Source of the DNA: Kiritimatiellia bacterium
GTDB lineage: Bacteria; Verrucomicrobiota; Kiritimatiellia; RFP12; JAAYLN01
Reading direction: 5' to 3'
Assembly: GCA_017509565.1 (NCBI GenBank)
Contig: JAFWPM010000115.1
Span: 8,401 to 72,400 of the forward strand
DNA length: 64,000 nt
Shown here: in pieces, positions 1 to 64,000 of the stretch
How the letters are laid out: each line of letters starts with the position of its first letter
How positions within the stretch are numbered: position 1 is the stretch's first letter
Notes under the pieces: generated by a model
The model's database searches: none
What the model was told of the DNA's origin: nothing
Seen by the model: only the letters and a program-made list of their open reading frames with translations
Translations under genes and position numbers: made by a program

Positions 1-711
1 GCTCATGTAGGCCGGCGTCCCGTACACGTATTCGGAGCGCGAGGCCGCGGCCGCGCCCGCCTGCATGACGCGGGCGATGCCGAAGTCGATGATCTTGACG
101 ATGCCGTCGTCCGTGATGAAAATGTTCGCGGGGGTGAGGTCGAGATGCAGCACCCCGTGGCGGTGCGCGTGCCCGATCGCGTCGGCGGCGACCTGGATCA
201 GCTGCACGCCGAAGTCCCAGTCGAGGCCGGCCGGCGCGCCGGCGAGCAGTTTGGAAAGCGTCTGCCCCTTCAGCAGCTCCATGATGATCATGTAGCTGCG
301 CCCGCTGCGCTCAAGGTTGTAGATGCGGAGGATGTGGCGGTGGACAAGCGCGAGGTTGACCCGCACCTCGGCCTTCAGCGCGGATAGGGCGGCCGGGTCG
401 AGCACAAGCCTCGGCGAGAGTATCTTTATCGCCACCTCCATCTCAAGGATGTTGTCGAATGCCCGGACTACGCGGCCGGTTCCGCCCTCGCCGAGGACCT
501 CAAGGACCTCATAGCGCGAGCCGACATCCTCAAGCCGGAAGATTTCGCCCCTCTTCGTCGGGCGGTTGATGGCTATCTTCGCGAAGCGCGCCCTCATGGC
601 GGGATCCGCCGCCTCCCGCTCCTGCGCATGGGGCGGGGAAGCCGCGGCGCCGCCCCTCGAGCGCTCGGCCATGATCGCGTCAATCTGCGATTTTCTGACG
701 ACTATCGCCAT
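1..711 (-). CDS. Ser/Thr protein kinase, N-terminal catalytic part; the gene continues past the window start
   Basis: The minus-strand translation from ATG 709-711 reads MAIVVRK...GEGGTGRVVRAF...VAIKIL...HRHGVLHLDLTPANIFIT...IIDFGIAR...GTPAYMS. These are the Hanks kinase motifs (Gly loop, VAIK, HxDLxPxN, DFG, APE-like). It is not in the ORF list because there is no stop in the window. Confidence 0.8.
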   Translation of the reverse strand, partial: MAIVVRKSQIDAIMAERSRGGAAASPPHAQEREAADPAMRARFAKIAINRPTKRGEIFRLEDVGSRYEVLEVLGEGGTGRVVRAFDNILEMEVAIKILSPRLVLDPAALSALKAEVRVNLALVHRHILRIYNLERSGRSYMIIMELLKGQTLSKLLAGAPAGLDWDFGVQLIQVAADAIGHAHRHGVLHLDLTPANIFITDDGIVKIIDFGIARVMQAGAAAASRSEYVYGTPAYMS

Positions 712-712
712 T

Positions 713-1180
713 TCACTCGCCGCCTTTGGCCGCCGGCTGCGGCGTCGGGGTGGTGGCTGGCGGCGTGAAGGCGCTCATGCAGATGGCCTCCGCCGCCAGG
801 TCGCCGTCGACGTAGCATCTCCCCTTTATCTTTACGACATTGCGCTTGAGCTTGAGGATTTCCGCCTCAAGGTCAAGGCGCTCTCCGGGACGCACGATGC
901 GGTGGAACTTCGCGCCGTCGAAGGTCATGAGAATGAAGTTCGATCCGCGCGGGACCATCTTGCCCCTCACGAGGCCGGCGCCGGCGCACTGCGCCATCGC
1001 CTCCAGGAGGATGACGCCCGGGACGATTGGGTTGCCGGGGAAATGGCCCGCGAAGAAGGGCTCGTCCGGACGGAACACGCGATGCCCGACAACGAGCCGC
1101 CCCTCCCTCAGGACGCTCACTTCGTCCACGAAGAGGAACGGCGCGCGGTGCGGCAGGAATTCTTCAATCAGGTTAGGCAT
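713..1180 (-). CDS. fabZ: 3-hydroxyacyl-ACP dehydratase
   Basis: 155 aa with the FabZ hot-dog motifs LPHRAPFLFVDEV, HFPGNPIVPGVILLEAMAQ. Its stop is 2 nt before the kinase start. Confidence 0.9.
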   Translation of the reverse strand: MPNLIEEFLPHRAPFLFVDEVSVLREGRLVVGHRVFRPDEPFFAGHFPGNPIVPGVILLEAMAQCAGAGLVRGKMVPRGSNFILMTFDGAKFHRIVRPGERLDLEAEILKLKRNVVKIKGRCYVDGDLAAEAICMSAFTPPATTPTPQPAAKGGE

Positions 1181-1192
1181 GGGTGCGGGAGG

Positions 1193-2443
1193 CTAGTCCC
1201 TGACTTTCCTTAGGACGAGGACGCCGTTGTGGCCGCCGAACCCCAGCGACCCGGAAAGCGCCACGTCGATGCTGCCCTGGACCCCGACGTTGGCGACGTA
1301 GTCGAGGTCGCAGCCGGCTTCGAGGTCGGGTTCGTCGAGGTTGATTGTCGGCGGGTAGAATCCATCCTTTATGGCCAGCGCGCAGATCAGGGCCTCAAGG
1401 GCGCCGGACGCGGCGATCAGGTGGCCGGTCATGCTCTTGGAGGAGGAGACCTTCATCTTGTAGGCATGGTCGCCGAACGCGCCCTTGAGCATCTTGGTCT
1501 CTATCGGGTCGTTCATCGGCGTCGAAGTGCCGTGGGCGTTGTAGTACTGGACCTCCTCGGGGCGGATGCCGGCATCCTGGAGCGCAAGACGTATGGCGCG
1601 GATGCCCTGCTCGGCGGAGGGGTCCGGCGCCGTCAGGTGGTAGGCGTCGCAGGAGAGCCCGTAGCCGGCGAGTTCGGCGTAGATTTTGGCCCCGCGGGCC
1701 TTTGCGTGTTCGTAGTCCTCCAGGACGAGCATTGCCGCGCCCTCGCCCATGACGAAGCCGTCGCGGGACTTGTCAAACGGGCGCGAGGCCTTTTCCGGGT
1801 TCTCCACGCGGGTGCTGAGGGCGTGGATTATGCTGAAGCCGGCGATGGAGAGCCCGGCTATGCACGCCTCGGTGCCTCCGGTTACGCAGATGTCGCAGCG
1901 GCCGAGGCGCATCATGTCCAGGGCCGAGCCGATGGCGTCGGAGCCTGAGGTGCACGCGGTCATCGTCGTAAGCGCGAAGCCCTTGAATCCAAGCTCCTTG
2001 GATATGTTGGCGGCCGCCTCGTTGGCTATGAGTTCCGGAACGGTCAGCGGCGGTATGCGGCGCGGCCCCTGGTCGAGGAGCTTGCGCAGGGAGGCGTCGA
2101 TGACGTCGAACCCGCCGACTCCGTTGCCGATCGACACGCCGACGCGCTCAGGATCGTAGTCCCTGCCAGCCTCAAGGCCGGAGTCGCGGAAGGCCTGGAC
2201 GGCCGCCGCAACGGCGAACTGCGAGAAGCGCCCCATCTTGCGGGCGCTTTTGGGATCCATCCAGGCATTGGGGTCGAAGTCCTTGACCTCCGCGGCAATC
2301 TTGACATCATAGTCTGTCGTGTCAAAGGAGGTAATGTAGCCGACGCCGCTCTTGCCCGCGCGCACGTTGCGCCAGGTGTCTTCAAGAGTGTTGCCGACAG
2401 GGTTGACCGTCCCCATGCCGGTTATTACGATTCTTCGGTTCAT
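1193..2443 (-). CDS. fabF: beta-ketoacyl-ACP synthase II
   Basis: 416 aa; active-site region TTMTACTSGSDAIG, later HGTSTPMNDPIE and GHLIAASGALE, and a C-terminal GFGGHN, all typical of KAS II. Confidence 0.9.
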   Translation of the reverse strand: MNRRIVITGMGTVNPVGNTLEDTWRNVRAGKSGVGYITSFDTTDYDVKIAAEVKDFDPNAWMDPKSARKMGRFSQFAVAAAVQAFRDSGLEAGRDYDPERVGVSIGNGVGGFDVIDASLRKLLDQGPRRIPPLTVPELIANEAAANISKELGFKGFALTTMTACTSGSDAIGSALDMMRLGRCDICVTGGTEACIAGLSIAGFSIIHALSTRVENPEKASRPFDKSRDGFVMGEGAAMLVLEDYEHAKARGAKIYAELAGYGLSCDAYHLTAPDPSAEQGIRAIRLALQDAGIRPEEVQYYNAHGTSTPMNDPIETKMLKGAFGDHAYKMKVSSSKSMTGHLIAASGALEALICALAIKDGFYPPTINLDEPDLEAGCDLDYVANVGVQGSIDVALSGSLGFGGHNGVLVLRKVRD

Positions 2444-2461
2444 GATGCCTTATATTCTACA

Positions 2462-3430
2462 CTATTGGCAATTTCTTGGCAAATCCCGGAGGCGGGCGAC
2501 AAGGTCGATAGCCTCCGCAAGAAGCTCCGGTTTCCGCTCCGGGGGAGCGTCGCGGTAGCCATCCACGCATATCAGGCGGCCCGAATATCCCATGCGCATC
2601 CCCGGGCACGCATTCCCGCATCCGGCCACATCCGGCCCGTCCAGGCATTCGCCCGCCCAGGCCGGCGCGCCGTCGGTCACCACCACGCGCTTCCCGCGCT
2701 CCAGCGCCTCGGCCACGACAAGCCCGAAGTTCTCGCTGAGCGACGGCAGGACAAGCGCGTCGCACCAGTCCCATGCGCGCTCCTTTCCGTCGCCGGCGGC
2801 ATTTGTGACGATCCGCAGTTCCGCGCCGCGCCGGCCGGGACGCCCCGGCCGCGCGGGGGAGTTGTGGATGCCCGCCGCCTTCTCAAGGTATTCGACGCCC
2901 TTAAGCGGATGCCGGCGGCCCAGGTACAGCAGATGGAGCGGGCGGGCATCTTCGCCGGCCATGGATTGCGCCCGGCCGCAATCGACCGGCGACGGGCCGC
3001 GGGGCAACCTGAAAAAGCGCTTCAAGTCCAGGATTTCAATCCGCCCCGCGCGCGGCTCGAAGGCGCGAATCCAGTCCGCCTCGGCCTCGCATGTCGCGAC
3101 CACTTTCCAGGCCCGCCTGAGAAAATAGCGCTCTATCGGCGCGACTAGGCGCTTTTTCAGCGGGCTTTGCCGCTTGAGATATATTGGCGAGAGGCTCCCG
3201 TGCGTCATGCGGATGAGGCGGCACCCCCGCCCGAGGGTCCTCCAACAGGCCAGCCAAAGGCACGGCAGCCACATTCCATGCACCCAGACCTCGCGGTCCC
3301 CCTCGAATGCCGCGGACTTCCAGTGGCAGGAGTCCGCGACCTCGGCGCCGCCCTGCTCCCCGGCCAGCAGGCGCGCGACCACCGCCATTCCGTTCGCGGC
3401 ATCCCCGGCGCCGGGGACTATGTGCAGCAC
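2462..3430 (-). CDS. glycosyltransferase, GT4-like (group 1)
   Basis: The C-terminal half has the GT-B motifs (NFGLVVAEALERGKRVVVTD). The N-terminal Rossmann begins VLHIVPGAGDAANGMAVVARLL. The likely start is GTG 3428-3430, 3 nt after the upstream stop with GAGG 5 nt upstream. The 396-aa ORF annotation includes an Arg-rich false N-terminal extension. Confidence 0.7.
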   Translation of the reverse strand: MLHIVPGAGDAANGMAVVARLLAGEQGGAEVADSCHWKSAAFEGDREVWVHGMWLPCLWLACWRTLGRGCRLIRMTHGSLSPIYLKRQSPLKKRLVAPIERYFLRRAWKVVATCEAEADWIRAFEPRAGRIEILDLKRFFRLPRGPSPVDCGRAQSMAGEDARPLHLLYLGRRHPLKGVEYLEKAAGIHNSPARPGRPGRRGAELRIVTNAAGDGKERAWDWCDALVLPSLSENFGLVVAEALERGKRVVVTDGAPAWAGECLDGPDVAGCGNACPGMRMGYSGRLICVDGYRDAPPERKPELLAEAIDLVARLRDLPRNCQ

Positions 3431-3435
3431 GCCTC

Positions 3436-4245
3436 TCAAAGCGTCTCCCCCACCCTTGGCCAGGCGCCGAGGACGCGCCCCAGGTTTTCCTGGAAGGTTA
3501 CGCCCTCCAGCGCCATGTTCCGGCATGGGCCGATTTCGTAGCCTTTTCTCGTGTAGAGCGTCTTCAGCCCGAACCCGGCGGCCACTGCGTCCAGCTCCGG
3601 CGTCCCGCGGCCGAATGGCCACGCCAGCCACTTGGGCCTGCGGCCGGTCCACTCCGCCAGAGTCTCCTGGGCCCGTTCGATTTCACCCGCGACTTCCCCG
3701 GCGGGCCTGTGCGGCGCCGAAAGGTGGCTCCAGGTATGGTTCTCAACGGACAGTAGCGGATGCCCGGACAATGAGGCGATGTCCTCCGCCGAGAGGAGGC
3801 TCCGGCCAGGACCGCGGCGCGTGGCGCGCGCGGCCGCCCCCGCCAGCCGCGCGTTGCGCTCGGCCTCGGGCAGCGGGTACCACGAGCGCCAGACTTCCGC
3901 CGGGACGCCAAGCCGCATGGCCTCCTCCGTCCAGACGTTGCCACGGAGCGTCTGGCCGGGGGCGATGAAAACTAGCGCATGGACATTGTATTTCTCCAGA
4001 ATCGGGACGCTCTCCGCCAGCGTGGCCCAGCCGTCGTCAAATGTCAGCCACAGGGAGTCCAGCACGCCGTTGCGCCCCAGCCAGGAGAGAATGCCCTCCA
4101 GCCGGGCGGGAGGGAGCGCATGTACTACCACCGGCAGGCGCCACCCGGCCTTCAGCCGCCCGACAACCCTGCGCCTTGCGCCCGCGAGGGCGTATGCCGC
4201 GGCGACAAGCCATCCTGTCATTCCACGTGCGAGCATTTCTGCCAC
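3436..4245 (-). CDS. polysaccharide deacetylase (CE4, NodB homology domain)
   Basis: LTFDDGWATL ... VENHTWSHLS is the NodB signature. Confidence 0.8.
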   Translation of the reverse strand: MAEMLARGMTGWLVAAAYALAGARRRVVGRLKAGWRLPVVVHALPPARLEGILSWLGRNGVLDSLWLTFDDGWATLAESVPILEKYNVHALVFIAPGQTLRGNVWTEEAMRLGVPAEVWRSWYPLPEAERNARLAGAAARATRRGPGRSLLSAEDIASLSGHPLLSVENHTWSHLSAPHRPAGEVAGEIERAQETLAEWTGRRPKWLAWPFGRGTPELDAVAAGFGLKTLYTRKGYEIGPCRNMALEGVTFQENLGRVLGAWPRVGETL

Positions 4246-5726
4246 TCCCCGACAATTTTGCGTATTGGCCCATTCCTGTCTGTGGCGACCATCTCCACCG
4301 ACAGCCCGCGCGGAAGCGTGTCGAGGACGCGCCGCTCGACGCCCTTCCCTGCTATCCGGCAGCTGAACACCAGCTCCTTCAGCGTATCGGGCGTCCAGGC
4401 CACAAAGCCCACAATCCCGAAATCACCGTATTTGTCATGCGCGGCCACGGCCCTGCACCGGGCGGAGCCGAGCAGCTCCGCGAAGGCGCCTTCGCCATAG
4501 CGGCGGGCGGTCAGCGTCAGCTGGTTCGTCCTCTGGACGAGCTCCCGGCACCTTGCGGCGACTTCTCCGCCGGGCCTGACCTCCACCAGCTCCACCTCCA
4601 GCCCGCTCGCCGCCAGGAACGCCTCGGCGTCCCCGCCGAAGTCGCGCTCAATCGCAAGGCCCCGCCCCATTTCCTCGCGGTACATCCTCCGCCTTGCCGA
4701 ACCCATAGGCGACGCCTCCCGGCAGACATCTTCGACAAACCGCCCCGCCTCCTCCGGGGGCATGACGGCGACCCCGCGGCACTCCTCCGCGACTTCCGCG
4801 CGCTCGTGCCCCGTGTCGTCCACGAAGGCTATTGCGTCCATGCCGATGTTCATCTGCCTGGCCAGGCGCGCAATGGCCACGCTTTTCGCCCCCCAGCCGA
4901 TTTGCGGGTACACGAAGTATTCCTCAATCCCTAGGCGCTTCAGGGCGTCGATTGCCGCGCCGGCGTCGTTCTTGCTTACAACCGAATTGACTATGCCGGA
5001 GGAATCAAGCCGCTTGACCAAATCCACGGCCCAGTCGCGCGGCCTTATCCCGGAGAACCCGTCCTCCGCCAGGGTGCCGTCCCAGAGGGTGCCGTCAAGG
5101 TCCCACGCCACGCACTTCACCATCGGCGGCTTTTCGTCTGTCAGGGCCAGTCCGCGGAAGGTGACGCCGCCGGCCGTCCCGTCGTAGCTAGATATCCTGA
5201 AGAGCGCCCCCTCCCCGACACCGGGGAGCCGCCATTTCACGCTTTCCGGCACCCCGGCGCGCAGGTGCAGGACACGGCGGAACAGCTCGGCCCCGCCGGC
5301 GTCAGCCACGCCCGCGACAAGCGTCTCGTCGCAGGAGGCCAGGCATTCCATCCGCCACACGGTGGGGCTCCTCCCTGTCCGTGCGCACATTCTCGCAATG
5401 CGCCAGCGGAGGCTGCGCCACAGCCTGTAGGCCCGCGGACCAAGGGCGAGCGCGACAGGTTCGGCCACTCCGTTCGCGAGCAGGAGCGCCCTCCGCACCC
5501 ACTCCGGCGCCATGCGCCCGTGCCAGAGAAGTTCAAGCTTCCCCCACGGGCGGAATGAGATTGTCCGCTCGCCGGTCAGGAGCTCGCGGATGCCCTGGCC
5601 GGAATCGGCGGAAAAGCGCCCGCACCGGCCCGTCCTCGACTGGACGTGCCTGGGGCAGCTGGCGTAGCACTCCGGCTCGCCGCACTCAATGCAATGCTCC
5701 TCCCAGAAATCTGCAACCGTTTTCAT
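4218..5726 (-). CDS. FkbH-like HAD-IIIC domain protein with an N-terminal Cys-cluster domain
   Basis: Central KCVAWDLDGTLWDGTLAEDG ... SKND matches the HAD-IIIC/FkbH signature. The N-terminal ~200 aa carry CIECGEPECYASCP (CxxCx4Cx3CP, ferredoxin-like). The C-terminal region resembles the FkbH/acyltransferase-like part. The ATG at 5724-5726 overlaps the upstream stop (ATGA). Confidence 0.7.
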   Translation of the reverse strand: MKTVADFWEEHCIECGEPECYASCPRHVQSRTGRCGRFSADSGQGIRELLTGERTISFRPWGKLELLWHGRMAPEWVRRALLLANGVAEPVALALGPRAYRLWRSLRWRIARMCARTGRSPTVWRMECLASCDETLVAGVADAGGAELFRRVLHLRAGVPESVKWRLPGVGEGALFRISSYDGTAGGVTFRGLALTDEKPPMVKCVAWDLDGTLWDGTLAEDGFSGIRPRDWAVDLVKRLDSSGIVNSVVSKNDAGAAIDALKRLGIEEYFVYPQIGWGAKSVAIARLARQMNIGMDAIAFVDDTGHERAEVAEECRGVAVMPPEEAGRFVEDVCREASPMGSARRRMYREEMGRGLAIERDFGGDAEAFLAASGLEVELVEVRPGGEVAARCRELVQRTNQLTLTARRYGEGAFAELLGSARCRAVAAHDKYGDFGIVGFVAWTPDTLKELVFSCRIAGKGVERRVLDTLPRGLSVEMVATDRNGPIRKIVGEWQKCSHVE

Positions 5727-6790
5727 CTTCCAAGCACCGCGTCAAGCCAGACGGCCGCCCTGGCCGCCGGAGTCCATGCCTCATGGGCCGCCATCGCGCC
5801 GGCCCTCGCGCCGGCCAGGCGGCCGGCGTCATCCGCGAAGCCCCCCAGCGCCGACGCCAACTCCCCGGCGTCCCCGGGGGCGAATGTGGCCCCGCATCCG
5901 AACTGCCCGACGAGCCATTCCGCGCCCATGCCCCTGCTTACGACAACCGGGAGCCCGGCGTGGATGGCGTCGTTCACCCTTATTCCCCACGGTTCGCATA
6001 TCCCGCACGCGACAAAAACGTCCGCCCAGCCATACAGCGCGGGCATTTCCCCGGCAGGAGCCTTCCCTCCCGTGCGCCGGAGTTCCACCCGGCGGCCCCC
6101 CGCGCGCAACGCCGCGACAGCCCTTTCGAGGGTGGCCACGCCCCTGTATGGCGCCTCCATCCCGGTGTGCAGGATTTTCAGCGGCCCGCCGGAGGCGGCC
6201 CGGGAGCCCGCCGCCGGATGGCATCCGCTGTCGTCGCTCGCATACCCGAATGGCACGATTTTTTCCGCAGGCCAGCCAAGCCGGCGCAGCTCCGCGACGC
6301 CGCTCCGCCCGCTTGCGTTCAGAAACAGGTCCGCCGAACCGACGACGCCCCGCACCTTCAGCGGCAGCATCCAGCGGTAGTACAGGCGCTTCAGCATGGC
6401 CTTCGCCCCGACGCACATCGGGCACGGGGCCTCCGCGCTGACGACGACCCTCGTGCCACCGCGCTTCGCCTCCACCGCCAGCCGCCGCCACACGGCCGAA
6501 TTCTGGTAGACGCAGAATACCTGGACCGTCCCGCGCCCACCATGCGCCGCAAGCAGTTCGCGCCCCCTTTCCAGGCTGTCGCCAACCGGGACGGCCGAGA
6601 GGTCTGAGTATTCCCCCTTCGCCTGGCCCTGCGCCTCGCGAAGCCTCCGTACCCCGTCGGTTTCGCCGTATTTCCAAAGGGCAACCGTCACCGGTACGCC
6701 GGCCTGGCGCCGCACCTCGCGGTACAGCGCCATGTTCGAACGGCACTCGCTGTGCGCCCAGATCACTATTTCCCGGACGGCGTCGCTCAT
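5723..6790 (-). CDS. glycosyltransferase (GT-B fold, group 1-like)
   Basis: C-terminal VFVACGICEPWGIRVNDAIHAGLPVVVSRG resembles the GT4 EX7E region. The true start is probably MSDAVREIV (ATG 6788-6790), which overlaps the upstream TGA (ATGA). Confidence 0.65.
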   Translation of the reverse strand: MSDAVREIVIWAHSECRSNMALYREVRRQAGVPVTVALWKYGETDGVRRLREAQGQAKGEYSDLSAVPVGDSLERGRELLAAHGGRGTVQVFCVYQNSAVWRRLAVEAKRGGTRVVVSAEAPCPMCVGAKAMLKRLYYRWMLPLKVRGVVGSADLFLNASGRSGVAELRRLGWPAEKIVPFGYASDDSGCHPAAGSRAASGGPLKILHTGMEAPYRGVATLERAVAALRAGGRRVELRRTGGKAPAGEMPALYGWADVFVACGICEPWGIRVNDAIHAGLPVVVSRGMGAEWLVGQFGCGATFAPGDAGELASALGGFADDAGRLAGARAGAMAAHEAWTPAARAAVWLDAVLGR

Positions 6791-7553
6791 CGTATGATCC
6801 TGTCGATTGCGACGCCAAGGCACCGCACGGCCTTGTGCAGGGCGCGCCGCGCCGGCGCCATGTCCGCGACAAACACCGTGCCGGGGTCGATGGTGTCCGA
6901 ATCAAAGCCGGCGCCGCGCGTGTTCTCGCCGTAGCGGTCCTGCGAGCAGACCAGCGGATTGGCGTCGTAGAGGCCGATGCCGCCAAGCCGCGCGAGCCGC
7001 CCCCAGTTGTCTATTGTCTCGTATGCAGCGGGGTGTTCACTTCAAGAAGGCGCCCCGCGGCTTCGGCGTTCAGGACGTATGCGCTCGCCGCCGACGCGTC
7101 CCGGACCTGGGAAAACGAAAATGGCGCGTCGGCCGGTCCCGGCTCCGCCCGTCCGCCGTATGGGGCGATCAGGAGGACTTTCGGCGCAGCGCCGGCATTC
7201 AGGAAATCCCGCGCCGCATCAAGCATTTCCGGGAACCGCCCCGAAAGTTCGATGTCGTCCTCAAGGATGCAGGCGAAGGGGATTTTCTCCGCGACCATGC
7301 GCCGGTAGACCGACTGGTGCGAAAGCGCGCAGCCTATTTCGCCATCGCGCGCCCGGTAGCCCCTGGCGCACCACCACCTGAACCGCGAGACGGCCTTCTC
7401 GCGCTCCGCCTCCGGCATGGCGCGGCCATCGCCGCCTTCGACGCGCTCGCACTCCAAGCCAAGCCTTTCGAATTGCCGCTCCATGAAGGCGCGGCGTTCA
7501 GGCCGACGGTCGAGGTTTATGTAAAATGCGCGCATTGCGGTGTCTGGCTGCAC
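6787..7553 (-). pseudogene. GT25-family LPS/LOS glycosyltransferase, frameshifted (or sequencing error) near a G4 run at 7030-7033
   Basis: The N-terminal 180 aa (MRAFYINLDRRPERR...GEIGCALSHQSVYRRMV...ACILEDDIEL) are the GT25 (Lic2A/LgtB-like) signature and end at TAG 7011-7013. The other frame continues open from 7041 to TGA 6787-6789 (…ETIDNWGRLARLGGIGLYDANPLVCSQDRYGE…VAIDRIIR). It has normal GC3 codon usage and is ATGA-coupled to the next gene. Confidence 0.6.
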
Positions 7554-7562
7554 GGGAGGGCG

Positions 7563-8312
7563 TCAGCGGCGCAGGAGCCTGTAGCCGAAATTGGCAATCC
7601 ACTCCTTAAACGCCATCGAGTTGCGGAGAAGCGCGTCCGCCGCCGGCCGGAAATCCTTGTAGTCAAGGGGCAGGCCCTGGTTGAGCGACATGTCGTAGTC
7701 GGCGGCGCACGGGACTACGTCGAGGCCGGCGCGGCGGAACAGCAGCAGGGCGCGGCGCATGTGCCACGCGCTCGTCACGAGGATGATTTTGGCGCCGGGC
7801 CCGAACTCCTCCTTTATGCGCCCCGCCTCCTCCTCCGTGTTGCGGGGCGTGTCGTAAATCGAAATGGCCGCCTGGGGGACGCCAAGGTCCACAAGAAGAG
7901 GCACCGTGCTGTCAAGCGTCCCGGCGCCGGTGAGAACCACCCTCCTGGCCTTCCCGGCACGGTACACCCTCGCCCCCTGCCATACGCGGTCGGCCGCGGA
8001 ATACATCTCCGCCACGCCATAGTGCGCGTTGACCGTCATTCCACCGCCGAGTATGAGCACGGCGTCCGCTTCCGGAAGATCGGCCACGGCCACCGTCTCG
8101 CAGGCGTCCAGCGGCTGCGCGAATATCCTCACGGCGCCATTCGTCCCCCAGAACCAGAGCCAAATGAAGGCAAGGGCCGACGCCGCCATGGCGCACTGGC
8201 GGCGCCGGAGCATCCCGGCGGCCAGCGACGCCGCGACAAGCATCAGGCAAACTCCCACGGGACTCGCCACCCCGTCCACGATTTTGTTGATCCAGTATGA
8301 CATCCTACGCAA
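7563..8312 (-). CDS. DUF218 / YdcF-ElyC-SanA family membrane-associated protein
   Basis: N-terminal TM segments, then ILGGG ... ILVTSAWHMRRA, which is the DUF218 core. Confidence 0.7.
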   Translation of the reverse strand: MRRMSYWINKIVDGVASPVGVCLMLVAASLAAGMLRRRQCAMAASALAFIWLWFWGTNGAVRIFAQPLDACETVAVADLPEADAVLILGGGMTVNAHYGVAEMYSAADRVWQGARVYRAGKARRVVLTGAGTLDSTVPLLVDLGVPQAAISIYDTPRNTEEEAGRIKEEFGPGAKIILVTSAWHMRRALLLFRRAGLDVVPCAADYDMSLNQGLPLDYKDFRPAADALLRNSMAFKEWIANFGYRLLRR

Positions 8313-9633
8313 GCGCCCCCACCAGGTTGTGCATGTAGCTGTCGGTCATGCCGACTACGAAGTCAAGCACCACGTGCGCCCACCACGACTTCGGGTAGGC
8401 GAGGTGCCTTTCGTAAAATTCCTCGGACCACGCCAGGTCGATGAGGCGGCGTGAAAGGAAGTCGAGCCCGGAATAGGGCGTCCCGACCTTTCCGAGAAGT
8501 CCGGCGTACTTGTCGAAGAGCGCCGAGAACTCCTGGTAGGCCCCGATTTCGGAGACCACCTTGTGCGGGGTCTTGAACACCACCTTGTACTGGGCGCGCC
8601 AGTCGTCCATGGCCGCCCTGGTGGATTCGTCCACGTTCCGGTCCAGCGGCCCGACCGGGACGCCGTCCATTATTTCGCCGTACTTCTCCCTGAACGCCGC
8701 GGCGAAGGCGTGGACAAGGCGCTCGATGGCCATGGCGCGCAGGAACTGCACCGGGCTCTTTTCCGAAAGCTTCATCTCCGCGGCCATGCCGTCGGGGAAG
8801 AGGCGAAGCACCAGGCGCTTAACGTCGCCCTCCCGCAGCACATGGAGCGCGATTGCGTCCTCCATGTCGGCCAGCAGGTAGCAGATGTCGTCCGCGGCCT
8901 CCACGAGATATGAAAGCGGGTGCCGGACATACCCACCGCCGCGCTTCAGCCCAAGCGCGGACATCGCGCAGTCGAACGCGACGGCCTCTGAGGAGAACGC
9001 CGCGCACTTGCCGGCCCCTTCGGCCTCCGGCGAACCAATCCGGAATGGGTACTTAACACCGGCGCCAAGCGCGGCGAGCGTCAGCCTGAAATAGGAGGAG
9101 TCGCGGAGGTCGGAACGGCTCAGCAGGCGAAACGTCTGCGCGTTGCCGTCGTATAGGCGGAAATCGGCGGCGGCGTCGGGCGGTAGGATGCTGGCGGCCC
9201 CCTCCCCGCCCGCCCACTGGCGGATGGCGAACTCCCCGGCATGGCCGTATGGCGGGTTGCCCAGGTCGTGGGCGAGTGCGGCCGTGCGGACAATCCAGGC
9301 GACGGCCTCGGTCTGCCCCGCGTCAAGTCCCACCTCTGAAACGAAGAACCGGTCCAGTTCGCGCACCAGCGAGTAGGCGACAGTCGAGACTTCAAGGGAA
9401 TGGGTCAGGCGATTGTGGACATAGTCGACGCTTGAAAAGGGGTGGACCTGCGTCTTGCCGGCGAGCCGGCGCGTCGCGGCCGAAAAAATCACGCGGCCGT
9501 AGTCGGCCTCGAACGGGGTGCGAGCAGACGCGGCCGCCGAGGGCCTGGCCTCCGCGACGGCTGCGCCGCCGGCGGCAAGGTCGATTCCTGTTTTCAATCT
9601 CTCTGAGGACAGCAGTTTTTTCCAATCCAGCAT
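8305..9633 (-). CDS. dgt: dGTP triphosphohydrolase-like HD-domain protein
   Basis: RLTHSLEVS ... HDLGNPPYGH ... C-terminal DFVVGMTDSY, characteristic of the dGTPase family. Confidence 0.85.
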   Translation of the reverse strand: MLDWKKLLSSERLKTGIDLAAGGAAVAEARPSAAASARTPFEADYGRVIFSAATRRLAGKTQVHPFSSVDYVHNRLTHSLEVSTVAYSLVRELDRFFVSEVGLDAGQTEAVAWIVRTAALAHDLGNPPYGHAGEFAIRQWAGGEGAASILPPDAAADFRLYDGNAQTFRLLSRSDLRDSSYFRLTLAALGAGVKYPFRIGSPEAEGAGKCAAFSSEAVAFDCAMSALGLKRGGGYVRHPLSYLVEAADDICYLLADMEDAIALHVLREGDVKRLVLRLFPDGMAAEMKLSEKSPVQFLRAMAIERLVHAFAAAFREKYGEIMDGVPVGPLDRNVDESTRAAMDDWRAQYKVVFKTPHKVVSEIGAYQEFSALFDKYAGLLGKVGTPYSGLDFLSRRLIDLAWSEEFYERHLAYPKSWWAHVVLDFVVGMTDSYMHNLVGALA

Positions 9634-9680
9634 GGCAAAGCGGCTCCAAGCACAAGTAAACTATAGCAAAAAAGGCATGG
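9634..9680 (-). promoter_or_regulatory. candidate sigma70 extended -10 promoter for dgt (TTTTTTGCTATAGT on the minus strand)
   Basis: Minus-strand sequence TTTTTTGCTATAGT, about 28 nt upstream of the dgt ATG. It is the same TTTGCTATAAT-like motif seen upstream of the FHA gene, argG and purD. Confidence 0.4.
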
Positions 9681-9800
9681 TGAACGCAAGAAGTCTGTAT
9701 GGTTGGGGTGTGGAAAATTTCAGCGGCATTCGCCGAAAACTCCAACATGCGACGGCATTTGCCTTGCCATGACGAAATCTATGCCATCCGAAACTCCTGC

Positions 9801-9830
9801 TGTCAATAAATTGTCTGTCCCTTTATGCTC
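9801..9830. repeat. 30-bp dispersed repeat, copy R1 (TGTCAATAAATTGTCTGTCCCTTTATGCTC)
   Basis: Near-identical to the copies at 36184, 36384 and 55430/55458. It sits between the GH42 stop and the dgt start. Confidence 0.6.
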
Positions 9831-9881
9831 CACCTCTGCGTCCATGCGTAAGACAAACCTTGGGGGTGTCCCCGTTGCGCC

Positions 9882-12017
9882 CTAGCGATTGACGAACAGC
9901 GCCGCCGTTTGGGGGCGGAGCGTTTTTGGTTCGCCGCCAAACAGCTCCTTCCAGCTCCCCGGAGGCAGGCGCACGGGGAGTTCACATTCTCCGTCGTTGA
10001 CGAGGACGGCGAATCGCATGGTCCCGGTTTCGTCGGTCAGGGTGTCGATGTGCATTCCCCCGGCATCGTCCGCCGCCGCTCCGGCGGACGCAAGAACCGC
10101 CGAAAGGGTATGGCGGAGAAACGTGTCGTCGCCCTTTCCGGTGGCGGCCGTCCCGAGCTGGGTGCCGAAGTAGAACACGGCCCCGCCGGAGGCCGTCCGC
10201 ACGCGCACGGCCACCGGCGCGCCGCCGAACCGTGCCAGCACCTCTCCGCTCGCCGTCGTCAGTTGGGCGAAGTCAAACGCGCCAAGCCCCTTCGCCCCGT
10301 CTGCGGCGTCGAAGGCGAAGAAATCGCTTCCGCAGACGCCGGAACTCCGGAGCGCCTTCGAGACGTCGTCCGCGCCATCCGACGCGACGGCGGCGGTGTC
10401 CGCGGACGGCAAATGGACGGCCGCCGTGGCCTCCTCCTCGCGCACGCCCCACTCCTCCGCAAGGCCATGCCCCGGCACCGCCGGCGAGAAGCGCCCGGTG
10501 TCGGCATCGTATGCGCCCAGGTTCATCTCGGAGAGGATGGTCTTGCCCGCGTCCGCGAAGGCCCTGATGGCCGCCGCGTCCTGTCCGCGGAGATACATGG
10601 CCTGGGGCAGGATCAGCACGTCGGCCGACTTCCCCGCCCCGGCTTCGAGCATCTCCGTGTCGCAGAGGGCGAACGGCACATTGAGCCGGTAGAGGGCATC
10701 GCACCAGGCGCCCAAGCCGTCGTGGTAGCGCTTCACGCCGTTGTAGCGGCAGTAGTGGAAGGTCTCGTTGTCCGCGCTTCGCCAGACGAGGACGCGCGGC
10801 GCGGGGCGCCGGCAGCGCAGGAAGGCCGCGGCGTGCGGCTGGAACGCCTTGGCGAACGCCTCGGCATGACGGACGACCGGGCGGTCGGAGCCGTCTGGCC
10901 GCACCAAGCCCCAAGCCGGGGCCTCGCACCCCAGGACTTCGGGACGGAACTGCCAGAAGAGGCAGCCCCTGATGCCCCAGCCAATCTGCGCGAGCTGGTC
11001 GTGCAGGAAGAGATCGCGCCCGACGATGCGCTGGAAGCTTCCGATGGAGCCGAAGTTGAGGTGCCATTCGGCGTTGTAGTAGAATCGGCCCTGCGCGGCG
11101 GAGAGGCCGGCGGCGCAGGCGTAGGGGCCGCCCGTCATGGTCGATCCGAAGATTTCGCATGACCGAGCGAGCGTGAAGTCGTCCACCGCGACGGCCGGGG
11201 AGAAGGCACCGGTGGCCGTCACCACGTGCAGGTGCGGATGCCTTCCGGGATCGACCTCGCGCAGCAGGTCCAGCCGCCACGCGGCGTCCCGGTGCAGCAC
11301 GTCGCGCTGGAAGGCGCGCCAGTCTATGAAGTCGGAGACGCAGCTGGCCTGGACGGGCGCCTCCACGGCGTCGAAGGACGTGTAGCAGCGCCCCCAGACG
11401 GCGTTTAGCCGCCCGATGGAGCCGTACCGCCTGGAGAGCCACTCGCGGAAGGCGCGCCTGCAGTTCCCGCAGAAGCAGAGCGCGGGCATGGCGTCGTTCG
11501 TGCGGTGCGCCGCCATGCGTTCCGGTTCGTTCCAGACGTCCCATGCGAGAAGCGCGGGCGCGTCCCTGAAATGCTCGAAGGCGGCCCGCGCGAAGCGCTG
11601 GCGCTTCTCCGTCACCACCCGGTGGGAGTAGCAGGGGCCGGGATAGCCGCCAAGCTGGCGGAAACAGGGGGCGGTCGCGCCGACGCGCCGCCCGTCGGCA
11701 TCGACCATCATCGCGTCGGGATGGTCGCGCTCCACCCACTCCGGCATCACGTCCAGAATCAGGTTGAGAATCACATGGAGGCCGTGCCTGGCCGCCAGGC
11801 GCATGAGTTCGTCGAGGTCGTCCCAGAAGTATTCGCCCTCCCGCCGTTCGCTCCAGCGCCACTGGACCCAGAACTTGACAGTGTTGAACCCCTTGTGCCT
11901 CATGTTCGCCAGATCGCCGTCCCAGTTTTCGCGGGCCGGCGTCGGCGCGCGGTAGTATTGCGCGCCGTAGAGGAAGGGAAGCTCGGCCATAGGGGGCCGC
12001 TCGGATGGTAGATTCAT
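9882..12017 (-). CDS. GH42-like beta-galactosidase (GH-A clan TIM barrel)
   Basis: 711 aa. N-terminal YGAQYYRAPTP...GFNTVKF is like the GH42 start, WDVWNEPE is the acid/base region, and the size fits GH42. The family is assigned by motif only. Confidence 0.65.
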   Translation of the reverse strand: MNLPSERPPMAELPFLYGAQYYRAPTPARENWDGDLANMRHKGFNTVKFWVQWRWSERREGEYFWDDLDELMRLAARHGLHVILNLILDVMPEWVERDHPDAMMVDADGRRVGATAPCFRQLGGYPGPCYSHRVVTEKRQRFARAAFEHFRDAPALLAWDVWNEPERMAAHRTNDAMPALCFCGNCRRAFREWLSRRYGSIGRLNAVWGRCYTSFDAVEAPVQASCVSDFIDWRAFQRDVLHRDAAWRLDLLREVDPGRHPHLHVVTATGAFSPAVAVDDFTLARSCEIFGSTMTGGPYACAAGLSAAQGRFYYNAEWHLNFGSIGSFQRIVGRDLFLHDQLAQIGWGIRGCLFWQFRPEVLGCEAPAWGLVRPDGSDRPVVRHAEAFAKAFQPHAAAFLRCRRPAPRVLVWRSADNETFHYCRYNGVKRYHDGLGAWCDALYRLNVPFALCDTEMLEAGAGKSADVLILPQAMYLRGQDAAAIRAFADAGKTILSEMNLGAYDADTGRFSPAVPGHGLAEEWGVREEEATAAVHLPSADTAAVASDGADDVSKALRSSGVCGSDFFAFDAADGAKGLGAFDFAQLTTASGEVLARFGGAPVAVRVRTASGGAVFYFGTQLGTAATGKGDDTFLRHTLSAVLASAGAAADDAGGMHIDTLTDETGTMRFAVLVNDGECELPVRLPPGSWKELFGGEPKTLRPQTAALFVNR

Positions 12018-12080
12018 GGGAACGATGATATCACTTGCCCATGCGTCCCGCTACACCGTTTTGCGCATCGTGGATTTATC
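12018..12080 (-). promoter_or_regulatory. conserved leader/promoter element upstream of the GH42 gene
   Basis: Minus-strand GGATAAATCC..TTTGCGCAAAACGGTGTAGCGGGACGCATGGG..AGTGATATCAT-7nt-ATG. The same pieces recur upstream of the hydrolase at 19551 and the regulator at 36057. Confidence 0.35.
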
Positions 12081-12216
12081 CATTCGAGCAACGAAGCGCG
12101 CCGCCGGACGGGAGGGACGCGCTTCCGCGCGACCACGGTGAGGACGGCGTCTTCCGTTCCCGGCCTTGTATTCGGCGGGTTCCTCGCAAGGGGCGCAAAG
12201 CGAGGCTTCGCTTCCG

Positions 12217-13284
12217 TCATGGAGTTGGCTGCGGAGCAGAGGTTACGAGGACGGCGGCGTTGACCGGATCCCCGGAATACCAGGCGACGAAATGGCGTCC
12301 GCCGGACGAGGTGGAGTTGGCGTTGCCAGAGTCGTGCGGACGCACCTTGCCGCCTTGCGCAAGGATTTCCGGCACTGGCCAGGCCATCGGGTTGGCGGCG
12401 ATGTCGGCGGCTTTCGCTACACGGCGCTTGAGCAGTCCGGGACCGCGCTCGTAGTAGTAGCAGGAGAGGAGTCCCGTCGCCGGATCGAAGACAAGGGAGG
12501 GCGTCGAGGCATTGACGTCCGTGATGTTGGTGCGATGCTTCGTCCAGCTCGCCCCTCCGTCGTTGGAGAGGAGTTGGAGTTGCCCCGCATGGCAAATTTC
12601 AGTGCGGGTGACGGCGAGGATGCGTCCGTCCGGGAGAACGACGGCCGAGGGTTCTGTCGGCCACTCGGACTTCGGCATGCCCAGTTCAACCGTGTGCTGT
12701 TCCCAAGTGGAGCCGTTGTCACGGCTCATGAGCGTTCCCCACGCATTGCGCGCGTCGTCGCAGTAGTTTCCCGCGAACCAAAGAGACATCAGGACTCCGC
12801 CCGGAAGACGGAGGACGTCGGTGATTTGTATGGGCTCGGGGTCGAGTGACGGCGAGGCGACCCTCTCCCAGACAAGGCCGGCGGAAGATCGGTAGAGGCC
12901 GTGGAAAGTGCCGGTGTCCCAGCCTCCGGCTCCCTGCCGGCGAACCCAGAGGAGCATTGCACCGGAAGCATCCAACCCCTTGCCGACGACGCACTCCCCC
13001 CATTCCGGGGAATCCGCCACGCAAACAGGTTCGCCCCACGACGCGCCACCGTCGTCGGAGACGCGGGCAAACGCCCCGCGGGATCCTTCGCCGGTTGAGT
13101 GCCCCTTGCCGCTGCTGTAGGCGCATACGACGCGCCCTCCGTCCAGAGCCTGGACCATGGGCCAGGAGTTGTAGCCGGGACGGTTCTCCACCATGCGGGT
13201 GGGGAACTCGGAGTTGGCGAAGAGGTCGGACGCCGCCAAAGATGCAACCAGGGACATGGAAAAACCGTTCAGGAGCGACGCTTT
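12217..13284 (-). CDS. BNR/Asp-box repeat glycosidase (sialidase-like, secreted)
   Basis: Signal peptide MKASLLNGFSMSLVASLAA. Three Asp-boxes: SDDGGASW, SRDNGSTW, SNDGGASW. No FRIP motif was seen, so sialidase specificity is tentative. Confidence 0.7.
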   Translation of the reverse strand, partial: KASLLNGFSMSLVASLAASDLFANSEFPTRMVENRPGYNSWPMVQALDGGRVVCAYSSGKGHSTGEGSRGAFARVSDDGGASWGEPVCVADSPEWGECVVGKGLDASGAMLLWVRRQGAGGWDTGTFHGLYRSSAGLVWERVASPSLDPEPIQITDVLRLPGGVLMSLWFAGNYCDDARNAWGTLMSRDNGSTWEQHTVELGMPKSEWPTEPSAVVLPDGRILAVTRTEICHAGQLQLLSNDGGASWTKHRTNITDVNASTPSLVFDPATGLLSCYYYERGPGLLKRRVAKAADIAANPMAWPVPEILAQGGKVRPHDSGNANSTSSGGRHFVAWYSGDPVNAAVLVTSAPQPTP

Positions 13285-13401
13285 CATGATTTCAACTCGT
13301 TGAGAACAATGCCTGAGACGCGGCGTACGCCGAAAAGAGGGTGATCCTTGAAAAGCTCTTGACTCGATACGCAAAAATACTAGCAAACCGCCTCGTAAAA
13401 C

Positions 13402-14694
13402 TCAAAATCCTGCAAGGCAGGTCTGTATGTCTGCGTGTTTACCACTAGGGATGCGGCCATTCGCGGAGAGAGCTGGCGGAGGCAATGCCCGCACCGACGC
13501 TTCCGCGCCGCGGATGAACAGGGTGGTTCCTGCCACCCACGGGGCGGCGCCGAGTGTGACGTTCGGGCGGAGATCCATTGTTTCGCGAAGGGCCGACGGG
13601 GCGGGGCCGGGTTCATGGCGCAAGGCGCAGCGCTCCAGCGCGACTCCGCGCACGTTGCCGCCCTCTCCCATGACAAGCCCGGGACTTTCGCAGACAAACG
13701 AGCAGTCGCGGAAGGTCACGCCGTCAATGGTCCCCGCCGCTCCGGCGCCGCTCACGACGAACGGTTCGCCGTTTCCCCACCAGTCGCCGGCGAAGATTCG
13801 CGTCTCGGCCCGCACCCGCTCGAACAGGATGTCCGAAATGGCACCACCGCTTTTTCGCGCGTAAACGCAGACGCCCCGGTTGGTGTCGGCAATCTCGATG
13901 TCCCGGAAAAGGACATGGCTTGCGTTATGGCCCACGCGGATCGCCGCCGAGCGCGAACGCATCCGGCACCGCTCGACGAGGATGTCGCGGCATTCGCCGT
14001 CGGGATGCGTGATGCACGTCGCCGCGAAACAGTCGTCACCGCACGAAAAGTCGCAGTCCCGGACGCGAATCCGGCGCGAGGCGGAGAAATGGACGCCGTC
14101 GCTGTTGGGAATGCGCAGGTTGTTGTCAATGGACACGCGCTCGACCTCAACGTCCTCGCAGTCCGAGAAGGTAAAGGTCCAGCACGGGGAATCGACCGCC
14201 TTGACGTCGTGGATTCGGACATGGCGGCATGAGTCGAAGAAGACGGGTTGCGACGGGCGTTTCCTCACGGGGCAAATCGTCTCGGCGACGAGTTCCGGCG
14301 ACGGATCGGCAAGGACCGCGCCGTTGCGGAAGCGCGGCGGCGCGTCCCAGTCCATGAAGGCCGAGCCGTTGAACCGGATCGTCCCGCCTCCACGGATTTC
14401 CACGTCCTCGGCGCCGAGGGCGAAAATGAGAGAAAGCGTCTCCCCCATCTCGCGGTGGTGAAAGCCGCAGTCGCGGTAGTCGGCGATGTCCGGCGACCCC
14501 TCCAGCACGGCGTCGGGCGCGATTTCGAGGATGGTGCCGGAATGCAGTTCGAGCGTCCCGGACCGGAACGTCCCGCCGCTTAGGCGCACCGCGACGCCGC
14601 GCGGGGCGGCGTCGATGGCGCGCTGAAGCGCCGCCGTGTCAAGCGTCGCCCCGTCGGCGAGCGCGCCGAACGCTCTGGAATCAATTGCGGTCAT
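13402..14694 (-). CDS. GH28-like right-handed beta-helix glycoside hydrolase (polygalacturonase-like)
   Basis: 430 aa with NSDGVHF ... RDCDFSCGDDC ... GHNASHVLFRDIEI, a GH28-type pattern. Confidence 0.65.
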   Translation of the reverse strand: MTAIDSRAFGALADGATLDTAALQRAIDAAPRGVAVRLSGGTFRSGTLELHSGTILEIAPDAVLEGSPDIADYRDCGFHHREMGETLSLIFALGAEDVEIRGGGTIRFNGSAFMDWDAPPRFRNGAVLADPSPELVAETICPVRKRPSQPVFFDSCRHVRIHDVKAVDSPCWTFTFSDCEDVEVERVSIDNNLRIPNSDGVHFSASRRIRVRDCDFSCGDDCFAATCITHPDGECRDILVERCRMRSRSAAIRVGHNASHVLFRDIEIADTNRGVCVYARKSGGAISDILFERVRAETRIFAGDWWGNGEPFVVSGAGAAGTIDGVTFRDCSFVCESPGLVMGEGGNVRGVALERCALRHEPGPAPSALRETMDLRPNVTLGAAPWVAGTTLFIRGAEASVRALPPPALSANGRIPSGKHADIQTCLAGF

Positions 14695-14731
14695 GACAAT
14701 CTCCCGGTCGGGGCTACTGCTTCCAATGCCC

Positions 14732-16264
14732 CTACCGCATCATGATGACAGTTGCGGTCTTGCCGATGCGGAGATTGCCGCCGGAGATTTTGGCGCCAAG
14801 GCTGTTGCCGCCTGCGCCGTTGACGCGCACGGTCCAGTTCTGGATGTTTTCGGGATTGGCGCAGTCGGCGAACGACACCGCGAGCGTGTCTTCGCCGAAT
14901 CCCTCCGCCGTCGGAGTCGCCGTGGAAAGGTCGATGACGCCCGAGGCGGCCAGCGTCGCGCCGCGGAAGGTGCCGCCGCCAGCGCCGTCCGTCACCGCGA
15001 TATGCGAAAGGACGTCGCTTCCGGCAGCCGCGCCGGAAAGGTCGAACGTCGCGCCGGACACGACGCCGACCGCGCCGCCGTCCTGCGTCAGGGAACCGCA
15101 GGAGAGGTTGCTGCCTGAGACCATGAACGAGCCGCCGGAGACGGTCACGGCGGGGAGGTTCGTCGCGACGACGGTCGCCGCACCTGCGCCCACCTTGCCA
15201 AACGACACGTCGCCGCCGACACGGCCGATCTTGAGGTCGCAGTCGCCGCCGTCCGCGCCGACGATGAGCGTCGCCGCCGTGACGGACGAATTTGTCACAG
15301 TTCCATTGAACCCGGGAGTAGCGTCGAACAGCCCATTCACGAGTTGTGTTGTCCCGCAAAGGTCGATGGTGGGGAGAGACCCCATTGATGTTCCTTTGAA
15401 CTCCATACGTCCGGTCTGGGATCCATTAGGAAGGGCGTAGTCCGCCGTCGTTTTGATCATGCAGGCGTTGGAAACGATGGTTTTTCCCGTGTGCGTCCAA
15501 AAAAACTGGTTCGTCGAAGCCGCCAGTTCAAATGCATATAATTTCCCGTTCTGGTGGTTGTAGAATACGACGTCGCAGCTGCCCTGCGTCTTGAATTTGT
15601 TGCTTCCGACAAGCAATTTCTTCGTTGTATTGTTGTTCATATACCATTGACCGACGCCGAAGTTGACCGATGCGCCGTTGATTCCCTCGAAGGCAAAGGT
15701 TGCATTTGCCATTGGATAGAACATCGAGGATGTCCCCGTCGCTACAATGGCGGCTTCCGAGCCGTCGAAAATGACGCGGGCTACGCCATTGGCATACGTT
15801 TGCCACTGATTCACCCATACACGTGAAAAGTCTCCATCGGTTCGCATTCTGCTTTGAATTCGCATGAAATCGTAATATCCAGAAGCATCCTTGACAGCGG
15901 ATCCCCCGATCACCAATTTGTTTGCGTTGAAGGCATCGTTTCCGGTGACAACGACATGTCCCTTGCCCTTGATTTCGCCAACATACAGCGTTGAACTGCT
16001 TCCAGACAAGACTATGTTTCCACCATTCGCTATGGTCAGCGTCGCTTCGGAGTCGGCCTCGCCCGGAAGATAAAGACCCTTGCCCGTTAGCGTGATCTTG
16101 CCGCCGGCCCCGATCGTGAGGTTCGCGTCATTCACGTGGACCTCGTCATACGAAACGTTCTCTGTCAGCGTCGTATCGGACGACACCGTCCAGTCGGCGG
16201 CCTTGGCCTGCCAGACGGACGAGACCGCGATGGCGGCAGCAATGGTTGCGATGCGAGGATTCAT
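14732..16264 (-). CDS. secreted PATR beta-helix protein with C-terminal ...KTATVIMMR tail
   Basis: Real start MNPRIATIAAAIAVSSVWQAKA (ATG 16262-16264, overlapping the upstream TGA). Gly/Thr/Ser/Asn-rich repeats (GGSFMVSGSN, TVSGGS). C-terminus GKTATVIMMR. Confidence 0.7.
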   Translation of the reverse strand: MNPRIATIAAAIAVSSVWQAKAADWTVSSDTTLTENVSYDEVHVNDANLTIGAGGKITLTGKGLYLPGEADSEATLTIANGGNIVLSGSSSTLYVGEIKGKGHVVVTGNDAFNANKLVIGGSAVKDASGYYDFMRIQSRMRTDGDFSRVWVNQWQTYANGVARVIFDGSEAAIVATGTSSMFYPMANATFAFEGINGASVNFGVGQWYMNNNTTKKLLVGSNKFKTQGSCDVVFYNHQNGKLYAFELAASTNQFFWTHTGKTIVSNACMIKTTADYALPNGSQTGRMEFKGTSMGSLPTIDLCGTTQLVNGLFDATPGFNGTVTNSSVTAATLIVGADGGDCDLKIGRVGGDVSFGKVGAGAATVVATNLPAVTVSGGSFMVSGSNLSCGSLTQDGGAVGVVSGATFDLSGAAAGSDVLSHIAVTDGAGGGTFRGATLAASGVIDLSTATPTAEGFGEDTLAVSFADCANPENIQNWTVRVNGAGGNSLGAKISGGNLRIGKTATVIMMR

Positions 16265-19200
16265 GGTGTTGCTCCTTGTGTTTGGATGGATTGCTGGTTT
16301 GGCGTTTGTCTCGCCGGTGTTTCTTCCCTGCCCAGATGGCCAAAGGGCGCGGCGGTCTTGGTGCCGCCGATGCCCTCCGTCCACTCCCGCCACTCGCGGG
16401 GGCCGCCATCCGAGTCGTTGACGAGGAAGTTGAAGCCGAAGGCGCGCGCGTCCGCCTTGAGCGGATAGAGCTCGCGAACCGGTATGGAAAGGTCGAAGGA
16501 GTAGCCAGACGGCGTGCGCCGGAACGCGATCTCCGCGTCCTGGACAACACCCCGGCGCGTGATGTCGTCGGGCAGTTCGGGGGTTGTGTAGTTGCGGTCC
16601 TTGTAGAGGATGTCGCGCCCGTCCGCCGTGCGCAGGAGGCGGAAGGAGGTGAAGTCCGCGCCGTCGTCGCGCGGGTCGATGGCGAACTGGATCGAATCGT
16701 TGAGCCAGCAGTTCTCCGGGCCATCTGGCGGGTCGAAGGCGTCGTCCTCGACCTCGAAGCGGAGGTGCAGGGAAGGCTGCGGACGCGCCGTGGGCGCGTC
16801 CCTACCACTTTGCGTGTGCTCTGGCAGGGACGTTTCCACGAAATGTCCGCCTAATGCCAATCTCGCCGTCGCGCCGGGAATGGCGATCGGCGGGCCGAAG
16901 GCGTCCGTTCCGAACGCGCCCCTGTGGAGCGCCTTGGATGCGGAATGGGTTTCCGAGATTTGCGCCACGGTGATGTCCCGGACTTCAATCGGCGCGCCGG
17001 CGGCCTGCTCCGAGAAGTCGGCGACGAGGACGAGGCGGAGCGTCGCGGCCTTTTCGTCCGCAATGGTGAAGGTGTCCGCGACGGTTTTCCACTCCGGCCC
17101 GGCGCGGCGGTCGCGGAGGCAGTTGAGTCCCTGCTTTCGCGGCCAGAGTTCTCCACCGTCTGCGTCATGGACGGTGACGATGCCGTCGAGGGTGCCGGCG
17201 CCTCGAATCGCGGCGGCGAAGAGATAGGTGTCGCCATAGCGGACGGGGACCGAATGGGCGACGGTCTCGAAGCGGCGTCCGCTCGCGGTGAAGGCGCGGC
17301 GTCCGGGCGGGACGAGGTTATCGCCGAGCGGATGCGTCGTGGCGGCCTCCGCCCGTGCGGCGGCGCTTTGCGCAAGGGCGGCGCGGATGGCGTCCCAGTC
17401 GCCGCCCTCGACATAGCGCGGGCGCGGCGTGGCGGGGAGGGCGAGAAGACCGTCCGCGCCGGGGGCGGCGGGCGACTCGTTGTCCATGAAGTCAACGGCC
17501 GTGAAGGACCCGCCGCCGAGCGTCGCGCGGAATGCGGCCGGGACGGAAAGCGCGTTCCAGAAGACCGTGACGGGCGTCCCGGCGCGGTCGAAGACGTATG
17601 CCTCGCATTCGCGGGTCGAGAGGTCGCCGACGTAGGCGGCGCCTTCGAGGCGGTGCGTCATGGCGCGGTAGGCGGCGAAGGCCGGGAGCGGCGCGCCGCG
17701 CACGTCGTGGAAGGAGTAGGGGCTGCCCTGGATGAAGGGCTGGAAGGCGAAGGTGCGGGAGACGCCGGCCGCCGCGTCGCGGACATGGAGCTTCACCATT
17801 GCGGAAGCGACGGCAAGCGGGCCGCTCCCGCGCTCCGAATGCCAGTCCATGTCCTCGGAATTCACGATGGCGAGGCCGGGGGCGATGGCGTCGCGCAGGG
17901 CGCGCCAGCCCGCCGCCTTGGAGGAGAAGCGCTTCGCGTTGCCGAGGTAGTGGACGCTCAGCGTGTCGAAGTCGGCGACGCCCCCGGCCGCCGCGACGGT
18001 TTCTTCTAGGAAATGCGCGTCAAGCGGGGCGCCGGGATAGACGCGGCACGCGGGGTCGGCGGCGTGGGCGGCGATGTAGGCGGTCTTGAGGTAGGCGGCG
18101 AAATCCTCCGGGCTTCCCGTGGTCCAGAATGCGCTTGTGTAGCCGGGTTCGTTTCCGATTTCCCAGTCGGAGACCCGCCCCCTGTAGCGGGAGACGAGGC
18201 GGCTCACGAAGTTCGACCAGGCGGCGAGGTCCGACGGGGCGGCCATTTTCCAGCGCGGCTCCCCGGTGACGGTGAGTTTTCCGTCCGCCGAAGGCGAGGT
18301 CCAGCGCGGGACGCCGACGACGTTCACGAGGACGCGGAGGCCGTTTTGGGCGGCCAGGTCGAGCCGTTCGTCGAGTCCGTCCCAGACGTCTCGGCCGCGC
18401 TCCGGTTCGCGGAGCGCCCAGCTCAGGTAGTGCAGGCGCGCCCATTTCGCGCCGGCGAGGCGGGCGCGGCGCAGGGCGCGCTCCGTCCTTTCGCGGCGGA
18501 GCGCGGTGTCGCGCAGGAAATAGCCGTCGCCGCCCACGGCGTGGCAGCCGAAGCGCGACGAGTCGATGAAGCCCTCCTCCGGCGGCTCCAGAACGCAGTA
18601 GGAGGTTGCGGCGGCGGCGCACTGGCGTGGCGACGACGCCTCGTCGTCGCGAAAGGCGGCGGAGACGCCGAACCAGCCGAGACGATCCGCGGGGAGCGCG
18701 GCTTCGCCATGCCCGCCCGCGATTTCCGCCTCGCCCCGGAAGACGACATTCGACGCGATGTCGCGCACCTCGTAGCGGACGAACCCCGCATCTGCGTTGG
18801 AGAGGTGCAGCGCAAGGCGGGCGTCGCCGCCGGGACGGAAAACGCCGTCGGGATCGGAGGACGCGATTTCCAGAAGCGGCTGGAACTCCGGCACGACATC
18901 GGATTCGACAAGCGCGATCGAGTCAAAGGTCACGGACTCGTGCTTGCCCGGGGAGACGACGCGGATCGTCGCGGCGTTGCGTCCGGGGGCGACGGGCATC
19001 GCGAAGTCGTAGGAAAAGCGCGGCGGCGAGCCGTCCGCGCCACGCGCGGGGATGTCGTAGAGGCGGCGGCGGCCGTCGGGGAGGGAGATTTCGACCCCGC
19101 CGGGGCCGTTTTCCGGCATGTGGCCGGCGTTGCAGCATTCGACGCGGAGGATGCGGAAACCGGGCGCGGATTCGTCCCAGAAAAGTTCGAGACCCGTCAC

Positions 19201-19551
19201 GACCTCCTCGTCGCGCATGAAGACGCTCTCGAAGACGGAGCAAATCGAGGATGGGATTCGCGACGACGGGAGCGTCGTCGCCACGGAGGGGACGGCAAAG
19301 CGCCATGTATGGGACAGGGCGTCCATCTCGGGGCTGTTCGCGACATCCGGAGCGCTCCCGTATTCCCAGGCCCGGTAAGGGAGGAACCCGGACGGCGAGC
19401 CGTCGGCCTTCCCCAGCCGCCAGATTTCGCCGCCGCGCGCGGACGAGGCGGACAAGGCGAGGAAAAGCGCGAAAGCCGCCGCCGTGAAATCGGCGGCCAA
19501 TTCGCGCCCCAACCTGCGTCTGCGTTGTCCTAGAGGTCCATTCATGCACAC
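16261..19551 (-). CDS. secreted glycoside hydrolase, GH5-like TIM barrel with C-terminal CBM9-like sugar-binding domain
   Basis: Signal-like FTAAAFALFLALSASSA. SDWEIGNEPGY (catalytic NEP). C-terminal DSIQFAIDPRDDGADFTSF...FGFNFLVNDSDGG resembles CBM9. Confidence 0.7.
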   Translation of the reverse strand: MCMNGPLGQRRRRLGRELAADFTAAAFALFLALSASSARGGEIWRLGKADGSPSGFLPYRAWEYGSAPDVANSPEMDALSHTWRFAVPSVATTLPSSRIPSSICSVFESVFMRDEEVVTGLELFWDESAPGFRILRVECCNAGHMPENGPGGVEISLPDGRRRLYDIPARGADGSPPRFSYDFAMPVAPGRNAATIRVVSPGKHESVTFDSIALVESDVVPEFQPLLEIASSDPDGVFRPGGDARLALHLSNADAGFVRYEVRDIASNVVFRGEAEIAGGHGEAALPADRLGWFGVSAAFRDDEASSPRQCAAAATSYCVLEPPEEGFIDSSRFGCHAVGGDGYFLRDTALRRERTERALRRARLAGAKWARLHYLSWALREPERGRDVWDGLDERLDLAAQNGLRVLVNVVGVPRWTSPSADGKLTVTGEPRWKMAAPSDLAAWSNFVSRLVSRYRGRVSDWEIGNEPGYTSAFWTTGSPEDFAAYLKTAYIAAHAADPACRVYPGAPLDAHFLEETVAAAGGVADFDTLSVHYLGNAKRFSSKAAGWRALRDAIAPGLAIVNSEDMDWHSERGSGPLAVASAMVKLHVRDAAAGVSRTFAFQPFIQGSPYSFHDVRGAPLPAFAAYRAMTHRLEGAAYVGDLSTRECEAYVFDRAGTPVTVFWNALSVPAAFRATLGGGSFTAVDFMDNESPAAPGADGLLALPATPRPRYVEGGDWDAIRAALAQSAAARAEAATTHPLGDNLVPPGRRAFTASGRRFETVAHSVPVRYGDTYLFAAAIRGAGTLDGIVTVHDADGGELWPRKQGLNCLRDRRAGPEWKTVADTFTIADEKAATLRLVLVADFSEQAAGAPIEVRDITVAQISETHSASKALHRGAFGTDAFGPPIAIPGATARLALGGHFVETSLPEHTQSGRDAPTARPQPSLHLRFEVEDDAFDPPDGPENCWLNDSIQFAIDPRDDGADFTSFRLLRTADGRDILYKDRNYTTPELPDDITRRGVVQDAEIAFRRTPSGYSFDLSIPVRELYPLKADARAFGFNFLVNDSDGGPREWREWTEGIGGTKTAAPFGHLGREETPARQTPNQQSIQTQGATP

Positions 19552-19640
19552 AATTCTACCATGTCCCCCATGCCCGCGCTACACCACTTTGAGCAAACGG
19601 GATTTATCCGTTTGCGCAGGCGGGGGCGGCGGGCAAGGGC
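19552..19640 (-). promoter_or_regulatory. conserved leader/promoter element (second copy) upstream of the GH5-like gene
   Basis: Minus-strand GGATAAATCCCGTTTGCTCAAAGTGGTGTAGCGCGGGCATGGGGGACATGGTAGAAT-7nt-ATG. The TGnTAGAAT box ends 7 nt before the start codon. Confidence 0.35.
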
Positions 19641-19807
19641 GTGGGGCGGGCTAGTGCCTCGTCCGAAAAATGCGTGGCAATATCCGCCGGACAGGTTTCG
19701 CCAAACGAGGCGTTGCCAAAAGGCGTAGTGTCCCTACGGCGATTGGCAACAATGAAGCATGGCGGAAGTTGGGCAAGGATTGTGTCATGGAGTTTGAGGA
19801 CAAGACA

Positions 19808-21016
19808 CTAGAGCGTGTCGCGGTTTTCGCGGCGCCATTCGGTCATGGTGACGCCCGTCACCTGCTTGAAGAGCTTGGCCAGATGGCTTTCGCGCACGAA
19901 GTTCGTCCGCTCCGTGATTTCGCCGATCGAGAGGCTGCCCGCCGCAAGCAGCGCCTTGACGCGCTCGATGCGTTCGCGGACGATCGCGTCTCGGACCGAA
20001 AAGCCCAGCTTGGCGCGGAACCGTCCTTCCAGCGTCCGCCGGGAACATCCGCTCGCGCGCACGACGGCGGCGACGTCGAGGTTCCCGTCCCCGGCGTTGC
20101 GCCGGACGAAGGCGACTGCCCGCGAAATGGCGGCATCGCTCGTGGCGGCGTAGCCTGTGCTGTCGCGCGTGACGATGCCGATGGGTGGCTGGGAAATGGC
20201 ACACTCGCGGGGCTGGCGACCGGACATGAGGTCGTCAAGCATCGCCGCAGCAATCTGGCCGCGGCGAAAGCCGCCGGTATGGATGCTTGAAAGGGACGGC
20301 ACGGTGGAGTCGCAAATCAGAGGGTCGTCGTCGACGCCCAGAACGGCGATTTCGTCCGGAACCCGAAGACCGGCGAAAAGACACGCCTCCAGCACGTTGC
20401 GGGCCCGATGGTCCGCCGGGGCGAAAACCGCCGTTTCCCGTGGAAGTTCCCTGAGGAAGCGGACCATGCGCTCCCGTTCCGTCGGCCAGTCTCGCTTTTC
20501 TCCGGCGGTGGAGGAATCGAACACCGCGAAGTCGAACCCCCGCTCCGCGAGCGCGTCGCCGAAACCGAGGCGCCGCTCGCGACTCCAGCATTCGACGCTG
20601 GGCAGATCGACGAACGCGAACGAACGGTATCCCCGCGAAACGAAATAGCGCGCCGCCATCGTGCCGATCGCGCGTCCGTCTCGCCGCACATAGGGAATGC
20701 CCCGGAGCGGATAGTCGGGATCCTCCAGTTCCGGCCCCGGTTCCACGAAAACCACCGGGACGCCCAGCGCCGCGATTTCGCGCGCGTCATCGAAGCCGGT
20801 CCTGGAGACGATGATGCCGTCGACCCCCGTTTTGGGAAAATCGGCCATCCTCTCGCCGCTCCAGCGCTCGTCAAAAAGGCAGAACCACTGACCGCTTTTC
20901 CCCACGTGGTCGAGAATGCCGAGAAACGTCGAGCGCTCCGCCTTCCTTTCCAGCGAAAACAGGATTGCGACCTTTTTCGTGCGGTTGTCTGCCATTGTCA
21001 TTGCCCTTTCAAGCAT
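19808..21016 (-). CDS. XylR-type transcriptional regulator (periplasmic-binding-protein-like sugar domain plus C-terminal AraC HTH)
   Basis: N-terminal KKVAILFS ... IIVSRTG ... AVLGVDDD (LacI/PBP-I-like). C-terminal RRTLEGRFRAKLGFSV...HLAKLFKQVTGVTMTEWRR (AraC HTH). The start is chosen at MLERAMTMADN. Confidence 0.75.
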   Translation of the reverse strand: MLERAMTMADNRTKKVAILFSLERKAERSTFLGILDHVGKSGQWFCLFDERWSGERMADFPKTGVDGIIVSRTGFDDAREIAALGVPVVFVEPGPELEDPDYPLRGIPYVRRDGRAIGTMAARYFVSRGYRSFAFVDLPSVECWSRERRLGFGDALAERGFDFAVFDSSTAGEKRDWPTERERMVRFLRELPRETAVFAPADHRARNVLEACLFAGLRVPDEIAVLGVDDDPLICDSTVPSLSSIHTGGFRRGQIAAAMLDDLMSGRQPRECAISQPPIGIVTRDSTGYAATSDAAISRAVAFVRRNAGDGNLDVAAVVRASGCSRRTLEGRFRAKLGFSVRDAIVRERIERVKALLAAGSLSIGEITERTNFVRESHLAKLFKQVTGVTMTEWRRENRDTL

Positions 21017-21047
21017 GGCTGGCCCTCCCTGGACCCGCGAACTGCAC

Positions 21048-22676
21048 CTATGCCTTCTCAATGATCGGGATGTCGATGTTGCGCTTCTTGGAGGAGAAGT
21101 TGATGCCAATCAGCGTCACGGGACGCTTGCCGCCCTTCCACTTGTCGGCGTAGCCGCGCTCGCGGATCTGCCGCATCGCGGCCTCCGGCGATTCGTCGTA
21201 TTTGAACTCGAAGACGTAAACGGCATCCGGACGCTGGACAATGGCGTCGGCGTAGCCGCGCGCAGAGGGGAACTCCGGCGCGGGGTCGGCCCCGAGCATG
21301 GCGAAGAAGAGCTGGAAGTAGCGCTTCGCCTCGGATTCGTTCGCAATCCGCCAGTCCGGAGGAATCTGCGCGTAAAGCGAGAAGAGCATCGTCTCCACCA
21401 CTTCGCGGATGTCGCCGGCGGCGATGAGGCGTCTGGCCCGGTCGATGAGAGTTTCCCAAGAATCGTCCGGGAATCCGAGAATCCGGGAAACGTAGCCATC
21501 GCGCAGCGAATGGCGGATTTCCTCGTTCGGCGGCGCGAGACGGTAGGTGTCGGTGGCGGCGACGCCCTTGTCCTCTGGCTTGTCGGAGTGGAAAACCTCC
21601 TTAATCGTCAAGTAGCCGCTCTGGTAAAGTAGCGCTTCAATGGGTAGCGTCTCGGCGTCGCACACATCGAGTTGAATCGGGCGGACACGGACATTCTCCA
21701 GATCGTCCGGCATCTTGCCGACGGCCTTGATGCGGTTGAAGATGAGGGTCGAGCCGCCGGTAGCCTCCCAGTAACTCTTGAACACACCACCGCCGGGTGA
21801 GAAGAGTTTGCCGAGCGAGACTGGATTCACGACACGCGCTTCTGTTTGCGGTGAAAAGCGATAGCCGTCGAACCATTTGAGAATCTTGTCTCTGGTTGAC
21901 TCAAAGTCCTGACCTAGTTTTTTCGCAAGAGCCTCGACATTCTCGCGAAGCGCACCGTCAATTTCGGAATGCGTGTAGCCAAGGAGTGTTGCGAAGCGAG
22001 CATCGTCCGACAAGTCCGTGAGGTGCGTAAGACCCGAGAAGACCGAGAGTTTCGTGAGCTTTGTCACGCCCGTCATCATCAAAAAGCGGATGACGTCGGA
22101 ATTGATCTTCAGTTTCTCGTAGAAGTCGTGTAGAAGTTTACGAACGCGCTTCAATTCCCCGATGTCATCCAGAAACCCTGCCACCGGCTCGTCATACTCA
22201 TCGACAAGAACAACGATTTTCTTCGTCGGCGAGAGTTCTGCGGCAGCCTTCAGGAATTTGGAGAACTTGCCGGGAATCGTGCCCTTGGAGGGAATGGCGA
22301 GTCCCGCCTGTTCATAAAGTCCATCGACGATTTCCCCAAGCTGCTCCTTGACCTCGGCGTAGGAGTCGCCGTTGGCGTTGGACATCGTGAAGGAATAAAC
22401 GGGTGTCGGCGCAGTCCATCCCTCCCAATCTTCCTTGTCGATCGCCAGCCCCTTGAAAAGGTCCCTCCGCCCCTCGAACATCGCCTGAATCGTGGAGAGC
22501 ATGAGCGACTTGCCGAAGCGGCGCGGGCGAGAGATGAAATACTGGGCATCCTCTTCCTTCCGGGCGAGTTCGTAAAGAATGCCGGTCTTGTCCACATACT
22601 TCGTTTCCTTGCCATTGATCAGGGTCGGGAAGTCGTGGACTCCGGTGGTCAGTTCCTGGATTCTGCGTTTCGCCAT
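21048..22676 (-). CDS. AAA-ATPase_like (PF09820-type) protein with C-terminal PD-(D/E)xK nuclease-like domain
   Basis: KYVDKTGILYEL...YFISRPRRFGKSLMLSTIQAMFEGRRDLFKGLAI is the family N-terminal signature. C-terminal DAVYVFEFKYDESPEAAMRQIRERGYADKW. GC is lower than the neighbours. Start at MAKRRIQELTTG. Confidence 0.8.
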   Translation of the reverse strand: MAKRRIQELTTGVHDFPTLINGKETKYVDKTGILYELARKEEDAQYFISRPRRFGKSLMLSTIQAMFEGRRDLFKGLAIDKEDWEGWTAPTPVYSFTMSNANGDSYAEVKEQLGEIVDGLYEQAGLAIPSKGTIPGKFSKFLKAAAELSPTKKIVVLVDEYDEPVAGFLDDIGELKRVRKLLHDFYEKLKINSDVIRFLMMTGVTKLTKLSVFSGLTHLTDLSDDARFATLLGYTHSEIDGALRENVEALAKKLGQDFESTRDKILKWFDGYRFSPQTEARVVNPVSLGKLFSPGGGVFKSYWEATGGSTLIFNRIKAVGKMPDDLENVRVRPIQLDVCDAETLPIEALLYQSGYLTIKEVFHSDKPEDKGVAATDTYRLAPPNEEIRHSLRDGYVSRILGFPDDSWETLIDRARRLIAAGDIREVVETMLFSLYAQIPPDWRIANESEAKRYFQLFFAMLGADPAPEFPSARGYADAIVQRPDAVYVFEFKYDESPEAAMRQIRERGYADKWKGGKRPVTLIGINFSSKKRNIDIPIIEKA

Positions 22677-22751
22677 ATTGCGCTCCTTGCCGTTTACGCC
22701 TTCAATTCTAGCAAAACGCGGGGCGAAATCCAAGTTGAAACTGTTGAAAAA

Positions 22752-22801
22752 TGTTGCCAATGTGAAAATGTTGCCAATTGCCAATGCCAGCTGCCAATTG
22801 C
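22752..22801. repeat. tandem TTGCCAAT-type repeats (about 5) in the upstream region of the ATPase gene
   Basis: ATGTTGCCAATGTGAAAATGTTGCCAATTGCCAATGCCAGCTGCCAATTGC. Confidence 0.4.
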
Positions 22802-22806
22802 TTTTA

Positions 22807-22859
22807 GCCACAAAGGACACAGAGTTCCCAAAGTCTGTGTGTTCCTTTGTGTTCTCTGG
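22807..22859. repeat. palindromic RPE-like element, intergenic copy E1
   Basis: GCCACAAAGGACACAGAGTTCCCAAAGTCTGTGTGTTCCTTTGTGTTCTCTGG. Its arms are imperfectly complementary (G:T wobble-compatible) and homologous to the in-ORF copies at 35246, 57470 and 59090. Confidence 0.6.
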
Positions 22860-22916
22860 GGCTGCAAAATGGATATTGGCAACATTCAGAAAGGTTGAAA
22901 GGTCAGAGACGGAAGG

Positions 22917-25339
22917 TCATCGTGTTCCGTCCACAAGGACGGAAAGGTTCTGCCCGCGCAGGTAGCGGATGGAGATGTCGTGGCCACGCCAACGGAGATT
23001 GTCAAGGACGAACCAGTCCCACGCCGGATCGGCGAGCGGATCGACGCGGTAGCCGCCCTCGCCGTCTGGGACGAAGCCGCAGAGGCCCGTGACAACGAGG
23101 TCGCAGAAGGAGGAGTGGTTGTAGTCCTTGCCGCGTTCGCGCGGGAAGCGCGCCCGCATCTCCGGGTCGGAACGCATGATGGTCCGCGAAATCCAGTCGG
23201 GCTTGTCGGGGTTGAGGTTTTCGTCGATCCACGGCACGACGGTCCAGCCGTCGTCGCGGTCGCGCGTCCGCTTCTGCTGCGCGGCATACTGCCACATCAG
23301 GAAATCGAAGGCCCGCCGCCCCTCTTCGGACGGATGCGCGTGGAGGTCGTTGGCAAAGGCCGTCAGGGCGATGGAGGTCGCAAAGGGCCAGCTGGGGCCG
23401 TTCCACTGGCATTCGTGCCCCTCGTATGCGATTTTGAAGCCGGGGGCGCGGCGCTCCGGGAAGGTGAGACCGTATTTCGCGGCGAAGCCCTGCGGGTCGG
23501 AGAGCTGCGACCAGTCCGGTGCCACACCGACGGGAACGCCGAAATACCACGGCGCGTAGCCGTGCAGTTCGCGAACGGGATTCAGCGTCCCGTCGCAGCC
23601 TCGCGTCGAGAAAAAGCTCGTTCCAGTGTTCCAGCACTTCTCCATCAGCGCCTTGCGGACGCCCTCCGCCTTGGCCTCGAACTCGTCGGCGAGCGCGTCG
23701 CGGCCCGCTCGGCGCGCGACGGCGGCGATGCACCGAGACTCGCTCCACATGGCGCTGTTCATGAGCGGCTTCCACCCGTTTCCGCCAAGGGAGTATTCGG
23801 TGCCTTCGCGGGAATCGACGGAAAGGAAGCCGCCCGCGCCGTCGCCACCCATGCGGCCGGTGTCTTGCGCAGGCCAAAGCGAAATGCCGTCAAAGCCCTC
23901 CTCCCAGCGGCGGTAGTAGCGGACGGCGTCGTCGAGAAGCCGGACGGGAAGCTCGTCGAGGCCATGCGCTTCGGCGAACTGGCAGCAACCCGTGAAGAGC
24001 CAGCTCGAATATCGCCAGCGATGCTCCGACTGGGGGCCGGCGAGCCAGAAGCGGGCATGGTCCGCAAGATATCTCGGGTCGCGCAGCCAGCGTCCTTCGC
24101 GGAAGTGGTGGCCCGCCGGGCAGACGATTGTGTTGTCCGCACCGCTCCACGAGACCTTGGGCAGGAACTCCGTGACGCGCCACCCGCCGTCCGCGCCCCG
24201 GCGCAGATGCTTGCGGTAGGTCCACCAGCGGAAATAATACGTCCGCTCGATGTCCTTGTCGGGGCAGGCGAAGCGCGGGACGTTCTCCAGCATCCACGCC
24301 TCCGCATCGGCGTTCGGGATCGCGTTCGCGTAGAGTTCCTCGTCCATCGCGTTGAAGCGCCGGACGTAGTCGCGCAGAATCTTTTCCGTGTCGGGCAGGC
24401 GCGCGGGCGACGCTTCTAGGTCGAGTCCGCCGTGGACGGCGCAGCCGACGTATTCGGGGAAGCCGCTGCGGCCGTTGTAGTAGAGGAGCCAGCGGTCGTT
24501 CGCCTCGTCGCGCACGGCGGAGGGCTTGTAGGTCGCGCTGCCGTCCCACGTGCCGAGGTCCGGGGCCACGATGGGGTTCTGGTGAATGCGCCGCCAGCCC
24601 GTCACGCCGTCCTCCGACACGGCCGCGCCGATGCGCGCCGTGTCGATGTCCGAGTAGCCGATGTAGAACATCGCGAAGCGCCCGTCGGGAAGGGGATGCA
24701 CCTCGCAGCCGCCCACGCGGTCGCGGTCCCACGAGTCGCGCGGGCCGTGCGCGAAGACGGGGTTGCCCTCGAACTTGCGCCATTCGAGGCCGTCGGCCGA
24801 CTCCGCGTAGCAGATGACGTTCGGCTCGTAGGTCTCGCCGGCGGCGTACCACATCCGCCAGACATTACGCTCCGCGTCCCAGCGGACGTAGGGATTCATC
24901 ACGGAGAGCTTTTCGCAGTCGGACTCTGGCACCAGAACGGGTTCGCGCCGGACGCGCGCGAAGCGTACGCCGTCTTGGCTTGTCGCGTAGCCGATGCTCG
25001 ACATGCCGCCCGCCTGGCCGGTGTACCACAGGTGCCACACGCCGTCGCGGAAGACGGTGCAGCTGCGGTTGATGTTGTCCTCCCAGCCGCTCGCGGGATC
25101 GGCCTCCAGGCAGACTTCGGGCTCCTGCGACCAGTGGAGGCCGTCGCCGCTGCGGACGAGGGCGATTGCCTTGCGCGGCCGCCAGGAGAAATACATCGTC
25201 CAAGGCGCAGGGCCGTCGCGCACCACGTTTACGTCGAAGCACGTGCCGAGGCGCTCGCCGCCCAAAATCGGGTTTCCTTCGAACTTCGTCCAGAGGCCGG
25301 CGATCGGGCCGGTCCCCTTTTCCATTTCATTGTTCATTC
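22917..25339 (-). CDS. two-domain glycoside hydrolase: N-terminal GH130/GH43-like five-bladed beta-propeller plus C-terminal (alpha/alpha)6 barrel (GH63/MGH1-like)
   Basis: N-terminal FEGNPILGG...WTMYF...WHLWY...FEGNPVF...FAMFYIGYS blades. C-terminal RWWTYRKH...GHECQWNGPSWPFATS six-hairpin-like. Start at MNNEMEKG (about 25339). Confidence 0.6.
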
Positions 25340-26100
25340 TTTGCTTGCCACTCTTGGAGGATGGTCCGCCAGCGGGCCTTGTCAGCGTCGCTTGCGAAGG
25401 GGGCGTGGAACCAGTCCGTTCGGCCAAGCCGGCGGTTCTTGTCCTCGCCCATCGGATGGTAGGGCTCGATGTCAATGCGGACGATGCCGGGCGTCGTCTC
25501 GGACAGACGCCGGATATGGCGTAGCGCCTCGTTCGAGTCGTTCACGCCCGGAACGAGCGGGCACCGCAGGACGACCGATGCTCCGCGCGAGGAGAGAAAG
25601 GCGAGATTGTCGAGGATCGGTTCGGCGGGACACCCCACGAGCTTTTCATGGAGGGATGGCGGCGCCTTGACGTCCCAGAGCCACAAGTTGACGAGAGGCA
25701 GCAGCGCCTCGATGCGTTCGCGCGGCGCATAACCCGATGTCTCGACCGCCGTATGGATGCTCTCCGTCTTCGCGGCGGCGAGAAGCGCGCGTGTGAACTC
25801 GAAGTGCGCCAGCGGTTCGCCGCCGCTGATGGTGAGCCCGCCGCCTGAATTGTCGTAGAAGGCCTTGTCCTTGCGGACGCTTGCCATGACCTCCTCGACG
25901 GTCATGGCTTTGCCGACGATTTCCGGTGGCCCTCCGTTCTCGCCTGCCATCGTCTCCTGCTCGAAGGACTGCGATTCCGGGTTGTGGCACCAGAGGCAAC
26001 GCAACGGGCAGCCTTTCAGAAAAACGACCGTCCGGATTCCCGGCCCGTCGTGGACCGCGAACTTCTCGATGTCGAAGACGATGGCAATTTCGTCGCTCAC
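25327..26100 (-). CDS. glycyl-radical enzyme activating protein (radical SAM, PflA-type)
   Basis: VFLKGCPLRCLWCHNPES (CxxxCxxC), a glycine-rich SAM motif, and a second Cys-rich stretch. GTG start 26098-26100 overlaps the glycyl-radical enzyme stop (GTGA). Confidence 0.85.
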   Translation of the reverse strand: MSDEIAIVFDIEKFAVHDGPGIRTVVFLKGCPLRCLWCHNPESQSFEQETMAGENGGPPEIVGKAMTVEEVMASVRKDKAFYDNSGGGLTISGGEPLAHFEFTRALLAAAKTESIHTAVETSGYAPRERIEALLPLVNLWLWDVKAPPSLHEKLVGCPAEPILDNLAFLSSRGASVVLRCPLVPGVNDSNEALRHIRRLSETTPGIVRIDIEPYHPMGEDKNRRLGRTDWFHAPFASDADKARWRTILQEWQAKNEQ

Positions 26101-28226
26101 GCCTTATGCTCCGTTCGGGCGATGACGTCGTCCCGGATTGATTCCGCAAGCCCGACGAAGTAGGCGGAGAAGCCGGAGACGCGGACGCGGAGGCTCTTGT
26201 AGGCGTCGGGGTTAGCCTTCGCGGCGCGGAGCTCCTCGGCGGAGACGTGGTTGAGCTGGATGTGCAGCCCGCCTTCCCGGAAGTAGGTCTCGACAAGGGC
26301 TACGAGCTTCTCGAAGCTTTCGTCGTCCGTGACGATGCGCTCGTCCACGGAGAGGTTGAGAATGGAGTCGCCGGTCATGATTCCGGTGGGGTCCATGTGG
26401 GCGACAGAGCGCATGAGCGATGTCGGCCCGTCGCGGTCCTTGCCATTCGACTGTCCGCCGCCAAAGAGGAGGGCGCTTCCGAAAACGCGCCCGTCGGGCG
26501 TGGCCTTCGTTTGCGCCCCGAACCAGGCGAAGTGCGCATTGTAGCCGGTAAGGTTGCCGAAGGTGAGCGGATGGCCGAAGAAGTCGGTGCGTCCCTCGGC
26601 AAAAGCCGCGACCGAGCGGTAGAAGCGGTGCGCGACAGAGTCCGCGAGGTCGTCGCCGTTGCCGTAGAAGCGCCCGTCCCGGAGAATCTCCTCGCGCAGC
26701 GCCTCATGGCCCTTCCAGTCCGCATCGAGCGCCGCAAGGAGCGCCTCCATCGTGCAGCGCTTTTCCTCGAAGACGAACTGGCGGATCACGCAGAGCGAGT
26801 CGATGAGGTTGGTGGAGCCCATGAAATGCGCGCACCAAAGGGCGCGGGTGGCGCCGCCCTGCGTCACGCTCGCCGCGCGTTCGATGCAGCCTGACATGAG
26901 GAGGGAGGTCAGCACGTTGCAGTCGCGCGAGCGGAGCATGTTGAAGCGGTTGGAGTAGTCGAGGATCGTCTCCAGGTCGTGGCGCAGCTCCTGCTCGTAG
27001 AGAGAGTAGAAGGAATCGAAGTCGCGGCAGGCGAGGGCTTCTGCGCGGCGTCCGTCGAGGGTACGCACGAGGGAGCGGACGATGTTCACCGTGTTGCCAC
27101 CGAGCGAGATGCCGCCCTGGAAGGCAGGCTCGTTGCAGCCGACCATGATGTAGTCGAAGGCCTCCTTCCATGGCATGCCGCGGCGGCCAGTCATGTCGGC
27201 GATGCGCGGCTCGTCGTTCACGAAGGCGATGCGCTTGTTCCTGTCCTTGCGTTCGGCGTCGAGCATCCGGCGCAGCACGGAGCGCGGCGTGAGTTGGTTC
27301 CAGCGCAGCGAAATCTGCGGGCGGACGAGGTCGGTCTCCATCAGGGATTCGACAATCAGCTCCGAGAGGTCGTTCCAGGCGCATCGGTGGTCGATCGTGT
27401 AGCCGCCGACGACGAAGTGCGACTCCGCGCCCTTGTCGGCGTTTCCCGAACTCGGCGGCGTGTAGCCGTGGATCATTACGAAGAGTTCCTGGAGCAGCTC
27501 CTTTGCGTGGTCGCGGGTGAGTGTGCCGTCCGCCAGTCCGCGCTCGTAGAGCGGCAGCAGATACTGGTCTGGGCGGCCGATGCTGTCTGGCTGGAACTGG
27601 AAGCAGAAGTAGAGGCACTGGACCGCCTCCTCGAAGGTCTGCGCCGGATGCTCGGGGACGCGCTCGCAGTTCGCGGCCATGCGTAGGAGCGCAGCGCGGC
27701 GTTTGGGCGGCGTCGCAGGATCGACGGCGCGGCGGCGGCACTCGGCGGCGTATTGGTGCGAGCGGTTGACGATGCCGCGGATCATCGACTCCAGTCCCGC
27801 GAGAAACTCCAGGCGCTTCATGTCGGACTCGTACTGGCGGCGCGCCCCGACAATCTCCGCGCGAAGTCCGACAAGGCCGATGCGGATCACCTTGCCGAAG
27901 TCGGCGTTGGAGTGCTGCCACTCGAATGTGCAGAGGTTCTCCTGCGGATGCCGATAGTATTTGCCGGCGGCCTCGTAGAAGAAGCGGTGGCCGATGCGCG
28001 GAAAGAGAGGACCCTCGACCGAGCCGTCGAAACGGATCATGCCGACGAGCTCGTTGTCGTCGGAGAAGGCGCATGGCTGTGCCGACATGTACTCAGTCAG
28101 TCTCTTGGCGATGCGCTGAGGATCGGAAAGCTTCTCGTCGAAGGCGTCATAGTCGACCTTGACTTGCTTGGGATAGATGTCGCCCGCGTGTGCGGCGACG
28201 ATGAGGCGTTGGATGCGGTCGTTCAT
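26097..28226 (-). CDS. glycyl radical enzyme, eliminase/dehydratase-type (compact, 709 aa)
   Basis: Cys loop IMVGCNEPAFQGG (GCxEP as in GDH/CutC/HypD-type enzymes). C-terminal glycyl motif LRVRVSGFSAYFVGL. Substrate unknown. Confidence 0.8.
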   Translation of the reverse strand: MNDRIQRLIVAAHAGDIYPKQVKVDYDAFDEKLSDPQRIAKRLTEYMSAQPCAFSDDNELVGMIRFDGSVEGPLFPRIGHRFFYEAAGKYYRHPQENLCTFEWQHSNADFGKVIRIGLVGLRAEIVGARRQYESDMKRLEFLAGLESMIRGIVNRSHQYAAECRRRAVDPATPPKRRAALLRMAANCERVPEHPAQTFEEAVQCLYFCFQFQPDSIGRPDQYLLPLYERGLADGTLTRDHAKELLQELFVMIHGYTPPSSGNADKGAESHFVVGGYTIDHRCAWNDLSELIVESLMETDLVRPQISLRWNQLTPRSVLRRMLDAERKDRNKRIAFVNDEPRIADMTGRRGMPWKEAFDYIMVGCNEPAFQGGISLGGNTVNIVRSLVRTLDGRRAEALACRDFDSFYSLYEQELRHDLETILDYSNRFNMLRSRDCNVLTSLLMSGCIERAASVTQGGATRALWCAHFMGSTNLIDSLCVIRQFVFEEKRCTMEALLAALDADWKGHEALREEILRDGRFYGNGDDLADSVAHRFYRSVAAFAEGRTDFFGHPLTFGNLTGYNAHFAWFGAQTKATPDGRVFGSALLFGGGQSNGKDRDGPTSLMRSVAHMDPTGIMTGDSILNLSVDERIVTDDESFEKLVALVETYFREGGLHIQLNHVSAEELRAAKANPDAYKSLRVRVSGFSAYFVGLAESIRDDVIARTEHKA

Positions 28227-28293
28227 GGTTCGTTGGCTGGTTGGGCAGTTGGTTGGCTGACTAGTGGTTGGTCGTCATCCGCCCTACGTCACC

Positions 28294-29124
28294 TTAGCAC
28301 GGCGAAAGCTGTTCGCCGCCATCGACGCGGAAGACCTGGCCGGAGATGTAGGCGCCGCCAGGGCCACAGAGGAAGACGGCGAGGCGCGCGATGTCGTCGG
28401 GCGTCCCGACATGTTCGAGGCGGCTCAGCCCTGGCGTCGGCTCGACGCGGTCGCCCCCGAAGCGGATGCGCGTCGAGGGCGTGTTGATGTTGCCGGGAAC
28501 GATGCAGTTCACCGGGATGCCGTCGTGGCGGAGGTTCGCCGCAAGGAGCCGCGTGTATTGGTGGACGGCCGACTTGGCGACGGAGTAGGCGGCGAAATCG
28601 CCGCCGCCGGTTTTGTTGCCACCACATCCCGCGATGGAGCCGATGGTGACGATGCGTCCGTCGCCGCGCCCGCGCATGTCCGGGACGACGGCGCGGCAGC
28701 AGAGCATGGTCGTTAGAAGGTTGTGGTCGATGACGGCGTGGACAAAGCTGGTGTCGAATGTGGCAGCGTTGCCTTTCGGCGATTCGGTCCGCAGTGCTAC
28801 ACCGACATTGCCGCCGCCTGCCGCGCAGACGAGGATGTCGATCTTGCCGAGGCTTGCGCGGATTTTCTCCGCGCAGCGCGACACTTCCTCCTCGCGCGAA
28901 AGCTCGCCACAGACGGCGATGCAGCGGACACCGTATTCGCGGGCAATCTCGGTCGCTACATCGTCAACCGAAGTCCCCTCGCCAGAAGAGCGCAGGTTCG
29001 TCTGGTTGCGGCCGGAGATGGCCATGTCGCAGCCAGCTTCGGCTAGCCGTTCGGCAATGCGCCTCCCTATGCCGCGTGACGACCCTGTGACCCACGCGAT
29101 TCTTCCTTGAAGCTCCTTGTCCAT
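28294..29124 (-). CDS. short-chain dehydrogenase/reductase (SDR)
   Basis: TGSSRGIGRRIAERL (TGxxxGxG), NAG-like CAAGGG, and a Y-x3-K region (YSVAKSAVHQYTR). Start at MDKELQGR. Confidence 0.8.
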   Translation of the reverse strand: MDKELQGRIAWVTGSSRGIGRRIAERLAEAGCDMAISGRNQTNLRSSGEGTSVDDVATEIAREYGVRCIAVCGELSREEEVSRCAEKIRASLGKIDILVCAAGGGNVGVALRTESPKGNAATFDTSFVHAVIDHNLLTTMLCCRAVVPDMRGRGDGRIVTIGSIAGCGGNKTGGGDFAAYSVAKSAVHQYTRLLAANLRHDGIPVNCIVPGNINTPSTRIRFGGDRVEPTPGLSRLEHVGTPDDIARLAVFLCGPGGAYISGQVFRVDGGEQLSPC

Positions 29125-29172
29125 GTCACGTTCTTGCTCGTTCTTGTTCGGCTCTTCCGGCGTTTGCACTCG

Positions 29173-31335
29173 CTAGTGCTTTTCAAGTTCATAAAACAGC
29201 GTCGCCGCATCCGGGTCGTAGTCCGTGCGGGCCGTGAAGACGAGCCGCCCGGTCGCAGGATCGCGTTCGACCGGAATTTCGCCAAGGCGGAGTCCGGCGG
29301 TGTTGAGGCGCCACGCCCTCCAGTCGCCGTCCGCAGTAGCAAGAGCGATTTCCGCCGCGCCGTTGCGTGCGAGGTGGGGAAGTCCGCCCCAGTCTTCGAG
29401 AATCGTCAGTTCCGGGTCGCGGTAGCGGACGCCGCTGTTCTGCACGTCGGTAAGGTGCGTGACAAGGATGCGCGAAGATTCGGGAAGGGGCTGGCCGTCG
29501 AGCGACGAGGCCCAGACCGTGGCGGGGGTGGCGGCGAGCGCGAACCGCAGCGCCCCGGCGTCATGCGCGCCGGATTCCGCAAAGCCGCCCGCCGTGCGGG
29601 GGGTGTCGATGAGGAAGGTGCCCGCGTTCTGGTCGATGCGGATCGCGCCGTGGGCTTTCTCCTTGGCGCCAAGCGCGGCCAGGTCGGCCCCGGCCTGCCT
29701 TGAAGTGGTGGAGAGCGTGGCGTGGGGAACACGGACGACGGGGGACGCCCACGAACCCCCGGCGGACACCACCGTCCCCACCTTCGCGTGCCAGCCCGTC
29801 CACAAGAGGGCGGGAAGTTCGCACTTGGGCGCGCCCGTGCGCGGGTCGCGCAGCGCAGACACGTCGAGGACAAGCGGATATTCGGCATCAAGCTCTGGAA
29901 GGTCGCGACGGAGGAAGAGGCAGAGGGCGGCGCGTTCGGAGGCGAGGCCGAGCGGGTCGGCGTTCAGGTTGAAGTAGTCCATCCGCCCGCCTGGCTCCTC
30001 CACGCCTTGGCGGTCGTGGCTCCATGCGAAGCGCCACATGCCGTCCCAGCCCTGAAGCGCGCCGAGCGCGCCCGTCACGATCCCCCCGCAGCCCCGGAAG
30101 CGACCGGGGCCGCTGAAGTTCCACTCCGTAAGGCAGAAGGGCTTGTCCATGAGCCGCCGCCACTCGACATCCCGGCCTCCGGCGCCATAGCCCGCGATCG
30201 GGTTCCTGTTCGGGCAGCTGCTCGGAAGCGACCACTGTTTTTCCAGAAACATAGGGTGATCGACGTAGAAATGGTCGTCCACGAAGTCGAAGTGCGTCCG
30301 CGACAGCTGATACTGCACCGGGTTGTACCACGACGAGAGGTTCGACACCGGGGCGCGGCAGCCGCACTTCTCGCGAACGAACGCCTTGAGGCGCTCGAAA
30401 AGCATCGTCTCGCGCTCGGCGAGGAACATCGCCACCGCACCCGCGCGCCGCCCCTCCGGTGTGTCTCCGGTCGCCTTGAGATCGTCGGGAATTTCGTGGG
30501 GGATTTCGGCGAAGGCGGCATTGCCCGCCTTCGCCGAAATCCACTCTTCCCACGCCTCCCGCACGCATGGGTGGGCGCGAAGCGCGGCGCCGCCCCAGTT
30601 GCCGAGGTTGCCCTCGTTGACGAACGAGAGCGTCGCGAGGGCCGGTTCCCCGGCGAGGCTGCGCCCCGTGCGCGGGTTCACGTGGCACAGGAAATTCTCC
30701 GTCCAGGCGCAGAGGTTCGAGAAGGCCGGTTCCCAGAACGCGCAGAGGATCTTGTAGGTGGCCGCGTTCCCGACGACGCCGTCGCGGTCGATGCCGATGG
30801 CGCGCCACGGCGTGGAATACGAGCGCGAGACGAAGAGATCGGTCGTGAGATAGACGCCCCGCTCGACGCACGCGGCGACGAGGTTGTCTAACTTCTCCCA
30901 CTGCTCCGGCGTCGGCGTGACGTCGTCCTGCCCCGGATAATGCCAGCCGTTGTCCACGATGAGGAAACGCTCGTGGTGGTGGATGCGGAGCGCGTTGTAG
31001 CCCATGCGGACGAGGTTGGCGACGAAGCGGTCAGCCGCCTCGCGCGACGAGGGGAGGTTCGCCTCGTTGCAGAGGTTGACGCCGTAGAAGCGTTGCGGGA
31101 CGCCCGGAATCCCCTCGAACTCAAAGTGGTCGCCGACGGCGATGACCCGTCCGAACTTGCCTGCCGGAGCATGGCGAGGCAGTGCCTCCGTGAAGTCAAG
31201 CGCCGAACCCGGCTCGATCCACGGGTCGAAACGGAGCGGAATCCAGTCCGCCCCGGCCTCGATGGTTATGGGTTCGGCAACGACATTGACGCAAAGGCCG
31301 CAGAGAACAGCGCAAAGGGATGCGGCAAGTTTCAT
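29173..31335 (-). CDS. secreted glycoside hydrolase, TIM-barrel (GH5/GH-A-like), family uncertain
   Basis: Signal peptide MKLAASLCAVLCGLCVNVVA. RFYGVNLCNEANLP and CLTEWNFSGP fit the GH-A-type NEx/TE pattern. Confidence 0.55.
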   Translation of the reverse strand: MKLAASLCAVLCGLCVNVVAEPITIEAGADWIPLRFDPWIEPGSALDFTEALPRHAPAGKFGRVIAVGDHFEFEGIPGVPQRFYGVNLCNEANLPSSREAADRFVANLVRMGYNALRIHHHERFLIVDNGWHYPGQDDVTPTPEQWEKLDNLVAACVERGVYLTTDLFVSRSYSTPWRAIGIDRDGVVGNAATYKILCAFWEPAFSNLCAWTENFLCHVNPRTGRSLAGEPALATLSFVNEGNLGNWGGAALRAHPCVREAWEEWISAKAGNAAFAEIPHEIPDDLKATGDTPEGRRAGAVAMFLAERETMLFERLKAFVREKCGCRAPVSNLSSWYNPVQYQLSRTHFDFVDDHFYVDHPMFLEKQWSLPSSCPNRNPIAGYGAGGRDVEWRRLMDKPFCLTEWNFSGPGRFRGCGGIVTGALGALQGWDGMWRFAWSHDRQGVEEPGGRMDYFNLNADPLGLASERAALCLFLRRDLPELDAEYPLVLDVSALRDPRTGAPKCELPALLWTGWHAKVGTVVSAGGSWASPVVRVPHATLSTTSRQAGADLAALGAKEKAHGAIRIDQNAGTFLIDTPRTAGGFAESGAHDAGALRFALAATPATVWASSLDGQPLPESSRILVTHLTDVQNSGVRYRDPELTILEDWGGLPHLARNGAAEIALATADGDWRAWRLNTAGLRLGEIPVERDPATGRLVFTARTDYDPDAATLFYELEKH

Positions 31336-32948
31336 CGCATGATGACGGTTGTCGCCTTGGGCTTCGTCAGCACTGTCGCGCCGGGTTGCTTCACGAGGCT
31401 GGCGCACGCGAACTCGACCGCGCTGGCGTCAAGCGTCGCGCCAGATGCCACCGTCACGATGCCGTAGGTCGCCGTGTCGCCGGCCAACGTGACCGTGCCC
31501 CCGGCGACCATGAGGTCGCAGGCGTTGGACAGCGCGGCCCCGGACACCGTAAGCGTGCCCGTTCCGGTCTTGACGATATTGACGTGCTCGCCGATCGCGA
31601 CGGTAAACGCAGCGTCGGCGTCGCCATAGCCGAGCGTCAGCGTCGAAACGGTGGCCGCGCTGTTCGAGACAATGCCTGCGCCGGTTGCGCCGGAGAACTC
31701 GGCATCGAATCCGTTCAGATCGAGAAAAGCCCCCTCCGCCACCGTCAGGAGTCCGCGTCCCGGCTTGAACTCGGAATCTGTCACGAGTACGTCTCCGCCG
31801 AGGATGGCGGTCGGCCCCGTGTAGTCGCAGGCGGAGTGTTGCGTAAGTCGATTGAAACGAAGGGTTCCGGCGCCACGCTTCGTAAAGCCGCCGTCGCCGG
31901 TGATGTTGATCTCGCGGTTGCCGGTGCTGCCGCCGCAGAGGGCGCGGTCGACGGCGTTCGACACGTCGATGGGATTTCCGTTGATTCCGACGACCGTCAT
32001 CTTCGGTTCAAAGATGGCGTTGCTCGTACGGCCTCGTCCGCGGACGTAGAAAAGCGGCAGCGACGCGGATTCGCCCGAAGTGTAGGGAACATACGAGCCG
32101 CCATCGAAGCAGATCCGGGAAGAGCCGGCTCCGAAATGCTGGATGCAGTTTGCGCGTAGCCATCCGTTCGACCCCAGGACAACTTCGGCAGTGTCGCTGG
32201 CATTCTCGGCTTGGAAAAGCATCGTGAACGCCCTGCCGTTGTCGAGGTTTGTCCCGCCCGCCGACACGGTGGCGTTCGTGACGCCCAGAAACATCGAAAG
32301 AGGAAAATCGAGCTGCTCGGACTGATAACCAAGGCGCAGCCCCTGAACGCCTGTCAACGAAGCTCTGTCGATCACGGAACCCGAAAACGGCGACACATTC
32401 GCGCCTAGGGCCATGTACACGCTGTCCTCCGTTGTCAACTGCCCGCCGTCATGGAGAGACAGCGTTTTGATTGCCGTGGCACCGTTGCCTACTCCCCAAC
32501 CGGCATTGTAGGCGATTCGGATTGCCGCGCCCCTGCCGATGTCCAAGCTGTCGCAGGAGATGGCTCCTCTGTTTGCGTACAGCCAGCTTGTCGCATTGAC
32601 GCCTTCGGCATTGAAGAACTTCAGCGGAACTCGCATGAAAGATGCCGGATTGGCATTGTTCTTGGCTTCAGACGGGAGATTGTTGATTGAGATGGAATAG
32701 CCGCGTCCAATCAGTTGGAATGGGTTGCTGACCGAAACGGAAGAATCGTATTTGAACATTCCCCCGAAGGTGATGCCGGCGCTGGAGGGGCCATACATCC
32801 TGTCGGCGTAGTAGCCATTCATGGACGTGAGGTCGATCGTGGTTGAATTGCCGACACTCGAGTTGAGTTCGTAGACGGACTGCGCCGATGCGGATATTGC
32901 CAGGGAGAGCGCCGCAAGCGGAGCGGCGACGAGTTTTATCGTCTTCAT
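31332..32948 (-). CDS. secreted PATR beta-helix protein with C-terminal ...KPKATTVIMR tail
   Basis: Signal peptide MKTIKLVAAPLAALSLAISASAQ. GTGTLTVSGAALSN...GGTVTLAG repeats. It ends KPKATTVIMR. Confidence 0.7.
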   Translation of the reverse strand: MKTIKLVAAPLAALSLAISASAQSVYELNSSVGNSTTIDLTSMNGYYADRMYGPSSAGITFGGMFKYDSSVSVSNPFQLIGRGYSISINNLPSEAKNNANPASFMRVPLKFFNAEGVNATSWLYANRGAISCDSLDIGRGAAIRIAYNAGWGVGNGATAIKTLSLHDGGQLTTEDSVYMALGANVSPFSGSVIDRASLTGVQGLRLGYQSEQLDFPLSMFLGVTNATVSAGGTNLDNGRAFTMLFQAENASDTAEVVLGSNGWLRANCIQHFGAGSSRICFDGGSYVPYTSGESASLPLFYVRGRGRTSNAIFEPKMTVVGINGNPIDVSNAVDRALCGGSTGNREINITGDGGFTKRGAGTLRFNRLTQHSACDYTGPTAILGGDVLVTDSEFKPGRGLLTVAEGAFLDLNGFDAEFSGATGAGIVSNSAATVSTLTLGYGDADAAFTVAIGEHVNIVKTGTGTLTVSGAALSNACDLMVAGGTVTLAGDTATYGIVTVASGATLDASAVEFACASLVKQPGATVLTKPKATTVIMR

Positions 32949-33134
32949 TGTTTTCCCTTCGGGATTGTGCTGTTTGCGTTGCGGCGGCCCGCGCGGGCCG
33001 TCCGGCGCCGGGAAGCGCTCCGGGCTATTTCAGGAGACTCCATACGGCACAACACAAGTATAGCACTCCCCCGATGGTTGATTTATACATTCCAATAATA
33101 TTTTTTTCACGGATGCCAGTTGAGTTTGCGCCAC

Positions 33135-34568
33135 TCACTCCCTGCCCAGCAGCTTCGCGGCGGGCAGGATAAAATCAAAATATCCGTCGGCCGGGACTGT
33201 CTTGGCAAGATGCCCGTCATAGACAAGTGCCGTCCGTATCGAGGTGTCGGTCATTCTGCGAAGCACCTTGACCTTTTCGGCGACCTCATCAACGATGCCG
33301 CCATCGATCACCCGCCGCCGCTTGATCTCCACGACCATCATCGAGCGCCTCGTCTGAATGAGCAAATCGATCTGGAGGCCCCGGACGGAGGAGCCGGCCT
33401 TTCGCGCGTATGGCGCGGCCGACAGGACTAGCGACGATTCAAGGCCAAGGTGCGGGAACAGGTCGGGGATATGGGACAGGATTAGGTTTTCAAACTGGAA
33501 ACCGAGCAGCGATTCCCATCCTGGCAGCTGCTCTAGTGACGAAAAGCGGAACAACCCCTCCTCTATGGCAGTCCTCCTCGGCTCGATGGCGTGAAGGTAG
33601 AACCTGGCGTAATTGTCGCTTATGCGGTAGCGTTCAAGCCGGAGCGGCTTGCCCGTCATCGGATTCAATCCGCTTTCCCTTGCGGCGAAGCCCGCCAGCC
33701 GGAGGTCTTTCAACGCCTGCGTGATTGCCCCGTTGGGGACTGTTTTCATGATGGCGGCCAGCTGGGAGGCGGATTTCGGGCCGTCGGCCAAAAGCCGCAA
33801 AACGCGGCCGCGGCTTTCCGTCCGGCGTCCAAGCACGGCGGAGAAAACGTCGTCGAACTCCCTGAAAAGAAGCGCACGGGGCAGGAAACACATTCGGCGT
33901 ATGTTCTCGTCGGCGGAAAGCTGCGGCTTGATTTCCTCGAGATACTTCGGGACGCCGCCGGTAACCGAAAACAAATCGAACAGCTCCCCGGATGACAGCC
34001 TTTCCGCATTCGGACCCAGCATCTTTACGGAATCGGCCAGTGACAGTTCCTTTATCGCCAGGTCAAGGGAATCGCGCCCGACGAACCCCGTATTGTCGAG
34101 TATGTTCTCCGCAATCCACGAGGAAACGCTGCCACACAGGACGAAAATCAGATTGGGGTGCTTCCTGAGACGCTTGTCCCACGCCTCCTTGAAATACCCG
34201 GGGAAATCGGGGCAGTGGCCGCCAAGCCAGGAAATCTCGTCAAGAAGCACAACCGTCCTTGCGTCATTGGGGATGATGCCGTCCAGCTGGGCGAAGGCCA
34301 ATGACCAATTCGAGGCCGACTGGCTATCTCTTTTCGCGTATTCGGCTATTCGTTCGCAGAAATGGCGCCGCTGGTCGGCGTCGGTCACCCCTTTTCTTGG
34401 GGGCAGGCCTTCGATGGCGATGAAAAACTCGGCCGTCCTTGCCGCGAACTCCTCGATCAGCGTGCTCTTGCCTATGCGTCGCCGTCCCCGGCATGTGACC
34501 AGGACGCCGGAATCGCGTCCCCACAAGGCTTCCAGCGCACTCAATTCATCGTCTCTTCCGACAAACAT
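33135..34568 (-). CDS. archaeal-type ATPase (Arch_ATPase/PF01637-like) with C-terminal DUF234 domain
   Basis: MFVGRDDELSALEALW...GRRRIGKSTLIEEF (Walker A) ... VLLDEISW (Walker B) ... C-terminal MMVVEIKRRR...DEV. Somewhat lower GC, and an AT-rich upstream region. Confidence 0.8.
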   Translation of the reverse strand: MFVGRDDELSALEALWGRDSGVLVTCRGRRRIGKSTLIEEFAARTAEFFIAIEGLPPRKGVTDADQRRHFCERIAEYAKRDSQSASNWSLAFAQLDGIIPNDARTVVLLDEISWLGGHCPDFPGYFKEAWDKRLRKHPNLIFVLCGSVSSWIAENILDNTGFVGRDSLDLAIKELSLADSVKMLGPNAERLSSGELFDLFSVTGGVPKYLEEIKPQLSADENIRRMCFLPRALLFREFDDVFSAVLGRRTESRGRVLRLLADGPKSASQLAAIMKTVPNGAITQALKDLRLAGFAARESGLNPMTGKPLRLERYRISDNYARFYLHAIEPRRTAIEEGLFRFSSLEQLPGWESLLGFQFENLILSHIPDLFPHLGLESSLVLSAAPYARKAGSSVRGLQIDLLIQTRRSMMVVEIKRRRVIDGGIVDEVAEKVKVLRRMTDTSIRTALVYDGHLAKTVPADGYFDFILPAAKLLGRE

Positions 34569-34637
34569 CCGTATCTCCTTATTCGCAAATAACGCCAGAG
34601 ATTATACCATGCGGGCGCATTTCTTGCAAATAAAATC

Positions 34638-34736
34638 ATATCTGCTAATTTCGATTTTTACAATTAGCAGATATGAAAAAGGCAAAATATACGCTGAAAT
34701 ATTTCTGCTAAAAAACTTTTTGCATTTAGCAGATAC
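34638..34736. promoter_or_regulatory. two palindromic operator-like sites with half-site TCTGCTAA, in the AT-rich region upstream of the DUF234 ATPase gene
   Basis: 34638-34674 is ATATCTGCTAATT-11nt-AATTAGCAGATAT (perfect 13-bp arms). 34701-34736 is ATTTCTGCTAAA-12nt-TTTAGCAGATAC. Confidence 0.4.
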
Positions 34737-34794
34737 TTTCATCGCTTGAAACCCGCAAAATGCCGCCCTGCTGTCGGCGCTTGGCCTGCCCAAT

Positions 34795-36057
34795 TCACGG
34801 ATGCCAGTTGCGCTTGCGCCACTCGCCCATGGACATCCCGGTGCGTTTTTTGAAGAGCCAGTGCAGCGCGATGTGGGAGCGGAACCCGCAGAAGTCGGCA
34901 ATGGCGCCAATGGGTGTGTCCGTGCGGGAGAGGAGCGTGAAGACCTTTTCGAGTCTGACGTGCAGGATCTCCTTCAGCGCCGAATGCCCCACGGCCTCGC
35001 GGAAGCGAAGGTCGAAGAGCGGACGCGAGCAGCGGAAGCGCTGCGCGAGTTTAGCGACCGTGAGTCCCTCGCAGGCCTCGCGTCGTATGGTCTCCATGGC
35101 TTCCAGGACGAACGGTTCACGCCGCCCGAAACCGCCTGTCGATTCCCGCCGCACGGCAAGCAAAGGCTTGACGAGAATTTCCGCGCCCCGAGTCTCGATG
35201 GAGGTTTTTTTGACAGGATTTAAAAGATTGACAGAATTTTTGTCAGCCACAGAGGACACAGAGTTCACATAGCCTTTGTGCTTCTTTGTGTTCTTTGTGG
35301 CTAAAACATCCCCAATGGCCTTTGCCGCCAGATACCCGGCCAGTTCGTGGTCGATCTGAATGCTGGAAAGCGTCGGGTGTGATGCCTCGCAGAGCACCGG
35401 GTTGCTGTCCACGCCGAGCAGCGTCAGGTCGCGCGGGATGGAGCGGTGGCAGCTCCTGGCCGCGGCGGCGGTTTCCACCGCTGCAAGATCCCCCACCGCA
35501 AAAATGGCGGTGTGGTGCGGAAGGGCGGCGAGCCACCGCGCAAGTCGCGCCTCGCGGAGCTCCTTCGCCTCGTTGCGCCATGGAAGGCGGGAAAACGGCT
35601 TGCCGGACGCGGCGGCAAGCGCGGCGAAGGCCCGCTCGCGCCGGAGCGACCAGCCCCTCCTTCCCGTCGGCCAGGCGAACGGCACTACCGCAAACGCCTC
35701 GGGCAAACCGGCGGAGAGCTCCCGGAAGGCCGCTTCGGCGATGGCCGCGTCGTCGTAGCCCACCCGTACGCCGCGCCCGCCGTAAAGGGTGGGTTCCGCA
35801 TGCATGTAGACAACCGGCACCTCGCCAAAGAGCCTCGGCGGAAGGTCGCGGCGGCCGCAGGAGCAGTCCACGACGCATCCGGCCACGGGCTTGTGCGCGG
35901 CCAGCAGATCGTGGATGGCGTCCGGACGCGACTTTTCTGGCGGCACGACAACAACGTTCCATCGCAGGCTGTCTGCGCATCGCCGCATTCCGGCAAGACT
36001 CGCCGCCTGCATGCGTCCACCCATGCTGGCATCAAGATAGAGTATTGTCGCGCTCAC
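34795..36057 (-). CDS. XylR-type regulator (PBP-I sugar-binding domain plus AraC HTH) carrying an in-frame RPE-like insertion
   Basis: PBP-like N-terminal (ILYLDASMGG...AIFAVGDLAAV...LLGVDSN). C-terminal AraC HTH (LAQRFRCSRPLFDLRFREAVGHSALK). A low-complexity insert ATKNTKKHKGYVNSVSSVADKNSVNLLNPVKKTSI is encoded by repeat E2. Probable GTG start at 36055-36057. Confidence 0.75.
   Translation of the reverse strand: MSATILYLDASMGGRMQAASLAGMRRCADSLRWNVVVVPPEKSRPDAIHDLLAAHKPVAGCVVDCSCGRRDLPPRLFGEVPVVYMHAEPTLYGGRGVRVGYDDAAIAEAAFRELSAGLPEAFAVVPFAWPTGRRGWSLRRERAFAALAAASGKPFSRLPWRNEAKELREARLARWLAALPHHTAIFAVGDLAAVETAAAARSCHRSIPRDLTLLGVDSNPVLCEASHPTLSSIQIDHELAGYLAAKAIGDVLATKNTKKHKGYVNSVSSVADKNSVNLLNPVKKTSIETRGAEILVKPLLAVRRESTGGFGRREPFVLEAMETIRREACEGLTVAKLAQRFRCSRPLFDLRFREAVGHSALKEILHVRLEKVFTLLSRTDTPIGAIADFCGFRSHIALHWLFKKRTGMSMGEWRKRNWHP
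35199..35303. repeat. palindromic RPE-like element, copy E2, in-frame inside the regulator gene (105 nt, 35 codons)
   Basis: Hairpin core GCCACAGAGGACACAGAG-TTCACATAGC-CTTTGTGCTTCTTTGTGTTCTTTGTGGC (35246-35301). It is preceded by TTTTTTTGACAGGATTTAAAAGATTGACAGAATTTTTGTCA, which shares motifs with the island-flank arrays. Confidence 0.7.
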
Positions 36058-36150
36058 TTCAAATCGGGTTCTAGTCCAAGTTGTGTGATTCCGTTTTCAT
36101 GGCGCGAAGGATAACTCGCCATGGTGATGGACAAATGCTACCATTGCGCA
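36058..36150 (-). promoter_or_regulatory. partial copy of the conserved leader/promoter element upstream of the regulator
   Basis: Minus-strand ...GCCATGCGCAATGGTAGCATTTGTCC... It shares the TTTGCGCA / GGTAGNAT / GCTAC pieces with the copies at 12018 and 19552. Confidence 0.3.
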
Positions 36151-36183
36151 TGGCAAAAGTCAAGCGATTCCCTTCAATGGCAG

Positions 36184-36213
36184 TGTCAATAGATTGTGTG
36201 TCCCTTTATGCAC
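36184..36213. repeat. 30-bp dispersed repeat, copy R2 (TGTCAATAGATTGTGTGTCCCTTTATGCAC)
   Basis: Identical to R3, in direct orientation 200 bp away. Confidence 0.7.
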
Positions 36214-36269
36214 TGCCTGACTTATTTCTCATTTGGAATCTCTGGGCGCAGGAGTTTTGGACAGGATTT

Positions 36270-36330
36270 TGACAGAATTGGCAGGATTTTTTGGAACAGC
36301 AATCCTGTGAATCCTGTCAAACCCCCACAC
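36270..36330. repeat. array of GACAGGATT / TGACAGAATT / AATCCTGTC motifs (left flank of the AT-rich island)
   Basis: GGACAGGATTTTGACAGAATTGGCAGGATTTTTTGGAACAGCAATCCTGTGAATCCTGTCAAAC, with nested inverted symmetry. It is related to 38826-38895 and to the left part of E2. Confidence 0.55.
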
Positions 36331-36383
36331 GTCTCGATAGAATGCCTGTGCCCCAACTCTCTATGCCACACGGAAGTTCTCGT

Positions 36384-36413
36384 TGTCAATAGATTGTGTG
36401 TCCCTTTATGCAC
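36384..36413. repeat. 30-bp dispersed repeat, copy R3
   Basis: TGTCAATAGATTGTGTGTCCCTTTATGCAC. Its reverse complement supplies the codons ..KGHTIY-stop of the truncated transposase ORF. Confidence 0.7.
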
Positions 36414-36562
36414 ACTTCACAGCACTCAGGGCATACCGCCGCCTTCTTCGCGTATTCGACGAAGATGTCAACACGCCTCCCCTCCACGTCGAGTTCAACT
36501 TTTGAAACCTCACATTCCTCGCCAACACCAAGCAGAACCGAATAATGCTCGTTCACATCCAT
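36386..36562 (-). mobile_element. ISL3-family transposase, N-terminal zinc-finger fragment (58 aa, truncated at repeat R3)
   Basis: MDVNEHYSVLLGVGEECEVSKVELDVEGRRVDIFVEYAKKAAVCPECCEVCIKGHTIY matches the ISL3 zf N-terminus pattern (LLGL..V..VE......I.V......CP.CG......G). The remaining ~350 aa are absent. Confidence 0.5.
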
Positions 36563-36867
36563 GACTTCATTACCTCTTCCTCTCTATCATAGCATTTCCA
36601 AGCCTCTTTTGCCGTCACCTCTGGCACTAACTTTGGCCTCCCTTCCACAAAAAAATTGGAAGAACCATGAATATAGGCATTAGTTGGCCAATTTGCTCCA
36701 GGACAATATGTTGTTGGGGTAGATGTAAGCATGGAATCTATCTGCCTGGCAATGCCATCAACATCAATTTCACCATTGAAGCACCTTATTCTAAAACCTG
36801 CGTTACCGCGCGAGAAATACAATGATGCCCCAACATGCTTTGCTGCTTCTGCAGAAATGTTTTGCAC
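36553..36867 (-). CDS. hypothetical protein (AT-rich island)
   Basis: 104-aa ORF in AT-rich DNA with no recognisable motif. Its stop overlaps the start of the transposase fragment. Confidence 0.35.
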   Translation of the reverse strand: MQNISAEAAKHVGASLYFSRGNAGFRIRCFNGEIDVDGIARQIDSMLTSTPTTYCPGANWPTNAYIHGSSNFFVEGRPKLVPEVTAKEAWKCYDREEEVMKSWM

Positions 36868-37002
36868 AAGGCAGAAATCCCCTATTCCAACGTATGCCTT
36901 ATATAATGGATAGCAGAGCGTCTATTGGCGCTGAACACATTACTAAATCTTTCAGTAGAGCATATCTTGCTTTTTCCGCATCTTTTGCGAATAAGATGCT
37001 AA

Positions 37003-37308
37003 TTACAGCGTTTTTTCAGTGCCTTTAATGTGTAAATCCTCAACAATGCAAATATCTTTGCCGTCTTCAAGAGGTGAAAAATCGGCATCAGGGAAAAGAG
37101 TCAAAAGCTTTTGGATAATATCTTCCTTTGTGAAATAATCGCACGGATCGTCAAACCTAAAGCTTGCTCTTACGCAATAGTAATCAACCCTCCGCATCAA
37201 CACTTCGTCCATATTACTAGTCCTAAAACCCACCGCTTCAGAAGAAATGCTTGTGGTGGGGCTAAACATAAGTAAAAGAATTGAGGAAATGCTTGGTATA
37301 TATTTCAT
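37003..37308 (-). CDS. hypothetical small secreted protein (AT-rich island)
   Basis: Start MKYIPSISSILLLMFSPTTSISSEA (signal-peptide-like). About 100 aa, AT-rich codons. Confidence 0.4.
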   Translation of the reverse strand: MKYIPSISSILLLMFSPTTSISSEAVGFRTSNMDEVLMRRVDYYCVRASFRFDDPCDYFTKEDIIQKLLTLFPDADFSPLEDGKDICIVEDLHIKGTEKTL

Positions 37309-37325
37309 GGATCGCTCCTCCAAAA

Positions 37326-38645
37326 TCACCTTAAATAGACAAGCGGCACTATACAAATGTCTTCAACGTCGCCAGCATGCGCGGCTTCGGGGCTTGTTGA
37401 TACATCTATGGCTTCTGCAAGGTATAATTCGAGGCTTTCCCCCAAGCATGGACCAGCACAAGCATCGAAAATTATTCCGTTGCATAAGGCAAAAGCATGA
37501 TTGCCAAAGGGAACGCGTAATGGCAAGATTAAGTCTGGATCTACATTTGGGCTGGTGCCATTGCTCATGTAGAATGGATTATTACACAACCCTACGCCCA
37601 CTAAGTTTAACGAGTTTATATACCCAAATGGCGTCATATACAAAAAATACGCTTCAAGCCCTAATGCTGTCGCAAGTGAAACAACTCCGCTTGCTTGATC
37701 ATAACAATTGACGACACTTCCACTTGTTTTTCCAATGTATTCCGATAAGGAAAAGACAGCAGCAGCTGTTGCCGTATAATATAATGGACTGCCGCTTGTG
37801 GTATCATATGTTAACCCATGCCCACTATGCAAATATTGGGTGATTTCCTTCATGGAATTGAAGTCGTTTTTACCAGAGCACCCAGCTGTTTCTATAGCGA
37901 ATGACAAAGCACTGACCCAAGGGTTCTGTGAACTGTTTGCCGTCTGAGTCCATGGCGCTTTGGGATAATCCCAGAGCGTATAAATCACATGGCCGGAAGT
38001 ATGGTCACTAACAAGCCCAAGGGACGACACGTTTAGGCCATCAACTTCACTAAAGCCCCACGTCCATGAATCAACGGATTTGAAAACCGTTGAAGGCGTT
38101 TGCCCCGCTAGTTCAAATTCAACAAATTCGCTGTTTCCTCCTGTAGGCGATGTGCTTTGCGAAACACCGCTAGCAAATGCGACAGACCTTTCCAGAGCAT
38201 CACCCAACGAGCCATTGTCATCATCAGACAGTCCATATATTTTCGCCGAAGATATGGATGACGGGGCTATCGAGAATGAGACCTTGATTTTGGCTACAGT
38301 ATTTCTGATATAGGCAACCGGGTAATTCGACATATCCCTGACATATTCCGGAAGTGGCAAATTTTCGTCATATGCCATCCTTATGTTCAGGGCATCATCA
38401 ATTGCGGAGTCTTGTTTGTAGTTGAACCATATTTTTCTGACTTCAATTTTTACCGCAGTCAACTTCACCTTATCGGAACATTTGAAAATGTCTTTGTTTT
38501 CGCCATCAACATTCTCGTCATATTCAAGGTTCAGCTCGATATCGCGCATTGCGGCGCTTGGAGCGACGCCCTCGACGTAGAGAGTCCCTGGCATCGCCGA
38601 CACCGTGTCCCACGTCTTCGGCAACGTTACTTCATGCGTCCTGCC
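37326..38645 (-). CDS. hypothetical protein, about 440 aa, Cys/His-rich C-terminal region (AT-rich island)
   Basis: Long ORF with AT-rich codon usage. The first ~40 codons lie in GC-rich DNA. Motifs include AGCSGKNDF...YLHSGHG...CNGIIFDACAGPC (possibly peptidase-like, unassigned). The start is uncertain (MGRTHEVT or downstream). Confidence 0.45.
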   Translation of the reverse strand, partial: GRTHEVTLPKTWDTVSAMPGTLYVEGVAPSAAMRDIELNLEYDENVDGENKDIFKCSDKVKLTAVKIEVRKIWFNYKQDSAIDDALNIRMAYDENLPLPEYVRDMSNYPVAYIRNTVAKIKVSFSIAPSSISSAKIYGLSDDDNGSLGDALERSVAFASGVSQSTSPTGGNSEFVEFELAGQTPSTVFKSVDSWTWGFSEVDGLNVSSLGLVSDHTSGHVIYTLWDYPKAPWTQTANSSQNPWVSALSFAIETAGCSGKNDFNSMKEITQYLHSGHGLTYDTTSGSPLYYTATAAAVFSLSEYIGKTSGSVVNCYDQASGVVSLATALGLEAYFLYMTPFGYINSLNLVGVGLCNNPFYMSNGTSPNVDPDLILPLRVPFGNHAFALCNGIIFDACAGPCLGESLELYLAEAIDVSTSPEAAHAGDVEDICIVPLVYLR

Positions 38646-38825
38646 CATGTCCGCCCAGACCTTTATCCGCGAGCCGCCGATTAAGGGGCCGCGGCGTCTG
38701 CCATGCCGGCAGGCGCCGCAAGAGCGACAAACCAATGTTTGAAAGCAGTCATGCGCGAGACTCCCTCCGCAGGGTTTTCAGTCGCCGCCTATTCTACCAG
38801 AACAAAGCCCGCCATGCAAGGGGAC

Positions 38826-38895
38826 GGAGGTTGTCAGGACAGGATTAACAGGATGGACAGGATTCTAGAGACCACAATCTTGTTAATCCTGTCAA
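38826..38895. repeat. array of GACAGGATT-type motifs (right flank of the AT-rich island)
   Basis: TGTCAGGACAGGATTAACAGGATGGACAGGATTCTAGAGACCACAATCTTGTTAATCCTGTCAAAAAAA. A 12-bp perfect inverted repeat GACAGGATTAAC / GTTAATCCTGTC. It ends AATCCTGTCAAA like the left flank. Confidence 0.55.
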
Positions 38896-39056
38896 AAAAA
38901 GGCGACATTTGACATTCGACAGCCGACAACCCAGCCGACATTCGACCTTCCGGCCTTTAAACCTTTGACGGGTCGTTCTTAACGAAACCCTGCACGTTCC
39001 ACGCGGTTGGGATTTGCGGCATCGCCATGCCCGCTACGCACCGGTGGCTTGGACCG

Positions 39057-39674
39057 CTAATATCCCAAATCCTCGTCCACCAGCACAACAAGCATCGGCG
39101 TCGGCCTGGGCCGCCTGTCAAGGACAACAGTCACATTGCAAATCCTGTCCGGCGACGAGCAGTCAGCGCATTCGCCCGTCGCGGCGCAGGGGGTCTTCCT
39201 GCCAAGCCTGCGGCAGTTCGGGGGGCAGGCCTCACGCTTTATGCGCGCGATGGCCTCTTCAACGCCCCCTTCGACAATCTTGTTGCGCCCGACGACGAAC
39301 ACCACTCGCCTCGGCCCGAATATCGAAGCGGCCACGCGGTTCCCGTTGCCGTCGATGTTCACAATCACCCCGTCCGCCGTGAGCGCGTTCGCGCTCAGCA
39401 AAAACAGGTCGCAGCCAAGTTCGCCTCGCATCGTCTCGAGCTTGCGCTCCGCCGGGAGCTCGGGGTCGCCGTGCCAGAACAACGTCTTGCCGGCCGCGCG
39501 GGCCATGGCCTGTATGCCCAGCCCGCCTATAGTCATGGAGCCTCCGAAGCCCACGCTTCCGGCCTTGGCGAGCTCCTGCCTCACGGCGTCGGCCGCTTCG
39601 GCCGATGTCCGGCACACCCGCGTTTCGAAACCGCGCCTGGCCAGCGCCGCCGCCACATCATTCAGCCGCGCCAT
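39057..39674 (-). CDS. LUD-domain protein (LutC/YkgG-like)
   Basis: GFGGSMTIGGLGI ... LLSANALTADGVIVNIDGNGNRV fits the LUD (DUF162) fold signature. The start is chosen at MARLNDV. Confidence 0.55.
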   Translation of the reverse strand: MARLNDVAAALARRGFETRVCRTSAEAADAVRQELAKAGSVGFGGSMTIGGLGIQAMARAAGKTLFWHGDPELPAERKLETMRGELGCDLFLLSANALTADGVIVNIDGNGNRVAASIFGPRRVVFVVGRNKIVEGGVEEAIARIKREACPPNCRRLGRKTPCAATGECADCSSPDRICNVTVVLDRRPRPTPMLVVLVDEDLGY

Positions 39675-40059
39675 CGCCCGCCTCCATGTCGCCGTCGCCG
39701 GGGATTTCGCCCGCATCCTCCATCTTCGAGAGTATGTCGAGGACATGGTCGCCCCTTTCAAGCGACTCGTCAAGCGTAAAATTCAAAACCGGCGTGTATT
39801 TCATGCGGATGTCGCGATTCACCAGCCGCTGGAACTCCTGCCTGCGGGCCTTGACCTGCGAGAGAATGTGCGCCCGGTCCTTCGCCGGGCTGAATACCGA
39901 TATCGCCACATTGGCGTTCCTCAGGTTGCTGGCCACGCTCACGCGCGTCACCGTTATCGCCGCGACATTGACCCCCGAGCCGGCCATTACCACCGGCACG
40001 GCCTCCGCGATTTCCCTGCGTATCAGGCTGTTGAGCCTCTCGATTCTGTCCACTGCCAT
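39658..40059 (-). CDS. rbfA: ribosome-binding factor A
   Basis: MAVDRIERLNSLIRREIAEAV....ITVTRVSVASNLRNANVAISVF is the RbfA KH-domain signature. About 133 aa from MAVDR. Confidence 0.75.
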   Translation of the reverse strand: MAVDRIERLNSLIRREIAEAVPVVMAGSGVNVAAITVTRVSVASNLRNANVAISVFSPAKDRAHILSQVKARRQEFQRLVNRDIRMKYTPVLNFTLDESLERGDHVLDILSKMEDAGEIPGDGDMEAGDGAAE

Positions 40060-40157
40060 TGTTTTCCTCCTAATCTTGCTTTCCTTGCATAGTAGTATAC
40101 CAAAAGAGCAAGTGGCGGGCGACGGCGCAGTTGTAATTTCGCCCCATTTCCCCCTCC

Positions 40158-40170
40158 TTTTGCTATAATA
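40158..40170 (+). promoter_or_regulatory. extended -10 promoter TTTGCTATAAT upstream of the FHA gene
   Basis: TTTTGCTATAATATTGG lies 24 nt before ATG 40194. An AAAGGA ribosome-binding site follows. Confidence 0.45.
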
Positions 40171-40193
40171 TTGGCGAAAGGACGCATGAAGTA

Positions 40194-41492
40194 ATGGAAG
40201 AGACAAGGATGCCGTATCTTGAGGTGACCGCCGGGCCGGACACGGGCAGGCGCTTCGCCCTGCCGGAAGGCGTCACCACAATAGGGCGGTCGAGCGAGTG
40301 CGGGATCGTCCTGAAGGACCCGCTTCTTTCCCGCCGCCACTGCAACGTCACGCGCCACGGCGACGAGATTTCCATTTCAGACCTCGACAGCGCAAACGGC
40401 ACCTTCGTCAACGGCAAGGAGACGAAGACCGCGACACTGGGGGATGGCGCGGAAATATCGATTGGCGACAGCGCCATCAGGCTGGCGGCCATGGCGGAGG
40501 CGCCGTCGGCGGCCGCCGACGGGGCGCCCATTGTAGACCTGGGGCTTGGGACCGGCGGCGGCGACGCCCCCGAAGCGGCGCGTCCGAACTGGCGGCCACT
40601 GCTCTGGGCCGTGGCGGCCGTGGCGGTCGTGGCCACTGCGGCATCGTTCATCCTCCGCGGCGGAACCGGGCCCGAAGAACCCGTAATCACCCAGCCGGCG
40701 GCACCCGACCTCCTCCCGCTCCAGATTGCCTATGAAAAGGTCGAGGCCGACGCCGAAAACATTTTCCGCTACAACATGGAGCTGTCCCCCGACGGGCTTC
40801 TCTCCATCGAAATCGACGACCTTGCCGAAGGCAGGCACGTCAGGAAGGAGGCGCAGATCGCCGAGGAGGGGATCCGGCGCCTCGCCCGCCAGCTGGAGAG
40901 GGCCGGGATGTTCTCGATTGAGACGCCGGCGGCCGGCATTTCCCCAAATGGCGGCCTGACGCGCATGTGCGTCTCCATAGTCGCCGGCCGGCGCGTGGCC
41001 TGCGCCACCGCCGAGAACCGCGCCCCGCAGCCGGCCTTCTCCGCAGTATGCGACACCCTTGAGACATTTGGCAGGAACGAGCTGGGCATCTGGGCCATGC
41101 AGTATCCCACTGAAAAGCTCGTCGAACTCGCGCAGGAGGCCTTTACGCGGGCGCGCAACCTCTTCGACCAGCGGGGGATCGCGCACGGCAACCTCTATCT
41201 GGCCACCAAGTCATGCCAGGAGGCGATGTTCTACCTTGAGACCGTTGAGCCAAAGCCTGCCTTCTTCGCGGAGATGCTGGAGACGATGCAGGAGGCCGGG
41301 GAGGAGCTCTCGCGCCGCTACGGCGAGCAGCGTTTCAGGGCCGACCGCGCAATCAACCTGCGCGAATGGCAGGCCGCCGCGGAGGAACTCAGGATTCTCA
41401 GGGAGCTGATTCCTGACGAGGACGACCAGCGCAATGCCGACGCGACACGCAAGCTCCTCGATGTCGAGAACCGCCTGAAGAGGAAAAAGTAG
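40194..41492 (+). CDS. FHA-domain membrane protein (FHA, then TM, then extracytoplasmic domain of unknown function)
   Basis: The N-terminal ~100 aa (GRSSECGIVLKDPLLSRRHCNV...ISDLDSANGTFVNG) match the FHA pattern. TM segment LLWAVAAVAVVATAASFIL. Confidence 0.75.
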   Translation: MEETRMPYLEVTAGPDTGRRFALPEGVTTIGRSSECGIVLKDPLLSRRHCNVTRHGDEISISDLDSANGTFVNGKETKTATLGDGAEISIGDSAIRLAAMAEAPSAAADGAPIVDLGLGTGGGDAPEAARPNWRPLLWAVAAVAVVATAASFILRGGTGPEEPVITQPAAPDLLPLQIAYEKVEADAENIFRYNMELSPDGLLSIEIDDLAEGRHVRKEAQIAEEGIRRLARQLERAGMFSIETPAAGISPNGGLTRMCVSIVAGRRVACATAENRAPQPAFSAVCDTLETFGRNELGIWAMQYPTEKLVELAQEAFTRARNLFDQRGIAHGNLYLATKSCQEAMFYLETVEPKPAFFAEMLETMQEAGEELSRRYGEQRFRADRAINLREWQAAAEELRILRELIPDEDDQRNADATRKLLDVENRLKRKK

Positions 41493-41512
41493 CGCCACAT
41501 GGCGCATGGAGG

Positions 41513-42907
41513 ATGGATACGATGCCTATTCGAAACGTTTCACCGGCGATGGCCGCGGCCGCGCGGACGATGGCGGTTGCGGCACTTGCCCTGGCCGCCG
41601 GCCCGTCATGGGCCACAAGGCAGGCGGAACCGGCGCTGCCGCCATGCAGGGTTTCCGTCGAGGTTGAGCCGCGGGAGGCGCAGGTCGCGATTGACCGCCG
41701 GCCGTTGGCCGAATTTCCGGGATACGCCTCCGACGGGCAGGGGCGGTTTGAAGTCAGGCTCCCGCCCGGGGACCACTTCGCCGAGATTTCCGCGCCTGGC
41801 TTTGACACGGCGGTTGTCCCGCTGCCGATCCGCGAAGGTGACGGGAACGCCATACTGGCCAGGTCCCTCGAAAAGACCACAGGCCTGGCGCTTCTCCGCA
41901 GCGACCCGCCTGGCGCGACGATCCAGATTGGCGGCGTTTCGTATGGCACTGCGCCGAAACTCATCCGCGACCTCCCGCTCGGCACCTGGCAGGCGACTTT
42001 CGCCCTGCCGGGCTACAAGGAGACGACGATCCAGTTCACGCTCAAGGACAGGACGCCCGTCGCGGCCGACGCCAGCCTGACATCGGACACCGCGACGCTT
42101 GTGATTTCCGCAAGCGTCCCCGGCGCGGAAATCCGCGTGAACGGGGTGGCGCGCGGCAAGGCGCCATGCCGTGTCGAGCGCATCCCCGCCGGCGACATCA
42201 TAGTCGAGGCCTCCGCCCCCGGATACAAGGACTTCCTCCAGCTCGGGAAGGTCGGCGAGGGCGAAACCGCCACGATAGAGGCGCGCATGGAGGAACTCCC
42301 CGCGACTCTGTCGGTGTACTCCCTGCCCGATGGCGCGCGCGTCTACGTGGACGACAACTTCAGGGGCGAGACGCCGCTTGACATCGATGGCCTGGCCCCG
42401 GGCGACCACCGCGTCCGCGTCGAGCGCCCCGGATTCGACCCAATGGCAAGGACGGTTTCGCTCACGCGCGGGAACTCGGCGGCCGAGGAGTTCCGGCTCA
42501 AGGCCAACACGGGGAGGCTTTCCATCACTTCGGTCCCTGCCGGAGTCGCGGTCTATGTCGATGGCGTGAAGCTCGGCGAGACCCCGCCATCGGAGGTCAA
42601 GGACCTTTCGGGCGCACTTGAACTCGACGGCATCGCGGCTGGGACGCGCAGCCTGAAATTCGACAAGCCCGGCTACTATGGCAAAAGCGTGGAGTGCGCA
42701 GTAAGACGAGGCGAAACCACGCTCCAGCGCATTGAGCTCCAGAGGCGCTTCATCCCCGACTACGAAGTCGTGACAGAAACGGGGCCGCACAGGGGCGTCC
42801 TGGTGTCCGTCACAGCGGAAGCGGTGCGCATCGAGACGCGGCCCGGAATAGTGAACGCATACCAGATGGACAAGGTGGTGTCGCACGGCCCCCTGAAGGA
42901 GGAGTGA
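41513..42907 (+). CDS. secreted PEGA-domain repeat protein
   Basis: Signal peptide. About five repeats of the PEGA pattern (PGATIQIGGVSYGTAP; PGAEIRVNGVARGKAP; DGARVYVDDNFRGETP; AGVAVYVDGVKLGETP). Confidence 0.75.
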   Translation: MDTMPIRNVSPAMAAAARTMAVAALALAAGPSWATRQAEPALPPCRVSVEVEPREAQVAIDRRPLAEFPGYASDGQGRFEVRLPPGDHFAEISAPGFDTAVVPLPIREGDGNAILARSLEKTTGLALLRSDPPGATIQIGGVSYGTAPKLIRDLPLGTWQATFALPGYKETTIQFTLKDRTPVAADASLTSDTATLVISASVPGAEIRVNGVARGKAPCRVERIPAGDIIVEASAPGYKDFLQLGKVGEGETATIEARMEELPATLSVYSLPDGARVYVDDNFRGETPLDIDGLAPGDHRVRVERPGFDPMARTVSLTRGNSAAEEFRLKANTGRLSITSVPAGVAVYVDGVKLGETPPSEVKDLSGALELDGIAAGTRSLKFDKPGYYGKSVECAVRRGETTLQRIELQRRFIPDYEVVTETGPHRGVLVSVTAEAVRIETRPGIVNAYQMDKVVSHGPLKEE

Positions 42908-42916
42908 GCCCGCCGG

Positions 42917-43815
42917 CTATATGGCGAGCATCCGGTCGATCGGGGCGCGCGCGAGGCGGATGGTTTCGGCGTCGAGCTCTATGCGCGGCGCCATGTCCCG
43001 CAGGGAGTCGCGGAGATTCTCAAGGGTGAGCTTTTTCATGTTCGGGCAGCGCAGCGGCGGCTCCACCGGGAAGAACTCCTTGCCGGGATTCTCCCTGCGG
43101 AGGCGGTGGAGTATTCCCTCCTCGGTCGCGACGATGAAGGACTTGGCGTCCGACTCCCGCGCGTATTTGAGCATTCCGCCCGTGGACAGCGCGACGTCGG
43201 CGGCCTCGACTGTGGCGACGGGGCACTCCGGGTGAATCATGACGACCGCGCCGGGGTGGGCGGCGCGGGCCTTTTCTATCCGCGCCGGGTCAAGGGCGTT
43301 GTGCGTCGGGCAGCACCCCTGCCAGAGGAGCATCCTGCGCCCGAGCTTCCTTGAAAGGTTGGCGCCGAGGTTGGCGTCCGGGAGGAACATGATCTCCCTG
43401 TCCGCCGGTATCGAGGCGATGACGCGCTCGGCGTTGCCGGAAGTGCAGCAGATGTCAACCGCGGTCTTCGTTGCCGCCGTGGTGTTGACGTAGGCGACCA
43501 TGACCACGCCCGGATGGCCGGCGCGCCAGGCCCTGACAGCCCCGGCGTCGGCCATGTCCGCCATTGGGCAGCCGGCATTCGGCGCCGGGTGGAGCACGAT
43601 GGCGCCGGGCGAAAGGATCTTCGCGGTCTCCGCCATGAAGCGGACTCCGCAGAAGGCGATCACCGGGGCGCGGCATTCCGCGGCCTTGCGCGACAGTTCT
43701 AGCGAGTCGCCGGTGAAGTCGGCGATGTCCTGGACTTCGCCGCGGGTGTAGTTGTGGGCGAGGATTACCGCTTTGCGCTCGGCTTTGAGCGCGAGGATTT
43801 CTTCTTCAAGTGTCA
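42917..43815 (-). CDS. nadA: quinolinate synthase
   Basis: From MTLEEEILALKAERKAVILAHNY...MAET...IHPECP..., which are the NadA motifs. The annotated 491-aa ORF has a false Arg/Pro-rich N-terminal extension. Confidence 0.85.
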
Positions 43816-43941
43816 TGGCGTCGTGTTGTTGGCTGGAGGCGGCAGGCCCGCGCCCGCGCCAACGCGGGCGGTGGATTTCCGCGGGCTTCCGCGCGTTACG
43901 TGGTTGAAGCTGCTGACGTGGGTGGGCATGGGGGCCGGCGG

Positions 43942-44469
43942 CTAGGCGAGGAAGGCGGCGAGGCCGGCGGCGAGCATCAGCGCGCCGATGGCGCGCGCGG
44001 CGTTGTTCCCCGCCCCGCCGAAGCGGAAAAGGGCGTCGCGCATGTAGTAGGGTGAAAAGGTCGAGACCATCCCGGCCACGGCCACGGCGTACATCAGGGA
44101 TACGGTGACGAGGCGCCCGGCCCCCGGCGCGAAGCGCACCGCGGCCAGAACCGGGGCCGGGGCCAGGCACATCAGGGCGCCCAGCGACCGCGCCGCGAGA
44201 AGCGTCCGCATCCACATCCACGAAAGCGGTATCGACACCAGCAGGAACGCAGTCAGGTGGATTCGGAATTTCGAGATGAAATCGAGAGGGGTGTAGTAGA
44301 TAAGCGCGGCGGCCCAGAGGAGGGCCAGCGTGGAAAGCAGCATTCCGGCGGGCCGGCAATCGGGGAAGCCCCTTGCCGCCCGGCGCGCGCACCCGGGAAG
44401 GGCGAGCGCGAAGAGGCCCGGAATGGCGAAGATGCAGGCCGTCGCGAGTTTTGCAGTGTGTTCAGTCAT
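43942..44469 (-). CDS. hypothetical polytopic membrane protein
   Basis: 175 aa, about 5-6 hydrophobic segments, no recognisable motif. It overlaps the miaB stop by 4 nt. Confidence 0.45.
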   Translation of the reverse strand: MTEHTAKLATACIFAIPGLFALALPGCARRAARGFPDCRPAGMLLSTLALLWAAALIYYTPLDFISKFRIHLTAFLLVSIPLSWMWMRTLLAARSLGALMCLAPAPVLAAVRFAPGAGRLVTVSLMYAVAVAGMVSTFSPYYMRDALFRFGGAGNNAARAIGALMLAAGLAAFLA

Positions 44470-45848
44470 TTTTGCTCCTTGCCAATTGCCGCAGCGCGGC
44501 CGGTGATTGCAGCGTCCTCCCCGAAGAGGGTCTGCGGGTTCGCGCGGACGATCCTAACCCGCACCAGGTCGCCAGGCCTGACGCCTTCGGGCGGGTCGAA
44601 AACGGCGATCTTGTTCTGGCTCGTCCGGCCAGACCAGCGTGACTTGTTGCGGAGCGACGGCCCCTCGGCCATCACCTCCGTTTCCCGTCCGACCCACTCC
44701 CCGCCGTTGCCGAGGCCCAGTTCGTCCTGGTCGGCGAGCAGGACCTTGTTGCGCCGGTCCTTCTCTTCCGGCGTGACATCGTCCACTAGGGCCGCGGACG
44801 GTGTTCCCGGCCTCGGCGAGTACTTGAAGATGAAGGAGTTGTCGAAGCGCGCCGCGCGCATCAGCCGGCGCGTTGCCTCGAAATCGTCCTCGGTCTCGCC
44901 GGGGTAGCCGACAATTATGTCGGTTGTAATCGAAATGTCCGGGACGGCGCCGCGGAGGCGCTCCAGCGCGGCGAGGTATTCGCCTGACGTGTAGCCGCGG
45001 CGCATTTCGCGGAGAATCCGGTCGGAGCCGGACTGCACGGGCAGGTGCAGGTGCCGGCAGGCCTGCGGGAGGTCCCTGAAGGCGCGCGCCAGTTCGGCGG
45101 TGCATCCAGACGGGTGCCCGGAGGTGAATCGTATGCGCCGCAGCCCCGGGATTGCGGCAAGCGCCTCAAGCAGCCGCGGGAAAGGCTCGGTGAAGCCCAT
45201 CGGCGATGGCGCCGCGCCGGCCCACACGTCTTCCCCCTGCCGCCCGTAGCGCAGGACGCTCTGCCCGAGCAGGGTGATTTCCCTGACGCCGGAGGCGACC
45301 AGGGCCTTCGCCTCGGCAATCACCTCGGCCGCCGGGCGGCTGTGTTCCGGCCCCCTTACATCCGGGACTATGCAGTACGAGCAGCGGCGGTTGCAGCCCA
45401 GCAGGACGGTGACGAACGCGGCTATGCCCGAAGGCAGGTGGCCGTGCGGGACGTCGAAGTCGGAAAGCTCCCCCGGGAACCAGACCTGCGTCGCGCCGGC
45501 GGCGATTTCGCCGACAATTGACGGGATGTGGCGCGCCGCGCGCGAACCGACGGCGAAGTCGAGCTGCGGGATCCGGCGGAAGAGCGACTCCGCCATCCTC
45601 TGGGCCATGCACCCCATGACGCCGACGACGCGCGACGGCCTCTCGCGCTTCGACTTGCAGAGGAGCCCAAGCTTGCCAAGGGCCTTGTCCTCGGCCTTTT
45701 CGCGCACCGAGCACGTGTTGACGACCACCAGGTCGGCGGAGTCCTCGTCGGGCGCGCGGGCGTATCCCGCGCGGACAAGTTCGGCCGCGACGGCCTCTGA
45801 GTCGCGGACATTCATCTGGCATCCGTATGTGTGGATGAAAAAAGTCAT
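44466..45848 (-). CDS. miaB: tRNA (N6-isopentenyladenosine) methylthiotransferase
   Basis: FFIHTYGCQMNVRDSE...VNTCSVRE. Radical-SAM CxxxCxxC (CNRRCSYC). C-terminal TRAM domain (GDLVRVRIVRANPQTLFGE). Confidence 0.85.
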   Translation of the reverse strand: MTFFIHTYGCQMNVRDSEAVAAELVRAGYARAPDEDSADLVVVNTCSVREKAEDKALGKLGLLCKSKRERPSRVVGVMGCMAQRMAESLFRRIPQLDFAVGSRAARHIPSIVGEIAAGATQVWFPGELSDFDVPHGHLPSGIAAFVTVLLGCNRRCSYCIVPDVRGPEHSRPAAEVIAEAKALVASGVREITLLGQSVLRYGRQGEDVWAGAAPSPMGFTEPFPRLLEALAAIPGLRRIRFTSGHPSGCTAELARAFRDLPQACRHLHLPVQSGSDRILREMRRGYTSGEYLAALERLRGAVPDISITTDIIVGYPGETEDDFEATRRLMRAARFDNSFIFKYSPRPGTPSAALVDDVTPEEKDRRNKVLLADQDELGLGNGGEWVGRETEVMAEGPSLRNKSRWSGRTSQNKIAVFDPPEGVRPGDLVRVRIVRANPQTLFGEDAAITGRAAAIGKEQK

Positions 45849-45857
45849 GACACTAGC

Positions 45858-45902
45858 ATTATACCAAAGTTGCGGACGAAAGCGCGCCCGACTTTGCTAT
45901 AA
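45858..45902. promoter_or_regulatory. divergent extended -10 promoters: TTTGGTATAAT on the minus strand (miaB) and TTTGCTATAAT on the plus strand (argG)
   Basis: Minus-strand box TTTGGTATAAT is at 45858-45868, 9 nt before the miaB ATG. Plus-strand box TTTGCTATAAT is at 45892-45902, about 46 nt before the argG ATG. Confidence 0.45.
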
Positions 45903-45948
45903 TAATTGCCATCATTTTAACCATAAGGATGGTCATATCATGGCACTG

Positions 45949-47175
45949 ACACTGGAATCCCTCAGGGGCTTGAAGGTTGGAGTATGCGTTTCCGGCGGGC
46001 TTGACAGCAAGACGATCGCCAAGAGGTTCACCGAGGCCAGAATTGAAACGGTCGCTTTCACGGCGGACGTCGGGCAGCCCGACGAAAAGGACATCAACGA
46101 CGTCGCCAAGCGCATGGCCCCGTGCGGCGTTGACACCGTCATCGTTGACTTGAAGAACGAGATGGCCGACGCCTGCTTCGACGTGATAGAGGCGCAGGCG
46201 ATGTACGACGGCGGCTACTGGAACTCCACCGGGATTGCGCGCGCCGTGACGGTCAGGGGCCTCATCCCCGAACTCCGCAAGCGCGGGTGCAACGTGCTTT
46301 CGCACGGCGCGACCGGGCGCGGCAACGACCAGATGCGCTTCGAGCGCTACACGAACGTCCTGGCTCCGGACATGAAGGTGTTCGCCCCATGGCGCGACCC
46401 CGAGCTGCTCAAGCAGTTCCCCGGCCGCACCCAGATGGTCGACTATCTCGCGAAGTTCGGCATCGTCGCCTTCGCCGGCGGGAAGAAGAAGTATTCGACG
46501 GACTGCAACCTCGCCGGGCTCTCGCACGAGGCCGAGGACCTTGAGAGCATGGAGACGCCGATGAGCATTGTCGAGCCGACGATGGGCGTGTGGCCCTTCC
46601 AGGCGCCCGACAAGCCGGAACTCTTCACGGTGCGCTTCGAAAAGGGGCGCTGCGTCGCCATCAACGGCAAGGACGTGACGCCGCTTGAGGCGATGCTGCT
46701 GGCCAACAGGATCGGCGGCCGCAACGGCGTCGGCATGAAGCACGCGCTTGAAAACCGCATCATCGGGACGAAATCGCGCGGCGTCTACGAGGCGCCGGGC
46801 ATGGAGGTCCTCGCCTGGGCCCTCCGCTACCTCTACCAGGCGACGATGGACCGCCGCGCCACGCTTCTCTTCCAGCAGCTCTCGAAACTGGTCGCCGACC
46901 AGATTTACGACGGCCGCTGGTTCGACCCCGCCACGCAGGCCGCCCGCGCCGCAATCGGCGTGTTCTCCGCGAAGGCCACGGGCACAGTCACGGTGTCGCT
47001 CTACAAGGGCAACATCTTCTTCGAGTCCCTCAAGGGCTGCGCCGCCTCCATCTACAACGAGGCCGACTCCTCGATGGAGGCCAGCGCCGGCCTGAATCCG
47101 GTCAGCTCCCAGGGATTCGCGGAAATACAGTCCGTCGAGGCCTTCTCGCTCGCGAAGGCCGGACAGATCGGGTAA
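45949..47175 (+). CDS. argG: argininosuccinate synthase
   Basis: MALTLESLRGLKVGVCVSGGLDS (PP-loop) ... GATGRGNDQMRFE ... full-length homology pattern. The annotated 633-aa ORF has a false N-terminal extension. Confidence 0.9.
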   Translation, partial: TLESLRGLKVGVCVSGGLDSKTIAKRFTEARIETVAFTADVGQPDEKDINDVAKRMAPCGVDTVIVDLKNEMADACFDVIEAQAMYDGGYWNSTGIARAVTVRGLIPELRKRGCNVLSHGATGRGNDQMRFERYTNVLAPDMKVFAPWRDPELLKQFPGRTQMVDYLAKFGIVAFAGGKKKYSTDCNLAGLSHEAEDLESMETPMSIVEPTMGVWPFQAPDKPELFTVRFEKGRCVAINGKDVTPLEAMLLANRIGGRNGVGMKHALENRIIGTKSRGVYEAPGMEVLAWALRYLYQATMDRRATLLFQQLSKLVADQIYDGRWFDPATQAARAAIGVFSAKATGTVTVSLYKGNIFFESLKGCAASIYNEADSSMEASAGLNPVSSQGFAEIQSVEAFSLAKAGQIG

Positions 47176-47198
47176 CATGGCTCACGGAGGAAACTTCA

Positions 47199-47660
47199 AT
47201 GATGGAACTTAACTGGACACTGGAGGCGGGCGGCATTCGCTTCGCCATTGTCGTCAGCCGCTTCAACACCTTCATCACGGAACAGCTTGTCAAGGGCGCC
47301 GTGGACTGCATAGAGCGCCATGGGGGCTCCTCCGACCAGATAACGCTGGCGCGGGTGCCAGGCGCCAACGAGCTCCCGCTCGTCGCCGACCGCCTCGCCG
47401 CCTCCGGCAAGTTCGACGCTGTCATCGCCCTTGGCGCGGTAATCCGCGGGGCGACGCCGCACGCCGACCTCATCAACAGCCAGGTTTCGAAGTCGCTCGC
47501 GCAGGTGTCGGTGGCGCGCGGCGTCCCGGTGATCAACTCGGTGATCTGCGCCGACAACATCGAGCAGGCGATCGAGCGAGCCGGGACAAAGGCCGGCAAC
47601 AAGGGCTGGGACGGCGCCCAGGCCGCGATGGAGATGGCGACGCTGTGCAGGAAGCTCTAG
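47199..47660 (+). CDS. ribH: 6,7-dimethyl-8-ribityllumazine synthase
   Basis: FAIVVSRFNTFITEQLVKGA...DAVIALGAVIRGATPH..., the lumazine synthase signature. Confidence 0.9.
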   Translation: MMELNWTLEAGGIRFAIVVSRFNTFITEQLVKGAVDCIERHGGSSDQITLARVPGANELPLVADRLAASGKFDAVIALGAVIRGATPHADLINSQVSKSLAQVSVARGVPVINSVICADNIEQAIERAGTKAGNKGWDGAQAAMEMATLCRKL

Positions 47661-47704
47661 GCGGCGAAGGCCATCATGTGAGGGACTCCAGGCGGTTTGG
47701 CAAA

Positions 47705-48268
47705 ATGTCGGAGGGTGAAAATACCGCGGCCAGGCGCACTGTGCCGCACAGCCTTGACGGCACGATTCGGCGCCGCAACTCGCGCGAATGGGCCCTGCAA
47801 ATGCTGGTGGCGCTCGAAATGGCCCCGCCCGAGGATTCGCTGGAGGAATTCTTCCCTACTTTCTGGGAGTTCGAGCGCGACATCATCCAGGATCTGAACA
47901 CCGACCCGACTAACGCGCTCAGGAGTTTCGACGGCGAGGCGGCCAAGCCGCACCGCGCCTTTGCGGAAAAGCTTGTCGAGGGCATCAGGGCGCATCTCGA
48001 CGAAATCGACGCCCGCATCGAGGGCTACCTTGAGAACTGGACGCTCCAGCGCATCGGCAGCGTGGACAGGAACGTCCTCCGCGGCGCCTTCTACGAGCTT
48101 TTCTTCATCAACGAGACCCCCCCGGCAATCATAATCAACGAGGCCGTGGACATCGCGAAGTATTTCAGCACCCGCGAATCCGGGAGATTCGTCAACGGCA
48201 TTCTCGACAGGGCCGCGAAAAGCCTTGGCAAACCACTTCACTTCCAGGCGGACGCCCCGAAGTTCTAG
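47705..48268 (+). CDS. nusB: transcription antitermination factor NusB
   Basis: RRNSREWALQMLVALEM...VDRNVLRGAFYELFF...FVNGILDR. The conserved ribH-nusB gene pair. Confidence 0.8.
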   Translation: MSEGENTAARRTVPHSLDGTIRRRNSREWALQMLVALEMAPPEDSLEEFFPTFWEFERDIIQDLNTDPTNALRSFDGEAAKPHRAFAEKLVEGIRAHLDEIDARIEGYLENWTLQRIGSVDRNVLRGAFYELFFINETPPAIIINEAVDIAKYFSTRESGRFVNGILDRAAKSLGKPLHFQADAPKF

Positions 48269-48436
48269 CGGTCGGCGGACTTGCGGCCAGTTGAAGGGCC
48301 GGCGCCGTCGGCCGGCATCCGGGACATCCACCCGCAGCGGCTCCGGAGGCCGCAGCAAAGGCGCCCTCCCCCGAAGGCGGCAGGCGCCGCCAAGGGGCGC
48401 AAGGCGACATTCTATCATGCACGTTTCCACAAATAT

Positions 48437-48445
48437 GCTATACTG
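48437..48445 (+). promoter_or_regulatory. extended -10 box TGCTATACT 6 nt upstream of the purD ATG (leaderless geometry)
   Basis: AAATATGCTATACTGGAAGC then ATG. The spacing puts the transcription start at or next to the start codon. Confidence 0.4.
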
Positions 48446-48450
48446 GAAGC

Positions 48451-49728
48451 ATGAAAATACTGGTTGTAGGCGGAGGCGGACGCGAACACGCCATTCTGTG
48501 GAGACTGTCCAGGGACGGCGAGGCGCATGAACTCTTCGCGGCCCCCGGGAACGGCGGGACCGCCGGCATTGCCACCAACGTCCCGATAGGGGCCGAGGAC
48601 ATTGGCGGCATCGTGGCATGGGCCAAGGCCGAGCGGCCCGGCCTCGTCGTCGCCGGGCCGGAGGCGCCGCTTTGCGCGGGCCTGGCCGACAGGCTTGCCG
48701 AAATCGGGATCCCGGTATTCGGCCCGAAGCAGGCGGCCGCCCGCATGGAGGGGAGCAAGCAGTTCGCCAAGGACGTGATGAACGCCGCCGGCGTCCCGAC
48801 GGCCAAGGCCATGACCTTCACCGACAGCGCCGCGGCAATCAAGGCGCTTCCATCGTTCGGGCTTCCAGTGGTGATCAAGGCCGACGGCCTGGCCGCAGGC
48901 AAGGGGGTTGTAATCGCCCAAACGGCGGCCGAAGCCGAGGAAACCGTCCGGTCGATGCTTGACGGCCACCAGTTCGGCGACTCCTCGGCCTCGATTCTAG
49001 TGGAGGAGTTCCTCGACGGCGAGGAGGCCTCGATCCTGGCGCTGGTCGACGGGGCCGACATCGCCATCCTCCCCGGGGCGCAGGACCACAAGCGCGCGCT
49101 CGACAACGACCAGGGGCCGAACACTGGGGGCATGGGCGCCTACTCGCCCGCGCCGGTCGTCACCCCCGAAATTGAAAAGTTCGCCCTTGAGAACATCTTC
49201 CGCCCGACTGTCGCCGAACTCAAGCGGCGCGGCATAGAGTACCGCGGCGTCCTCTACGCCGGCCTCATGATCGGCCCGAAGGGCGTCAACGTCCTTGAAT
49301 TCAACTGCCGCTTCGGCGATCCCGAAACCGAAGTCATACTTCCGCGCATAGGCGGCGACTTCGCCCAAATCCTGCTTGACTGCGCAAAGGGGCGCCTCAC
49401 GTCGCCGATATCCGTCCGGACGGAGGCGTGCGCGACCATCGTAATGGCAGCGCCGGGCTACCCCGGCAAATACCCGAAGGGCCTGCCAATCGCCGGCCTC
49501 GACGCCGCCGGGGCGGTCCCGGGCGTAACGGTCTTCCACGCGGGAACGGCGCTGAAGGACGGCGCGACGGTCACAAGCGGCGGCCGCGTCCTCGCCGTCA
49601 CGGCGCTCGGAAACACCCTGCGCCAGGCCGTCGACGCCGCATACGCCGGTGTCCGCGCCATAGGCTTCGACGGCGCCCACTACCGCACGGACATCGCGCA
49701 CCGCGCCTTCGCAAGGGGGGCGAAATGA
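48451..49728 (+). CDS. purD: phosphoribosylamine-glycine ligase
   Basis: MKILVVGGGGREHAI ... ATP-grasp motifs ... 425 aa. Confidence 0.9.
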   Translation: MKILVVGGGGREHAILWRLSRDGEAHELFAAPGNGGTAGIATNVPIGAEDIGGIVAWAKAERPGLVVAGPEAPLCAGLADRLAEIGIPVFGPKQAAARMEGSKQFAKDVMNAAGVPTAKAMTFTDSAAAIKALPSFGLPVVIKADGLAAGKGVVIAQTAAEAEETVRSMLDGHQFGDSSASILVEEFLDGEEASILALVDGADIAILPGAQDHKRALDNDQGPNTGGMGAYSPAPVVTPEIEKFALENIFRPTVAELKRRGIEYRGVLYAGLMIGPKGVNVLEFNCRFGDPETEVILPRIGGDFAQILLDCAKGRLTSPISVRTEACATIVMAAPGYPGKYPKGLPIAGLDAAGAVPGVTVFHAGTALKDGATVTSGGRVLAVTALGNTLRQAVDAAYAGVRAIGFDGAHYRTDIAHRAFARGAK

Positions 49729-50180
49729 TCTACGACACGATTGAAAGCATAGGCATCTACCGGTCTTCGATACCGAACTTAGACGCAGTGCGCGAATTTC
49801 TGGCCTCGGACTTGGCGGCGCTGCCAGACGGCAAGGTGGCAATCGACGGCGACCGGGTCTTCGCCACCATCTCCACCTACGGGACGAAACGCCTTGAGGA
49901 CGGCGTGTTCGAGGCCCACAGCCGCTATGCCGACATCCAGCTGCTCCTCGACGGCGAGGAACTCTGCGGAGTAGTGCCCGGCGCGGACTGGCTGAAGGAA
50001 ACCATAGCCTACGACCCCGCCAGGGACATCAGGTTCTTCGCCAGCCCGCCGTCATTCGCGCGGATCACGCTCTCGTCCGGACTATTCGCATTCTTCGGCG
50101 CGCGCGACGCCCACATGCCCGGCATCGCGGTCGGCGCGATGGGCCGTGTCCGCAAATGCGTAATCAAAACCCTCATCTAA
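49725..50180 (+). CDS. YhcH/YjgK/YiaL (DUF386) family protein, NanQ-like sugar anomerase/epimerase family
   Basis: MIYDTIES...FEAHSRYADIQLL is the family signature. The ATG overlaps the purD TGA (ATGA). Confidence 0.65.
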   Translation: MIYDTIESIGIYRSSIPNLDAVREFLASDLAALPDGKVAIDGDRVFATISTYGTKRLEDGVFEAHSRYADIQLLLDGEELCGVVPGADWLKETIAYDPARDIRFFASPPSFARITLSSGLFAFFGARDAHMPGIAVGAMGRVRKCVIKTLI

Positions 50181-50197
50181 GCGCACTACCAGCCATG

Positions 50198-51304
50198 GAA
50201 CTATCCGTCTTGATCCACAACTTCGACATCCCCGGCCAGCTCGTGACGGTCATCCCCATCGGCGGTGGCAACATCAACGACACGTTCCTGGCCATATTCC
50301 GGAACGCCTTCTCCGAGACCCAGGTTATCCTGCAGAGAATCAACGACAAGGTGTTCCCGAAGCCAGAGGTGATCATGGCGAACATGCACCTCATCACCCG
50401 CCACGCGCACCAGAAGCTGGCGAAGGAGATTGAGACGTCGGACCGCGTCTGGCAGCTGCCTAAAATCATCCCGACGCGCGACGGCAAGGATTTCTACCGC
50501 TGCGAAGACGACGGCTCCTACTGGCGCGTCATCACCAAGATCGCCTCCGCCACGGCCTTCCCCACGACGCAGGGGCCGGAGCACGCGGCCGAGTGCGGCG
50601 CCGTTCTTGCGCACTTCCACTGGCTTGTCTCGGACATCGACCCGACGCTGCTCGCAAACCCGCTGCCCGGCTTCCACATCACGCCCGGCTACATGGAGCT
50701 CTACGACAAGACCCTGGGCGACAAGTCCGCCCAGGCCCGGCTGACGACCTCCGTGGAGGCCCGCCGTCTCGCGAAGATGATCGACGAGCGCCGCGATTTC
50801 GCCTCCACCCTGGCGAGGGCCATCGCGAACGGCGAAATCCAAAACCGCGTCATGCACGGCGATCCGAAGATCACGAACATAATGATCGACGACTACACGG
50901 GCAAGGGAACAGCCATAATCGACCTCGACACCGTTGGCCCCGGACTTGTCCACTACGACTTCGGCGACGCCATACGCTCGATTTGCAACCCCGCCGGCGA
51001 GGAGGAGATGAACCTGAACAAGGTCGTCTTCGACATGGATCTGTTCGAGGCATTCGTCCGGGGCTACCTGCACTACGGGAAGGCGTTCCTGACCGAAGCC
51101 GACCGCGAATACCTCTTTGACTCCGTAAGGCTCATCACTTTCGAACTTGGGCTCCGCTTCTTCCAGGACTACCTCGCGGGAAGCGTCTACTTCAAGACGA
51201 AGTCGCCGACGCAGAACCTCAACCGCGCAAGGGTGCAGTTCCGGCTCTGCGAATCGATAGAATCGCGCGAGCGGATGATCCGCGCCGCGCTGGGGAAATG
51301 GTAG
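50198..51304 (+). CDS. N-acetylhexosamine 1-kinase-like aminoglycoside-phosphotransferase-fold kinase (NahK-like)
   Basis: GGGNINDTF..., HGDPKITNIMID, AIIDLDTVGPGLVHYDFGD, FFQDYLAGSVYFKTKSP track Bifidobacterium NahK motif for motif (HNDTKLNNILMD / IIDLDTIMPG / FLADYLEGDIYF). Confidence 0.7.
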   Translation, partial: ELSVLIHNFDIPGQLVTVIPIGGGNINDTFLAIFRNAFSETQVILQRINDKVFPKPEVIMANMHLITRHAHQKLAKEIETSDRVWQLPKIIPTRDGKDFYRCEDDGSYWRVITKIASATAFPTTQGPEHAAECGAVLAHFHWLVSDIDPTLLANPLPGFHITPGYMELYDKTLGDKSAQARLTTSVEARRLAKMIDERRDFASTLARAIANGEIQNRVMHGDPKITNIMIDDYTGKGTAIIDLDTVGPGLVHYDFGDAIRSICNPAGEEEMNLNKVVFDMDLFEAFVRGYLHYGKAFLTEADREYLFDSVRLITFELGLRFFQDYLAGSVYFKTKSPTQNLNRARVQFRLCESIESRERMIRAALGKW

Positions 51305-51309
51305 GCGCG

Positions 51310-52485
51310 ATGCAAGGTGCCAGAGAGGAGAGCGGCGGCGACGCCGCATGGTACTTCACGCCTTCGGGCGCCAATGCGATTGGCCCGGTGGGCATTGACG
51401 AAGTCCGCGCCGCGGTCCTTGACGGGCGCATCGCCCCAGACACGGCAGTATGGAACCCCAGCTACGGGCAGGAGTGGCGGGCAGCGGGCCTTGTCGCCGA
51501 ACTCGCCGGGACATGGCGTGAAATGGAAAGGCGCCGCGTGGCCGGAATAGCGGCCACGGCCGCCATCGGGACCAATCCGCCGCGGCAGGCGTTCGCAGAA
51601 TCCGCCCGCCTTGTCGCCGCATACCTCCTGCACCCCTTCTCGATAGGCGCGTGGCTGTCCCTTGCGCTCTGCAACCTCATGGCGGCGTCGCGCATGGTGG
51701 TGGGAAGCGGCGACGGCCCCGTGGCGTGGCTGGCCACGACGTCCGACGGCATGTCCTCCCCCGGGGCCTTCGCGGCGGCAATCTTCCGCTACCTCCGGAG
51801 CTGCGCCAATGAAATGTTCGACCCGCAAATGCGGGTTTCCTGGCTGGCCCCCGCCCTCGTCTACGGAATCTTCACGGCCTACATCTGCGCCCGCGGCCAC
51901 ATGCTCCTAGCCGGCAAGGCGATATTCCCCGAAGAGGGTCTCGGCGACCTGTGGCGCCGCGGCGCCGGGCGCATCTCAACCCTGGTCCGCCTGTATTTCT
52001 CCCTTGACCTGATTTTGAACTTCGGCTTCTTCCTCCTTGTCCGGCAGTTCCTCGACGCTGGCGGCATGCTGCGCGGCGACCTTGCCCCCGCCGACCTCAA
52101 GGCGGCGCTCGGCAACGGCGCGGCCCTGCGATGGCTCGTCGGCGCAGCGCTCCTCGTCGGCGCCAGCGAGTTCGCGAGGGCATTCGCTTTCCACTTCGCC
52201 GAACCGCTAGTGTTCCTCTGGGGAATACCCGTCTCCACGGCCCTGCGCCTTTCCGCCGGAGCCGCCCTGCGCCAGCCGGTGCGCTTCGCCGCCTTTTTCA
52301 CAATCGTCATTGCGAGCCGCGCCGCATACCTCGCCATCGCGGTTTTCGCCGCGCTGATGCTCCCCCCGGCCGCAATGCTCCCGGCGGCAGTGATAATCCT
52401 CCTGCCTTTCGACTTCCTCATACGGGTGTTCGGGACGCGGTTCATCGCGCCCCGCCTCCCAGATGATGCGGACTCCGGCAATTGA
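51310..52485 (+). CDS. membrane protein with N-terminal DUF4339 (GYF-like) domain
   Basis: WYFTPSGANAIGPVGIDEVRAAVLDGRIAPDTAVWNPSYGQEWRAAGLV, then several hydrophobic segments. Confidence 0.5.
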   Translation: MQGAREESGGDAAWYFTPSGANAIGPVGIDEVRAAVLDGRIAPDTAVWNPSYGQEWRAAGLVAELAGTWREMERRRVAGIAATAAIGTNPPRQAFAESARLVAAYLLHPFSIGAWLSLALCNLMAASRMVVGSGDGPVAWLATTSDGMSSPGAFAAAIFRYLRSCANEMFDPQMRVSWLAPALVYGIFTAYICARGHMLLAGKAIFPEEGLGDLWRRGAGRISTLVRLYFSLDLILNFGFFLLVRQFLDAGGMLRGDLAPADLKAALGNGAALRWLVGAALLVGASEFARAFAFHFAEPLVFLWGIPVSTALRLSAGAALRQPVRFAAFFTIVIASRAAYLAIAVFAALMLPPAAMLPAAVIILLPFDFLIRVFGTRFIAPRLPDDADSGN

Positions 52486-52531
52486 CGCCCCCGCATGGCA
52501 TTCGCCACCATGGCAAGCAAATTCACCGCAA

Positions 52532-53597
52532 AATGAAGAAAATCGGTATCGGTATCATAGGATGCGGCGTCATAGCGCCGACGCACGCCGAATCATACGC
52601 GCTCGACAAGAACGTAAGGCTCGTTACCGCCTGCGACGTTATCCCTGAACGCGCCAAGGCCCTGGCGGAGCGCTTTGGATTCAAAGGGACGGCCACGGAC
52701 GCCGCCGACGTGTTCGCGGACCCTGGGATTGACGCCGTCAGCATCTGCACCCCGCACTTCAACCACGCTAAGCTGTGCGAGGCCGCCCTCGCCGCCGGCA
52801 AGGACGTGCTATGCGAAAAGCCAATCGCCAACACCCGCGCGGGCCTCGCGCTCGTCAGGAAGGCCGAGGCCAAATATCCGGACCGGATATTCTCCGGCGT
52901 TTTCCAGCACCGCTACAACCCCGTCTTCAGGGAACTCCGGCTCCTTGTCGGCGAAGGCGCCTTCGGGACAATCGCGACGGCCGCCTTCCACAACCGATGC
53001 CTGCGCACGGATTCCTACTACAGCGCAGATTCCTGGCGCGGGACAAAACGCTATGAAAACGGCGGCGTCCTGATCAACCAGGCAATCCACTACCTCGACA
53101 TCTTCCAGTGGACAATGGGCGGCATCGACTCCATAGCCGGCGCCTCAATGGCAAACCGGACCCACCAGAACTCCATCGAGACCGAGGACACCATAGCCGC
53201 CACAGTCCTTTTCAAAAACGGGGCGATCGGCACAGTCGAAACGACAAACTCCGCCATCATCCACTGGGACACGATGCTTGAAATCACGGGCAGCGACGGC
53301 TTCGTGTCAATCACCGACGGCAACATCGTCAGGATGGAGTTCTCCAACCCCGCCGCCGCAAGGCGCATGAAGGCCGCGCAGAAGGCCCACGACGCCCGCA
53401 ACAGGAAGGTTGACGGCGTCGGGCGCTCATACTACGGCCTTGGGCACCCGTCGCAAATCGCCGACTTCCTCTCCTGCGTCCGCAGGCGCGGCCGGCCATT
53501 CGTGACCGCATCCGACGCCAGCGTCGCCGCCGAACTCGTCCTTGACATCTACCAGGCGGCCGCAAGGCGCGCGAAGAAGGCCCCGGCAAGGGCCTGA
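52532..53597 (+). CDS. Gfo/Idh/MocA family NAD(P)-dependent oxidoreductase
   Basis: MKKIGIGIIGCGVIAPTHAE ... CEKPIA ... the characteristic N-terminal Rossmann and EKP motifs. Confidence 0.85.
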
Positions 53598-53643
53598 CAC
53601 CGGGGGCAGGGCCGGCGCCTTCCACCCGCAAACACCTTCGACC

Positions 53644-54615
53644 ATGGTCTCGAACGCAACGGTTACCGCTAATTCCGCGGAAGACGGAATGCGCCTTGAC
53701 CTCTTCATCATGGCGCATTTCCCAGGCGCCTCGCGTTCCCAGGTCCGCGACGCGCTTTTGCGCGGCGACGTCCTTCTCGGTGGCCGCAAGGCCGGCAAGG
53801 GCGCGAAAATACGCGCCGGGGACATTGTCACGGTCGCAGCGCTGCCGGAGGCGCCCGACAACCACGTCAGGCCGGACCCGTCGGTAGCCCCGCGCATTGT
53901 CTACGCCGACGCCGATCTGGTTGCGGCCGACAAGCCGGCCGGCATGCCTGTCCAGCCCCTGTCCGCCGACGAGGGCGGCACCCTCGCGGGCGGCATGGTT
54001 GCGCTATATCCGGCCCTTGCCGACGTCGGAGACGAGCCGCTGATCGCCGGCGCGGTCCATCGCATCGACGCAGGCACATCCGGCCTCGTCATCTTCGCGC
54101 TCACCGCCCAATCGTTCTCCGGCATGCGCAGGCAGTTCGCCAACCGCGAAGTCGCAAAGAAATACCTTGCGCTCGTCGAGGGCCATGTCGCCCGCGGCGG
54201 CGCGATAGCATGCGAACTTGCGCACACCCCGCGGCTGGGCTTCTGCCGCATGGCCGAATACGCCGCCCTGCCGGCTCCGGACAGGGCCAGGGCCAGGCCG
54301 CTATTCGCAGAAACCAGGTTCAGGCCTCTCCGCCAAATAGGCGGAAGGGCGCTTCTGGAAGTTTCGATCGAAACCGGGGTCACCCACCAGATTCGCGCGC
54401 AGCTCGCGCTTTCCGGCCATCCAATTGTCGGCGACCGCACCTACGGCGGCGGCGACGCCTCCGGGCTTGCCCCGGAAAACTGCTTCTGCCTGCACTCCCT
54501 CTCCGCAAGATTCCGGCACCCGGTCTCCGGAGAATGGATGGACATCGCGACCCGGCCGCCCGCGTGGGCGCGGCAAATCCAACCCCATGCCCAAGGACAA
54601 CGGAATGGCAATTGA
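53644..54615 (+). CDS. RluA-family pseudouridine synthase (RluD/RluC-like, with S4 domain)
   Basis: S4-like N-terminus (RLDLFIMAHFPGASRSQVRDALLRGDVLLGG). Catalytic HRIDAGTSGLVIFA (HRLD..TSG motif). Confidence 0.8.
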   Translation: MVSNATVTANSAEDGMRLDLFIMAHFPGASRSQVRDALLRGDVLLGGRKAGKGAKIRAGDIVTVAALPEAPDNHVRPDPSVAPRIVYADADLVAADKPAGMPVQPLSADEGGTLAGGMVALYPALADVGDEPLIAGAVHRIDAGTSGLVIFALTAQSFSGMRRQFANREVAKKYLALVEGHVARGGAIACELAHTPRLGFCRMAEYAALPAPDRARARPLFAETRFRPLRQIGGRALLEVSIETGVTHQIRAQLALSGHPIVGDRTYGGGDASGLAPENCFCLHSLSARFRHPVSGEWMDIATRPPAWARQIQPHAQGQRNGN

Positions 54616-55375
54616 ATTCATCCAATCGAAATGCGTGAAATGCGGGCGCTGCGCCCAGGTGTGCCCTTGCGGCGTAATCGGGATGAAGGACGGCCAAATG
54701 GCCGCAATACGGGAAAAGAACTGCATGGGCTGCCGACACTGCTTCGGAGTCTGCCCTGCCGGGGCCATTGTTTTCGATGGCGAAATCCCGGTCCCGGCAT
54801 CGGCGGCGAAACTTCCGGATCCTGAGGAGGTGCTCGCGCTCATGGAGCGCCGCTACTCCTGCCGCGAATACAAAAACGAGCCGATTTCACCGGACAAACT
54901 CGCGATGCTGCGCCGCGTGCTTGACTGCTCGCCGACAGGCTGCAACAGCCGTGGCTGCAAATATGCGATACTTGCGACGCCAGAGGAAACTGGCAAGTTC
55001 CGCGATGAGCTATACGAGCGGCTTGCGGCGCTGCCGCCCGACGTGGTGAAGGCCGACGCCACATTGCGGACCCTGGCAATCATGCGCCGCCGCGGTGGCG
55101 ACCCGATTCTGCGCGGCGCGCCCGGCGTAGTTGTCGCGTGCTACGAGGCGACGGCGGCTACCGGATACGTTGACGCCGTGATAGGCCTGTCGAAATTCGA
55201 GACGATGGCCCAGGCCCTTGGCCTCGGGACTTGCTGGTGCGGGTTCCTCGCGAACTCAAGCGGGACGCTATGGCCAGGGCTCCCGGCTGAACTGGGGCTG
55301 GGCGCCAACCTGACAACCGCGTACGCCATGCTATTCGGGGAGAAGGCCTTCGGGTACGCGCGGCCGTGCCGCTAG
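54605..55375 (+). CDS. ferredoxin (2x[4Fe-4S]) fused to a nitroreductase-family domain
   Basis: CVKCGRCAQVCPC and CMGCRHCFGVCPAGA clusters, then a nitroreductase-like region (RRYSCREYKNEPI...). Ribosome-binding site AAGGA 7 nt before ATG 54605. Confidence 0.7.
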   Translation: MAIEFIQSKCVKCGRCAQVCPCGVIGMKDGQMAAIREKNCMGCRHCFGVCPAGAIVFDGEIPVPASAAKLPDPEEVLALMERRYSCREYKNEPISPDKLAMLRRVLDCSPTGCNSRGCKYAILATPEETGKFRDELYERLAALPPDVVKADATLRTLAIMRRRGGDPILRGAPGVVVACYEATAATGYVDAVIGLSKFETMAQALGLGTCWCGFLANSSGTLWPGLPAELGLGANLTTAYAMLFGEKAFGYARPCR

Positions 55376-55429
55376 CGGCCGCGCATAAGGGGACAGACAA
55401 TATGTCGGGAGGCAGGTAAAACAAAGAAT

Positions 55430-55486
55430 GAGATAAGATGTCTGTCCCTTTATGCACACTGTCAATAAGATGTCTGTCCCTTTGTG
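55430..55486. repeat. two tandem copies (R4 partial, R5) of the 30-bp dispersed repeat
   Basis: GATAAGATGTCTGTCCCTTTATGCACAC then TGTCAATAAGATGTCTGTCCCTTTGTGGAT. R5 overlaps and provides the GH78 stop codon. The upstream GGGACAGACA (55390-55400) is complementary to TGTCTGTCCC. Confidence 0.65.
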
Positions 55487-58080
55487 GATATGGCATGAAT
55501 GCCGGGACCGAATTCGCGGGGCGGGAGGCCGGGGGCGATCACGGTTGCTGATGTGCCGCGCGGGATTGTGAAGCGCCATGTCCAGGTTGCGCCGCCATCG
55601 CCATAGCGCCAGGCGCTTTCGATTTCGCCACATGGCGAGCGGTGGCGCGCCGTTACGTGGCCGACGCGCCGGTCCGGCAGCGGCGCAAGGATGAAGTGGC
55701 GGAATCCCGGGTTCCCCGGATCCTCGCGTATCCCAGCCATGTGCGACATCATCCACGCGAAGACCGCGCCGTATGCGTAGTGGTTCAGCGAATTGCCGCC
55801 CGCCCCGGGATGGAGTCCGCGTTCGCGGCTGTAGGCGTCCCAGCGCTCCCAGACCGTGGTCGCGCCCTGCACGACTGGGGACAGCCAGGACGGGCATTCG
55901 CGCTGCAACAGCAGCGAGTAGGCGAGGTCGGGCGCGGCGGCTTCATCTGAGAGGACGTCAAGAATCATCGATGTGCCAAGAAAGCCGGTCTGGAGTCGGC
56001 ATCCGTGGGCGCGGATGTTTTCAAGCAGGGCGTCGCGCGTGGCGTGGGCCGGAGCCGGGTCGAGAAGGCGGAGGCGGAGCGCGAAGAGCGCCGGAGTCTG
56101 CATGCCGCGGAATGGACGGAGGAGGAGACCGTCTGCGGGATCCACGAAGTTTTCGCGGATGTACGCGAGCGCGCGGGTGGCCATGTCGGAGTATTTGCGG
56201 GGCGCAGTGGCCCCGCGCCACGAGACTGGGGGCGCGGGGGCCACGCATGGAGATGCTTGGGGCGCAGAGGCCCGTGCCATCTCCGCCATCATGCGCGCGT
56301 CCATGAGCCAGTGGCAACACCCGAGATAGCGCCACAGGAGCAGGGCGTCCGGTTTAACCGGCGGGACGTTTTTCACCCCGCCGACATAGGCGCGTCCGCT
56401 GCATGTCTCCAGCGCTTCGAACGAAAGCCAGTCGGCCCACTGGTGTTCCAGGGCCTGCGGCGAGGCGAACTTCATGTTGTCCACAAGCGCGACATACCGC
56501 TCCATGGCGTCCCAGTTCTCCTCGACAATGCGACGGTCGCCGAAGTGGCGCCATACGGTGTATGGGACGATTACGCCGGCGTCGGCCCATCCGAACTGGT
56601 GCTCGTTCGCGCCGACGCGGCCCGGCGGCGCGACGCCCGGGAATCCGCCGTCGGGGTTCTGGCTGTCGCGCATGTCGCGCATCCACTTGCGCAGGAAGTC
56701 CCGGACATCGGCGTTGTAGCAGGCGGCCTTGGCGAACACCTGCGTGTCGGCCGTCCAGCCAAGGCGCTCCGCGCGCTGGGGGCAGTCAGTCGGGATCGAG
56801 AGGTAGTTCGAGCGCTGGCTCCATAGGATGTTCGAGACAAGGCGGTTCAGCTCCGGGACGCCGGTTTCGAGATGCGCGGTCTCGGCGTCGGCGTGGATGG
56901 ACGACACGGGGATCCAGCGGACACGGCGTATTTCCACCGGGCCGTCGGCGGCGACGGAGAGGTAGCGGCCCCCGAAGTACGTGAACGACGGGCGGTGGCG
57001 CTCCTCTCCGGCGCCGGCGAAGGTGTAGCGCAGCAGCGAGCGGGCGCCGAGGTAGTTGGAGGTGTAGGCGGAGCCTTCCGGGCCGTCGCAGCCGCGCGAC
57101 TTCGCGCCGTTGCCGTCGTTGAGCAGTTCGGCGGGCCGCGCGGAGAGGGTGGTGCCACGCTGCGCCGAGAAGACGAACTCCGGCACCGCCGCGCAGTTCT
57201 GCCCGAAGTCGAGGACGAGCGTTTCGCCGGGGATTATTGCAATCGGCTGCAATCGGCTGCAATCGAACACAGTCGTTTTTACTACCGTGCCGAAGTGGCC
57301 GGCGTCGGCGCCCGTGACGCCGCGCCAGGCGTAGGCCGCGACGGGGGCCATCGCGAGGTCGTGGCGCAGCGCGACGCAGGGCCCCTCCATCGGGACGATG
57401 GCGCCGGAGAACTCGGTGTTTTCGACGGCTGGCGAAAATGATTTTCCAACGCGGAGACGCAGAGACGCGGAGTCCGCAAGAACCTTGTGCCTCTTTGTGT
57501 TCTTTGTGGCCAAAGATTCCCTCCATGACGGGGCAAGCCGCGCGTCGTAGTCCTCGCCGTCGTAGATGCCGGCGCGCAGCACGGGGCCGGCGGCGCCGGA
57601 GGCGAGCCAGGTGGCGTCGGTGCCGACGCGCGTCTCGGTGCCGTCGGGGTGGCGCAGTACGAGGACGGCGCGGAATGCCGAGCGCTTGCCGCGGAAGAGG
57701 ACGACGCGGTCGCGCCACCACCCTGAGGAGACGTATGCGCCGAAGCGGTTTTCCTCGCCTGCGCCGGTGCGGATGAGGCGCGTGATGTCGTAGCGGAAGG
57801 CGTGGCGGGTCTTGGCGAAGTGCGTGTAGCCGGGCTTGAGGAAGTCGTCCGCGCCGACTTCGGCGCCGTTCGCGAAGGCGCGGAAGACGCCGAGGCCGGT
57901 CATGTTCCAAAAGGCCCCGGCGACGGGCTTCCCGTTGCGCACCGTCTTTTCGAACCAGGCGGTGCCGTCCTCGGGCTCGCGCTTGCCGGCGTAGGGGTCT
58001 TCGTCAGGACTGCGCACGGGCGAATCCGCCGCGCTTATCCAGATGGAGCCGTCGAAGTCGGAGTGGCGTGGGCTTTTCAT
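55462..58080 (-). CDS. alpha-L-rhamnosidase (GH78) with an in-frame RPE-like insertion and repeat-derived C-terminus
   Basis: IPTDCPQRAERLGWTADTQVFAKAA is the GH78 signature, and the protein is 872 aa. The insert LATKNTKRHKVLADSASLRLRVGKSFSP is encoded by E3. The last six codons plus stop (KGQTSY) come from repeat R5. The ATG overlaps the upstream TGA (ATGA). Confidence 0.85.
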   Translation of the reverse strand: MKSPRHSDFDGSIWISAADSPVRSPDEDPYAGKREPEDGTAWFEKTVRNGKPVAGAFWNMTGLGVFRAFANGAEVGADDFLKPGYTHFAKTRHAFRYDITRLIRTGAGEENRFGAYVSSGWWRDRVVLFRGKRSAFRAVLVLRHPDGTETRVGTDATWLASGAAGPVLRAGIYDGEDYDARLAPSWRESLATKNTKRHKVLADSASLRLRVGKSFSPAVENTEFSGAIVPMEGPCVALRHDLAMAPVAAYAWRGVTGADAGHFGTVVKTTVFDCSRLQPIAIIPGETLVLDFGQNCAAVPEFVFSAQRGTTLSARPAELLNDGNGAKSRGCDGPEGSAYTSNYLGARSLLRYTFAGAGEERHRPSFTYFGGRYLSVAADGPVEIRRVRWIPVSSIHADAETAHLETGVPELNRLVSNILWSQRSNYLSIPTDCPQRAERLGWTADTQVFAKAACYNADVRDFLRKWMRDMRDSQNPDGGFPGVAPPGRVGANEHQFGWADAGVIVPYTVWRHFGDRRIVEENWDAMERYVALVDNMKFASPQALEHQWADWLSFEALETCSGRAYVGGVKNVPPVKPDALLLWRYLGCCHWLMDARMMAEMARASAPQASPCVAPAPPVSWRGATAPRKYSDMATRALAYIRENFVDPADGLLLRPFRGMQTPALFALRLRLLDPAPAHATRDALLENIRAHGCRLQTGFLGTSMILDVLSDEAAAPDLAYSLLLQRECPSWLSPVVQGATTVWERWDAYSRERGLHPGAGGNSLNHYAYGAVFAWMMSHMAGIREDPGNPGFRHFILAPLPDRRVGHVTARHRSPCGEIESAWRYGDGGATWTWRFTIPRGTSATVIAPGLPPREFGPGIHAISTKGQTSY
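57431..57511. repeat. palindromic RPE-like element, copy E3, in-frame inside the GH78 gene (81 nt, 27 codons)
   Basis: CCAACGCGGAGACGCAGAGACGCGGAGTCCGCAAGAACCTTGTGCCTCTTTGTGTTCTTTGTGGCC. The right arm is identical to E2 (CTTTGTGTTCTTTGTGGC). Confidence 0.7.
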
Positions 58081-60659
58081 TTGAGGATGGCAAGGTCCTT
58101 CACAAAGAGCGAGCAGCGCGTCCCGCGCGGGTTCGCGCCGATGCGGATCGCCCTGACGGCAGCGGTGTCAAGTCCGGGCGGGAGGAAGACGCGGCGCCGC
58201 TCCCACGCCCCGGTCGGGGCGTCGTATGGGATGAAGACATCGGGGCGGCCGTCGCCATAAACGAGCATCACGTACTGCGACTTGAAGTCGTTCTCCACCT
58301 TGTCCTGCTCGCTGCGGATGTCGAACTCGATGCGCCGTGCGCCGGCCAGGCTTTCGCCGGGCGCGAGATCGCGGACAGGGTACATCCAGCGGTCGGATGC
58401 GGCGCTCTCCCAGGACGCGTCGAAGCGGATGGCGTCGCCGGAGACGGAGATTCCCTGCGCGTCGCCGGAGGAGTTGCGGCGCCAGAGCGCCGGGTCGCCC
58501 CACGGCAGCCCCACCCGCTCGCATGTGGCGACGAAGTCCTTCTCGAAGAGGAGGTTCATCGCGAGGCGGGAGACCGGGCGGCCGCCGAAGGCGCCGGAGA
58601 GGACGAGGGCGGAATCCGGCGGCGTTTCCGCCGCCGCGCCGGACTCCCGGCTGACTTCGCAGTCGAAGACCGCGGGGCCCTCGGTGTATGGCGGCACCGC
58701 GAAAGGCGCGGCGGGGAGGCCGGAGACGGCCGCGCCGGAGGCTTCGACGACGCCCGTCTTCACGGAGTCGGAGAAGTTCCAGACCTCGATTGCGGCGCGG
58801 CCGGCGTCGCCCTTCACAACGGCGATGGTCTTGCGGCCTGAAATCTCGAAGTCCTCGCGGCTTGGCCGGATGCGCAGGACGATGGAGAGATCCTGAACGG
58901 ACGGCGCCGCCTCGGCAAAACCGGCATTGGAACGGGGGACGATTGCCGGCTCAAGCCCGCCGAGGCCCGAGAGGAAGGAGGGGAAGCGCGTGGCCGGGAG
59001 GGCGAGCGCGCCGTTGGCGTCAGGCGCCACCGTTGAGACGCCGCCGCACATGTCCACGAGGCGGAACGTTTCCTCACGCGGAGTCGCAGAGGCGCAGGGA
59101 TTTTTTGCCTCGCCCTGTGCCTCTGTGCCTCTGTGTGACATTCCTGGAACGGCAAACCGCCACTCACGCGCGTAGTCGGGTTCGGCGGGGACGACGCCGT
59201 CGCGGGCCGTGTCCACGGGCGATTCGCTCCAGAAGGCGACGGTCTGCGAGCCGTCGGGCTGCGCGTAGAGGAACGCGCGGATGCCGGTCGGCGCGTCGAG
59301 CGCGCCGAGAAGGCGCGCGGAGCCGAGCTCGCGGTTCATCGTGGCGAGCGCGGAGAATACCGGCTTCACGGTGCCGTCGCGGCGGATGACGCCCCAGTCC
59401 TTGCGGCCGCCGCGCTCGTCGTAGGCGCCGAAGACGAAGAAGAAGGACCGCTCCACGCCCTCCATCTGGAAGGATATCTGCGCCTTGGCGCAGCATTCGG
59501 CCTGGATCAGCTCCTGATCCGGCGAGTGGGCCTTGCGCCCCTCCATGACGCCGTCCTTTTCCGGCAGGCCCTCAAGCTCCGTGCCGAATTCCGTGACCCA
59601 GACGGGCTTGTTGGCCGCGCCGGCGGCGGCGAGCTTTTCGCGCACCAGGCGGAACGTCCCGGCATGCTTCGAGACGGGGACGTAGGTGTGGTAGTTGAAG
59701 ACGTCAAAGTAGTCGGCCGCGCCGTTCGCGAGGAGGGCGTCATGGTATGGCGAACTCTGCGGCGGCAGGCTCAGCGCGCCGTTCAGCACGGTGACGCCGG
59801 GATTGCCGGCCCTGAAGCCAAGCGCGGCGACCTTAAACGCGGCGGCATAGTCCCAGACCGGCTCCGGCGCGAAGGCGAGATCCGGCTCGTTCCAGAACTC
59901 CCAGTCGTCCATGCAGTCGCCAAAAGCCGCGGCGGCGCTCCGGCAGAATTCGTAGAGGGCGGGGATGTCGGTGGGGAGGCGTCCGGCAGGGAGCGCCCAG
60001 GCGGGGGAGTCGTGGAACATCCCGGAGACGCCGATGCCGAGGGCTCGGAGCATTTGCGCGTTGGCGAGGTAGCGGCCGAAGTCGGGCGGCGCGTCGCCGG
60101 AGGGCTGGACATGGCGCCAATGGAGGCGGTCGCGCACATGGCGGAAGCCGGCCAGGCTCAGCAGGCCGGCGACGGTGCGCTCCGTGTCGCCGCCGTTCCA
60201 CGGGCAGAGGAAGGCGCCGCGCCGGGAGATAGAGGAAAGGGCCGTGTCGGCGGCGAAAGGCCCCCCCTCCGCCCCCCTGCCGGGGGGGACGTGCGCGCTC
60301 GCAGAGCGCGCACCTTCACTGAGGCTTGCAAGAGTGGCGAGGATTTCATTGCCGTTGTCCGCTTGCTGCTTTCCGATCATCCGCCAGTAGCCGGCGGGGA
60401 GGGGCGGGAGGGTGGCGCGGCCGTCGGCGTCAAAGGCGCCGGAGAGGCCGGTGTCGCGGCCGCGCCAGTCAACGATGCGCCATGCGGCGCCAGGCTCGCC
60501 GCCACTTGCCGAGACCGCCGCGCCCTCGGAGGCGGCGTGGCCGGGGGCGTCAAGGACGACACCAATGGGAGGGCCGGCCTCTGTGCCGGCCGCAGAGGCC
60601 GCTACGGAGCGCAGCCCTCCCGCCGCCACAAGCGCCAGGCACAATGCAAGCCGCTTCAT
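58077..60659 (-). CDS. secreted glycoside hydrolase (GH-A clan TIM barrel, GH5/GH39-like) with in-frame RPE-like insertion
   Basis: Signal peptide MKRLALCLALVAAGGLRSVAASAA. DDWEFWNEPD and KPVWVTEFG (acid/base and nucleophile-type motifs). The insert SHRGTEAQGEAKNPCASATP is encoded by E4. Confidence 0.65.
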   Translation of the reverse strand: MKRLALCLALVAAGGLRSVAASAAGTEAGPPIGVVLDAPGHAASEGAAVSASGGEPGAAWRIVDWRGRDTGLSGAFDADGRATLPPLPAGYWRMIGKQQADNGNEILATLASLSEGARSASAHVPPGRGAEGGPFAADTALSSISRRGAFLCPWNGGDTERTVAGLLSLAGFRHVRDRLHWRHVQPSGDAPPDFGRYLANAQMLRALGIGVSGMFHDSPAWALPAGRLPTDIPALYEFCRSAAAAFGDCMDDWEFWNEPDLAFAPEPVWDYAAAFKVAALGFRAGNPGVTVLNGALSLPPQSSPYHDALLANGAADYFDVFNYHTYVPVSKHAGTFRLVREKLAAAGAANKPVWVTEFGTELEGLPEKDGVMEGRKAHSPDQELIQAECCAKAQISFQMEGVERSFFFVFGAYDERGGRKDWGVIRRDGTVKPVFSALATMNRELGSARLLGALDAPTGIRAFLYAQPDGSQTVAFWSESPVDTARDGVVPAEPDYAREWRFAVPGMSHRGTEAQGEAKNPCASATPREETFRLVDMCGGVSTVAPDANGALALPATRFPSFLSGLGGLEPAIVPRSNAGFAEAAPSVQDLSIVLRIRPSREDFEISGRKTIAVVKGDAGRAAIEVWNFSDSVKTGVVEASGAAVSGLPAAPFAVPPYTEGPAVFDCEVSRESGAAAETPPDSALVLSGAFGGRPVSRLAMNLLFEKDFVATCERVGLPWGDPALWRRNSSGDAQGISVSGDAIRFDASWESAASDRWMYPVRDLAPGESLAGARRIEFDIRSEQDKVENDFKSQYVMLVYGDGRPDVFIPYDAPTGAWERRRVFLPPGLDTAAVRAIRIGANPRGTRCSLFVKDLAILK
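59079..59138. repeat. palindromic RPE-like element, copy E4, in-frame inside the hydrolase gene (60 nt, 20 codons)
   Basis: CGCGGAGTCGCAGAGGCGCAGGGATTTTTTGCCTCGCCCTGTGCCTCTGTGCCTCTGTGTGAC. The left arm is homologous to E3, and the arms are complementary. Confidence 0.65.
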
Positions 60660-60673
60660 GAAAACCGGCGCCG

Positions 60674-63256
60674 CTACCGCAACACCATCACGAAGGCGTT
60701 GATGTGGCGGAGATATACGCCGTTGCTTTCGTATTTGACCGCCCAGTCGTCCGGCCAGTCTGCGGCAAGCTGGAACTGCCCGGTGTACTTGCTCGTCGTG
60801 ATGCGGTAGAAATTATTTGCGGCGTTCTTGTCAAACGTCGAGGGGTCGGCCATCGAGAGCGTGATGCCGGAGATGTCCTGGTTGTCGGAGTATGGGCCGG
60901 AGGTACCGCTGAAGGCCACCTTGCCGCAGCCCGTCGCGTCGCCGGCGATTTCAAGCGTCGCGTTGGACAGGTCGCAGGTTTCGTAGAAGGTTATCGTGCC
61001 GCCGATGCTCGGCGCGATCCTGCCGTTTACGACTACCTTGCCGCAGTAGTTGAGAGTGCCGCTGCCTTCGATTCCGCCGAGCGTCGCCGCCGTGCGGGTG
61101 TGATTGGCTTGCTTCTCGGCGTCAGTGTTGCCCGTTCCGTCGTACTTGCAGAAGCCGACTTGGCCGCCGTTCCTCAGAACGAGCGTCGTCCCGGCGGGGA
61201 GCAGGTTGTCGCCTCCGCGCTGCTGGAGGGCGGCACCATCGACAGTCGTCGGGCCGTTGTACGAGCAGGGAACCATCAGGATCGCGGCGCCGGACGAACC
61301 TGTCCTCCGCACGATCATGCCGCCGTCAGGAACGCCCTCCGTGGCTGTGACGAGCGGCTTGCGCCACCAGATGTTCTTCCCGTTGGAGTTGTCCAGCACC
61401 GCACCGCCCGGACCGACCGCGAACTTGACGCCTTCCCACTTGGCGTAAGTTGGCGACGTGAACAGTGCGTCGTTCCCGTCTGCGCTTTGGATCGCGCCGC
61501 CGTCGAAGAGGAACGTCACGTCGATGTTGTTGGAATCGTTCGCCCACAAATACAGCTGCTTGACGCGGAGAAGCCCGCCGGTCGCCAGACGGGCGACCGT
61601 AGGCCCGCCAGTCACATTCTGGCCCATGCGGAAATTGCCGACTTCCAGGACGCCGCCGTCCCGTATCGTGGTGAGACTGGCGCTACCGTGCGCGTTGCAC
61701 CAGTGGGAGTTCGGCATCGAAACGGTGCCGCCGCAGATGTCCGCGTGGCCACCGCTTTGGATGGTCGCATAGCTCGTGCCGGTCTGCGGGGCGAGAATCA
61801 GCGCGCCGTCCTGGACGGCGAGGTTGCCCGTGACGTGGATCAGGGCCGTGTCGGAACCCGTGCCGCTGACACCGGAAGTCACGCGCGTGACGCCGCTCGT
61901 CACTTCGAGATTGCCGGCGACGACCAGCCTCCCGACGTCGTTCGTGCGGTTTTCGCCAGGGCCGATGACCGTGGTTCCGGCGTAGTCGCCGGGCACTTGG
62001 ACGTATGTGTTCGTCGGATAGTCCAGTCCGCCGACCGCTTCGCCCTTGATTTCGCCGCCGATCACGAGCTTCGCATTCTCGGCCGCCGCGACGATGAAGG
62101 GCTTCCCGTTGGCAATCGAGACATTGCGGTTGGGGTTGACTGCAAGCGTCGGGGTTGTGGAATTGTATTGGGCGTAGAGAGTGTGGTTGGCACCTGTCAC
62201 GAAGATGTTTGCCTCCGGCGTCTCCGGGACGGCCCCGAAGACCGAGTCGCCGTATGCCGGGTTGACCTTGAGCATTGCACCGCTGCTGGACTCAAGCCAT
62301 ACGCCGCCGTTGAACGCAGAACCTTGTGCATACCACTGCGGCGAGCCTTTGCCGAGGAAATGGACGCCGCCGTCCTTTTCGCCAGCACCGGCGCCGCTCC
62401 AGAAGGCGGGCTGGACAATCGTGTTCGCAACGTCGGTGCTGATGTAGCATCCCCCGGCACAAACAGTGGGGGAGACCGTGTTTTCGCCCCATGTCGTAGT
62501 CAGGCCATTGCCGAAAAGGTTTCCACCGGCGTTGGATGCGTAAAGGATGCCTCCGTCAAACCAAATCCGTCCGTAATAAGCGGAGTTGGCATCCAGGAAG
62601 AACTGCTTTGCCAAATGGACGGCGCCACCCCTGTTCAGGCGGAGGCCCGTCGTTTCCTTTACGGCCTGGATGCCCCGCGTACCGCTCGACGCCGGACGGA
62701 TGTAGTTCGCCTTGAGGATGCCGCCCTCGCCAACCACGACCTCGCTGCCGCCGGAGCCGACGCCGCCGTGTGCGATCATGAAGTTGGCGCCAAGGCCGGT
62801 GGCGTCGAAAGTCGCGTTCGTGATAGTGAATGTTCCTCCGCGGAAATTCGCATAGCTACCGCCGCCGAACGAGACTTGCGCCCCGCCGTCGATGAGGATG
62901 GACTGCGCGCCTGTCTCGCTCTCCATGACGCACGAGCCGACGCCAGTGCCCGTCGCGGTCGAGTCGGAGATCGTGGTGGAGCCGCCGGAGATGTGGAGCG
63001 AACCGGCGGAGACGCGCAGACGCTTGAGCGAATTGGCGCCATTCAGTTCGAGCGTGCCGTCGCCGGTCTTGACGGTGGCGGAGGTCTCCGTGACGCCGGT
63101 GTGCGTGTCGGTGGCGCCGGCGGCGACGTCGTGCGTGTCCGCGAGCGCCGCCGGTGCGGCGGCGAGCATTATCGCGGTCGTGGCGATCAAGTAGCGTGAA
63201 GTCTTCATTGCGGTTCCTCGTTTTGGGTGCTTGACAATGAGTGTGGCCGACGGCAT
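60674..63256 (-). CDS. secreted PATR beta-helix protein (860 aa) with C-terminal hydrophobic-Arg tail ...INAFVMVLR
   Basis: Signal peptide MKTSRYLIATTAIMLAAAPAALA. G/T/S/N-rich beta-strand repeats (GGTITFYETCDLSNATLEIAG etc.). Confidence 0.7.
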   Translation of the reverse strand: MPSATLIVKHPKRGTAMKTSRYLIATTAIMLAAAPAALADTHDVAAGATDTHTGVTETSATVKTGDGTLELNGANSLKRLRVSAGSLHISGGSTTISDSTATGTGVGSCVMESETGAQSILIDGGAQVSFGGGSYANFRGGTFTITNATFDATGLGANFMIAHGGVGSGGSEVVVGEGGILKANYIRPASSGTRGIQAVKETTGLRLNRGGAVHLAKQFFLDANSAYYGRIWFDGGILYASNAGGNLFGNGLTTTWGENTVSPTVCAGGCYISTDVANTIVQPAFWSGAGAGEKDGGVHFLGKGSPQWYAQGSAFNGGVWLESSSGAMLKVNPAYGDSVFGAVPETPEANIFVTGANHTLYAQYNSTTPTLAVNPNRNVSIANGKPFIVAAAENAKLVIGGEIKGEAVGGLDYPTNTYVQVPGDYAGTTVIGPGENRTNDVGRLVVAGNLEVTSGVTRVTSGVSGTGSDTALIHVTGNLAVQDGALILAPQTGTSYATIQSGGHADICGGTVSMPNSHWCNAHGSASLTTIRDGGVLEVGNFRMGQNVTGGPTVARLATGGLLRVKQLYLWANDSNNIDVTFLFDGGAIQSADGNDALFTSPTYAKWEGVKFAVGPGGAVLDNSNGKNIWWRKPLVTATEGVPDGGMIVRRTGSSGAAILMVPCSYNGPTTVDGAALQQRGGDNLLPAGTTLVLRNGGQVGFCKYDGTGNTDAEKQANHTRTAATLGGIEGSGTLNYCGKVVVNGRIAPSIGGTITFYETCDLSNATLEIAGDATGCGKVAFSGTSGPYSDNQDISGITLSMADPSTFDKNAANNFYRITTSKYTGQFQLAADWPDDWAVKYESNGVYLRHINAFVMVLR

Positions 63257-63348
63257 CGTGGATGCGCGTTACGGATGCCATTATTCTACAAAAAAGCGAG
63301 CGCCAAATGCGAACTTTTTATGAAAGTTTTTTGAAGCCCGCCTTCGAG

Positions 63349-64000
63349 CTACAGGAGATTGGCCTTGCGCCAGTCGCGCAACGAAAGCCCCGTCCTCTCC
63401 TTGAAGAGCTTCTGCAGGGCCCGGTCGGAGCGGAAGCCGCAGAAGGCGGCAACCGCGCCGATGGGGAAGTCGCGGCGGGAGAGCAGCGAGCGGGCTGTCT
63501 CCATCCTGACGTTGATGATTTCGTCGAGGACGGAGCGTCCCATTGCCTCGCGGAAGCGGCGTTCGAAGAGGTTTCGCGAACAGTCGAAGCGCGCGGCCAG
63601 TTCGCGCGCGGTGAGGCCGGAGGCGGCCTCGCGCCGGATCATGGAGACTGCGTCGATGACGCGCTGGTCGCGGCGGCCGGAGCCGCGCGTGGATTCCCGG
63701 CGCTGGACAAGCAGCGGGCCGAAGAGTTCGGTGCGTGCGGCGCATGGTGGGGGAAGGCCGGCGGCGCGCGCGGAAATCTGCTCGGCCAGCATCCTTGCGG
63801 CGATGAAGCCGGTGCGCTCGAAGTCGAGCTTGACGGATGAAATCCAGGAGTCGGAACCGTCGAACAGCCGGTCGAAGCCGTCCACGCCGATCAGGGTCGC
63901 CGAGCGCGGGATGTTCCGGCCGCAGGCGTGGAGGGCCGATGCTGTCAGCCATGCGGTATAGTCGTTGACGGCGAAAATGGCGCAGTGGGGCGGCAGGGTG
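63349..64000 (-). CDS. XylR-type regulator, C-terminal part (AraC HTH); the N-terminus lies beyond the window end
   Basis: LTARELAARFDCSRNLFERRFREAMGRSVLDEIINVRMETARSLL...FCGFRSDRALQKLFKERTGLSLRDWRK. It is paralogous to the C-termini of the 19808 and 34795 genes. The upstream part resembles the PBP-like domain. Confidence 0.7.
   Translation of the reverse strand, partial: TLPPHCAIFAVNDYTAWLTASALHACGRNIPRSATLIGVDGFDRLFDGSDSWISSVKLDFERTGFIAARMLAEQISARAAGLPPPCAARTELFGPLLVQRRESTRGSGRRDQRVIDAVSMIRREAASGLTARELAARFDCSRNLFERRFREAMGRSVLDEIINVRMETARSLLSRRDFPIGAVAAFCGFRSDRALQKLFKERTGLSLRDWRKANLL

Follow-up and report, generated by a model that had tools for sequence, protein, structure and literature searches.

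The stretch of DNA that was analysed, referred to here as the window, comprises 64,000 nucleotides of a Kiritimatiellae genome and contains four related hairpin elements (E1 to E4). E1 is intergenic. The other three lie within minus-strand genes: E2 in that for a regulator of the AraC/XylR type, E3 in that for a GH78 rhamnosidase and E4 in that for an 860-aa protein without a Pfam match. Copies of a second repeat family are also found in the window. The features are as follows:

22807..22862, no strand assigned: E1, hairpin between genes (arms GCCACAAAGGACACAGAG / CTTTGTGTTCTCTGGGGC)
31290..31327, minus strand: possible solo arm of E-type units, CGCAAAGG CCGCAGAGAA CAGCGCAAAGGG (tentative assignment)
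35199..35245, minus strand: half-copy of a second family of repeats, ~45 nt long and with 9-nt GACAGGATT units, abutting E2 in the same linker
35246..35308, minus strand: E2, a 63-nt (21-codon) CACAAAG hairpin inserted into the linker of the regulator
36268..36321, no strand assigned: hairpin between genes (inverted repeat I8), from the same GACAGGATT-unit family as the half-copy beside E2
38838..38893, no strand assigned: another intergenic GACAGGATT-unit hairpin (inverted repeat I17)
57450..57510, minus strand: E3, inserted into a variable loop of the rhamnosidase (GH78)
59074..59138, minus strand: E4, loop insertion in the 860-aa protein, with arms of 8-nt CACAGAGG units

The first-pass annotation had reported four related hairpin elements at these places, and that observation as a whole is confirmed. 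The arm CTTTGTGTTCTTTGTGGC, allowing up to three mismatches, matched five times where 0.02 matches were expected by chance, and its partner arm GCCACAGAGGACACAGAG matched five times where 0.03 were expected. The interval 35199-35303, previously taken as one element, lumps two, the 63-nt CACAAAG hairpin and the 45-nt half-copy of the GACAGGATT-unit family. The four elements are indeed related to each other, but the second arm of E3 and both arms of E4 (8-nt units CGCGGAGA, CACAGAGG) are more distant, with the CRCRRAG core alone in common. E1 sits within a bigger palindrome of TTGCCAAT units (22750-22803 and 22876-22887), on the 3' side of ORF 22917-25475 and 55 nt from its stop codon, and ~130 nt upstream of the likely start (ATG) of an AAA-ATPase/PDDEXK_9 gene.

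On the sense strand, E2 reads TGTTTTA-GCCACAAAG AACACAAAG AAGCACAAAGG-loop-CTCTGTGTC CTCTGTGGC and encodes VLATKNTKKHKGYVNSVSSVA, and the half-copy next to it encodes DKNSVNLLNPVKKTS. The sense arms of E3 are GCCACAAAGAACACAAAGAGGCACAAGG (9-nt units) and CTCCGCGTCTCTGCGTCTCCGCG (8-nt units), with the peptide LATKNTKRHKVLADSASLRLRV, and E4 encodes MSHRGTEAQGEAKNPCASATPRE. The peptide start ATKNTK(K/R)HK, earlier attributed to all three genic copies, is found in E2 and E3, but E4 reads SHRGTEAQ. The first, purine-rich arm is translated into a polar stretch of Lys, Thr, Asn, His and Glu and the second arm into Ser, Val, Ala, Cys and Leu, the net product of which is a disordered loop. Among the tryptic peptides predicted to span an insert junction is, for example, HKGYVNSVSSVADK.

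As the first-pass annotation stated, no in-frame stop interrupts the hosts: ORFs 34795-36057, 55462-58080 and 58077-60659, all on the minus strand, are open through E2, E3 and E4, respectively. That the lengths of the three in-ORF copies are multiples of 3 needs no further explanation, because any insertion within a still-intact gene must have such a length. The persisting genic copies keep the frame, contain no stops and are placed in loops or interdomain linkers that tolerate added residues. Only two entry frames are used by genic copies (L-ATK.. and F/G-SHK..); in the third, the leader TTTTAGCC places a TAG.

Ortholog alignments, the check that had been proposed for these segments, show that each of the three is an insertion specific to the lineage and is placed in a variable loop or linker. 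The GH78 loop has 41 aa here and 15-24 aa in most orthologs, the regulator linker 50 aa here and 13-18 aa in empty orthologs, and the loop of the 860-aa protein 37 aa here and 14-20 aa in 18 of 19 aligned homologs; the E4 segment itself is missing from all 19. At the DNA level, the regulator alignment resolves two separate steps, a 45-nt insertion followed by one of 63 nt. The half-copy with GACAGGATT units predates E2, because the ortholog P0125 has the half-copy alone; E2 is present in locus L126 and missing from L124 and L125. In the AlphaFold model of the regulator, pLDDT is below 50 over residues 258-290, which correspond to the insert, and nowhere else, and the insert is flanked by a confident helix and confident strands. 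The sequence of E3 is unchanged in a 98%-identical strain and in independent assemblies. With the qualifications given below, these results support the earlier interpretation of RPE-like in-frame insertions.

It should be noted that the data are metagenome-derived, with source samples such as ERZ27256869 and ERZ28653799, and that long spurious ORFs arise in GC-rich DNA, so that the host ORFs might be pseudogenes or misassemblies through which the reading frame passes by accident. The flanks of the inserts, however, align over their full length and in one frame to conserved orthologs, identical insert-bearing proteins were obtained from independent samples and occur in several independent assemblies, and GC3 of the host ORFs is 0.76-0.87. 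Artefact or gene decay is therefore a highly improbable explanation.

The equivalent loops and linkers of orthologs hold other hairpin families, some of them nested, with encoded peptides such as SHKGTETQRNK..SLCDSVALC, SHGDTETRRN..LRVSVPPC, AAKNAEKRNG, NPVNLVNPV and IGNC..LPIV, and a nested series runs from P0132 to P0127 to P0136. These alignments speak for a general process of hairpin insertion instead of a local accident, the same permissive loops being repeatedly colonised by different families. A search of the concatenated insert peptides against the protein database gave three word candidates, none of which was scored.

Beyond the window, hairpins with the same 18-nt arm, a tandem array of 9-nt units (xxCACAGAG), occur in genomes from at least 12 phyla, in at least 108 IMG/VR contigs and in metagenomes, so that the elements are not restricted to this lineage. 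Unannotated copies were found on Gemmatirosa megaplasmids by BLAST against annotated plasmids. In-frame copies of the family occur in an SDR, in CarB (two copies), in GT4 glycosyltransferases (including that of Kiritimatiellae locus L012) and, among others, in the S subunit of a type I R-M system. Stems are 18-36 bp, arms are periodic 9-mers and loops are unique to each copy; element length is 55-65 nt in the window and 46-146 nt overall among the matches listed. The family is widespread in bacteria and is normally located just past genes, a position typical of REPs and terminators. Among the matches listed, the median distance from stop codon to hairpin is 24 nt, and at least one gene 3' end faces 53 of the 55 hairpins with both neighbours called, the other two being in divergent-gene intervals (ORFs in this census were called by a crude GC3/length heuristic). 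The flank consensus of the 123 copies listed is AAAAA-TTA|GCC..GGC|TAA-TTTTT, and the family as listed, which sits ~24 nt past stop codons, is T-rich at +4 to +8 and A-rich at -8 to -4. The window copies have no T-run and were missed by the terminator scan. No Rfam hits were found in the window, on the elements at E-values of up to 10 or on nine hairpin loci; the Acido-Lenti-1 hits in locus L049 are at other positions and belong to an unrelated hairpin. Full-text searches with arm sequences and derived peptides found no publication on these elements, and keyword searches returned general reviews only.

The enrichment for frame-preserving lengths, the absence of which the first-pass annotation had regarded as counting against its reading, is not found: element length modulo 3 is 0, 1 and 2 in 38, 36 and 49 of the 123 copies listed. 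In-frame genic copies are therefore survivors of selection, not a design feature. Elements built to preserve the frame are also at odds with the existence of 8-nt-unit variants and with the stops that E2 carries in two of its three sense frames.

Genes that could mobilise the elements were sought among the 40 ORFs of the window and the 73 neighbours of 55 hairpins at genome loci. Neither a mobilising gene in general nor a RAYT (Y1/HUH) gene was found in either set, and no tie to a particular neighbour gene or transposase emerged. The single case of cargo between arms, in locus L029, is a HEPN-like ORF and not a transposase, and no full-length IS with matching terminal repeats was seen in the loci fetched. 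Among the 123 copies listed, 15 have TA..TA flanks and 78 have no flanking direct repeat of any kind, which does not support duplication of a TA target in the manner of IS630/mariner elements; no clean target-site duplication was found, the comparisons of filled with empty sites being ambiguous.

These negative results for a transposase and a target-site duplication fit an origin in place, in which slippage of 9-nt units and strand-switch (quasipalindrome) copying of the inverted flank generate each hairpin and the likeness among copies reflects a sequence preference of the process. Such an origin is also consistent with arms that are tandem short units and with loops that are unique to each copy. 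Two comparisons show a left insert flank that resembles an inverted copy of the target flank, which could reflect template switching: TGTTTTA, the leader of E2, and the A-rich target in P0125 are inverse complements, as are ATTGTTCACAA, the left end of the P0127 insert, and the flank TTGTGAACAAT. Yet the first arms of E2 and E3, which are in unrelated genes, agree at 27 of 29 aligned bases, the exact 18-mer is found again in at least 12 phyla, the same loops were hit by several unrelated unit families, and slippage alone leaves identical units in AT-poor coding DNA unexplained. Local origin is thus unlikely, and the copies would have come from elsewhere by insertion, their survival presumably filtered by selection.

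The arms had been described as pairing in an RNA hairpin with G:U wobbles. This pairing is present on the plus strand, but that strand is antisense to all three hosts, and the mRNA strand has A.C mismatches. Predicted folding energies of the plus strand and mRNA strand are -34.8 vs -23.6 kcal/mol for E2, -26.5 vs -21.1 kcal/mol for E3 and -46.8 (z -7.35) vs -31.8 kcal/mol for E4; intergenic E1 folds with -23.9 kcal/mol on the plus and -18.6 kcal/mol on the minus strand. The hairpins of E2 (z -7.8) and E4 (z -7.4) are strong. In six genic copies, the C of the A.C mismatches is in the second arm in all 32 cases, and 22 of the 32 are non-synonymous, with loss of Phe, Val, Cys or Leu. In many genic copies the second arm has C at positions where perfect pairing would call for U, which breaks the hairpin of the mRNA and leaves G:U pairing on the antisense strand alone. 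These C-for-U differences mostly turn Phe, Val and Cys codons into Ser, Ala and Arg codons, and they would have arisen by change after insertion or by filtering among variants. Such coding-level change of the second arm explains the antisense G:U hairpin better than a functional RNA does.

Among the matches listed, the strand that folds better is unbiased in intergenic copies (18 vs 20), and for these the idea that it is the transcribed strand was rejected; inside ORFs it is the antisense strand in 7 copies vs 1, to which the three copies of the window are added. A weakened mRNA hairpin is nevertheless a tendency and not a rule of genic copies: near-perfect Watson-Crick hairpins are kept on the mRNA strand in P0150, P0174 and P0209, and the polarity is reversed in L298 and possibly in L106.

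The near-perfect mRNA hairpins of P0150, P0174 and P0209 count in favour of the alternative that the hairpin or its peptide has been selected for a function inside genes, for example as an antisense small RNA, as a flexible Lys-rich linker or, at domain boundaries, as a site for RNase III or for translational pausing. The insert is kept in two regulator lineages with 84% nucleotide identity and is located in the AlphaFold model exactly at the boundary of the sensor and DNA-binding domains; its antisense strand folds very well and has a sigma70-like TTGACA-16-CAGAAT match just upstream of E2. However, AT-rich patches are generally enriched for promoter-like matches, presence among orthologs is patchy with different families occupying the site, the peptide is predicted to be disordered, and the second-arm changes destroy mRNA pairing instead of preserving it. 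Zero divergence of E2 between the two lineages was considered as purifying selection on the hairpin and rejected, as the tract of low divergence spans ~300 nt and is not specific to the hairpin. We consider a selected intragenic function quite unlikely.

Taken with the insertion pattern, these results indicate that E1-E4 are probably copies of a dispersed, non-autonomous foldback repeat with arms of tandem 8-9-nt units (core CRCRRAG/CTYYGYG) and a loop that is not conserved, which arrived by insertion and was then filtered by selection. The family is real and apparently undescribed, and it behaves like the RPEs of Rickettsia and intragenic REPs.

RPEs are palindromic, are found in-frame within unrelated genes at fold-compatible sites and encode a peptide of no known function (Rickettsia; PMC10969869, PMC3184786). 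The elements described here are likewise in-frame palindromic repeats within unrelated genes and absent from orthologs. In contrast to RPEs, which are ~100-150 bp and encode a family-specific conserved peptide, the 55-65-nt inserts share only arm units, arranged in tandem around a non-conserved loop, and their loops and peptides differ. RPEs are confined to Rickettsia, whereas the present host belongs to Kiritimatiellae and the family occurs in many phyla and mostly between genes. The comparison made in the first-pass annotation is therefore apt as an analogy, with the qualifications that the elements are not special to a lineage, show no length bias and have their G:U pairing on the antisense strand, and that precedents extend beyond the Rickettsia and Neisseria ones it named, including also intragenic GTAG/CGTC REPs (PMC3733652) and BOX/RUP/SPRITE and ERIC (PMC3184786, PMC10969869).

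REPs are located near gene 3' ends, are sometimes intragenic and at the same site in homologous genes, and occur in the PVC group (PMC3733652). The present family resembles REPs/REPINs in being short hairpins that are mostly extragenic near gene 3' ends. REPs, however, are imperfect palindromes of 20-40 bp with a GTAG/CGTC tag at one end and with a cognate RAYT gene in the genome that the repeats often flank. The elements here have no such tag, their flank/terminus consensus being TTA|GCCACAGAG and the window copies starting with GCCACA or TCACGCGG, and their arms are periodic 9-mers with much longer stems. SPRITE is terminator-like with a gene 3'-end bias, and SPRITE, BOX and RUP cluster, insert into each other and are in part fused to ORFs (PMC3184786, PMC10969869). 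The present family is similar in these respects, but the Streptococcus pneumoniae repeats belong to a single species, are unrelated in sequence, are ~100 nt or longer and have a conserved interior. Similar to MITEs (Correia, Nezha, Chunjie), the elements are non-autonomous, with inverted-repeat arms, stable hairpins, no ORF inside and filled and empty sites among relatives; unlike MITEs, none was found with a target-site duplication, a conserved core or an IS whose terminal repeats match. Hairpins of tandem heptanucleotides, both inter- and intragenic, were described in Geobacter metallireducens and interpreted as regulator-binding sites (PMC2700814). They are alike in architecture, with tandem short units as inverted repeats between and within genes, but they have different, 7-nt units (MTYCTGA, GGGACCG) and may be a separate family. 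Cyanobacterial STRR heptamers and Elhai's small dispersed repeats (SDR) are comparable.

To date, in-frame palindromic insertions have mainly been treated as a curiosity of Rickettsia, and a 2024 review considered the same process in other prokaryotes merely conceivable (PMC10969869). The process is found here in free-living and gut/rumen-type bacteria whose phylum is unrelated, and even in such conserved enzymes as CarB, which provides a concrete and testable route from selfish or structural DNA to new protein loops. It also accounts for many unusual low-complexity stretches and spurious "hypothetical proteins" in metagenome annotations (ATKNTK, HKEHKE, SVSSV, LCVLCG, NPVNPV), and draws attention to a very widespread family of 3'-end hairpins without an Rfam entry.

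Near-identical 18-nt arms in at least 12 phyla and viral contigs would imply spread across phyla or a shared generating mechanism. We tentatively suggest, as a possibility that we hold less likely than the repeat family itself, that the elements of the window are one local face of an undescribed modular hairpin class across many phyla, which spreads by trans-acting factors or by a common hairpin-generating mechanism and provides 3'-end hairpins as well as raw material for enzyme loops (CarB, SDR, GT4, GH78). Members of this class might also supply signal-peptide cores of the LCVLCG type; in the window, the tentative solo arm at 31290..31327 codes for SLCAVLCGLC, the hydrophobic signal-peptide core of ORF 29173-31407.

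The window has a G+C content of 64% and encodes glycoside hydrolases (i.e., GH42, GH28, BNR, GH78 and MGH1-like), glycosyltransferases and housekeeping proteins. Homologs of its proteins are found in public records under the name Kiritimatiellae, and several independent metagenome contigs carry proteins identical to those of the window. Its four related hairpin elements (E1–E4) lie where the first-pass annotation had placed them. E1 is intergenic, and E2, E3 and E4 are each located within a minus-strand ORF that reads through the element; the hosts are an AraC/XylR-type regulator (E2), a GH78 rhamnosidase (E3) and an 860-aa protein without a Pfam match (E4). Each of two arm 18-mers had 5 matches with ≤3 mismatches, compared to 0.02–0.03 expected. 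The arms are built of tandem units with the core CRCRRAG in one arm and its complement in the other. Units of 9 nt (xxCACAGAG or xxCACAAAG) make up E1, E2 and, on the sense strand, the first arm of E3, whose second arm, like the two arms of E4, has units of 8 nt.

Ortholog alignments show that E2, E3 and E4 are all true insertions in working genes. In the GH78 protein, 41 aa lie between DGEDYDAR and AIENTEF, where most of the 20 orthologs have 15–24 aa and others contain repeat-like peptides of a different kind. The segment GMSHRGTEAQGEAKNPCASATPREE of the 860-aa protein is absent in 19 of 19 aligned homologs, although one of these contains another, unlike large insert in that loop. The linker between Peripla_BP_3 and HTH of the regulator is 50 aa long, whereas 18 of the 42 orthologs aligned have one of 13–18 aa. 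DNA alignments revealed three states of this linker: P0123 has an empty site, P0125 has 45 additional nt that consist of GACAGGATT units, and the window and P0122 have this GACAGGATT-unit repeat plus 63 nt (i.e., TGTTTTA followed by the CACAAAG hairpin). Thus, this linker received two successive in-frame insertions. In the AlphaFold2 model of the regulator, pLDDT is <50 only at residues 258–290, with a confident helix on one side and confident strands on the other. The GH78 model is weaker (mean pLDDT of 71), and its insert is <50, as are several other segments.

Some of the elements are found next to or within other repeats. E2 adjoins a GACAGGATT half-element, and a palindrome of TTGCCAAT units (22750-22803 and 22876-22887) holds E1 in its loop. 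In the metagenomic locus L240, a CACAAAG hairpin lies beside an NPVNPV repeat, which is the same pairing as in the regulator gene. The TTGCCAAT family also accounts for 0, +42 and +147 nt in the regulator orthologs P0132, P0127 and P0136 (DNA loci L359, L360 and L361), and for the IGNC/LPIV peptides of P0127, P0136 and P0154. This could reflect a target preference for AT-rich patches or for elements already present, or else insertions are tolerated nowhere but at such sites. The GACAGGATT 9-nt units form a second hairpin family, whose translation yields NPVN-type peptides, and a 28-nt repeat, TGTCAATAGATTGTGTGTCCCTTTATGC, is present in three copies versus 0 expected by chance.

Other repeats of the window
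36268-36321: GACAGGATT-unit hairpin, intergenic
38838-38893: GACAGGATT-unit hairpin, intergenic
35199-35245: GACAGGATT-unit half-copy, inside the regulator gene
9801-9828, 36184-36211 and 36384-36411: TGTCAATAGATTGTGTGTCCCTTTATGC repeat, all intergenic, two upstream of the regulator gene
55383-55399 and 55439-55455: TGTCTGTCCCTTTATGC, core of TGTCAATAGATTGTGTGTCCCTTTATGC, inverted pair, intergenic

A family scan with GCCACARAGRACACARAG, for which one genome per species was used, identified at least 120 loci, some of them from cultured isolates. The matches listed include Planctomycetota, Acidobacteriota, Chloroflexota, Beta- and Gammaproteobacteria, Desulfobacterota, Verrucomicrobiota, Kiritimatiellae, Ignavibacteria, Nitrospirales, Cyanobacteria, Aminicenantes and others. 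A Lys-type variant of the pattern was found in metagenomes, the matches listed being a lower bound. The pattern is also found in 108 IMG/VR contigs, and unannotated copies are present in Gemmatirosa megaplasmids. By these matches, elements of the E1–E4 type are not lineage-specific. A typical left half is A-rich, then TTA, followed by GCCACAGAG GACACAGAG xxCACAGAG and a variable loop; the right half continues with CTCTGTGxx CTCTGTGTC CTCTGTGGC, TAA and a T-rich end. In a census of 123–124 well-paired hairpins, the median length was 80 nt (range 46–146). Where both neighboring genes were called (n = 55), they were co-directional in 22 + 15 cases, convergent in 16 and divergent in only 2, and the median distance from stop codon to hairpin was 24 nt. 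REPs and terminators occupy the same kind of position.

By a conservative coding test, 12 of 125 metagenomic copies are genic; their host genes were identified by Pfam.

Host genes of genic copies outside the window
L240: short-chain dehydrogenase, domain split by the insert
L349: CarB, carbamoyl-phosphate synthase large subunit (ORF 1966-4404), hairpins inserted in frame at two separate places, LATKNTKTTKSINDGEALCDLCGKKK and LATKNTKSTENTDDEKGQCDLCGKE
L298 and Kiritimatiellae locus L012: GT4 glycosyltransferases, inserts at the same loop
Further hosts: type I R-M specificity subunit, FabH-like enzyme, ABC ATPase

Genic copies are entered in only two frames, L-ATKNTK and F/G-SHKEHK; in the third frame, the usual leader TTTTAGCC supplies a TAG. 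The idea that frame-preserving lengths are a property of the family did not hold, as length modulo 3 was flat among 123 census hairpins (38/36/49). This flat distribution and the restricted entry frames show that the genic copies in frame are those that selection has let survive, and that the element itself has no frame-preserving design.

The first-pass annotation had also described a hairpin with G:U wobbles. All four window copies fold better on the plus strand, which is antisense to the genes. The antisense strand likewise folds better in the copies L240 (−42.1 versus −23.5 for sense), L295 (−35.0 versus −11.1) and L352. Among six genic copies, the C of the A.C mismatches on the mRNA strand is in the second arm at 32 of 32 sites; 22 are non-synonymous, with Ser, Ala, Arg or Pro codons in place of would-be Phe, Val, Cys or Leu codons, and 10 are synonymous and raise G+C. 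An unaltered second arm would encode a greasy peptide; it may have changed after insertion, or C-rich variants may have been filtered for, and the antisense G:U helix would be a by-product. Intergenic copies have no strand bias (18 versus 20), whereas ORF-internal copies favor the antisense strand by 7 to 1, the three of the window left out. It should be noted that this asymmetry is a tendency, not a rule: near-perfect mRNA-strand hairpins are kept in three orthologous linker copies, and L298, perhaps also L106, has the opposite polarity. A sigma70-like match (TTGACA-16 nt-CAGAAT; 35210-35237, plus strand) lies within the GACAGGATT half-element. Relative to the regulator gene it is in antisense orientation, and it immediately precedes E2 on the better-folding strand of that element; an antisense transcript might start from this match, or the match may be due to chance in an AT-rich patch.

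As to how the hairpins spread, no transposase or RAYT was found among 40 window ORFs, and neither the census hairpins nor the comparisons of filled and empty sites revealed a clean target-site duplication. The 73 neighboring ORFs of the 55 genome-locus hairpins matched 103 different Pfam families, and transposases were not enriched among them. When filled and empty sites were compared, two cases had an insert whose left end repeats the flank in inverted orientation, which keeps an origin by template switching as a candidate, although a minority explanation. In a Pirellulales MAG (L029, 50-1583), arms on either side (left, three copies, 50-140; right, one, 1548-1583) enclose an ORF of 411 aa that has a HEPN-like RxxxxH motif and looks like a cargo gene between inverted arms.

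The reading of E2–E4 as RPE-like in-frame insertions was essentially right. Rickettsia palindromic elements (RPEs) and intragenic REPs behave like the window elements (PMC10969869, PMC3733652, PMC3184786), and REPs and SPRITE share the habitat of the hairpin family. The family differs, however, from REPs in lacking a GTAG or CGTC tag, from RPEs in size and in lacking their conserved peptide, and from MITEs in that neither a clean target-site duplication nor, in the loci retrieved, a cognate IS was found. It matches no Rfam entry, and exact-sequence and peptide searches of the literature, whose incomplete coverage makes this absence of evidence only, found no description of it. Tandem-heptamer hairpins were noted in Geobacter metallireducens and read as regulator-binding sites (PMC2700814). 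In-frame palindromic insertion is known as a concept; the family itself, which has periodic 8–9-nt arms, is spread very widely across the bacteria and has repeatedly colonized the same protein loops, is apparently new, as is the explanation of the G:U asymmetry at the coding level.

Several other features were observed. The signal peptide MKLAASLCAVLCGLCVNVVA of ORF 29173-31407 has a hydrophobic core that is encoded by a possible solo arm (31290-31327; CGCAAAGG CCGCAGAGAA CAGCGCAAAGGG), and similar LCVLCG-type stretches from the exact arm sequence are found near ORF N-termini in L261 (a BspA-type LRR protein), L290 and L270. At about 57240-57270, inside the GH78 ORF, the 10-nt unit GCTGCAATCG is present in three tandem copies, whose reading in three frames yields DCSRLQPIA; a 98%-identical strain (L358) differs from the window mainly in a cluster at this repeat (57267-57289). 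A low-GC island (36494-38546; down to 26–28% G+C versus 64% in the window) is probably foreign DNA; it contains a 469-aa ORF (minus strand, 37326-38735) as well as smaller ORFs without a Pfam match. A lower-G+C gene with AAA-ATPase_like and PDDEXK_9 domains (21048-22820) adjoins E1, a gene of the same family adjoins the orthologous regulator in L126 (437-2074), and in the window, L126 and L356 the regulator has ATPase_2 genes at its flanks. These ATPase/nuclease genes belong to multi-copy families.

Follow-up and report, generated by a model that had tools for sequence, protein, structure and literature searches.

A compact glycyl-radical enzyme with its activase and an SDR in the genome of a glycan-degrading bacterium

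What does a compact glycyl-radical enzyme (GRE) do among the hydrolases of a glycan degrader? The question is raised by a 64,000-nt stretch of Kiritimatiellia DNA (hereafter, the window), which comes from a gut or rumen glycan-degrading bacterium. A sequence-only reading of the window had proposed a radical step on a glycoside-derived product, carried out by a GRE, its activase and an SDR embedded in an operon of secreted glycosidases. We analyzed the genes (Table 1), their relatives and the predicted active site of the GRE.

Table 1. Genes at and around the GRE locus in the window
Feature	Coordinates	Strand	Remarks
PATR protein	31332-32948	minus	538 aa; first gene of the co-directional array
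Secreted 721-aa protein	29173-31338	minus	744-aa ORF, likely ATG 31338; adjoins the SDR gene, upstream
SDR	28294-29169	minus	276 aa from the likely ATG at 29124
GRE	26097-28226	minus	709 aa; ATG start
Activase	25327-26100	minus	257 aa; GTG start
GH142-like two-domain glycosidase	22917-25337	minus	806 aa
XylR-like regulator	19808-21109	minus	Peripla_BP_3 (9e-31) and HTH_18 (Pfam)

Identity and family placement of the GRE

The SDR, GRE and activase genes form a genuine three-gene set. The TGA stop of the GRE gene overlaps the GTG start of the activase gene in a common 4-nt GTGA (...aaggcGTGAgcgac); the translational coupling proposed for this pair was thus read directly at the junction. The activase stop in turn shares nucleotides with the ATG of the GH142-like glycosidase gene, which comes next (ATGAACAATGA). 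A gap of 67 nt separates the SDR and GRE genes, and the SDR start was placed at its likely ATG, where the sequence-only reading had also ended the gene set, because orthologues align from that Met. At the upstream end of the array, the stop of the PATR gene (31332) overlaps the likely ATG of the following gene.

Both GRE domains were detected with Pfam, PF02901 with 287.6 bits (3e-85) and PF01228 with 79.6 bits (3e-22). The Cys loop DYIMVGCNEPAFQGG (G363-C364-N365-E366-P367) contains one Cys and is of the CXE type, and the glycyl loop RVRVSGFSAYF (R680-V-R-V-S-G685) has the radical glycine position at G685. An AF2 model of the protein (pLDDT 91.8, pTM 0.91) matched solved eliminase/isomerase GREs in Foldseek with TM-scores of 0.76-0.85, and with 0.81-0.85 for PD (propanediol dehydratase), GDH (glycerol dehydratase), YbiW, HypD and HplG; sequence identity to every solved GRE is 20-26%. 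By its domains, RVxG motif and fold, the protein belongs to the PFL-like division of the GRE superfamily, and the single-Cys CXE loop marks it as a predicted eliminase-type enzyme. These data bear out the description of a 709-aa GRE with an eliminase-type Cys loop and a glycyl motif.

Among the 120 homologues listed, most are 707-713 aa long and align from residue 1, and full-length GRE ORFs are kept from 99% down to 38% identity. The strongly matching GRE chains in a PDB sequence search all have at least 759 aa. Since the short N-terminus is conserved down to approximately 38% identity, the compactness is no start-codon artefact. The enzyme is therefore indeed shorter than characterized GREs, and the N-terminus that had seemed unusual is distinctive and common to its whole family.

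Next to curated families, the GRE stays below every NCBIfam cut-off. It reached 303.6 bits against 678.2 for TIGR01774 (the broad PFL2/glycerol-dehydratase subfamily), 220.4 against 1109 for PRK09983 (YbiW/PflD) and 250 against 1100 for NF043068 (HypD). The CutC, HpsG/HpfG, IAD and HPAD equivalogs gave, in order, 204/1050, 274/1000, 232/1000, 208/1100 and 170/1150 bits/cut-off, and TIGR01255 (PFL) gave 64.9 bits against 994, covering the C-terminal glycyl domain alone. Ten other representatives of the compact clade scored 235-544 bits with TIGR01774, all under the cut-off, and met no NCBIfam cut-off. In the tree, the GRE groups with GREs of 678-749 aa in a clade that has bootstrap support and does not contain E. 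coli YbiW, PflD and PflB; the nested compact clades that exclude these three have bootstraps of 100%, 95% and 97%, and 95-100 of 100 bootstraps keep YbiW and PflD out of the compact clade. The phylogeny that the sequence-only reading had called for thus agrees with the family scores in placing the GRE with no characterized family.

Activase and SDR

The activase contains Radical_SAM and Fer4_12 domains (Pfam) and the motif C31-x3-C35-x2-C38, and it lacks the auxiliary 2x[4Fe-4S] ferredoxin insert. It had been called PflA-type. This holds for the architecture, since it shares with PflA a radical-SAM domain alone, a similar length (257 versus 246 aa) and CX3CX2C near the N-terminus. It does not hold for the family: the protein passes the eliminase-type TIGR02494 (259.6 bits, cut-off 174.35, in two matched stretches) and fails the PflA equivalog TIGR02493 (180.9 bits, cut-off 231.75), so that by sequence its family is that of the CutD/YbiY/PflC-type eliminase activases. 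Alignments with relatives revealed a clean deletion of approximately 43 aa. Because the activase of locus L006, 66% identical to that of the window, keeps an 8-Cys ferredoxin insert, the window architecture reflects deletion and not descent from PflA. The activase is best described, on these alignments, as a putative eliminase-type enzyme that lost its ferredoxin domain.

The SDR matches adh_short (133 bits) and adh_short_C2 (Pfam) and carries the cofactor motif TGSSRGIG and the catalytic motif YSVAK of a classical SDR. It reached no NCBIfam equivalog, and its best PDB match, gluconate 5-dehydrogenase (1vl8), gave only E 4e-29. Orthologues with 52-76% identity occur in four loci (L005, L013, L023 and L031), beside GREs that are 61-73% identical to that of the window; the suspected SDR-GRE link is thus conserved, and the two proteins co-evolve. 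At 44% GRE identity, an unrelated SDR is found in the GRE operon. The SDR is the most conserved partner of the GRE after the activase; it is absent from about half of the loci, including L008 and L012, where the GREs are 86-87% identical. It may be an accessory to the GRE.

Glycosidase neighbours and conservation of the locus

Partners were counted over 16 dereplicated loci. The activase is linked to the GRE in 13 of them (in L020, L026 and L034, no activase lies within 9-10 kb of the GRE), the SDR occurs in 7, and AraC regulators and esterase-type hydrolases occur in 6 each. Some of the esterase-type genes are joined to the GRE gene by 4-nt overlaps, as esterase to GRE in L032/L033 and as GRE to esterase to SDR in L005. 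They include an AXE1 gene and a family of approximately 580 aa (EST580), the best PDB match of which is BT1017, an RG-II pectin methylesterase (E 5e-9). A minimal conserved unit of AraC, GRE and activase is present in L016, L028 and L030. The flanking glycosidases vary by locus (GH36, GH42-like, GH1, GH5, GH26, GH16); each glycosidase family is present in at most 3 of the 16 loci, and L026 and L034 show no same-strand CAZyme linkage to the GRE.

The glycosidase that follows the activase had been read as a GH130-like/(alpha/alpha)6 hydrolase. Its N-terminal beta-propeller has a weak GH130 match, and its C-terminal (alpha/alpha)6 domain is GH142-like: this domain matches residues 613-1070 of 5mqr (E 1.5e-71) and Pfam MGH1-like_GH (8e-48). 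5mqr is BT_1020, a GH142 beta-L-arabinofuranosidase of RG-II (PMC7263609). The neighbours had also been taken as secreted; the 744-aa, 1096-aa and PATR proteins do carry a signal peptide, but none is evident in the GH142-like protein. The gene follows the activase in the window and in L001 only, where the GRE is 99% identical. L004 has a partial, oppositely oriented homologue, and loci with 86-87% identical GREs already lack both this gene and the SDR. The proposed linkage to these particular hydrolases is therefore not conserved.

The secreted 721-aa protein has a signal-peptide-like MKLAASLCAVLCGLCVNVVAEP and no Pfam, NCBIfam or PDB sequence match; its NEG and TEW motifs suggest that it is possibly a clan GH-A glycosidase. 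Apart from the window, only L001 and L002 have a homologue next to the GRE. The PATR protein, an autotransporter-repeat protein, was recognized by TIGR02601 (22.2 bits, cut-off 19.85) and ends in ...TTVIMR. The XylR-like protein, with a periplasmic-binding-protein fold and an AraC HTH, is a candidate regulator of the locus; there is a second copy at 34795-36057, the homologue of which is kept upstream in L001. The window contains at least nine CAZymes, among them a GH78 rhamnosidase (55462-58080).

Because these genomes are CAZyme-dense, adjacency to glycosidases is weak evidence alone, and since no glycosidase family occurs in more than three loci, the glycoside-operon reading is only partly supported. 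The same two observations, together with the minimal AraC unit and the loci without same-strand CAZyme linkage, fit an alternative that we consider unlikely but worth weighing, namely, that the glycosidases are neighbours by chance and that the GRE, with its own AraC regulator sensing a small hydroxylated metabolite, acts on a substrate unrelated to glycans. Such a substrate could be a cyclitol (quinate, inositol), a hydroxy-amino acid or an osmolyte. However, none of the loci showed genes of an amino-acid or cyclitol pathway, carbohydrate-esterase-like genes (EST580, AXE1) are recurrent and translationally coupled, and in the window, the activase gene itself runs into that of the GH142-like protein. 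The probable carbohydrate origin of the GRE substrate is a reading of the gene context in CAZyme-dense genomes.

Active site and proposed chemistry

Active-site residues were mapped by pairwise sequence alignment (HMMER) to propanediol dehydratase 5i2a, whose numbering was verified at C438, E440, F344 and H166; the roles of the GDH/PD pocket residues stand here in part as our assumption. H105 aligns with PD H166 and YbiW H165 (in sequence, not in coordinates), and we take the PD H166 position to be equivalent to GDH H164. Y562 aligns with PD V696, a position that presumably corresponds to GDH Y640. H105, G363, C364, N365, E366 and Y562 are invariant in all 32 family members aligned, and across the family, D214, E268 and H270 are invariant as well. 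The CXE signature is kept by all eliminases and isomerases, its Glu hydrogen-bonding a substrate hydroxyl, and GDH H164 is the acid for the leaving hydroxyl (PMC13450708, a 2026 review). By alignment, H105 would occupy this general-acid position for an oxygen leaving group.

The rest of the pocket differs. E268, at PD F344, and H270 stand in place of the F/Y-Q-N motif, and a 6-aa deletion, beside which D214 lies, takes out the 'GHS' loop (PD 280-285). N378 aligns with PD D452, which from the numbering offset would be the equivalent of GDH D447. From the GDH/PD pocket set (Y339/F344, the H281/S282 loop, D447 and Y640), Y562 (Y640) alone is kept. The N378 position is variable in the family, and therefore, the leaving-group chemistry may differ from that of the dehydratases. 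The predicted pocket is distinct and polar.

This pocket bears on a second alternative, which we rate as less likely than a substrate unrelated to glycans: a divergent, shortened B12-independent diol dehydratase that acts on glycerol or 1,2-propanediol; rhamnose or fucose would be the source of the propanediol, and the aldehyde would be reduced by the SDR. PD (5I2A/5I2G) and GDH (1R8W/1R9D) have the same fold (TM 0.82-0.84) and are the top Foldseek matches, with 5i2g and 1r8w as the best; they also have the single-Cys CXE loop, the His and Tyr positions (H105 and Y562, with C364 and E366, match the catalytic set of GDH) and an adjoining radical-SAM activase, and the window contains the GH78 rhamnosidase. 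Yet HypD and YbiW are matched with TM-scores at least as good as those of PD and GDH, identity is only 23-26%, and TIGR01774 falls far short of its cut-off. PD and GDH have 787-843 aa; the window GRE has approximately 60 aa fewer at the N-terminus and several loop deletions, and its loop reads G-C-N-E-P instead of G-C-V-E-P. E268/H270 replace a hydrophobic/aromatic motif, the GHS loop is deleted, and the position aligned with GDH D447 varies. None of the loci has genes for a microcompartment shell, an aldehyde dehydrogenase or an Fe-ADH close to the GRE; instead of these partners, the family has an SDR.

Other characterized GREs show similar partial likeness. Within the YbiW/PflD group, 8id7 is the best PDB sequence match of all (E 5.5e-71; approximately 26% identity), and YbiW and PflD share the CXE loop and the aligned His with the window GRE. 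These C-O lyases of 1,5-anhydroglucitol-6-P and 1,5-anhydromannitol-6-P ('GRE isomerases') show that opening the C-O bond of a carbohydrate is within the reach of the GRE class (PMC13450708). In E. coli, their loci contain genes for a PTS, a sugar-phosphatase and a fructose-6-P aldolase, none of which was found in the loci examined for the window family; unlike for YbiW/PflD, there is no sign of a phosphorylated substrate. HypD (6vxc), which with related enzymes dehydrates trans-4-hydroxy-L-proline and Hyp derivatives, gave the highest TM-score, 0.85, and shares the eliminase loop, at 21% identity. In the HypD pathway, a separate reductase acts on the product, a carbonyl or an imine; neither a P5C reductase nor proline-pathway genes lie near the window GRE.

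That the cassette is decaying, with a GRE relic and an activase made non-functional by loss of its ferredoxin domain, is very improbable. The loss of this domain, the loss of the SDR in sister lineages and the lack of an activase in some loci would agree with decay, but PFL-AE and RNR-AE function naturally without the auxiliary domain (PMC13450708). Moreover, the short activase keeps CX3CX2C and GGEP and is 78-95% identical across L001, L002, L008 and L012, and the GRE has kept all its catalytic motifs intact, without variation in at least 32 sequences, in ORFs that remain full length over the whole range of identities. That the GRE is an unusually sized pyruvate or 2-ketoacid formate-lyase, as the annotation of some relatives suggests ('formate C-acetyltransferase', 'pyruvate formate lyase family'), is hardly credible: the PFL model and PFL 1h16 match only C-terminally (the latter at residues 525-705), G-C-N-E stands where PFL has an adjacent Cys-Cys pair, and E. 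coli PflB lies outside the compact clade.

On balance, we favor the reading that the GRE is an uncharacterized C-O-cleaving member of the GRE 1,2-eliminase/isomerase class in a presumably working glycyl-radical system, acting on a hydroxylated and probably carbohydrate-derived substrate. A dehydratase that cleaves a C-O bond is the most likely identity of the enzyme, and its substrate is most likely a neutral or acidic polyhydroxylated compound from glycan breakdown; the earlier suggestion of a deoxy-sugar, polyol or sugar acid is plausible. The radical-SAM activase would put the radical on G685, which would generate a thiyl radical on C364. The thiyl would take H from a hydroxyl-bearing substrate carbon, the hydroxyl of which E366 would deprotonate. 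H105 would protonate the oxygen leaving group on the adjacent carbon, and the C-O bond would break there, by dehydration or by ether or ring opening. The resulting alpha-keto radical would regain H from C364 to give a carbonyl product, which the SDR would then reduce; alternatively, the SDR would prepare the substrate.

The compact GREs are a well-populated yet unstudied branch of the oxygen-sensitive GRE family, and among the natural activases of the branch, the ferredoxin domain is complete, partial or absent. A bolder proposal, which we consider doubtful, is that radical C-O cleavage by the compact 'GCNE' GREs takes place directly on a carbohydrate, in which case they would form a new functional class. 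For example, such an enzyme would dehydrate a free sugar or uronic acid from pectin-type glycans, or remove a methyl ether or other O-substituent from it, and the product, a deoxy-keto sugar or deoxy-lactone, would then be processed by the co-evolving SDR and by the recurrent esterase/lactonase-type hydrolases. If this is true, sugars without a conventional fermentative pathway would have an anaerobic route that was previously unknown.

A compact branch of glycyl-radical enzymes

A word-indexed search with the 709-amino-acid (aa) glycyl-radical enzyme (GRE) of the window returned >1000 relatives. The best 120 of these were 50-97% identical to the query, mostly 707-713 aa long, and covered 99-100% of it. 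In an exhaustive HMMER search covering 1.84 billion representatives, relatives of 702-713 aa (P0122-P0125, P0129, and P0134) still gave full-length alignments beginning at residue 1 when identity had fallen to 34-44%, indicating that the start codon is not an artefact. In the same search, the alignment of ordinary GREs of ~800 aa began only near query residue 104 (~250 bits). Judged from these alignments, compact size is a property of the whole family and not of the window GRE alone; the sequence-only reading had rightly called the enzyme shorter than the characterised ones. Alignment to solved GREs revealed the loss of ~60 residues from the canonical N-terminal helical region and a shortening of several internal loops. 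The N-terminal helices are the conserved dimer interface of GREs (review of GRE architecture).

In a PDB sequence search, all solved eliminase and isomerase GREs matched at E values of 1e-44 to 5e-71, with Escherichia coli YbiW as the nominally best match. An AlphaFold2 model was built with 32 family members as input (pLDDT 91.8, pTM 0.91). Its TM scores to 1,2-propanediol dehydratase (PD), B12-independent glycerol dehydratase (GDH), HplG, YbiW, and HypD were 0.81-0.85 at 21-26% identity; since they are nearly equal, the closest relative is not picked by the fold alone. The window GRE approached none of the NCBIfam equivalog cut-offs (bits/cut-off: HypD, 250/1100; PflD-type, 220/1109; CutC, 204/1050; PFL, 65/994) and scored 303.6 bits with the broad PFL2/glycerol-dehydratase subfamily model, against a cut-off of 678.2. 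Every NCBIfam cut-off was also missed by 10 other representatives of the compact clade. A sulfonate lyase was considered and rejected: HpsG was the second-best HMM, yet at 274 bits versus a cut-off of 1000, and the aligned region contains a His, not the Arg/Gln clamp.

As proposed in the sequence-only reading, the enzyme was placed in a phylogeny. A neighbour-joining tree was calculated from 139 GREs (the window protein, family members, library representatives, and YbiW, PflD, and PflB of E. coli K-12), and the clade of the window GRE was made up only of proteins of 678-749 aa. In a bootstrap test (100 replicates, 64 taxa), the core family was supported at 100% and the wider compact clade at 95%, or 97% with three further members; the three E. 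coli proteins were placed outside. None of the characterised enzymes in a 2026 review of the GRE superfamily matches the family in size or context (PMC13450708). Literature searches on GREs in Lentisphaerae/Kiritimatiellae or in glycan degradation gave no description of the family; two apparent hits did no more than cite Levin et al. (2017). The GRE and its activase are a known kind of system in a distinct, well-populated, and smaller branch with a rebuilt substrate pocket. We found no characterised members of this branch, in line with the earlier claim that the enzyme has no characterised home.

The gene array and its conserved partners

The GRE gene belongs to six tightly spaced, co-directional genes. 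The Cys loop, the glycyl motif, and the GTGA coupling claimed previously were all read in sequence: the translation contains VGC364NE366P and RVSG685FSAYF, and GTGA is common to the GRE stop and the activase start. At the next junction, the glycosidase gene starts with an ATG that overlaps the activase stop, and the spacing between the genes for the short-chain dehydrogenase/reductase (SDR) and the GRE is 67 nucleotides. Pfam, NCBIfam, and PDB sequence searches gave no match for the 744-aa neighbour. In a promoter/terminator scan, terminator-like sites occurred at chance level, so that the scan speaks neither for nor against an operon.

Coordinates of the array genes and other features of the window
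Feature	Position	Strand	Remarks
PATR (autotransporter-repeat) protein	31332-32948	-	secreted
744-aa protein	29173-31407	-	secreted; no detectable family; likely start 31338
SDR	28294-29169	-	Pfam adh_short; likely start 29124
GRE, 709 aa	26097-28226	-	Pfam PFL-like + Gly_radical
Activase, 257 aa	25327-26100	-	Pfam Radical_SAM + Fer4_12
Two-domain glycosidase, 806-852 aa	22917-25475	-	likely start 25337
Same glycosidase, with its GH142-like domain	22917-25337		pectin-type CAZyme
GH28	13402-14694		pectin-type CAZyme
GH78	55462-58080		pectin-type CAZyme
BNR-repeat protein	12217-13386		pectin-type CAZyme
GH42	9882-12017		pectin-type CAZyme
Second PATR protein	14732-16393		secreted
860-aa protein	60674-63256		secreted
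AAA-ATPase with PD-(D/E)XK nuclease domain, and related ATPase	21048-22820, 33135-34568		predicted; flank the array; lower GC3
Low-GC patch	~36000-38750		GC 0.445 (~0.65 elsewhere in the window)
469-aa ORF in low-GC patch	37326-38735		GC3 0.47; no Pfam match

Several side observations concern the surroundings of the array. Locus L001, with a 99% identical GRE, carries an extra GH26 gene (7402-9042) between the 744-aa gene and the SDR gene, which is missing at the corresponding place in the window (~29124-29173) and points to recent gain or loss within the array. AAA_14/DUF4143 ATPase genes similar to those flanking the array also flank the GRE in L012 (7767-9071 and 13059-14168) and L008, and insertions of a selfish or defence type are one possibility. 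The two PATR proteins have near-identical C-terminal tails (...KTATVIMMR and ...KATTVIMR) and the 860-aa protein ends in ...AFVMVLR, a tail which may be a sorting or anchoring tag. The low-GC patch was probably acquired horizontally.

Synteny was surveyed in 16 dereplicated loci with usable flanks and five short contigs; the survey drew on 11 genome loci together with 12 look-ups of exact proteins. An activase gene was adjacent to the GRE gene or in its gene string in 13 of the 16 loci. The remaining three (L020, L026, and L034; GREs of 53-66% identity) had none within 9-10 kb, suggesting reliance on an activase encoded elsewhere. Seven of the 16 contained an SDR gene, as did one short contig (L004). 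An AraC-type regulator gene (~270 aa) was located directly upstream or divergently in six loci and on three short contigs, and an esterase-type hydrolase was found in 6/16. The compact branch has a partner set of its own, made up of an SDR, a regulator of the AraC type, and a hydrolase resembling carbohydrate esterases.

The SDRs of the window, L005, L013, L023, and L031 are mutual orthologues (52-76% identical) beside GREs that are 61-73% identical, showing that the SDR co-evolves with the GRE and bearing out the SDR link proposed earlier. L025 (GRE 44% identical) has an unrelated SDR within the same operon, in the order GRE, PTE-family hydrolase, SDR, activase. No SDR gene adjoins the GRE genes of L008 and L012 (86-87% identical), so that the link, though strong, is not an obligatory one. 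The SDR sequence gave no substrate clue; its best hits were generic models for FabG, glucose 1-dehydrogenase, and gluconate 5-dehydrogenase, all below half of their cut-offs.

Among the hydrolases, alpha/beta-hydrolases of a ~580-aa esterase family (EST580) were present in L002, L005/L006, and L032/L033. They are 50-73% identical to one another, have the nucleophile motif GCSGG or GTSGG, and match BT1017 best in the PDB (6GOC, E 5e-9). BT1017 is a pectin methylesterase of the rhamnogalacturonan-II (RG-II) system (PMC7939467). A cytoplasmic lactonase role for EST580 was weakened by a signal-peptide-like N-terminus on the L032 copy. The other counted hydrolases were an AXE1 gene product (L031), a small alpha/beta-hydrolase (L020), and the PTE-family hydrolase (L025); L005/L006 also hold a beta-lactamase-fold hydrolase. 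Four-nucleotide overlaps link esterase and GRE in L032/L033, and GRE, esterase, and SDR in L005.

The window activase lacks the ~43-aa, 8-Cys ferredoxin insert carried by most non-PFL activases. Its assignment as PflA-type fits the architecture but was wrong for the ancestry. Relatives in the same GRE family keep the insert in full (L006, L013, L031, L023, L016, L009, and L028) or shortened (L025, 276 aa; L030, 266 aa). It is absent from the window lineage (L001, L002, L008, and L012) and, separately, from L032/L033 (251 aa). The function of the ferredoxin domain is stated to be unknown (PMC13450708). Related activases with a full, reduced, or no ferredoxin domain are a natural experiment on it, and this variation bears on a practical bottleneck, as activases are hard to produce. 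P0087 is a natural 1022-aa fusion of a family GRE (55% identical) and a ferredoxin-containing activase, and L007 contains a degenerate second GRE-like reading frame (4888-6068) after the full GRE gene.

The glycosidase operon was over-read. The downstream enzyme, formerly described as a GH130-like/(alpha/alpha)6 hydrolase, can now be specified further: its C-terminal domain is GH142-like, matching the GH142 domain of BT_1020 (E 1.5e-71), a beta-L-arabinofuranosidase domain of the Bacteroides thetaiotaomicron RG-II system (PMC7263609). This gene follows the activase gene only in the window and L001. No glycosidase family recurred beside the GRE in more than three lineages among the loci examined (GH36/Melibiase in L012, L020, and L032; GH42-like in L013 and L023; GH1 in L023 and L009; GH5 in L008/L012; GH26 in L001; GH16 in L026), and the gene context of L009 (Christensenellales) offered no clue. 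Overall, the sequence-only reading is partly supported: it was right that the enzyme is of the eliminase-type class, is compact, has no characterised home, and is linked to the SDR, read too much into the glycosidase operon, and was wrong on the activase ancestry. The window is a pectin-flavoured CAZyme island, and its CAZymes together with the BT1017-like esterases of relatives hint at rhamnogalacturonan-type substrates. Because the host genomes are CAZyme-rich, glycosidase proximity alone is weak evidence; a substrate other than a glycan, the CAZymes being neighbours by chance, is unlikely but deserves consideration.

Active site and proposed reaction

Positions were mapped by HMMER pairwise sequence alignment to PD (5i2a), which was used as a ruler because it reproduced the published numbering (C438, E440, H166, F344, and V696). 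Four catalytic or substrate-contacting residues, C364, E366, H105, and Y562, are retained and are invariant in 32/32 family members. H105 aligned with PD H166 and is, we assume, equivalent to GDH H164; Y562 aligned with PD V696 and is presumably equivalent to GDH Y640. The roles of GDH Y339, D447, and Y640 are likewise assumed here. GDH H164 is the acid protonating the leaving hydroxyl, and in every eliminase and isomerase the Glu of CXE forms a hydrogen bond with the substrate hydroxyl (PMC13450708).

Other parts of the pocket differ. The F/Y-Q-N motif is replaced by E268 and H270, both invariant in the family, and a six-residue deletion, adjoined by the invariant D214, removes the "GHS" loop (PD 280-285). 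An invariant Asn lies between Cys and Glu; in the solved enzymes of the alignment, this position is occupied by Val, Ile, or Thr. N378, at the GDH D447 position, varies within the family. The retained His, Glu, and Cys argue for C-O cleavage chemistry and, as far as aligned residues can tell, the pocket argues for a substrate other and more polar than glycerol or propanediol. A divergent glycerol or propanediol dehydratase would share the retained residues and the fold, and with the replaced motif and lost loop we consider it rather improbable. The motif set E/D-W-x-H, P-D-S, E-x-H-F/M, and G-C-N-E-P is kept in P0122, P0123, and P0125 (38-44% identity), and a decaying relic is very improbable. 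PFL matched only over the C-terminal glycyl domain in the PDB search, which leaves a formate-lyase scarcely credible. At the level of class, the compact GRE is probably, with modest confidence, a C-O-cleaving enzyme of the eliminase/isomerase type.

The established chemistry of the GRE class (PMC13450708) suggests the following mechanism. The activase would generate the G685 radical, and the C364 thiyl radical would take H from a carbinol carbon. Deprotonation of the hydroxyl by E366 would yield a ketyl radical, and protonation of the vicinal oxygen leaving group by H105 would break the C-O bond, either as dehydration or as ether/ring opening as in YbiW. The alpha-keto radical would then be quenched by C364-H. 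Most simply, the SDR would reduce the resulting carbonyl; in the reverse order, it would make the substrate.

Hosts and significance

The public locus closest to that of the window, with a GRE identity of 99%, is from a metagenome-assembled genome (MAG) bearing the label "Verrucomicrobia bacterium UBA6982." The other relatives, which originate from samples of rumen, gut, and digesters, carry the labels Victivallales, Lentisphaeria, or Kiritimatiellae, and a Christensenellales MAG contains a GRE copy of 50% identity. No cultured host was seen among the relatives found.

Whole GRE clades are still unannotated, and among the characterised GREs covered by the current review only YbiW and PflD act on sugars, namely anhydro-sugar phosphates (PMC13450708). 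One such clade is now delimited by the range of protein lengths, diagnostic motifs (E-W-x-H, P-D-S, E-x-H-F, and G-C-N-E-P), and conserved partners, and is a defined target instead of an anonymous "PFL-like" hit. If its substrate is carbohydrate-derived, the compact GRE would add a radical step to the glycan catabolism of Lentisphaerota- and Kiritimatiellota-type anaerobes of gut and rumen.

Follow-up and report, generated by a model that had tools for sequence, protein, structure and literature searches.

The low-GC segment of the stretch of DNA analysed here (64 kb, referred to as the window) is best explained as the horizontally acquired C-terminus of a polymorphic toxin together with an immunity-like gene, a cassette that is probably decaying; we put the probability of this explanation at about 0.68. 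A toxin-immunity or effector cassette had already been proposed at this place in a sequence-only reading of the window, and the idea is now supported by a transglutaminase-fold model of the large protein, its conserved Cys, His and Asp residues, its PAAR-like and VgrG-associated homologues, and the pairing with a partner gene. In the course of events that we propose, a segment of ~36,660-38,540 would have been acquired horizontally and joined to a resident 5′ region of host GC by recombination within a conserved pre-toxin module. The toxin would be exported via a Sec signal peptide, and its ~390-aa C-terminal unit (beta-sandwich and core) would damage a protein or peptide of competing cells. 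The ~196-aa partner would be exported to the same compartment, where it would bind and neutralise the toxin. An ISL3 element may later have inserted at the 3′ end of the partner gene and then have been truncated itself, and the GACAGGATT arrays on both sides may have come to lie in the adjacent intergenic spaces by chance. The features discussed below are listed in Table 1.

Table 1. Coordinates of the features in and around the low-GC segment (positions in the window)
Feature	Position	Strand	Remarks
Main toxin ORF	37326..38735	-	469 codons from TTG; NCBI call is 407 aa from M63
Shared pre-toxin module of toxin, residues 19-99	38439-38681	-	Recurs in P0032
Beta-sandwich of toxin	~37974-38483	-	AlphaFold model
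Transglutaminase-like core of toxin	~37329-37922	-	AlphaFold model
Candidate triad Cys codon	37704-37706	-	Context NCYDQA
Candidate triad His codon	37497-37499	-	Context GNHAF
Candidate triad Asp codon	37464-37466	-	Context FDACAGP
Short ORF MTAFKHWFVALAAPAGMADAAAP, then stop	38681..38752	-	Sec signal peptide-like by eye; three-frame translation
Partner gene, apparently broken	36724..37308	-	Family match of fragments
Putative partner N-terminal part with signal peptide (117-aa ORF)	37308..37006	-	Frame analysis
Putative partner middle piece, family positions 96-128	37015..36902	-	After frame change near A6 run (~37010)
Putative partner last piece, family positions 136-193, within 104-aa ORF	36921..~36724	-	After frame change near TATATAA (~36905-36920)
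117-aa ORF	37003..37356	-	101 aa from internal ATG at 37308; signal-peptide-like N-terminus by eye
104-aa ORF	36553..36867	-	ORF list
ISL3-family left-end remnant	36414..36660	-	Inverted repeat, leader and ~50 transposase N-terminal codons
ISL3 inverted repeat GGTTCTTCCAATTTTTTTGTGGAAGG	36660-36635	-	Comparison with ISIde1
30-bp direct repeat, copy 1	36184-36213	+	127 nt upstream of AraC-type regulator start
30-bp direct repeat, copy 2 (TGTCAATAGATTGTGTGTCCCTTTATGCAC)	36384-36413	+	Junction truncating ISL3 fragment
Hairpin array B	36255-36323		GGACAGGATT-TTGACAGAATT-GGCAGGATT, loop, AATCCTGTG-AATCCTGTCAAA; inverted repeat I4, 86% complementary
Hairpin array C	38838-38895		Arms GACAGGATT-AACAGGAT-GGACAGGATT / ATCTTGTTAATCCTGTC, then A7; inverted repeat I5, 94% complementary
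Third hairpin-class element	35205-35300		TTTTTTTGACAGGATT..GACAGAATT, then palindrome GCCACAGAGGACACAGAG / CTTCTTTGTGTTCTTTGTGGC

The GC break falls within the putative toxin gene

Composition was computed across the 64 kb. The window has a GC content of 0.644, which falls to ~0.37-0.50 from about 36,450 to 38,540, confirming the sharp drop noticed earlier; the genes on either side of the segment have a GC3 of 0.70-0.81. Within the toxin ORF, GC3 is 0.70-0.80 in codons 1-60 and 0.25-0.55 from codon 61 on. The right boundary (~38,540) thus corresponds to about codon 61 and lies within the shared pre-toxin module, ~300 nt from array C, and not at the repeat array. Several homologous cassettes are likewise lower in GC than their own flanks. 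For the LUD-domain gene in the flank, the closest relatives reach no more than 75% identity, and they show no synteny with the window locus. The variable region of the window also contains a candidate defence ATPase.

Predicted fold and candidate catalytic residues of the toxin

The product of the large minus-strand ORF is a 100% match to IKH04_04965, and all three motifs quoted earlier for it (AGCSGKNDF, YLHSGHG and CNGIIFDACAGPC) are present; 43 homologues were found. The toxin domain gave no Pfam match at E≤0.1, no NCBIfam match and no PADLOC match, and a profile search of PDB sequences with the toxin returned nothing at E≤10, so the fold assignment depends on predicted structure. Structure prediction with a search for a peptidase or transglutaminase triad had been suggested as a check of the cassette idea. 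The AlphaFold model (mean pLDDT 84.7, residues 67-447 confident) has the transglutaminase-core fold in structure comparison. Its top 50 Foldseek matches were all animal-type transglutaminases; it also matched bacterial transglutaminase-like proteases, and LapG and TglA were among its structural neighbours. A Cys, a His and an Asp are conserved in the family in that order: of the 36 homologues aligned, at least 90% have C322, and all have H391 and D402. Judged by the predicted structure, the putative toxin has a transglutaminase-like fold, and its C-terminal unit may be a thiol enzyme (a protease, protein deamidase or transglutaminase).

Homologues carry the putative toxin domain behind alternative N-terminal heads

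A profile search with the toxin family (E≤1e-3) retrieved 2,772 representative proteins. The best 150 matches, 228-1775 aa long, have the toxin domain at the C-terminus with few exceptions, and across the homologues the toxin unit is preceded by alternative heads: a PAAR-like domain, a signal peptide or a lipoprotein-like start. N-terminal Tox-PAAR-like domains (PF13665) are present on P0020 and P0025, the latter being encoded in a VgrG/DUF2169/PAAR-like/TsiV cluster, and the gene for P0028 lies directly after a VgrG gene, among DUF4123, Tle1 and VasX genes. Conversely, the pre-toxin module of the window toxin occurs twice in P0032 (58% and 42% identity), which has a different C-terminus, and also in P0040, whose C-terminus is DUF7689; one N-terminal region is thus joined to differing C-terminal domains. 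Insertion-sequence remnants are frequent next to homologous cassettes. In a Pfam scan of the window toxin and 17 neighbouring proteins, no PAAR, VgrG or Hcp fusion or adaptor and no T6SS genes were detected, T6SS-type features being confined to toxin homologues in other phyla, and the window contains no known outer-membrane delivery route. A search of the literature found no paper describing this toxin family.

The same protein could also be read as a secreted transglutaminase-like enzyme (a protease or cross-linker) that has its own dedicated inhibitor or chaperone and serves nutrition or the surface of the producing cell, not antagonism. Its roles would then be surface remodelling, adhesion or protein degradation, and the partner would only block premature activity; staphostatins prevent premature activity of staphopains. 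Such a use would agree with the presence of a signal peptide and the lack of a secretion-system marker, with toxin N-terminal modules that are Ig-like and of surface-protein type, with the non-toxins LapG and TglA among the structural neighbours, and with P0022 and P0024, which look lipoprotein-like by eye and have no T6SS genes nearby. However, homologues have this domain joined to PAAR-like domains or encoded within VgrG clusters, its N-terminal modules are common to proteins with unrelated C-termini, truncated orphan copies of the toxin are common next to insertion sequences, and the toxin is strictly accompanied by a small partner gene, as is characteristic of polymorphic toxin loci (Zhang et al. 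2012, PMC3482391). We regard own-surface or nutritional use as quite unlikely, and favour the polymorphic toxin.

The partner gene and its frame breaks

In 9/9 other loci read, a gene for a protein of 177-294 aa lies directly downstream of the homologue. The partners of L001-L003 can be aligned as a single family that has 16 members in the database; those of later loci were compared by eye only, and several show the conserved motifs of the L001-L003 family. From the alignment of translated fragments, the corresponding gene in the window (family length ~196 aa) appears to have been broken up by two frameshifts, which would leave the 117-aa and 104-aa ORFs. The window partner matched that of L003 in BLASTP (E 6e-9), its fragments matched the partner family in hhalign with a probability of 97.5 (E 8.6e-12), and two of them each matched the family at E ~1e-5. 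Residues 99-199 of the reconstructed partner align with family positions 93-195. The N-terminal 98 residues have no match to the partner family, and the N-terminal piece alone has no homologue, so the 101-aa ORF could be a separate orphan gene. The three unknown genes counted in the sequence-only reading do exist as ORFs, but they most simply represent two genes, the 117-aa and 104-aa ORFs forming one partner; similarly, its secreted protein of ~100 aa is real as an ORF from the ATG at 37308 with a start that looks like a signal peptide, but is best read as a piece of the partner. The predicted fold of the partner is generic. By eye, the type of leader on the partner follows the export route of the toxin: T6SS-linked partners have none, and toxins with a signal peptide or lipoprotein start are paired with partners of the signal-peptide or lipoprotein type.

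The toxin gene also has a frame break at its start. Three-frame translation placed the short signal-peptide-like ORF in the -1 frame relative to the main toxin ORF, and the two frames join at GCC CCT TAA, after a C4 run (~38681-38690). Comparable hydrophobic leaders open the long homologues P0002 and P0009. With the signal peptide of the toxin not in frame with the rest and two frameshifts in the partner, the window cassette is probably a decaying remnant. All three frameshifts are located in or beside short low-complexity runs (C4, A6 and TATATAA) and could be assembly errors, in which case the cassette would be intact; alternatively, a -1 ribosomal slip at CCC-CUU-AA could restore the frame at the signal-peptide junction. 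An intact, functional cassette would fit with the 1.4-kb toxin ORF, which is unbroken despite the AT-rich DNA and keeps every candidate triad residue, with the position of each break at a low-complexity run, and with a small hairpin just upstream of the slip site (Rfam 25.7 bits, below the gathering score of 40). On the other hand, the other genes of the window are unbroken, many of them 700-1100 codons long, which argues against a high indel rate, and the partner would have to be corrected twice, independently. As for the hairpin, its Rfam score is no better than chance, and a classical -1 frameshift stimulator would lie on the other side of the slip site. Intactness thus seems unlikely to us, and we retain the probable decay of the cassette.

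A probable ISL3 remnant adjoins the partner gene

The ISL3-like transposase N-terminal fragment noticed earlier is present as an ORF fragment at 36386..36562 (ATG at 36562). In tblastn it gave weak but specific matches to ISIde1-type transposase N-termini (E 4e-3 to 7e-2), and the inverted-repeat layout agrees with these: in the window, GGTTCTTCC...GTGGAAGG (ending GTGGAA) lies 98 nt upstream of the ATG, and in ISIde1, the single element compared, GGCTCTATG...GTGGAAA lies ~95 nt upstream, so that a terminal inverted repeat of the GGCTCT type is found at the distance from the ATG expected from this one element. The ~50-codon fragment had no Pfam match and did not match the L003 ISL3 transposase, which is more distant. 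The left end of the element adjoins the partner gene, the C-terminal third of the 104-aa ORF being read-through into the ISL3 inverted repeat, and the remnant stops at 36413/36414, short of the end of the zinc-ribbon motif. A 30-bp direct repeat, which the earlier description did not mention, has two copies of 100% identity (family D3) spaced 200 nt apart, with array B between them; a diverged third copy is located at 9802-9830, upstream of an HD-domain gene.

The flanking arrays are widespread hairpin repeats

Related arrays on both flanks had been interpreted as att or terminal sequences. Both arrays exist, with AATCCTGTCAAA at 36310-36321 and 38885-38896 (3-6 nt from the coordinates given first), but the GACAGGATT arrays are widespread hairpin repeats and very probably not att sites. 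Each is a hairpin palindrome of tandem 9-mers, TT[G/A/T]ACAGGA, containing the -35-like TTGACA, with a left arm of three units and a right arm of two. Predicted DNA fold energies are -13.3 kcal/mol (z -2.4) for array B, -13.8 kcal/mol (z -4.6) for array C, which is intergenic between the LUD-domain gene and the toxin gene, and -15.3 kcal/mol (z -3.5) for the third element. The latter, 96 nt long, is in frame inside the gene for the AraC/periplasmic-binding-type regulator (~residues 252-284), whose Pfam domains stop at residue 261 and restart at 337. No array was called in a terminator scan, the T run standing before the stem and the A run after it. The same design was found in at least 120 loci of many phyla with no neighbouring gene common to them; copy numbers run from 5 to more than 12 in several other MAGs, compared with three in the window, and the gene context is unbiased. 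In many cases a second palindrome of tandem 9-mers, of the type flanking the GxxExxY (PD-(D/E)XK-like) gene in L125, is nested with the hairpin.

If the arrays nevertheless served as att or terminal repeats, 36.3-38.9 kb would be an integrative island, moved as one site-specific recombination or transposition unit. The arrays are indeed related (72-91% over 22-25 nt) with equal arm polarity, they enclose the toxin, the partner and the ISL3 remnant, and all exact GACAGGATT matches of the window fall within 33.4-39.2 kb. Against this, the interval takes in ~300 nt with the GC of the host (the promoter, the signal peptide and codons 1-60), so the arrays do not mark a compositional island. The third copy is 1 kb away within a neighbouring gene, no integrase domain was found in the Pfam scan of the toxin-region neighbours and no tRNA gene in the window, and neither the presence of the design in many phyla without a common neighbour gene nor the lack of such hairpins around eight homologous toxin cassettes fits an island of this kind, which we hold to be very improbable. 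It is a doubtful idea, too, that the arrays represent a class of mobile or recombinogenic hairpins, spread across phyla and so far undescribed, and that three copies in 3.7 kb form a recombination hot spot aiding capture of the toxin cassette. The hairpin repeat class may merit separate study.

Significance and comparison with known systems

The window cassette is probably of an ordinary kind, a polymorphic toxin with an immunity gene, decaying in a variable region, and for this genome the finding is an ordinary one; its toxin belongs to a family that has no curated model. What is gained is a structural and contextual assignment for this large family, as a predicted transglutaminase-fold toxin unit with a dedicated partner. 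Context suggests that its members act as T6SS effectors in Proteobacteria and as Sec-exported proteins in Kiritimatiellia, Verrucomicrobiota and Lentisphaerota. Annotators thereby obtain a handle on these genes, and intact pairs such as P0002 and P0044 are open to experiment.

The insertion-sequence remnant resembles ISL3 elements such as ISIde1 in the inverted repeat GGYTCT...GTGGAA about 95-98 nt upstream of the ATG and in the N-terminal pattern ..LG....V.KVEL.....R.D..VE......CP.C, but is only ~250 nt long and lacks the DDE domain, the right end and a verifiable target duplication. LapG and the BTLCP proteins share no sequence-level match with the toxin, and LapG lacks the beta-sandwich unit, the paired inhibitor gene and the polymorphic architecture. 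Animal transglutaminases (TG3, TG2, factor XIII A, band 4.2) are only 7-12% identical to the toxin, which lacks their C-terminal beta-barrel domains, and the TM-score of only ~0.33 indicates that the domain packing differs. With T6SS PAAR-like (DUF4150 / PF13665) effectors and their Tsi-type immunity proteins, the family shares the architecture of P0020 and P0025 with a small downstream gene, and the position of P0028 immediately behind VgrG. In the window toxin, by contrast, a signal peptide and Ig-like modules stand in place of the PAAR-like domain, T6SS genes are absent from the neighbourhood, and the partner has a signal peptide by eye, unlike T6SS-linked partners.

Papain-like and transglutaminase toxin domains (Tox-TGase class) occur in polymorphic toxin systems (Zhang, de Souza, Anantharaman, Iyer, Aravind 2012, PMC3482391). 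The window toxin domain differs from this class in being detected by no Pfam or NCBIfam model, and in that its conserved unit of ~390 aa includes an N-terminal beta-sandwich, more than the core alone. It resembles the class in having a variable C-terminal domain of predicted thiol-enzyme type after shared N-terminal trafficking modules, an immunity-like gene directly downstream, delivery heads that vary among homologues between a signal peptide, a PAAR-like domain and a VgrG neighbourhood, truncated or orphan copies near insertion sequences, and a GC break consistent with cassette replacement.

Composition and boundaries of the island

The GC content of the window averages 0.644 and falls to 0.37-0.50 between about 36,450 and 38,540, with flanks of 0.60-0.72 in the GC profile, which confirms the sharp fall described in the sequence-only reading. 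The minus-strand ORFs named in that reading were all recovered in the ORF calls. GC3 of the island ORFs is 0.37-0.41; that of the flanking genes, namely the AraC-type regulator gene, the LUD-domain gene and rbfA, lies within 0.70-0.81.

The island sits among ordinary chromosomal neighbours, coding for RbfA, an FHA protein, a PEGA protein, NadA, a MiaB-like radical-SAM enzyme and a glycosidase. No tRNA genes were found in the window, and Rfam returned nothing at gathering thresholds window-wide and, at E<=5, only chance-level matches in the island region. To the left of the regulator gene lies a gene for an ATPase_2/AAA protein with an HTH, which PADLOC places in its candidate defence family PDC-S27 (E 3.5e-69); its GC content is somewhat lower (0.59), and an AT-rich spacer occupies 34500-34800.

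The right edge of the island had been placed at the right-hand repeat array. The compositional boundary was found instead within the large ORF, at about codon 61: GC3 is 0.70-0.80 over codons 1-60 and 0.25-0.55 from codon 61 onward. Because this break falls inside the pre-toxin module shared with other proteins (residues 19-99 of the toxin ORF), and because host-like composition continues upstream, through the toxin signal peptide and the promoter region, we suggest that the C-terminal toxin-plus-immunity cassette may have been replaced by recombination inside this conserved module. A GC content below that of the surroundings was also seen in several homologous cassettes, and we infer that the cassette was acquired horizontally. 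The LUD-domain gene has metagenomic relatives of at most 75% identity, and their neighbours differ, with fmt upstream and a DhaL-like gene (judged by eye) and other genes downstream. The 32-39 kb stretch may be a variable region of defence and competition genes.

Coordinates of features in and around the island
Feature	Position	Strand	Remarks
PDC-S27-type ATPase gene	33135..34568	minus	
AraC-type regulator gene	34795..36057	minus	island flank
Third hairpin copy	35205-35300		within regulator gene
30-bp exact direct repeat TGTCAATAGATTGTGTGTCCCTTTATGCAC	36184-36213 and 36384-36413		200 nt apart; flanks hairpin B on both sides
Hairpin array B	36255-36323		
ISL3-like remnant	36414..36660	minus	
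Partner fragment 2	36921..~36724	minus	family positions 136-193; E ~1e-5 against a small local set
Partner fragment 1	37015..36902	minus	family positions 96-128; E ~1e-5 against a small local set
Putative toxin gene (large ORF)	37326..38735	minus	
Signal-peptide-like ORF	38752..38681	minus	-1 frame relative to the main toxin ORF
Hairpin array C	38838-38895		
LUD-domain gene	39057..39773		island flank

The large ORF is predicted to encode a transglutaminase-like enzyme

A hypothetical protein of a Kiritimatiellae MAG, IKH04_04965, matches the product of the large ORF at 100% identity. Scans of the three island ORFs against Pfam, NCBIfam and PADLOC gave no match, and a profile of the toxin found nothing among PDB sequences. 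Alignment of 36 homologues revealed an invariant His, an invariant Asp and a nearly invariant Cys, located in the motifs GNHAF, (F/L)DACAGP and NCYDQA. The AlphaFold model computed from this alignment (mean pLDDT 84.7, pTM 0.82) is confident from construct residue 67 onward and has a beta-sandwich ahead of an alpha/beta core; in a Foldseek search with this model, the first 50 matches were all animal-type transglutaminases. The sequence-only reading had proposed looking for a transglutaminase- or peptidase-like catalytic triad, and as far as the predicted fold (of the transglutaminase type) and the conservation of the Cys, His and Asp residues go, the answer is positive.

Searching 1.84 billion representative proteins with a profile retrieved 2,772 members at E<=1e-3, with 659 at E<=1e-30. 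In all but a few of the best 150 of the 2,772, the unit of about 390 aa forms the C-terminal end, in proteins of 228-1775 aa. In the intact homologue P0002, which is paired with the partner P0044, the unit covers residues ~355-745.

A probably broken partner gene follows the putative toxin gene

A gene of 177-294 aa lies directly 3' of the toxin homologue in nine of the nine other loci read (L001, L002, L003/L004, L207, L208, L209, L210 and L211); L208 has two consecutive partner-sized genes. The partners of L001-L003 form one alignable family with 16 database members, and several partners in the later-read loci show its conserved motifs, judged by eye. The partner's leader tracks the export route of the toxin, as judged by eye in L001, L002, L003, L210 and L211: two partners linked to type VI secretion (T6SS) are without a leader, those of Verrucomicrobiota, Lentisphaerota and Kiritimatiellae have signal peptides, and lipoprotein-type leaders occur on the partners of P0022 and P0024, toxins that themselves look like lipoproteins. 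In the loci of these last two toxins a conserved gene of about 255 aa is also present 5' of the toxin gene.

The profile of the partner family matched two adjacent fragments in the window, in different frames, and with both joined the hhalign E-value was 8.6e-12. In a reconstruction with the 101-aa signal-peptide ORF placed before the fragments, residues 99-199 align to family positions 93-195, and therefore the lengths fit a single gene of about 196 aa. The 117-aa ORF (101 aa from an internal ATG) and the 104-aa ORF had been counted as separate genes; this count is not supported, and most simply a single partner gene would have suffered two frameshifts, the first at an A6 run near 37,010 and the second at TATATAA near 36,910. 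A homology search with the 101-aa ORF returned only the ORF itself, and the resemblance of its 'DICIVE' stretch to the partner family was not significant. The 98 N-terminal residues of the reconstructed partner have no detectable relatives, so the 101-aa ORF may instead be an orphan gene in its own right, with a partner lacking its 5' end behind it.

Probable decay of the cassette, and insertion-sequence remnants

At the 5' end of the toxin gene lies the signal-peptide-like ORF, MTAFKHWFVALAAPAGMADAAAP*; its frame and that of the toxin meet at GCC CCT TAA, behind a stretch of four C. Comparable leaders start the long homologues, most of whose N-terminal modules are missing from the window toxin gene. 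Because the 5' end of the toxin gene is altered in this way, with the leader out of frame and modules missing, and the partner has frame breaks, the window cassette is probably a decaying copy. Frame breaks at such short runs could alternatively be assembly errors, but unbroken ORFs of 700-1100 codons are numerous in the rest of the window, implying a low indel rate. A programmed -1 slip at the leader/toxin junction is also possible. Just 5' of this junction lies a small GC-rich hairpin (38693-38717, minus strand); Rfam scores it at 25.7 bits as a viral frameshift element, below the gathering score of 40, and the match is probably due to chance.

The 58-aa ORF at the left end of the island has the N-terminal pattern of ISL3 transposases, and tblastn against plasmids (7.3 Gb) aligned it to the N-terminal ~45 residues of ISIde1-type transposases with E-values from 4e-3 to 7e-2. 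In ISIde1, GGCTCTATGCCGTTTCCAGTGGAAA lies about 95 nt upstream of the transposase start, a layout mirrored in the window by GGTTCTTCCAATTTTTTTGTGGAAGG, 98 nt upstream of the ATG of the 58-aa ORF. With this pattern, the weak tblastn matches and the ISIde1-like spacing of the inverted repeat, the earlier identification of an ISL3 N-terminal fragment probably holds. Direct BLASTP detected no similarity of the ORF to the ISL3 transposase of L003, a locus that also holds rve and integrase genes. The last third of the 104-aa ORF comes from reading through into the ISL3-like inverted repeat, and the element ends after about 50 codons, at copy 2 of the 30-bp repeat. Among the homologues, P0005 (L207 3786-6056) has a truncated N-terminus, and an IS3-type element ends 46 nt before it; L208 (7352-10167) carries an IS66 fragment after its partner-sized genes. 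Decay and IS association are therefore common in the cassette family.

The repeat arrays are copies of a widespread hairpin

The three copies of the 30-bp repeat are all in the same orientation; the third (9802-9830) has 3 mismatches and precedes an HD-domain gene by about 170 nt. Read on the minus strand, the repeat ends in TTGACA, and a gene begins some 130-170 nt downstream of copies 1 and 3. The repeat may be an operator or promoter element, or the end of a larger repeat. It is absent from viral contigs.

The two arrays interpreted as att-like ends in the sequence-only reading are present, their quoted ends being 3-6 nt off. Each is a hairpin palindrome, and a third copy lies within the regulator gene. 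The motif TTTGACAGGATTNNNNRGATTG fits all three copies and, in a set of one genome per species, matched at least 120 loci against about 35 expected by our own arithmetic. Among the matches listed, the hosts are Bacteroidota, Acidobacteriota, Verrucomicrobiota, Kiritimatiellia, Desulfobacterota, Chloroflexota, Planctomycetota and Hydrogenedentota, together with an archaeal (Methanosarcinales) MAG. Of the 124 matches listed, 93 have (A/T/G)ACA at the four free positions, so that each arm is a tandem array of the 9-mer TT[G/A/T]ACAGGA; the loops vary, and the hairpins are preceded by a T run and followed by an A run. An inverted arm within 250 nt accompanies 47 of the 124 (0.009 expected by chance). 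Some MAGs carry from 5 to more than 12 copies, and the repeats are also present in the isolates Spirosoma flavum and Fibrella aquatilis; viral contigs contain the motif once. Gene context shows no orientation bias, no neighbouring gene or transposase is shared across the 120 loci among the matches listed, and the repeat strings gave no literature match. The arrays have no U tract and were not called by a terminator scan, and we rejected a terminator reading.

Many hairpins are nested within a second palindrome that is built from a different short tandem repeat; the stretch 35250-35300 is an example. Arms of the same style as this outer palindrome, the inverted tandem 9-mers GCCGCAAAGAACGCAAAGATCACAAAGG and CCTTTGCGATCTTTGCGTTCTTTGCGGC, enclose a GxxExxY (TIGR04256) gene in a rumen-metagenome contig (L125 395-860), which hints that tandem-repeat palindromes can carry a small nuclease-like ORF. 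In the regulator, which is of the AraC/periplasmic-binding type, the 96-nt element lies in frame and gives about 32 extra residues (KNTKKHKGYVNSVSSVADKNSVNLLNPVKKTS) between the sugar-binding-like and HTH domains. Beside hairpin C, the spacer between the LUD-domain and toxin genes contains three CGACATT(T/C)GAC-like decamers (38903-38947).

No hairpins were found around homologous toxin cassettes at the eight cassettes inspected. With a widespread hairpin class, a third copy inside a gene and none at these cassettes, the att interpretation is not supported, and we conclude that the arrays are local copies of a widespread repeat and not island ends. This hairpin class and the family-level assignment of the toxin are useful by-products of the analysis.

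Relationship to polymorphic toxins

In the first search, two homologues, P0020 and P0025, were found to have an N-terminal Tox-PAAR-like domain, and P0025 is encoded in a VgrG/DUF6484/DUF2169/PAAR-like/TsiV cluster. The gene of a Burkholderia homologue, P0028, lies directly 3' of a VgrG gene, with DUF4123, Tle1-like and VasX genes around it. The pre-toxin module occurs twice in P0032 (58% and 42% identity), whose C-terminus is unrelated to the toxin, and is also present in P0040, which ends in DUF7689; the search for a second copy in the window gave only a chance 13-residue match.

The sequence-only reading had compared the gene order with effector or toxin-immunity cassettes, and the predicted fold, the conserved Cys, His and Asp, the homologue architectures and the paired partner all favour an effector-immunity cassette built around a transglutaminase-like enzyme. 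Shared heads, alternative tails and fusions to secretion-system adaptors are the defining architecture of polymorphic toxins, and the homologues match it. Transglutaminase-fold toxin domains (Tox-TGase) are already within the polymorphic-toxin catalogue (PMC3482391). The cassette is probably a polymorphic toxin with its immunity gene, of a known kind, the toxin being a member without a curated model.
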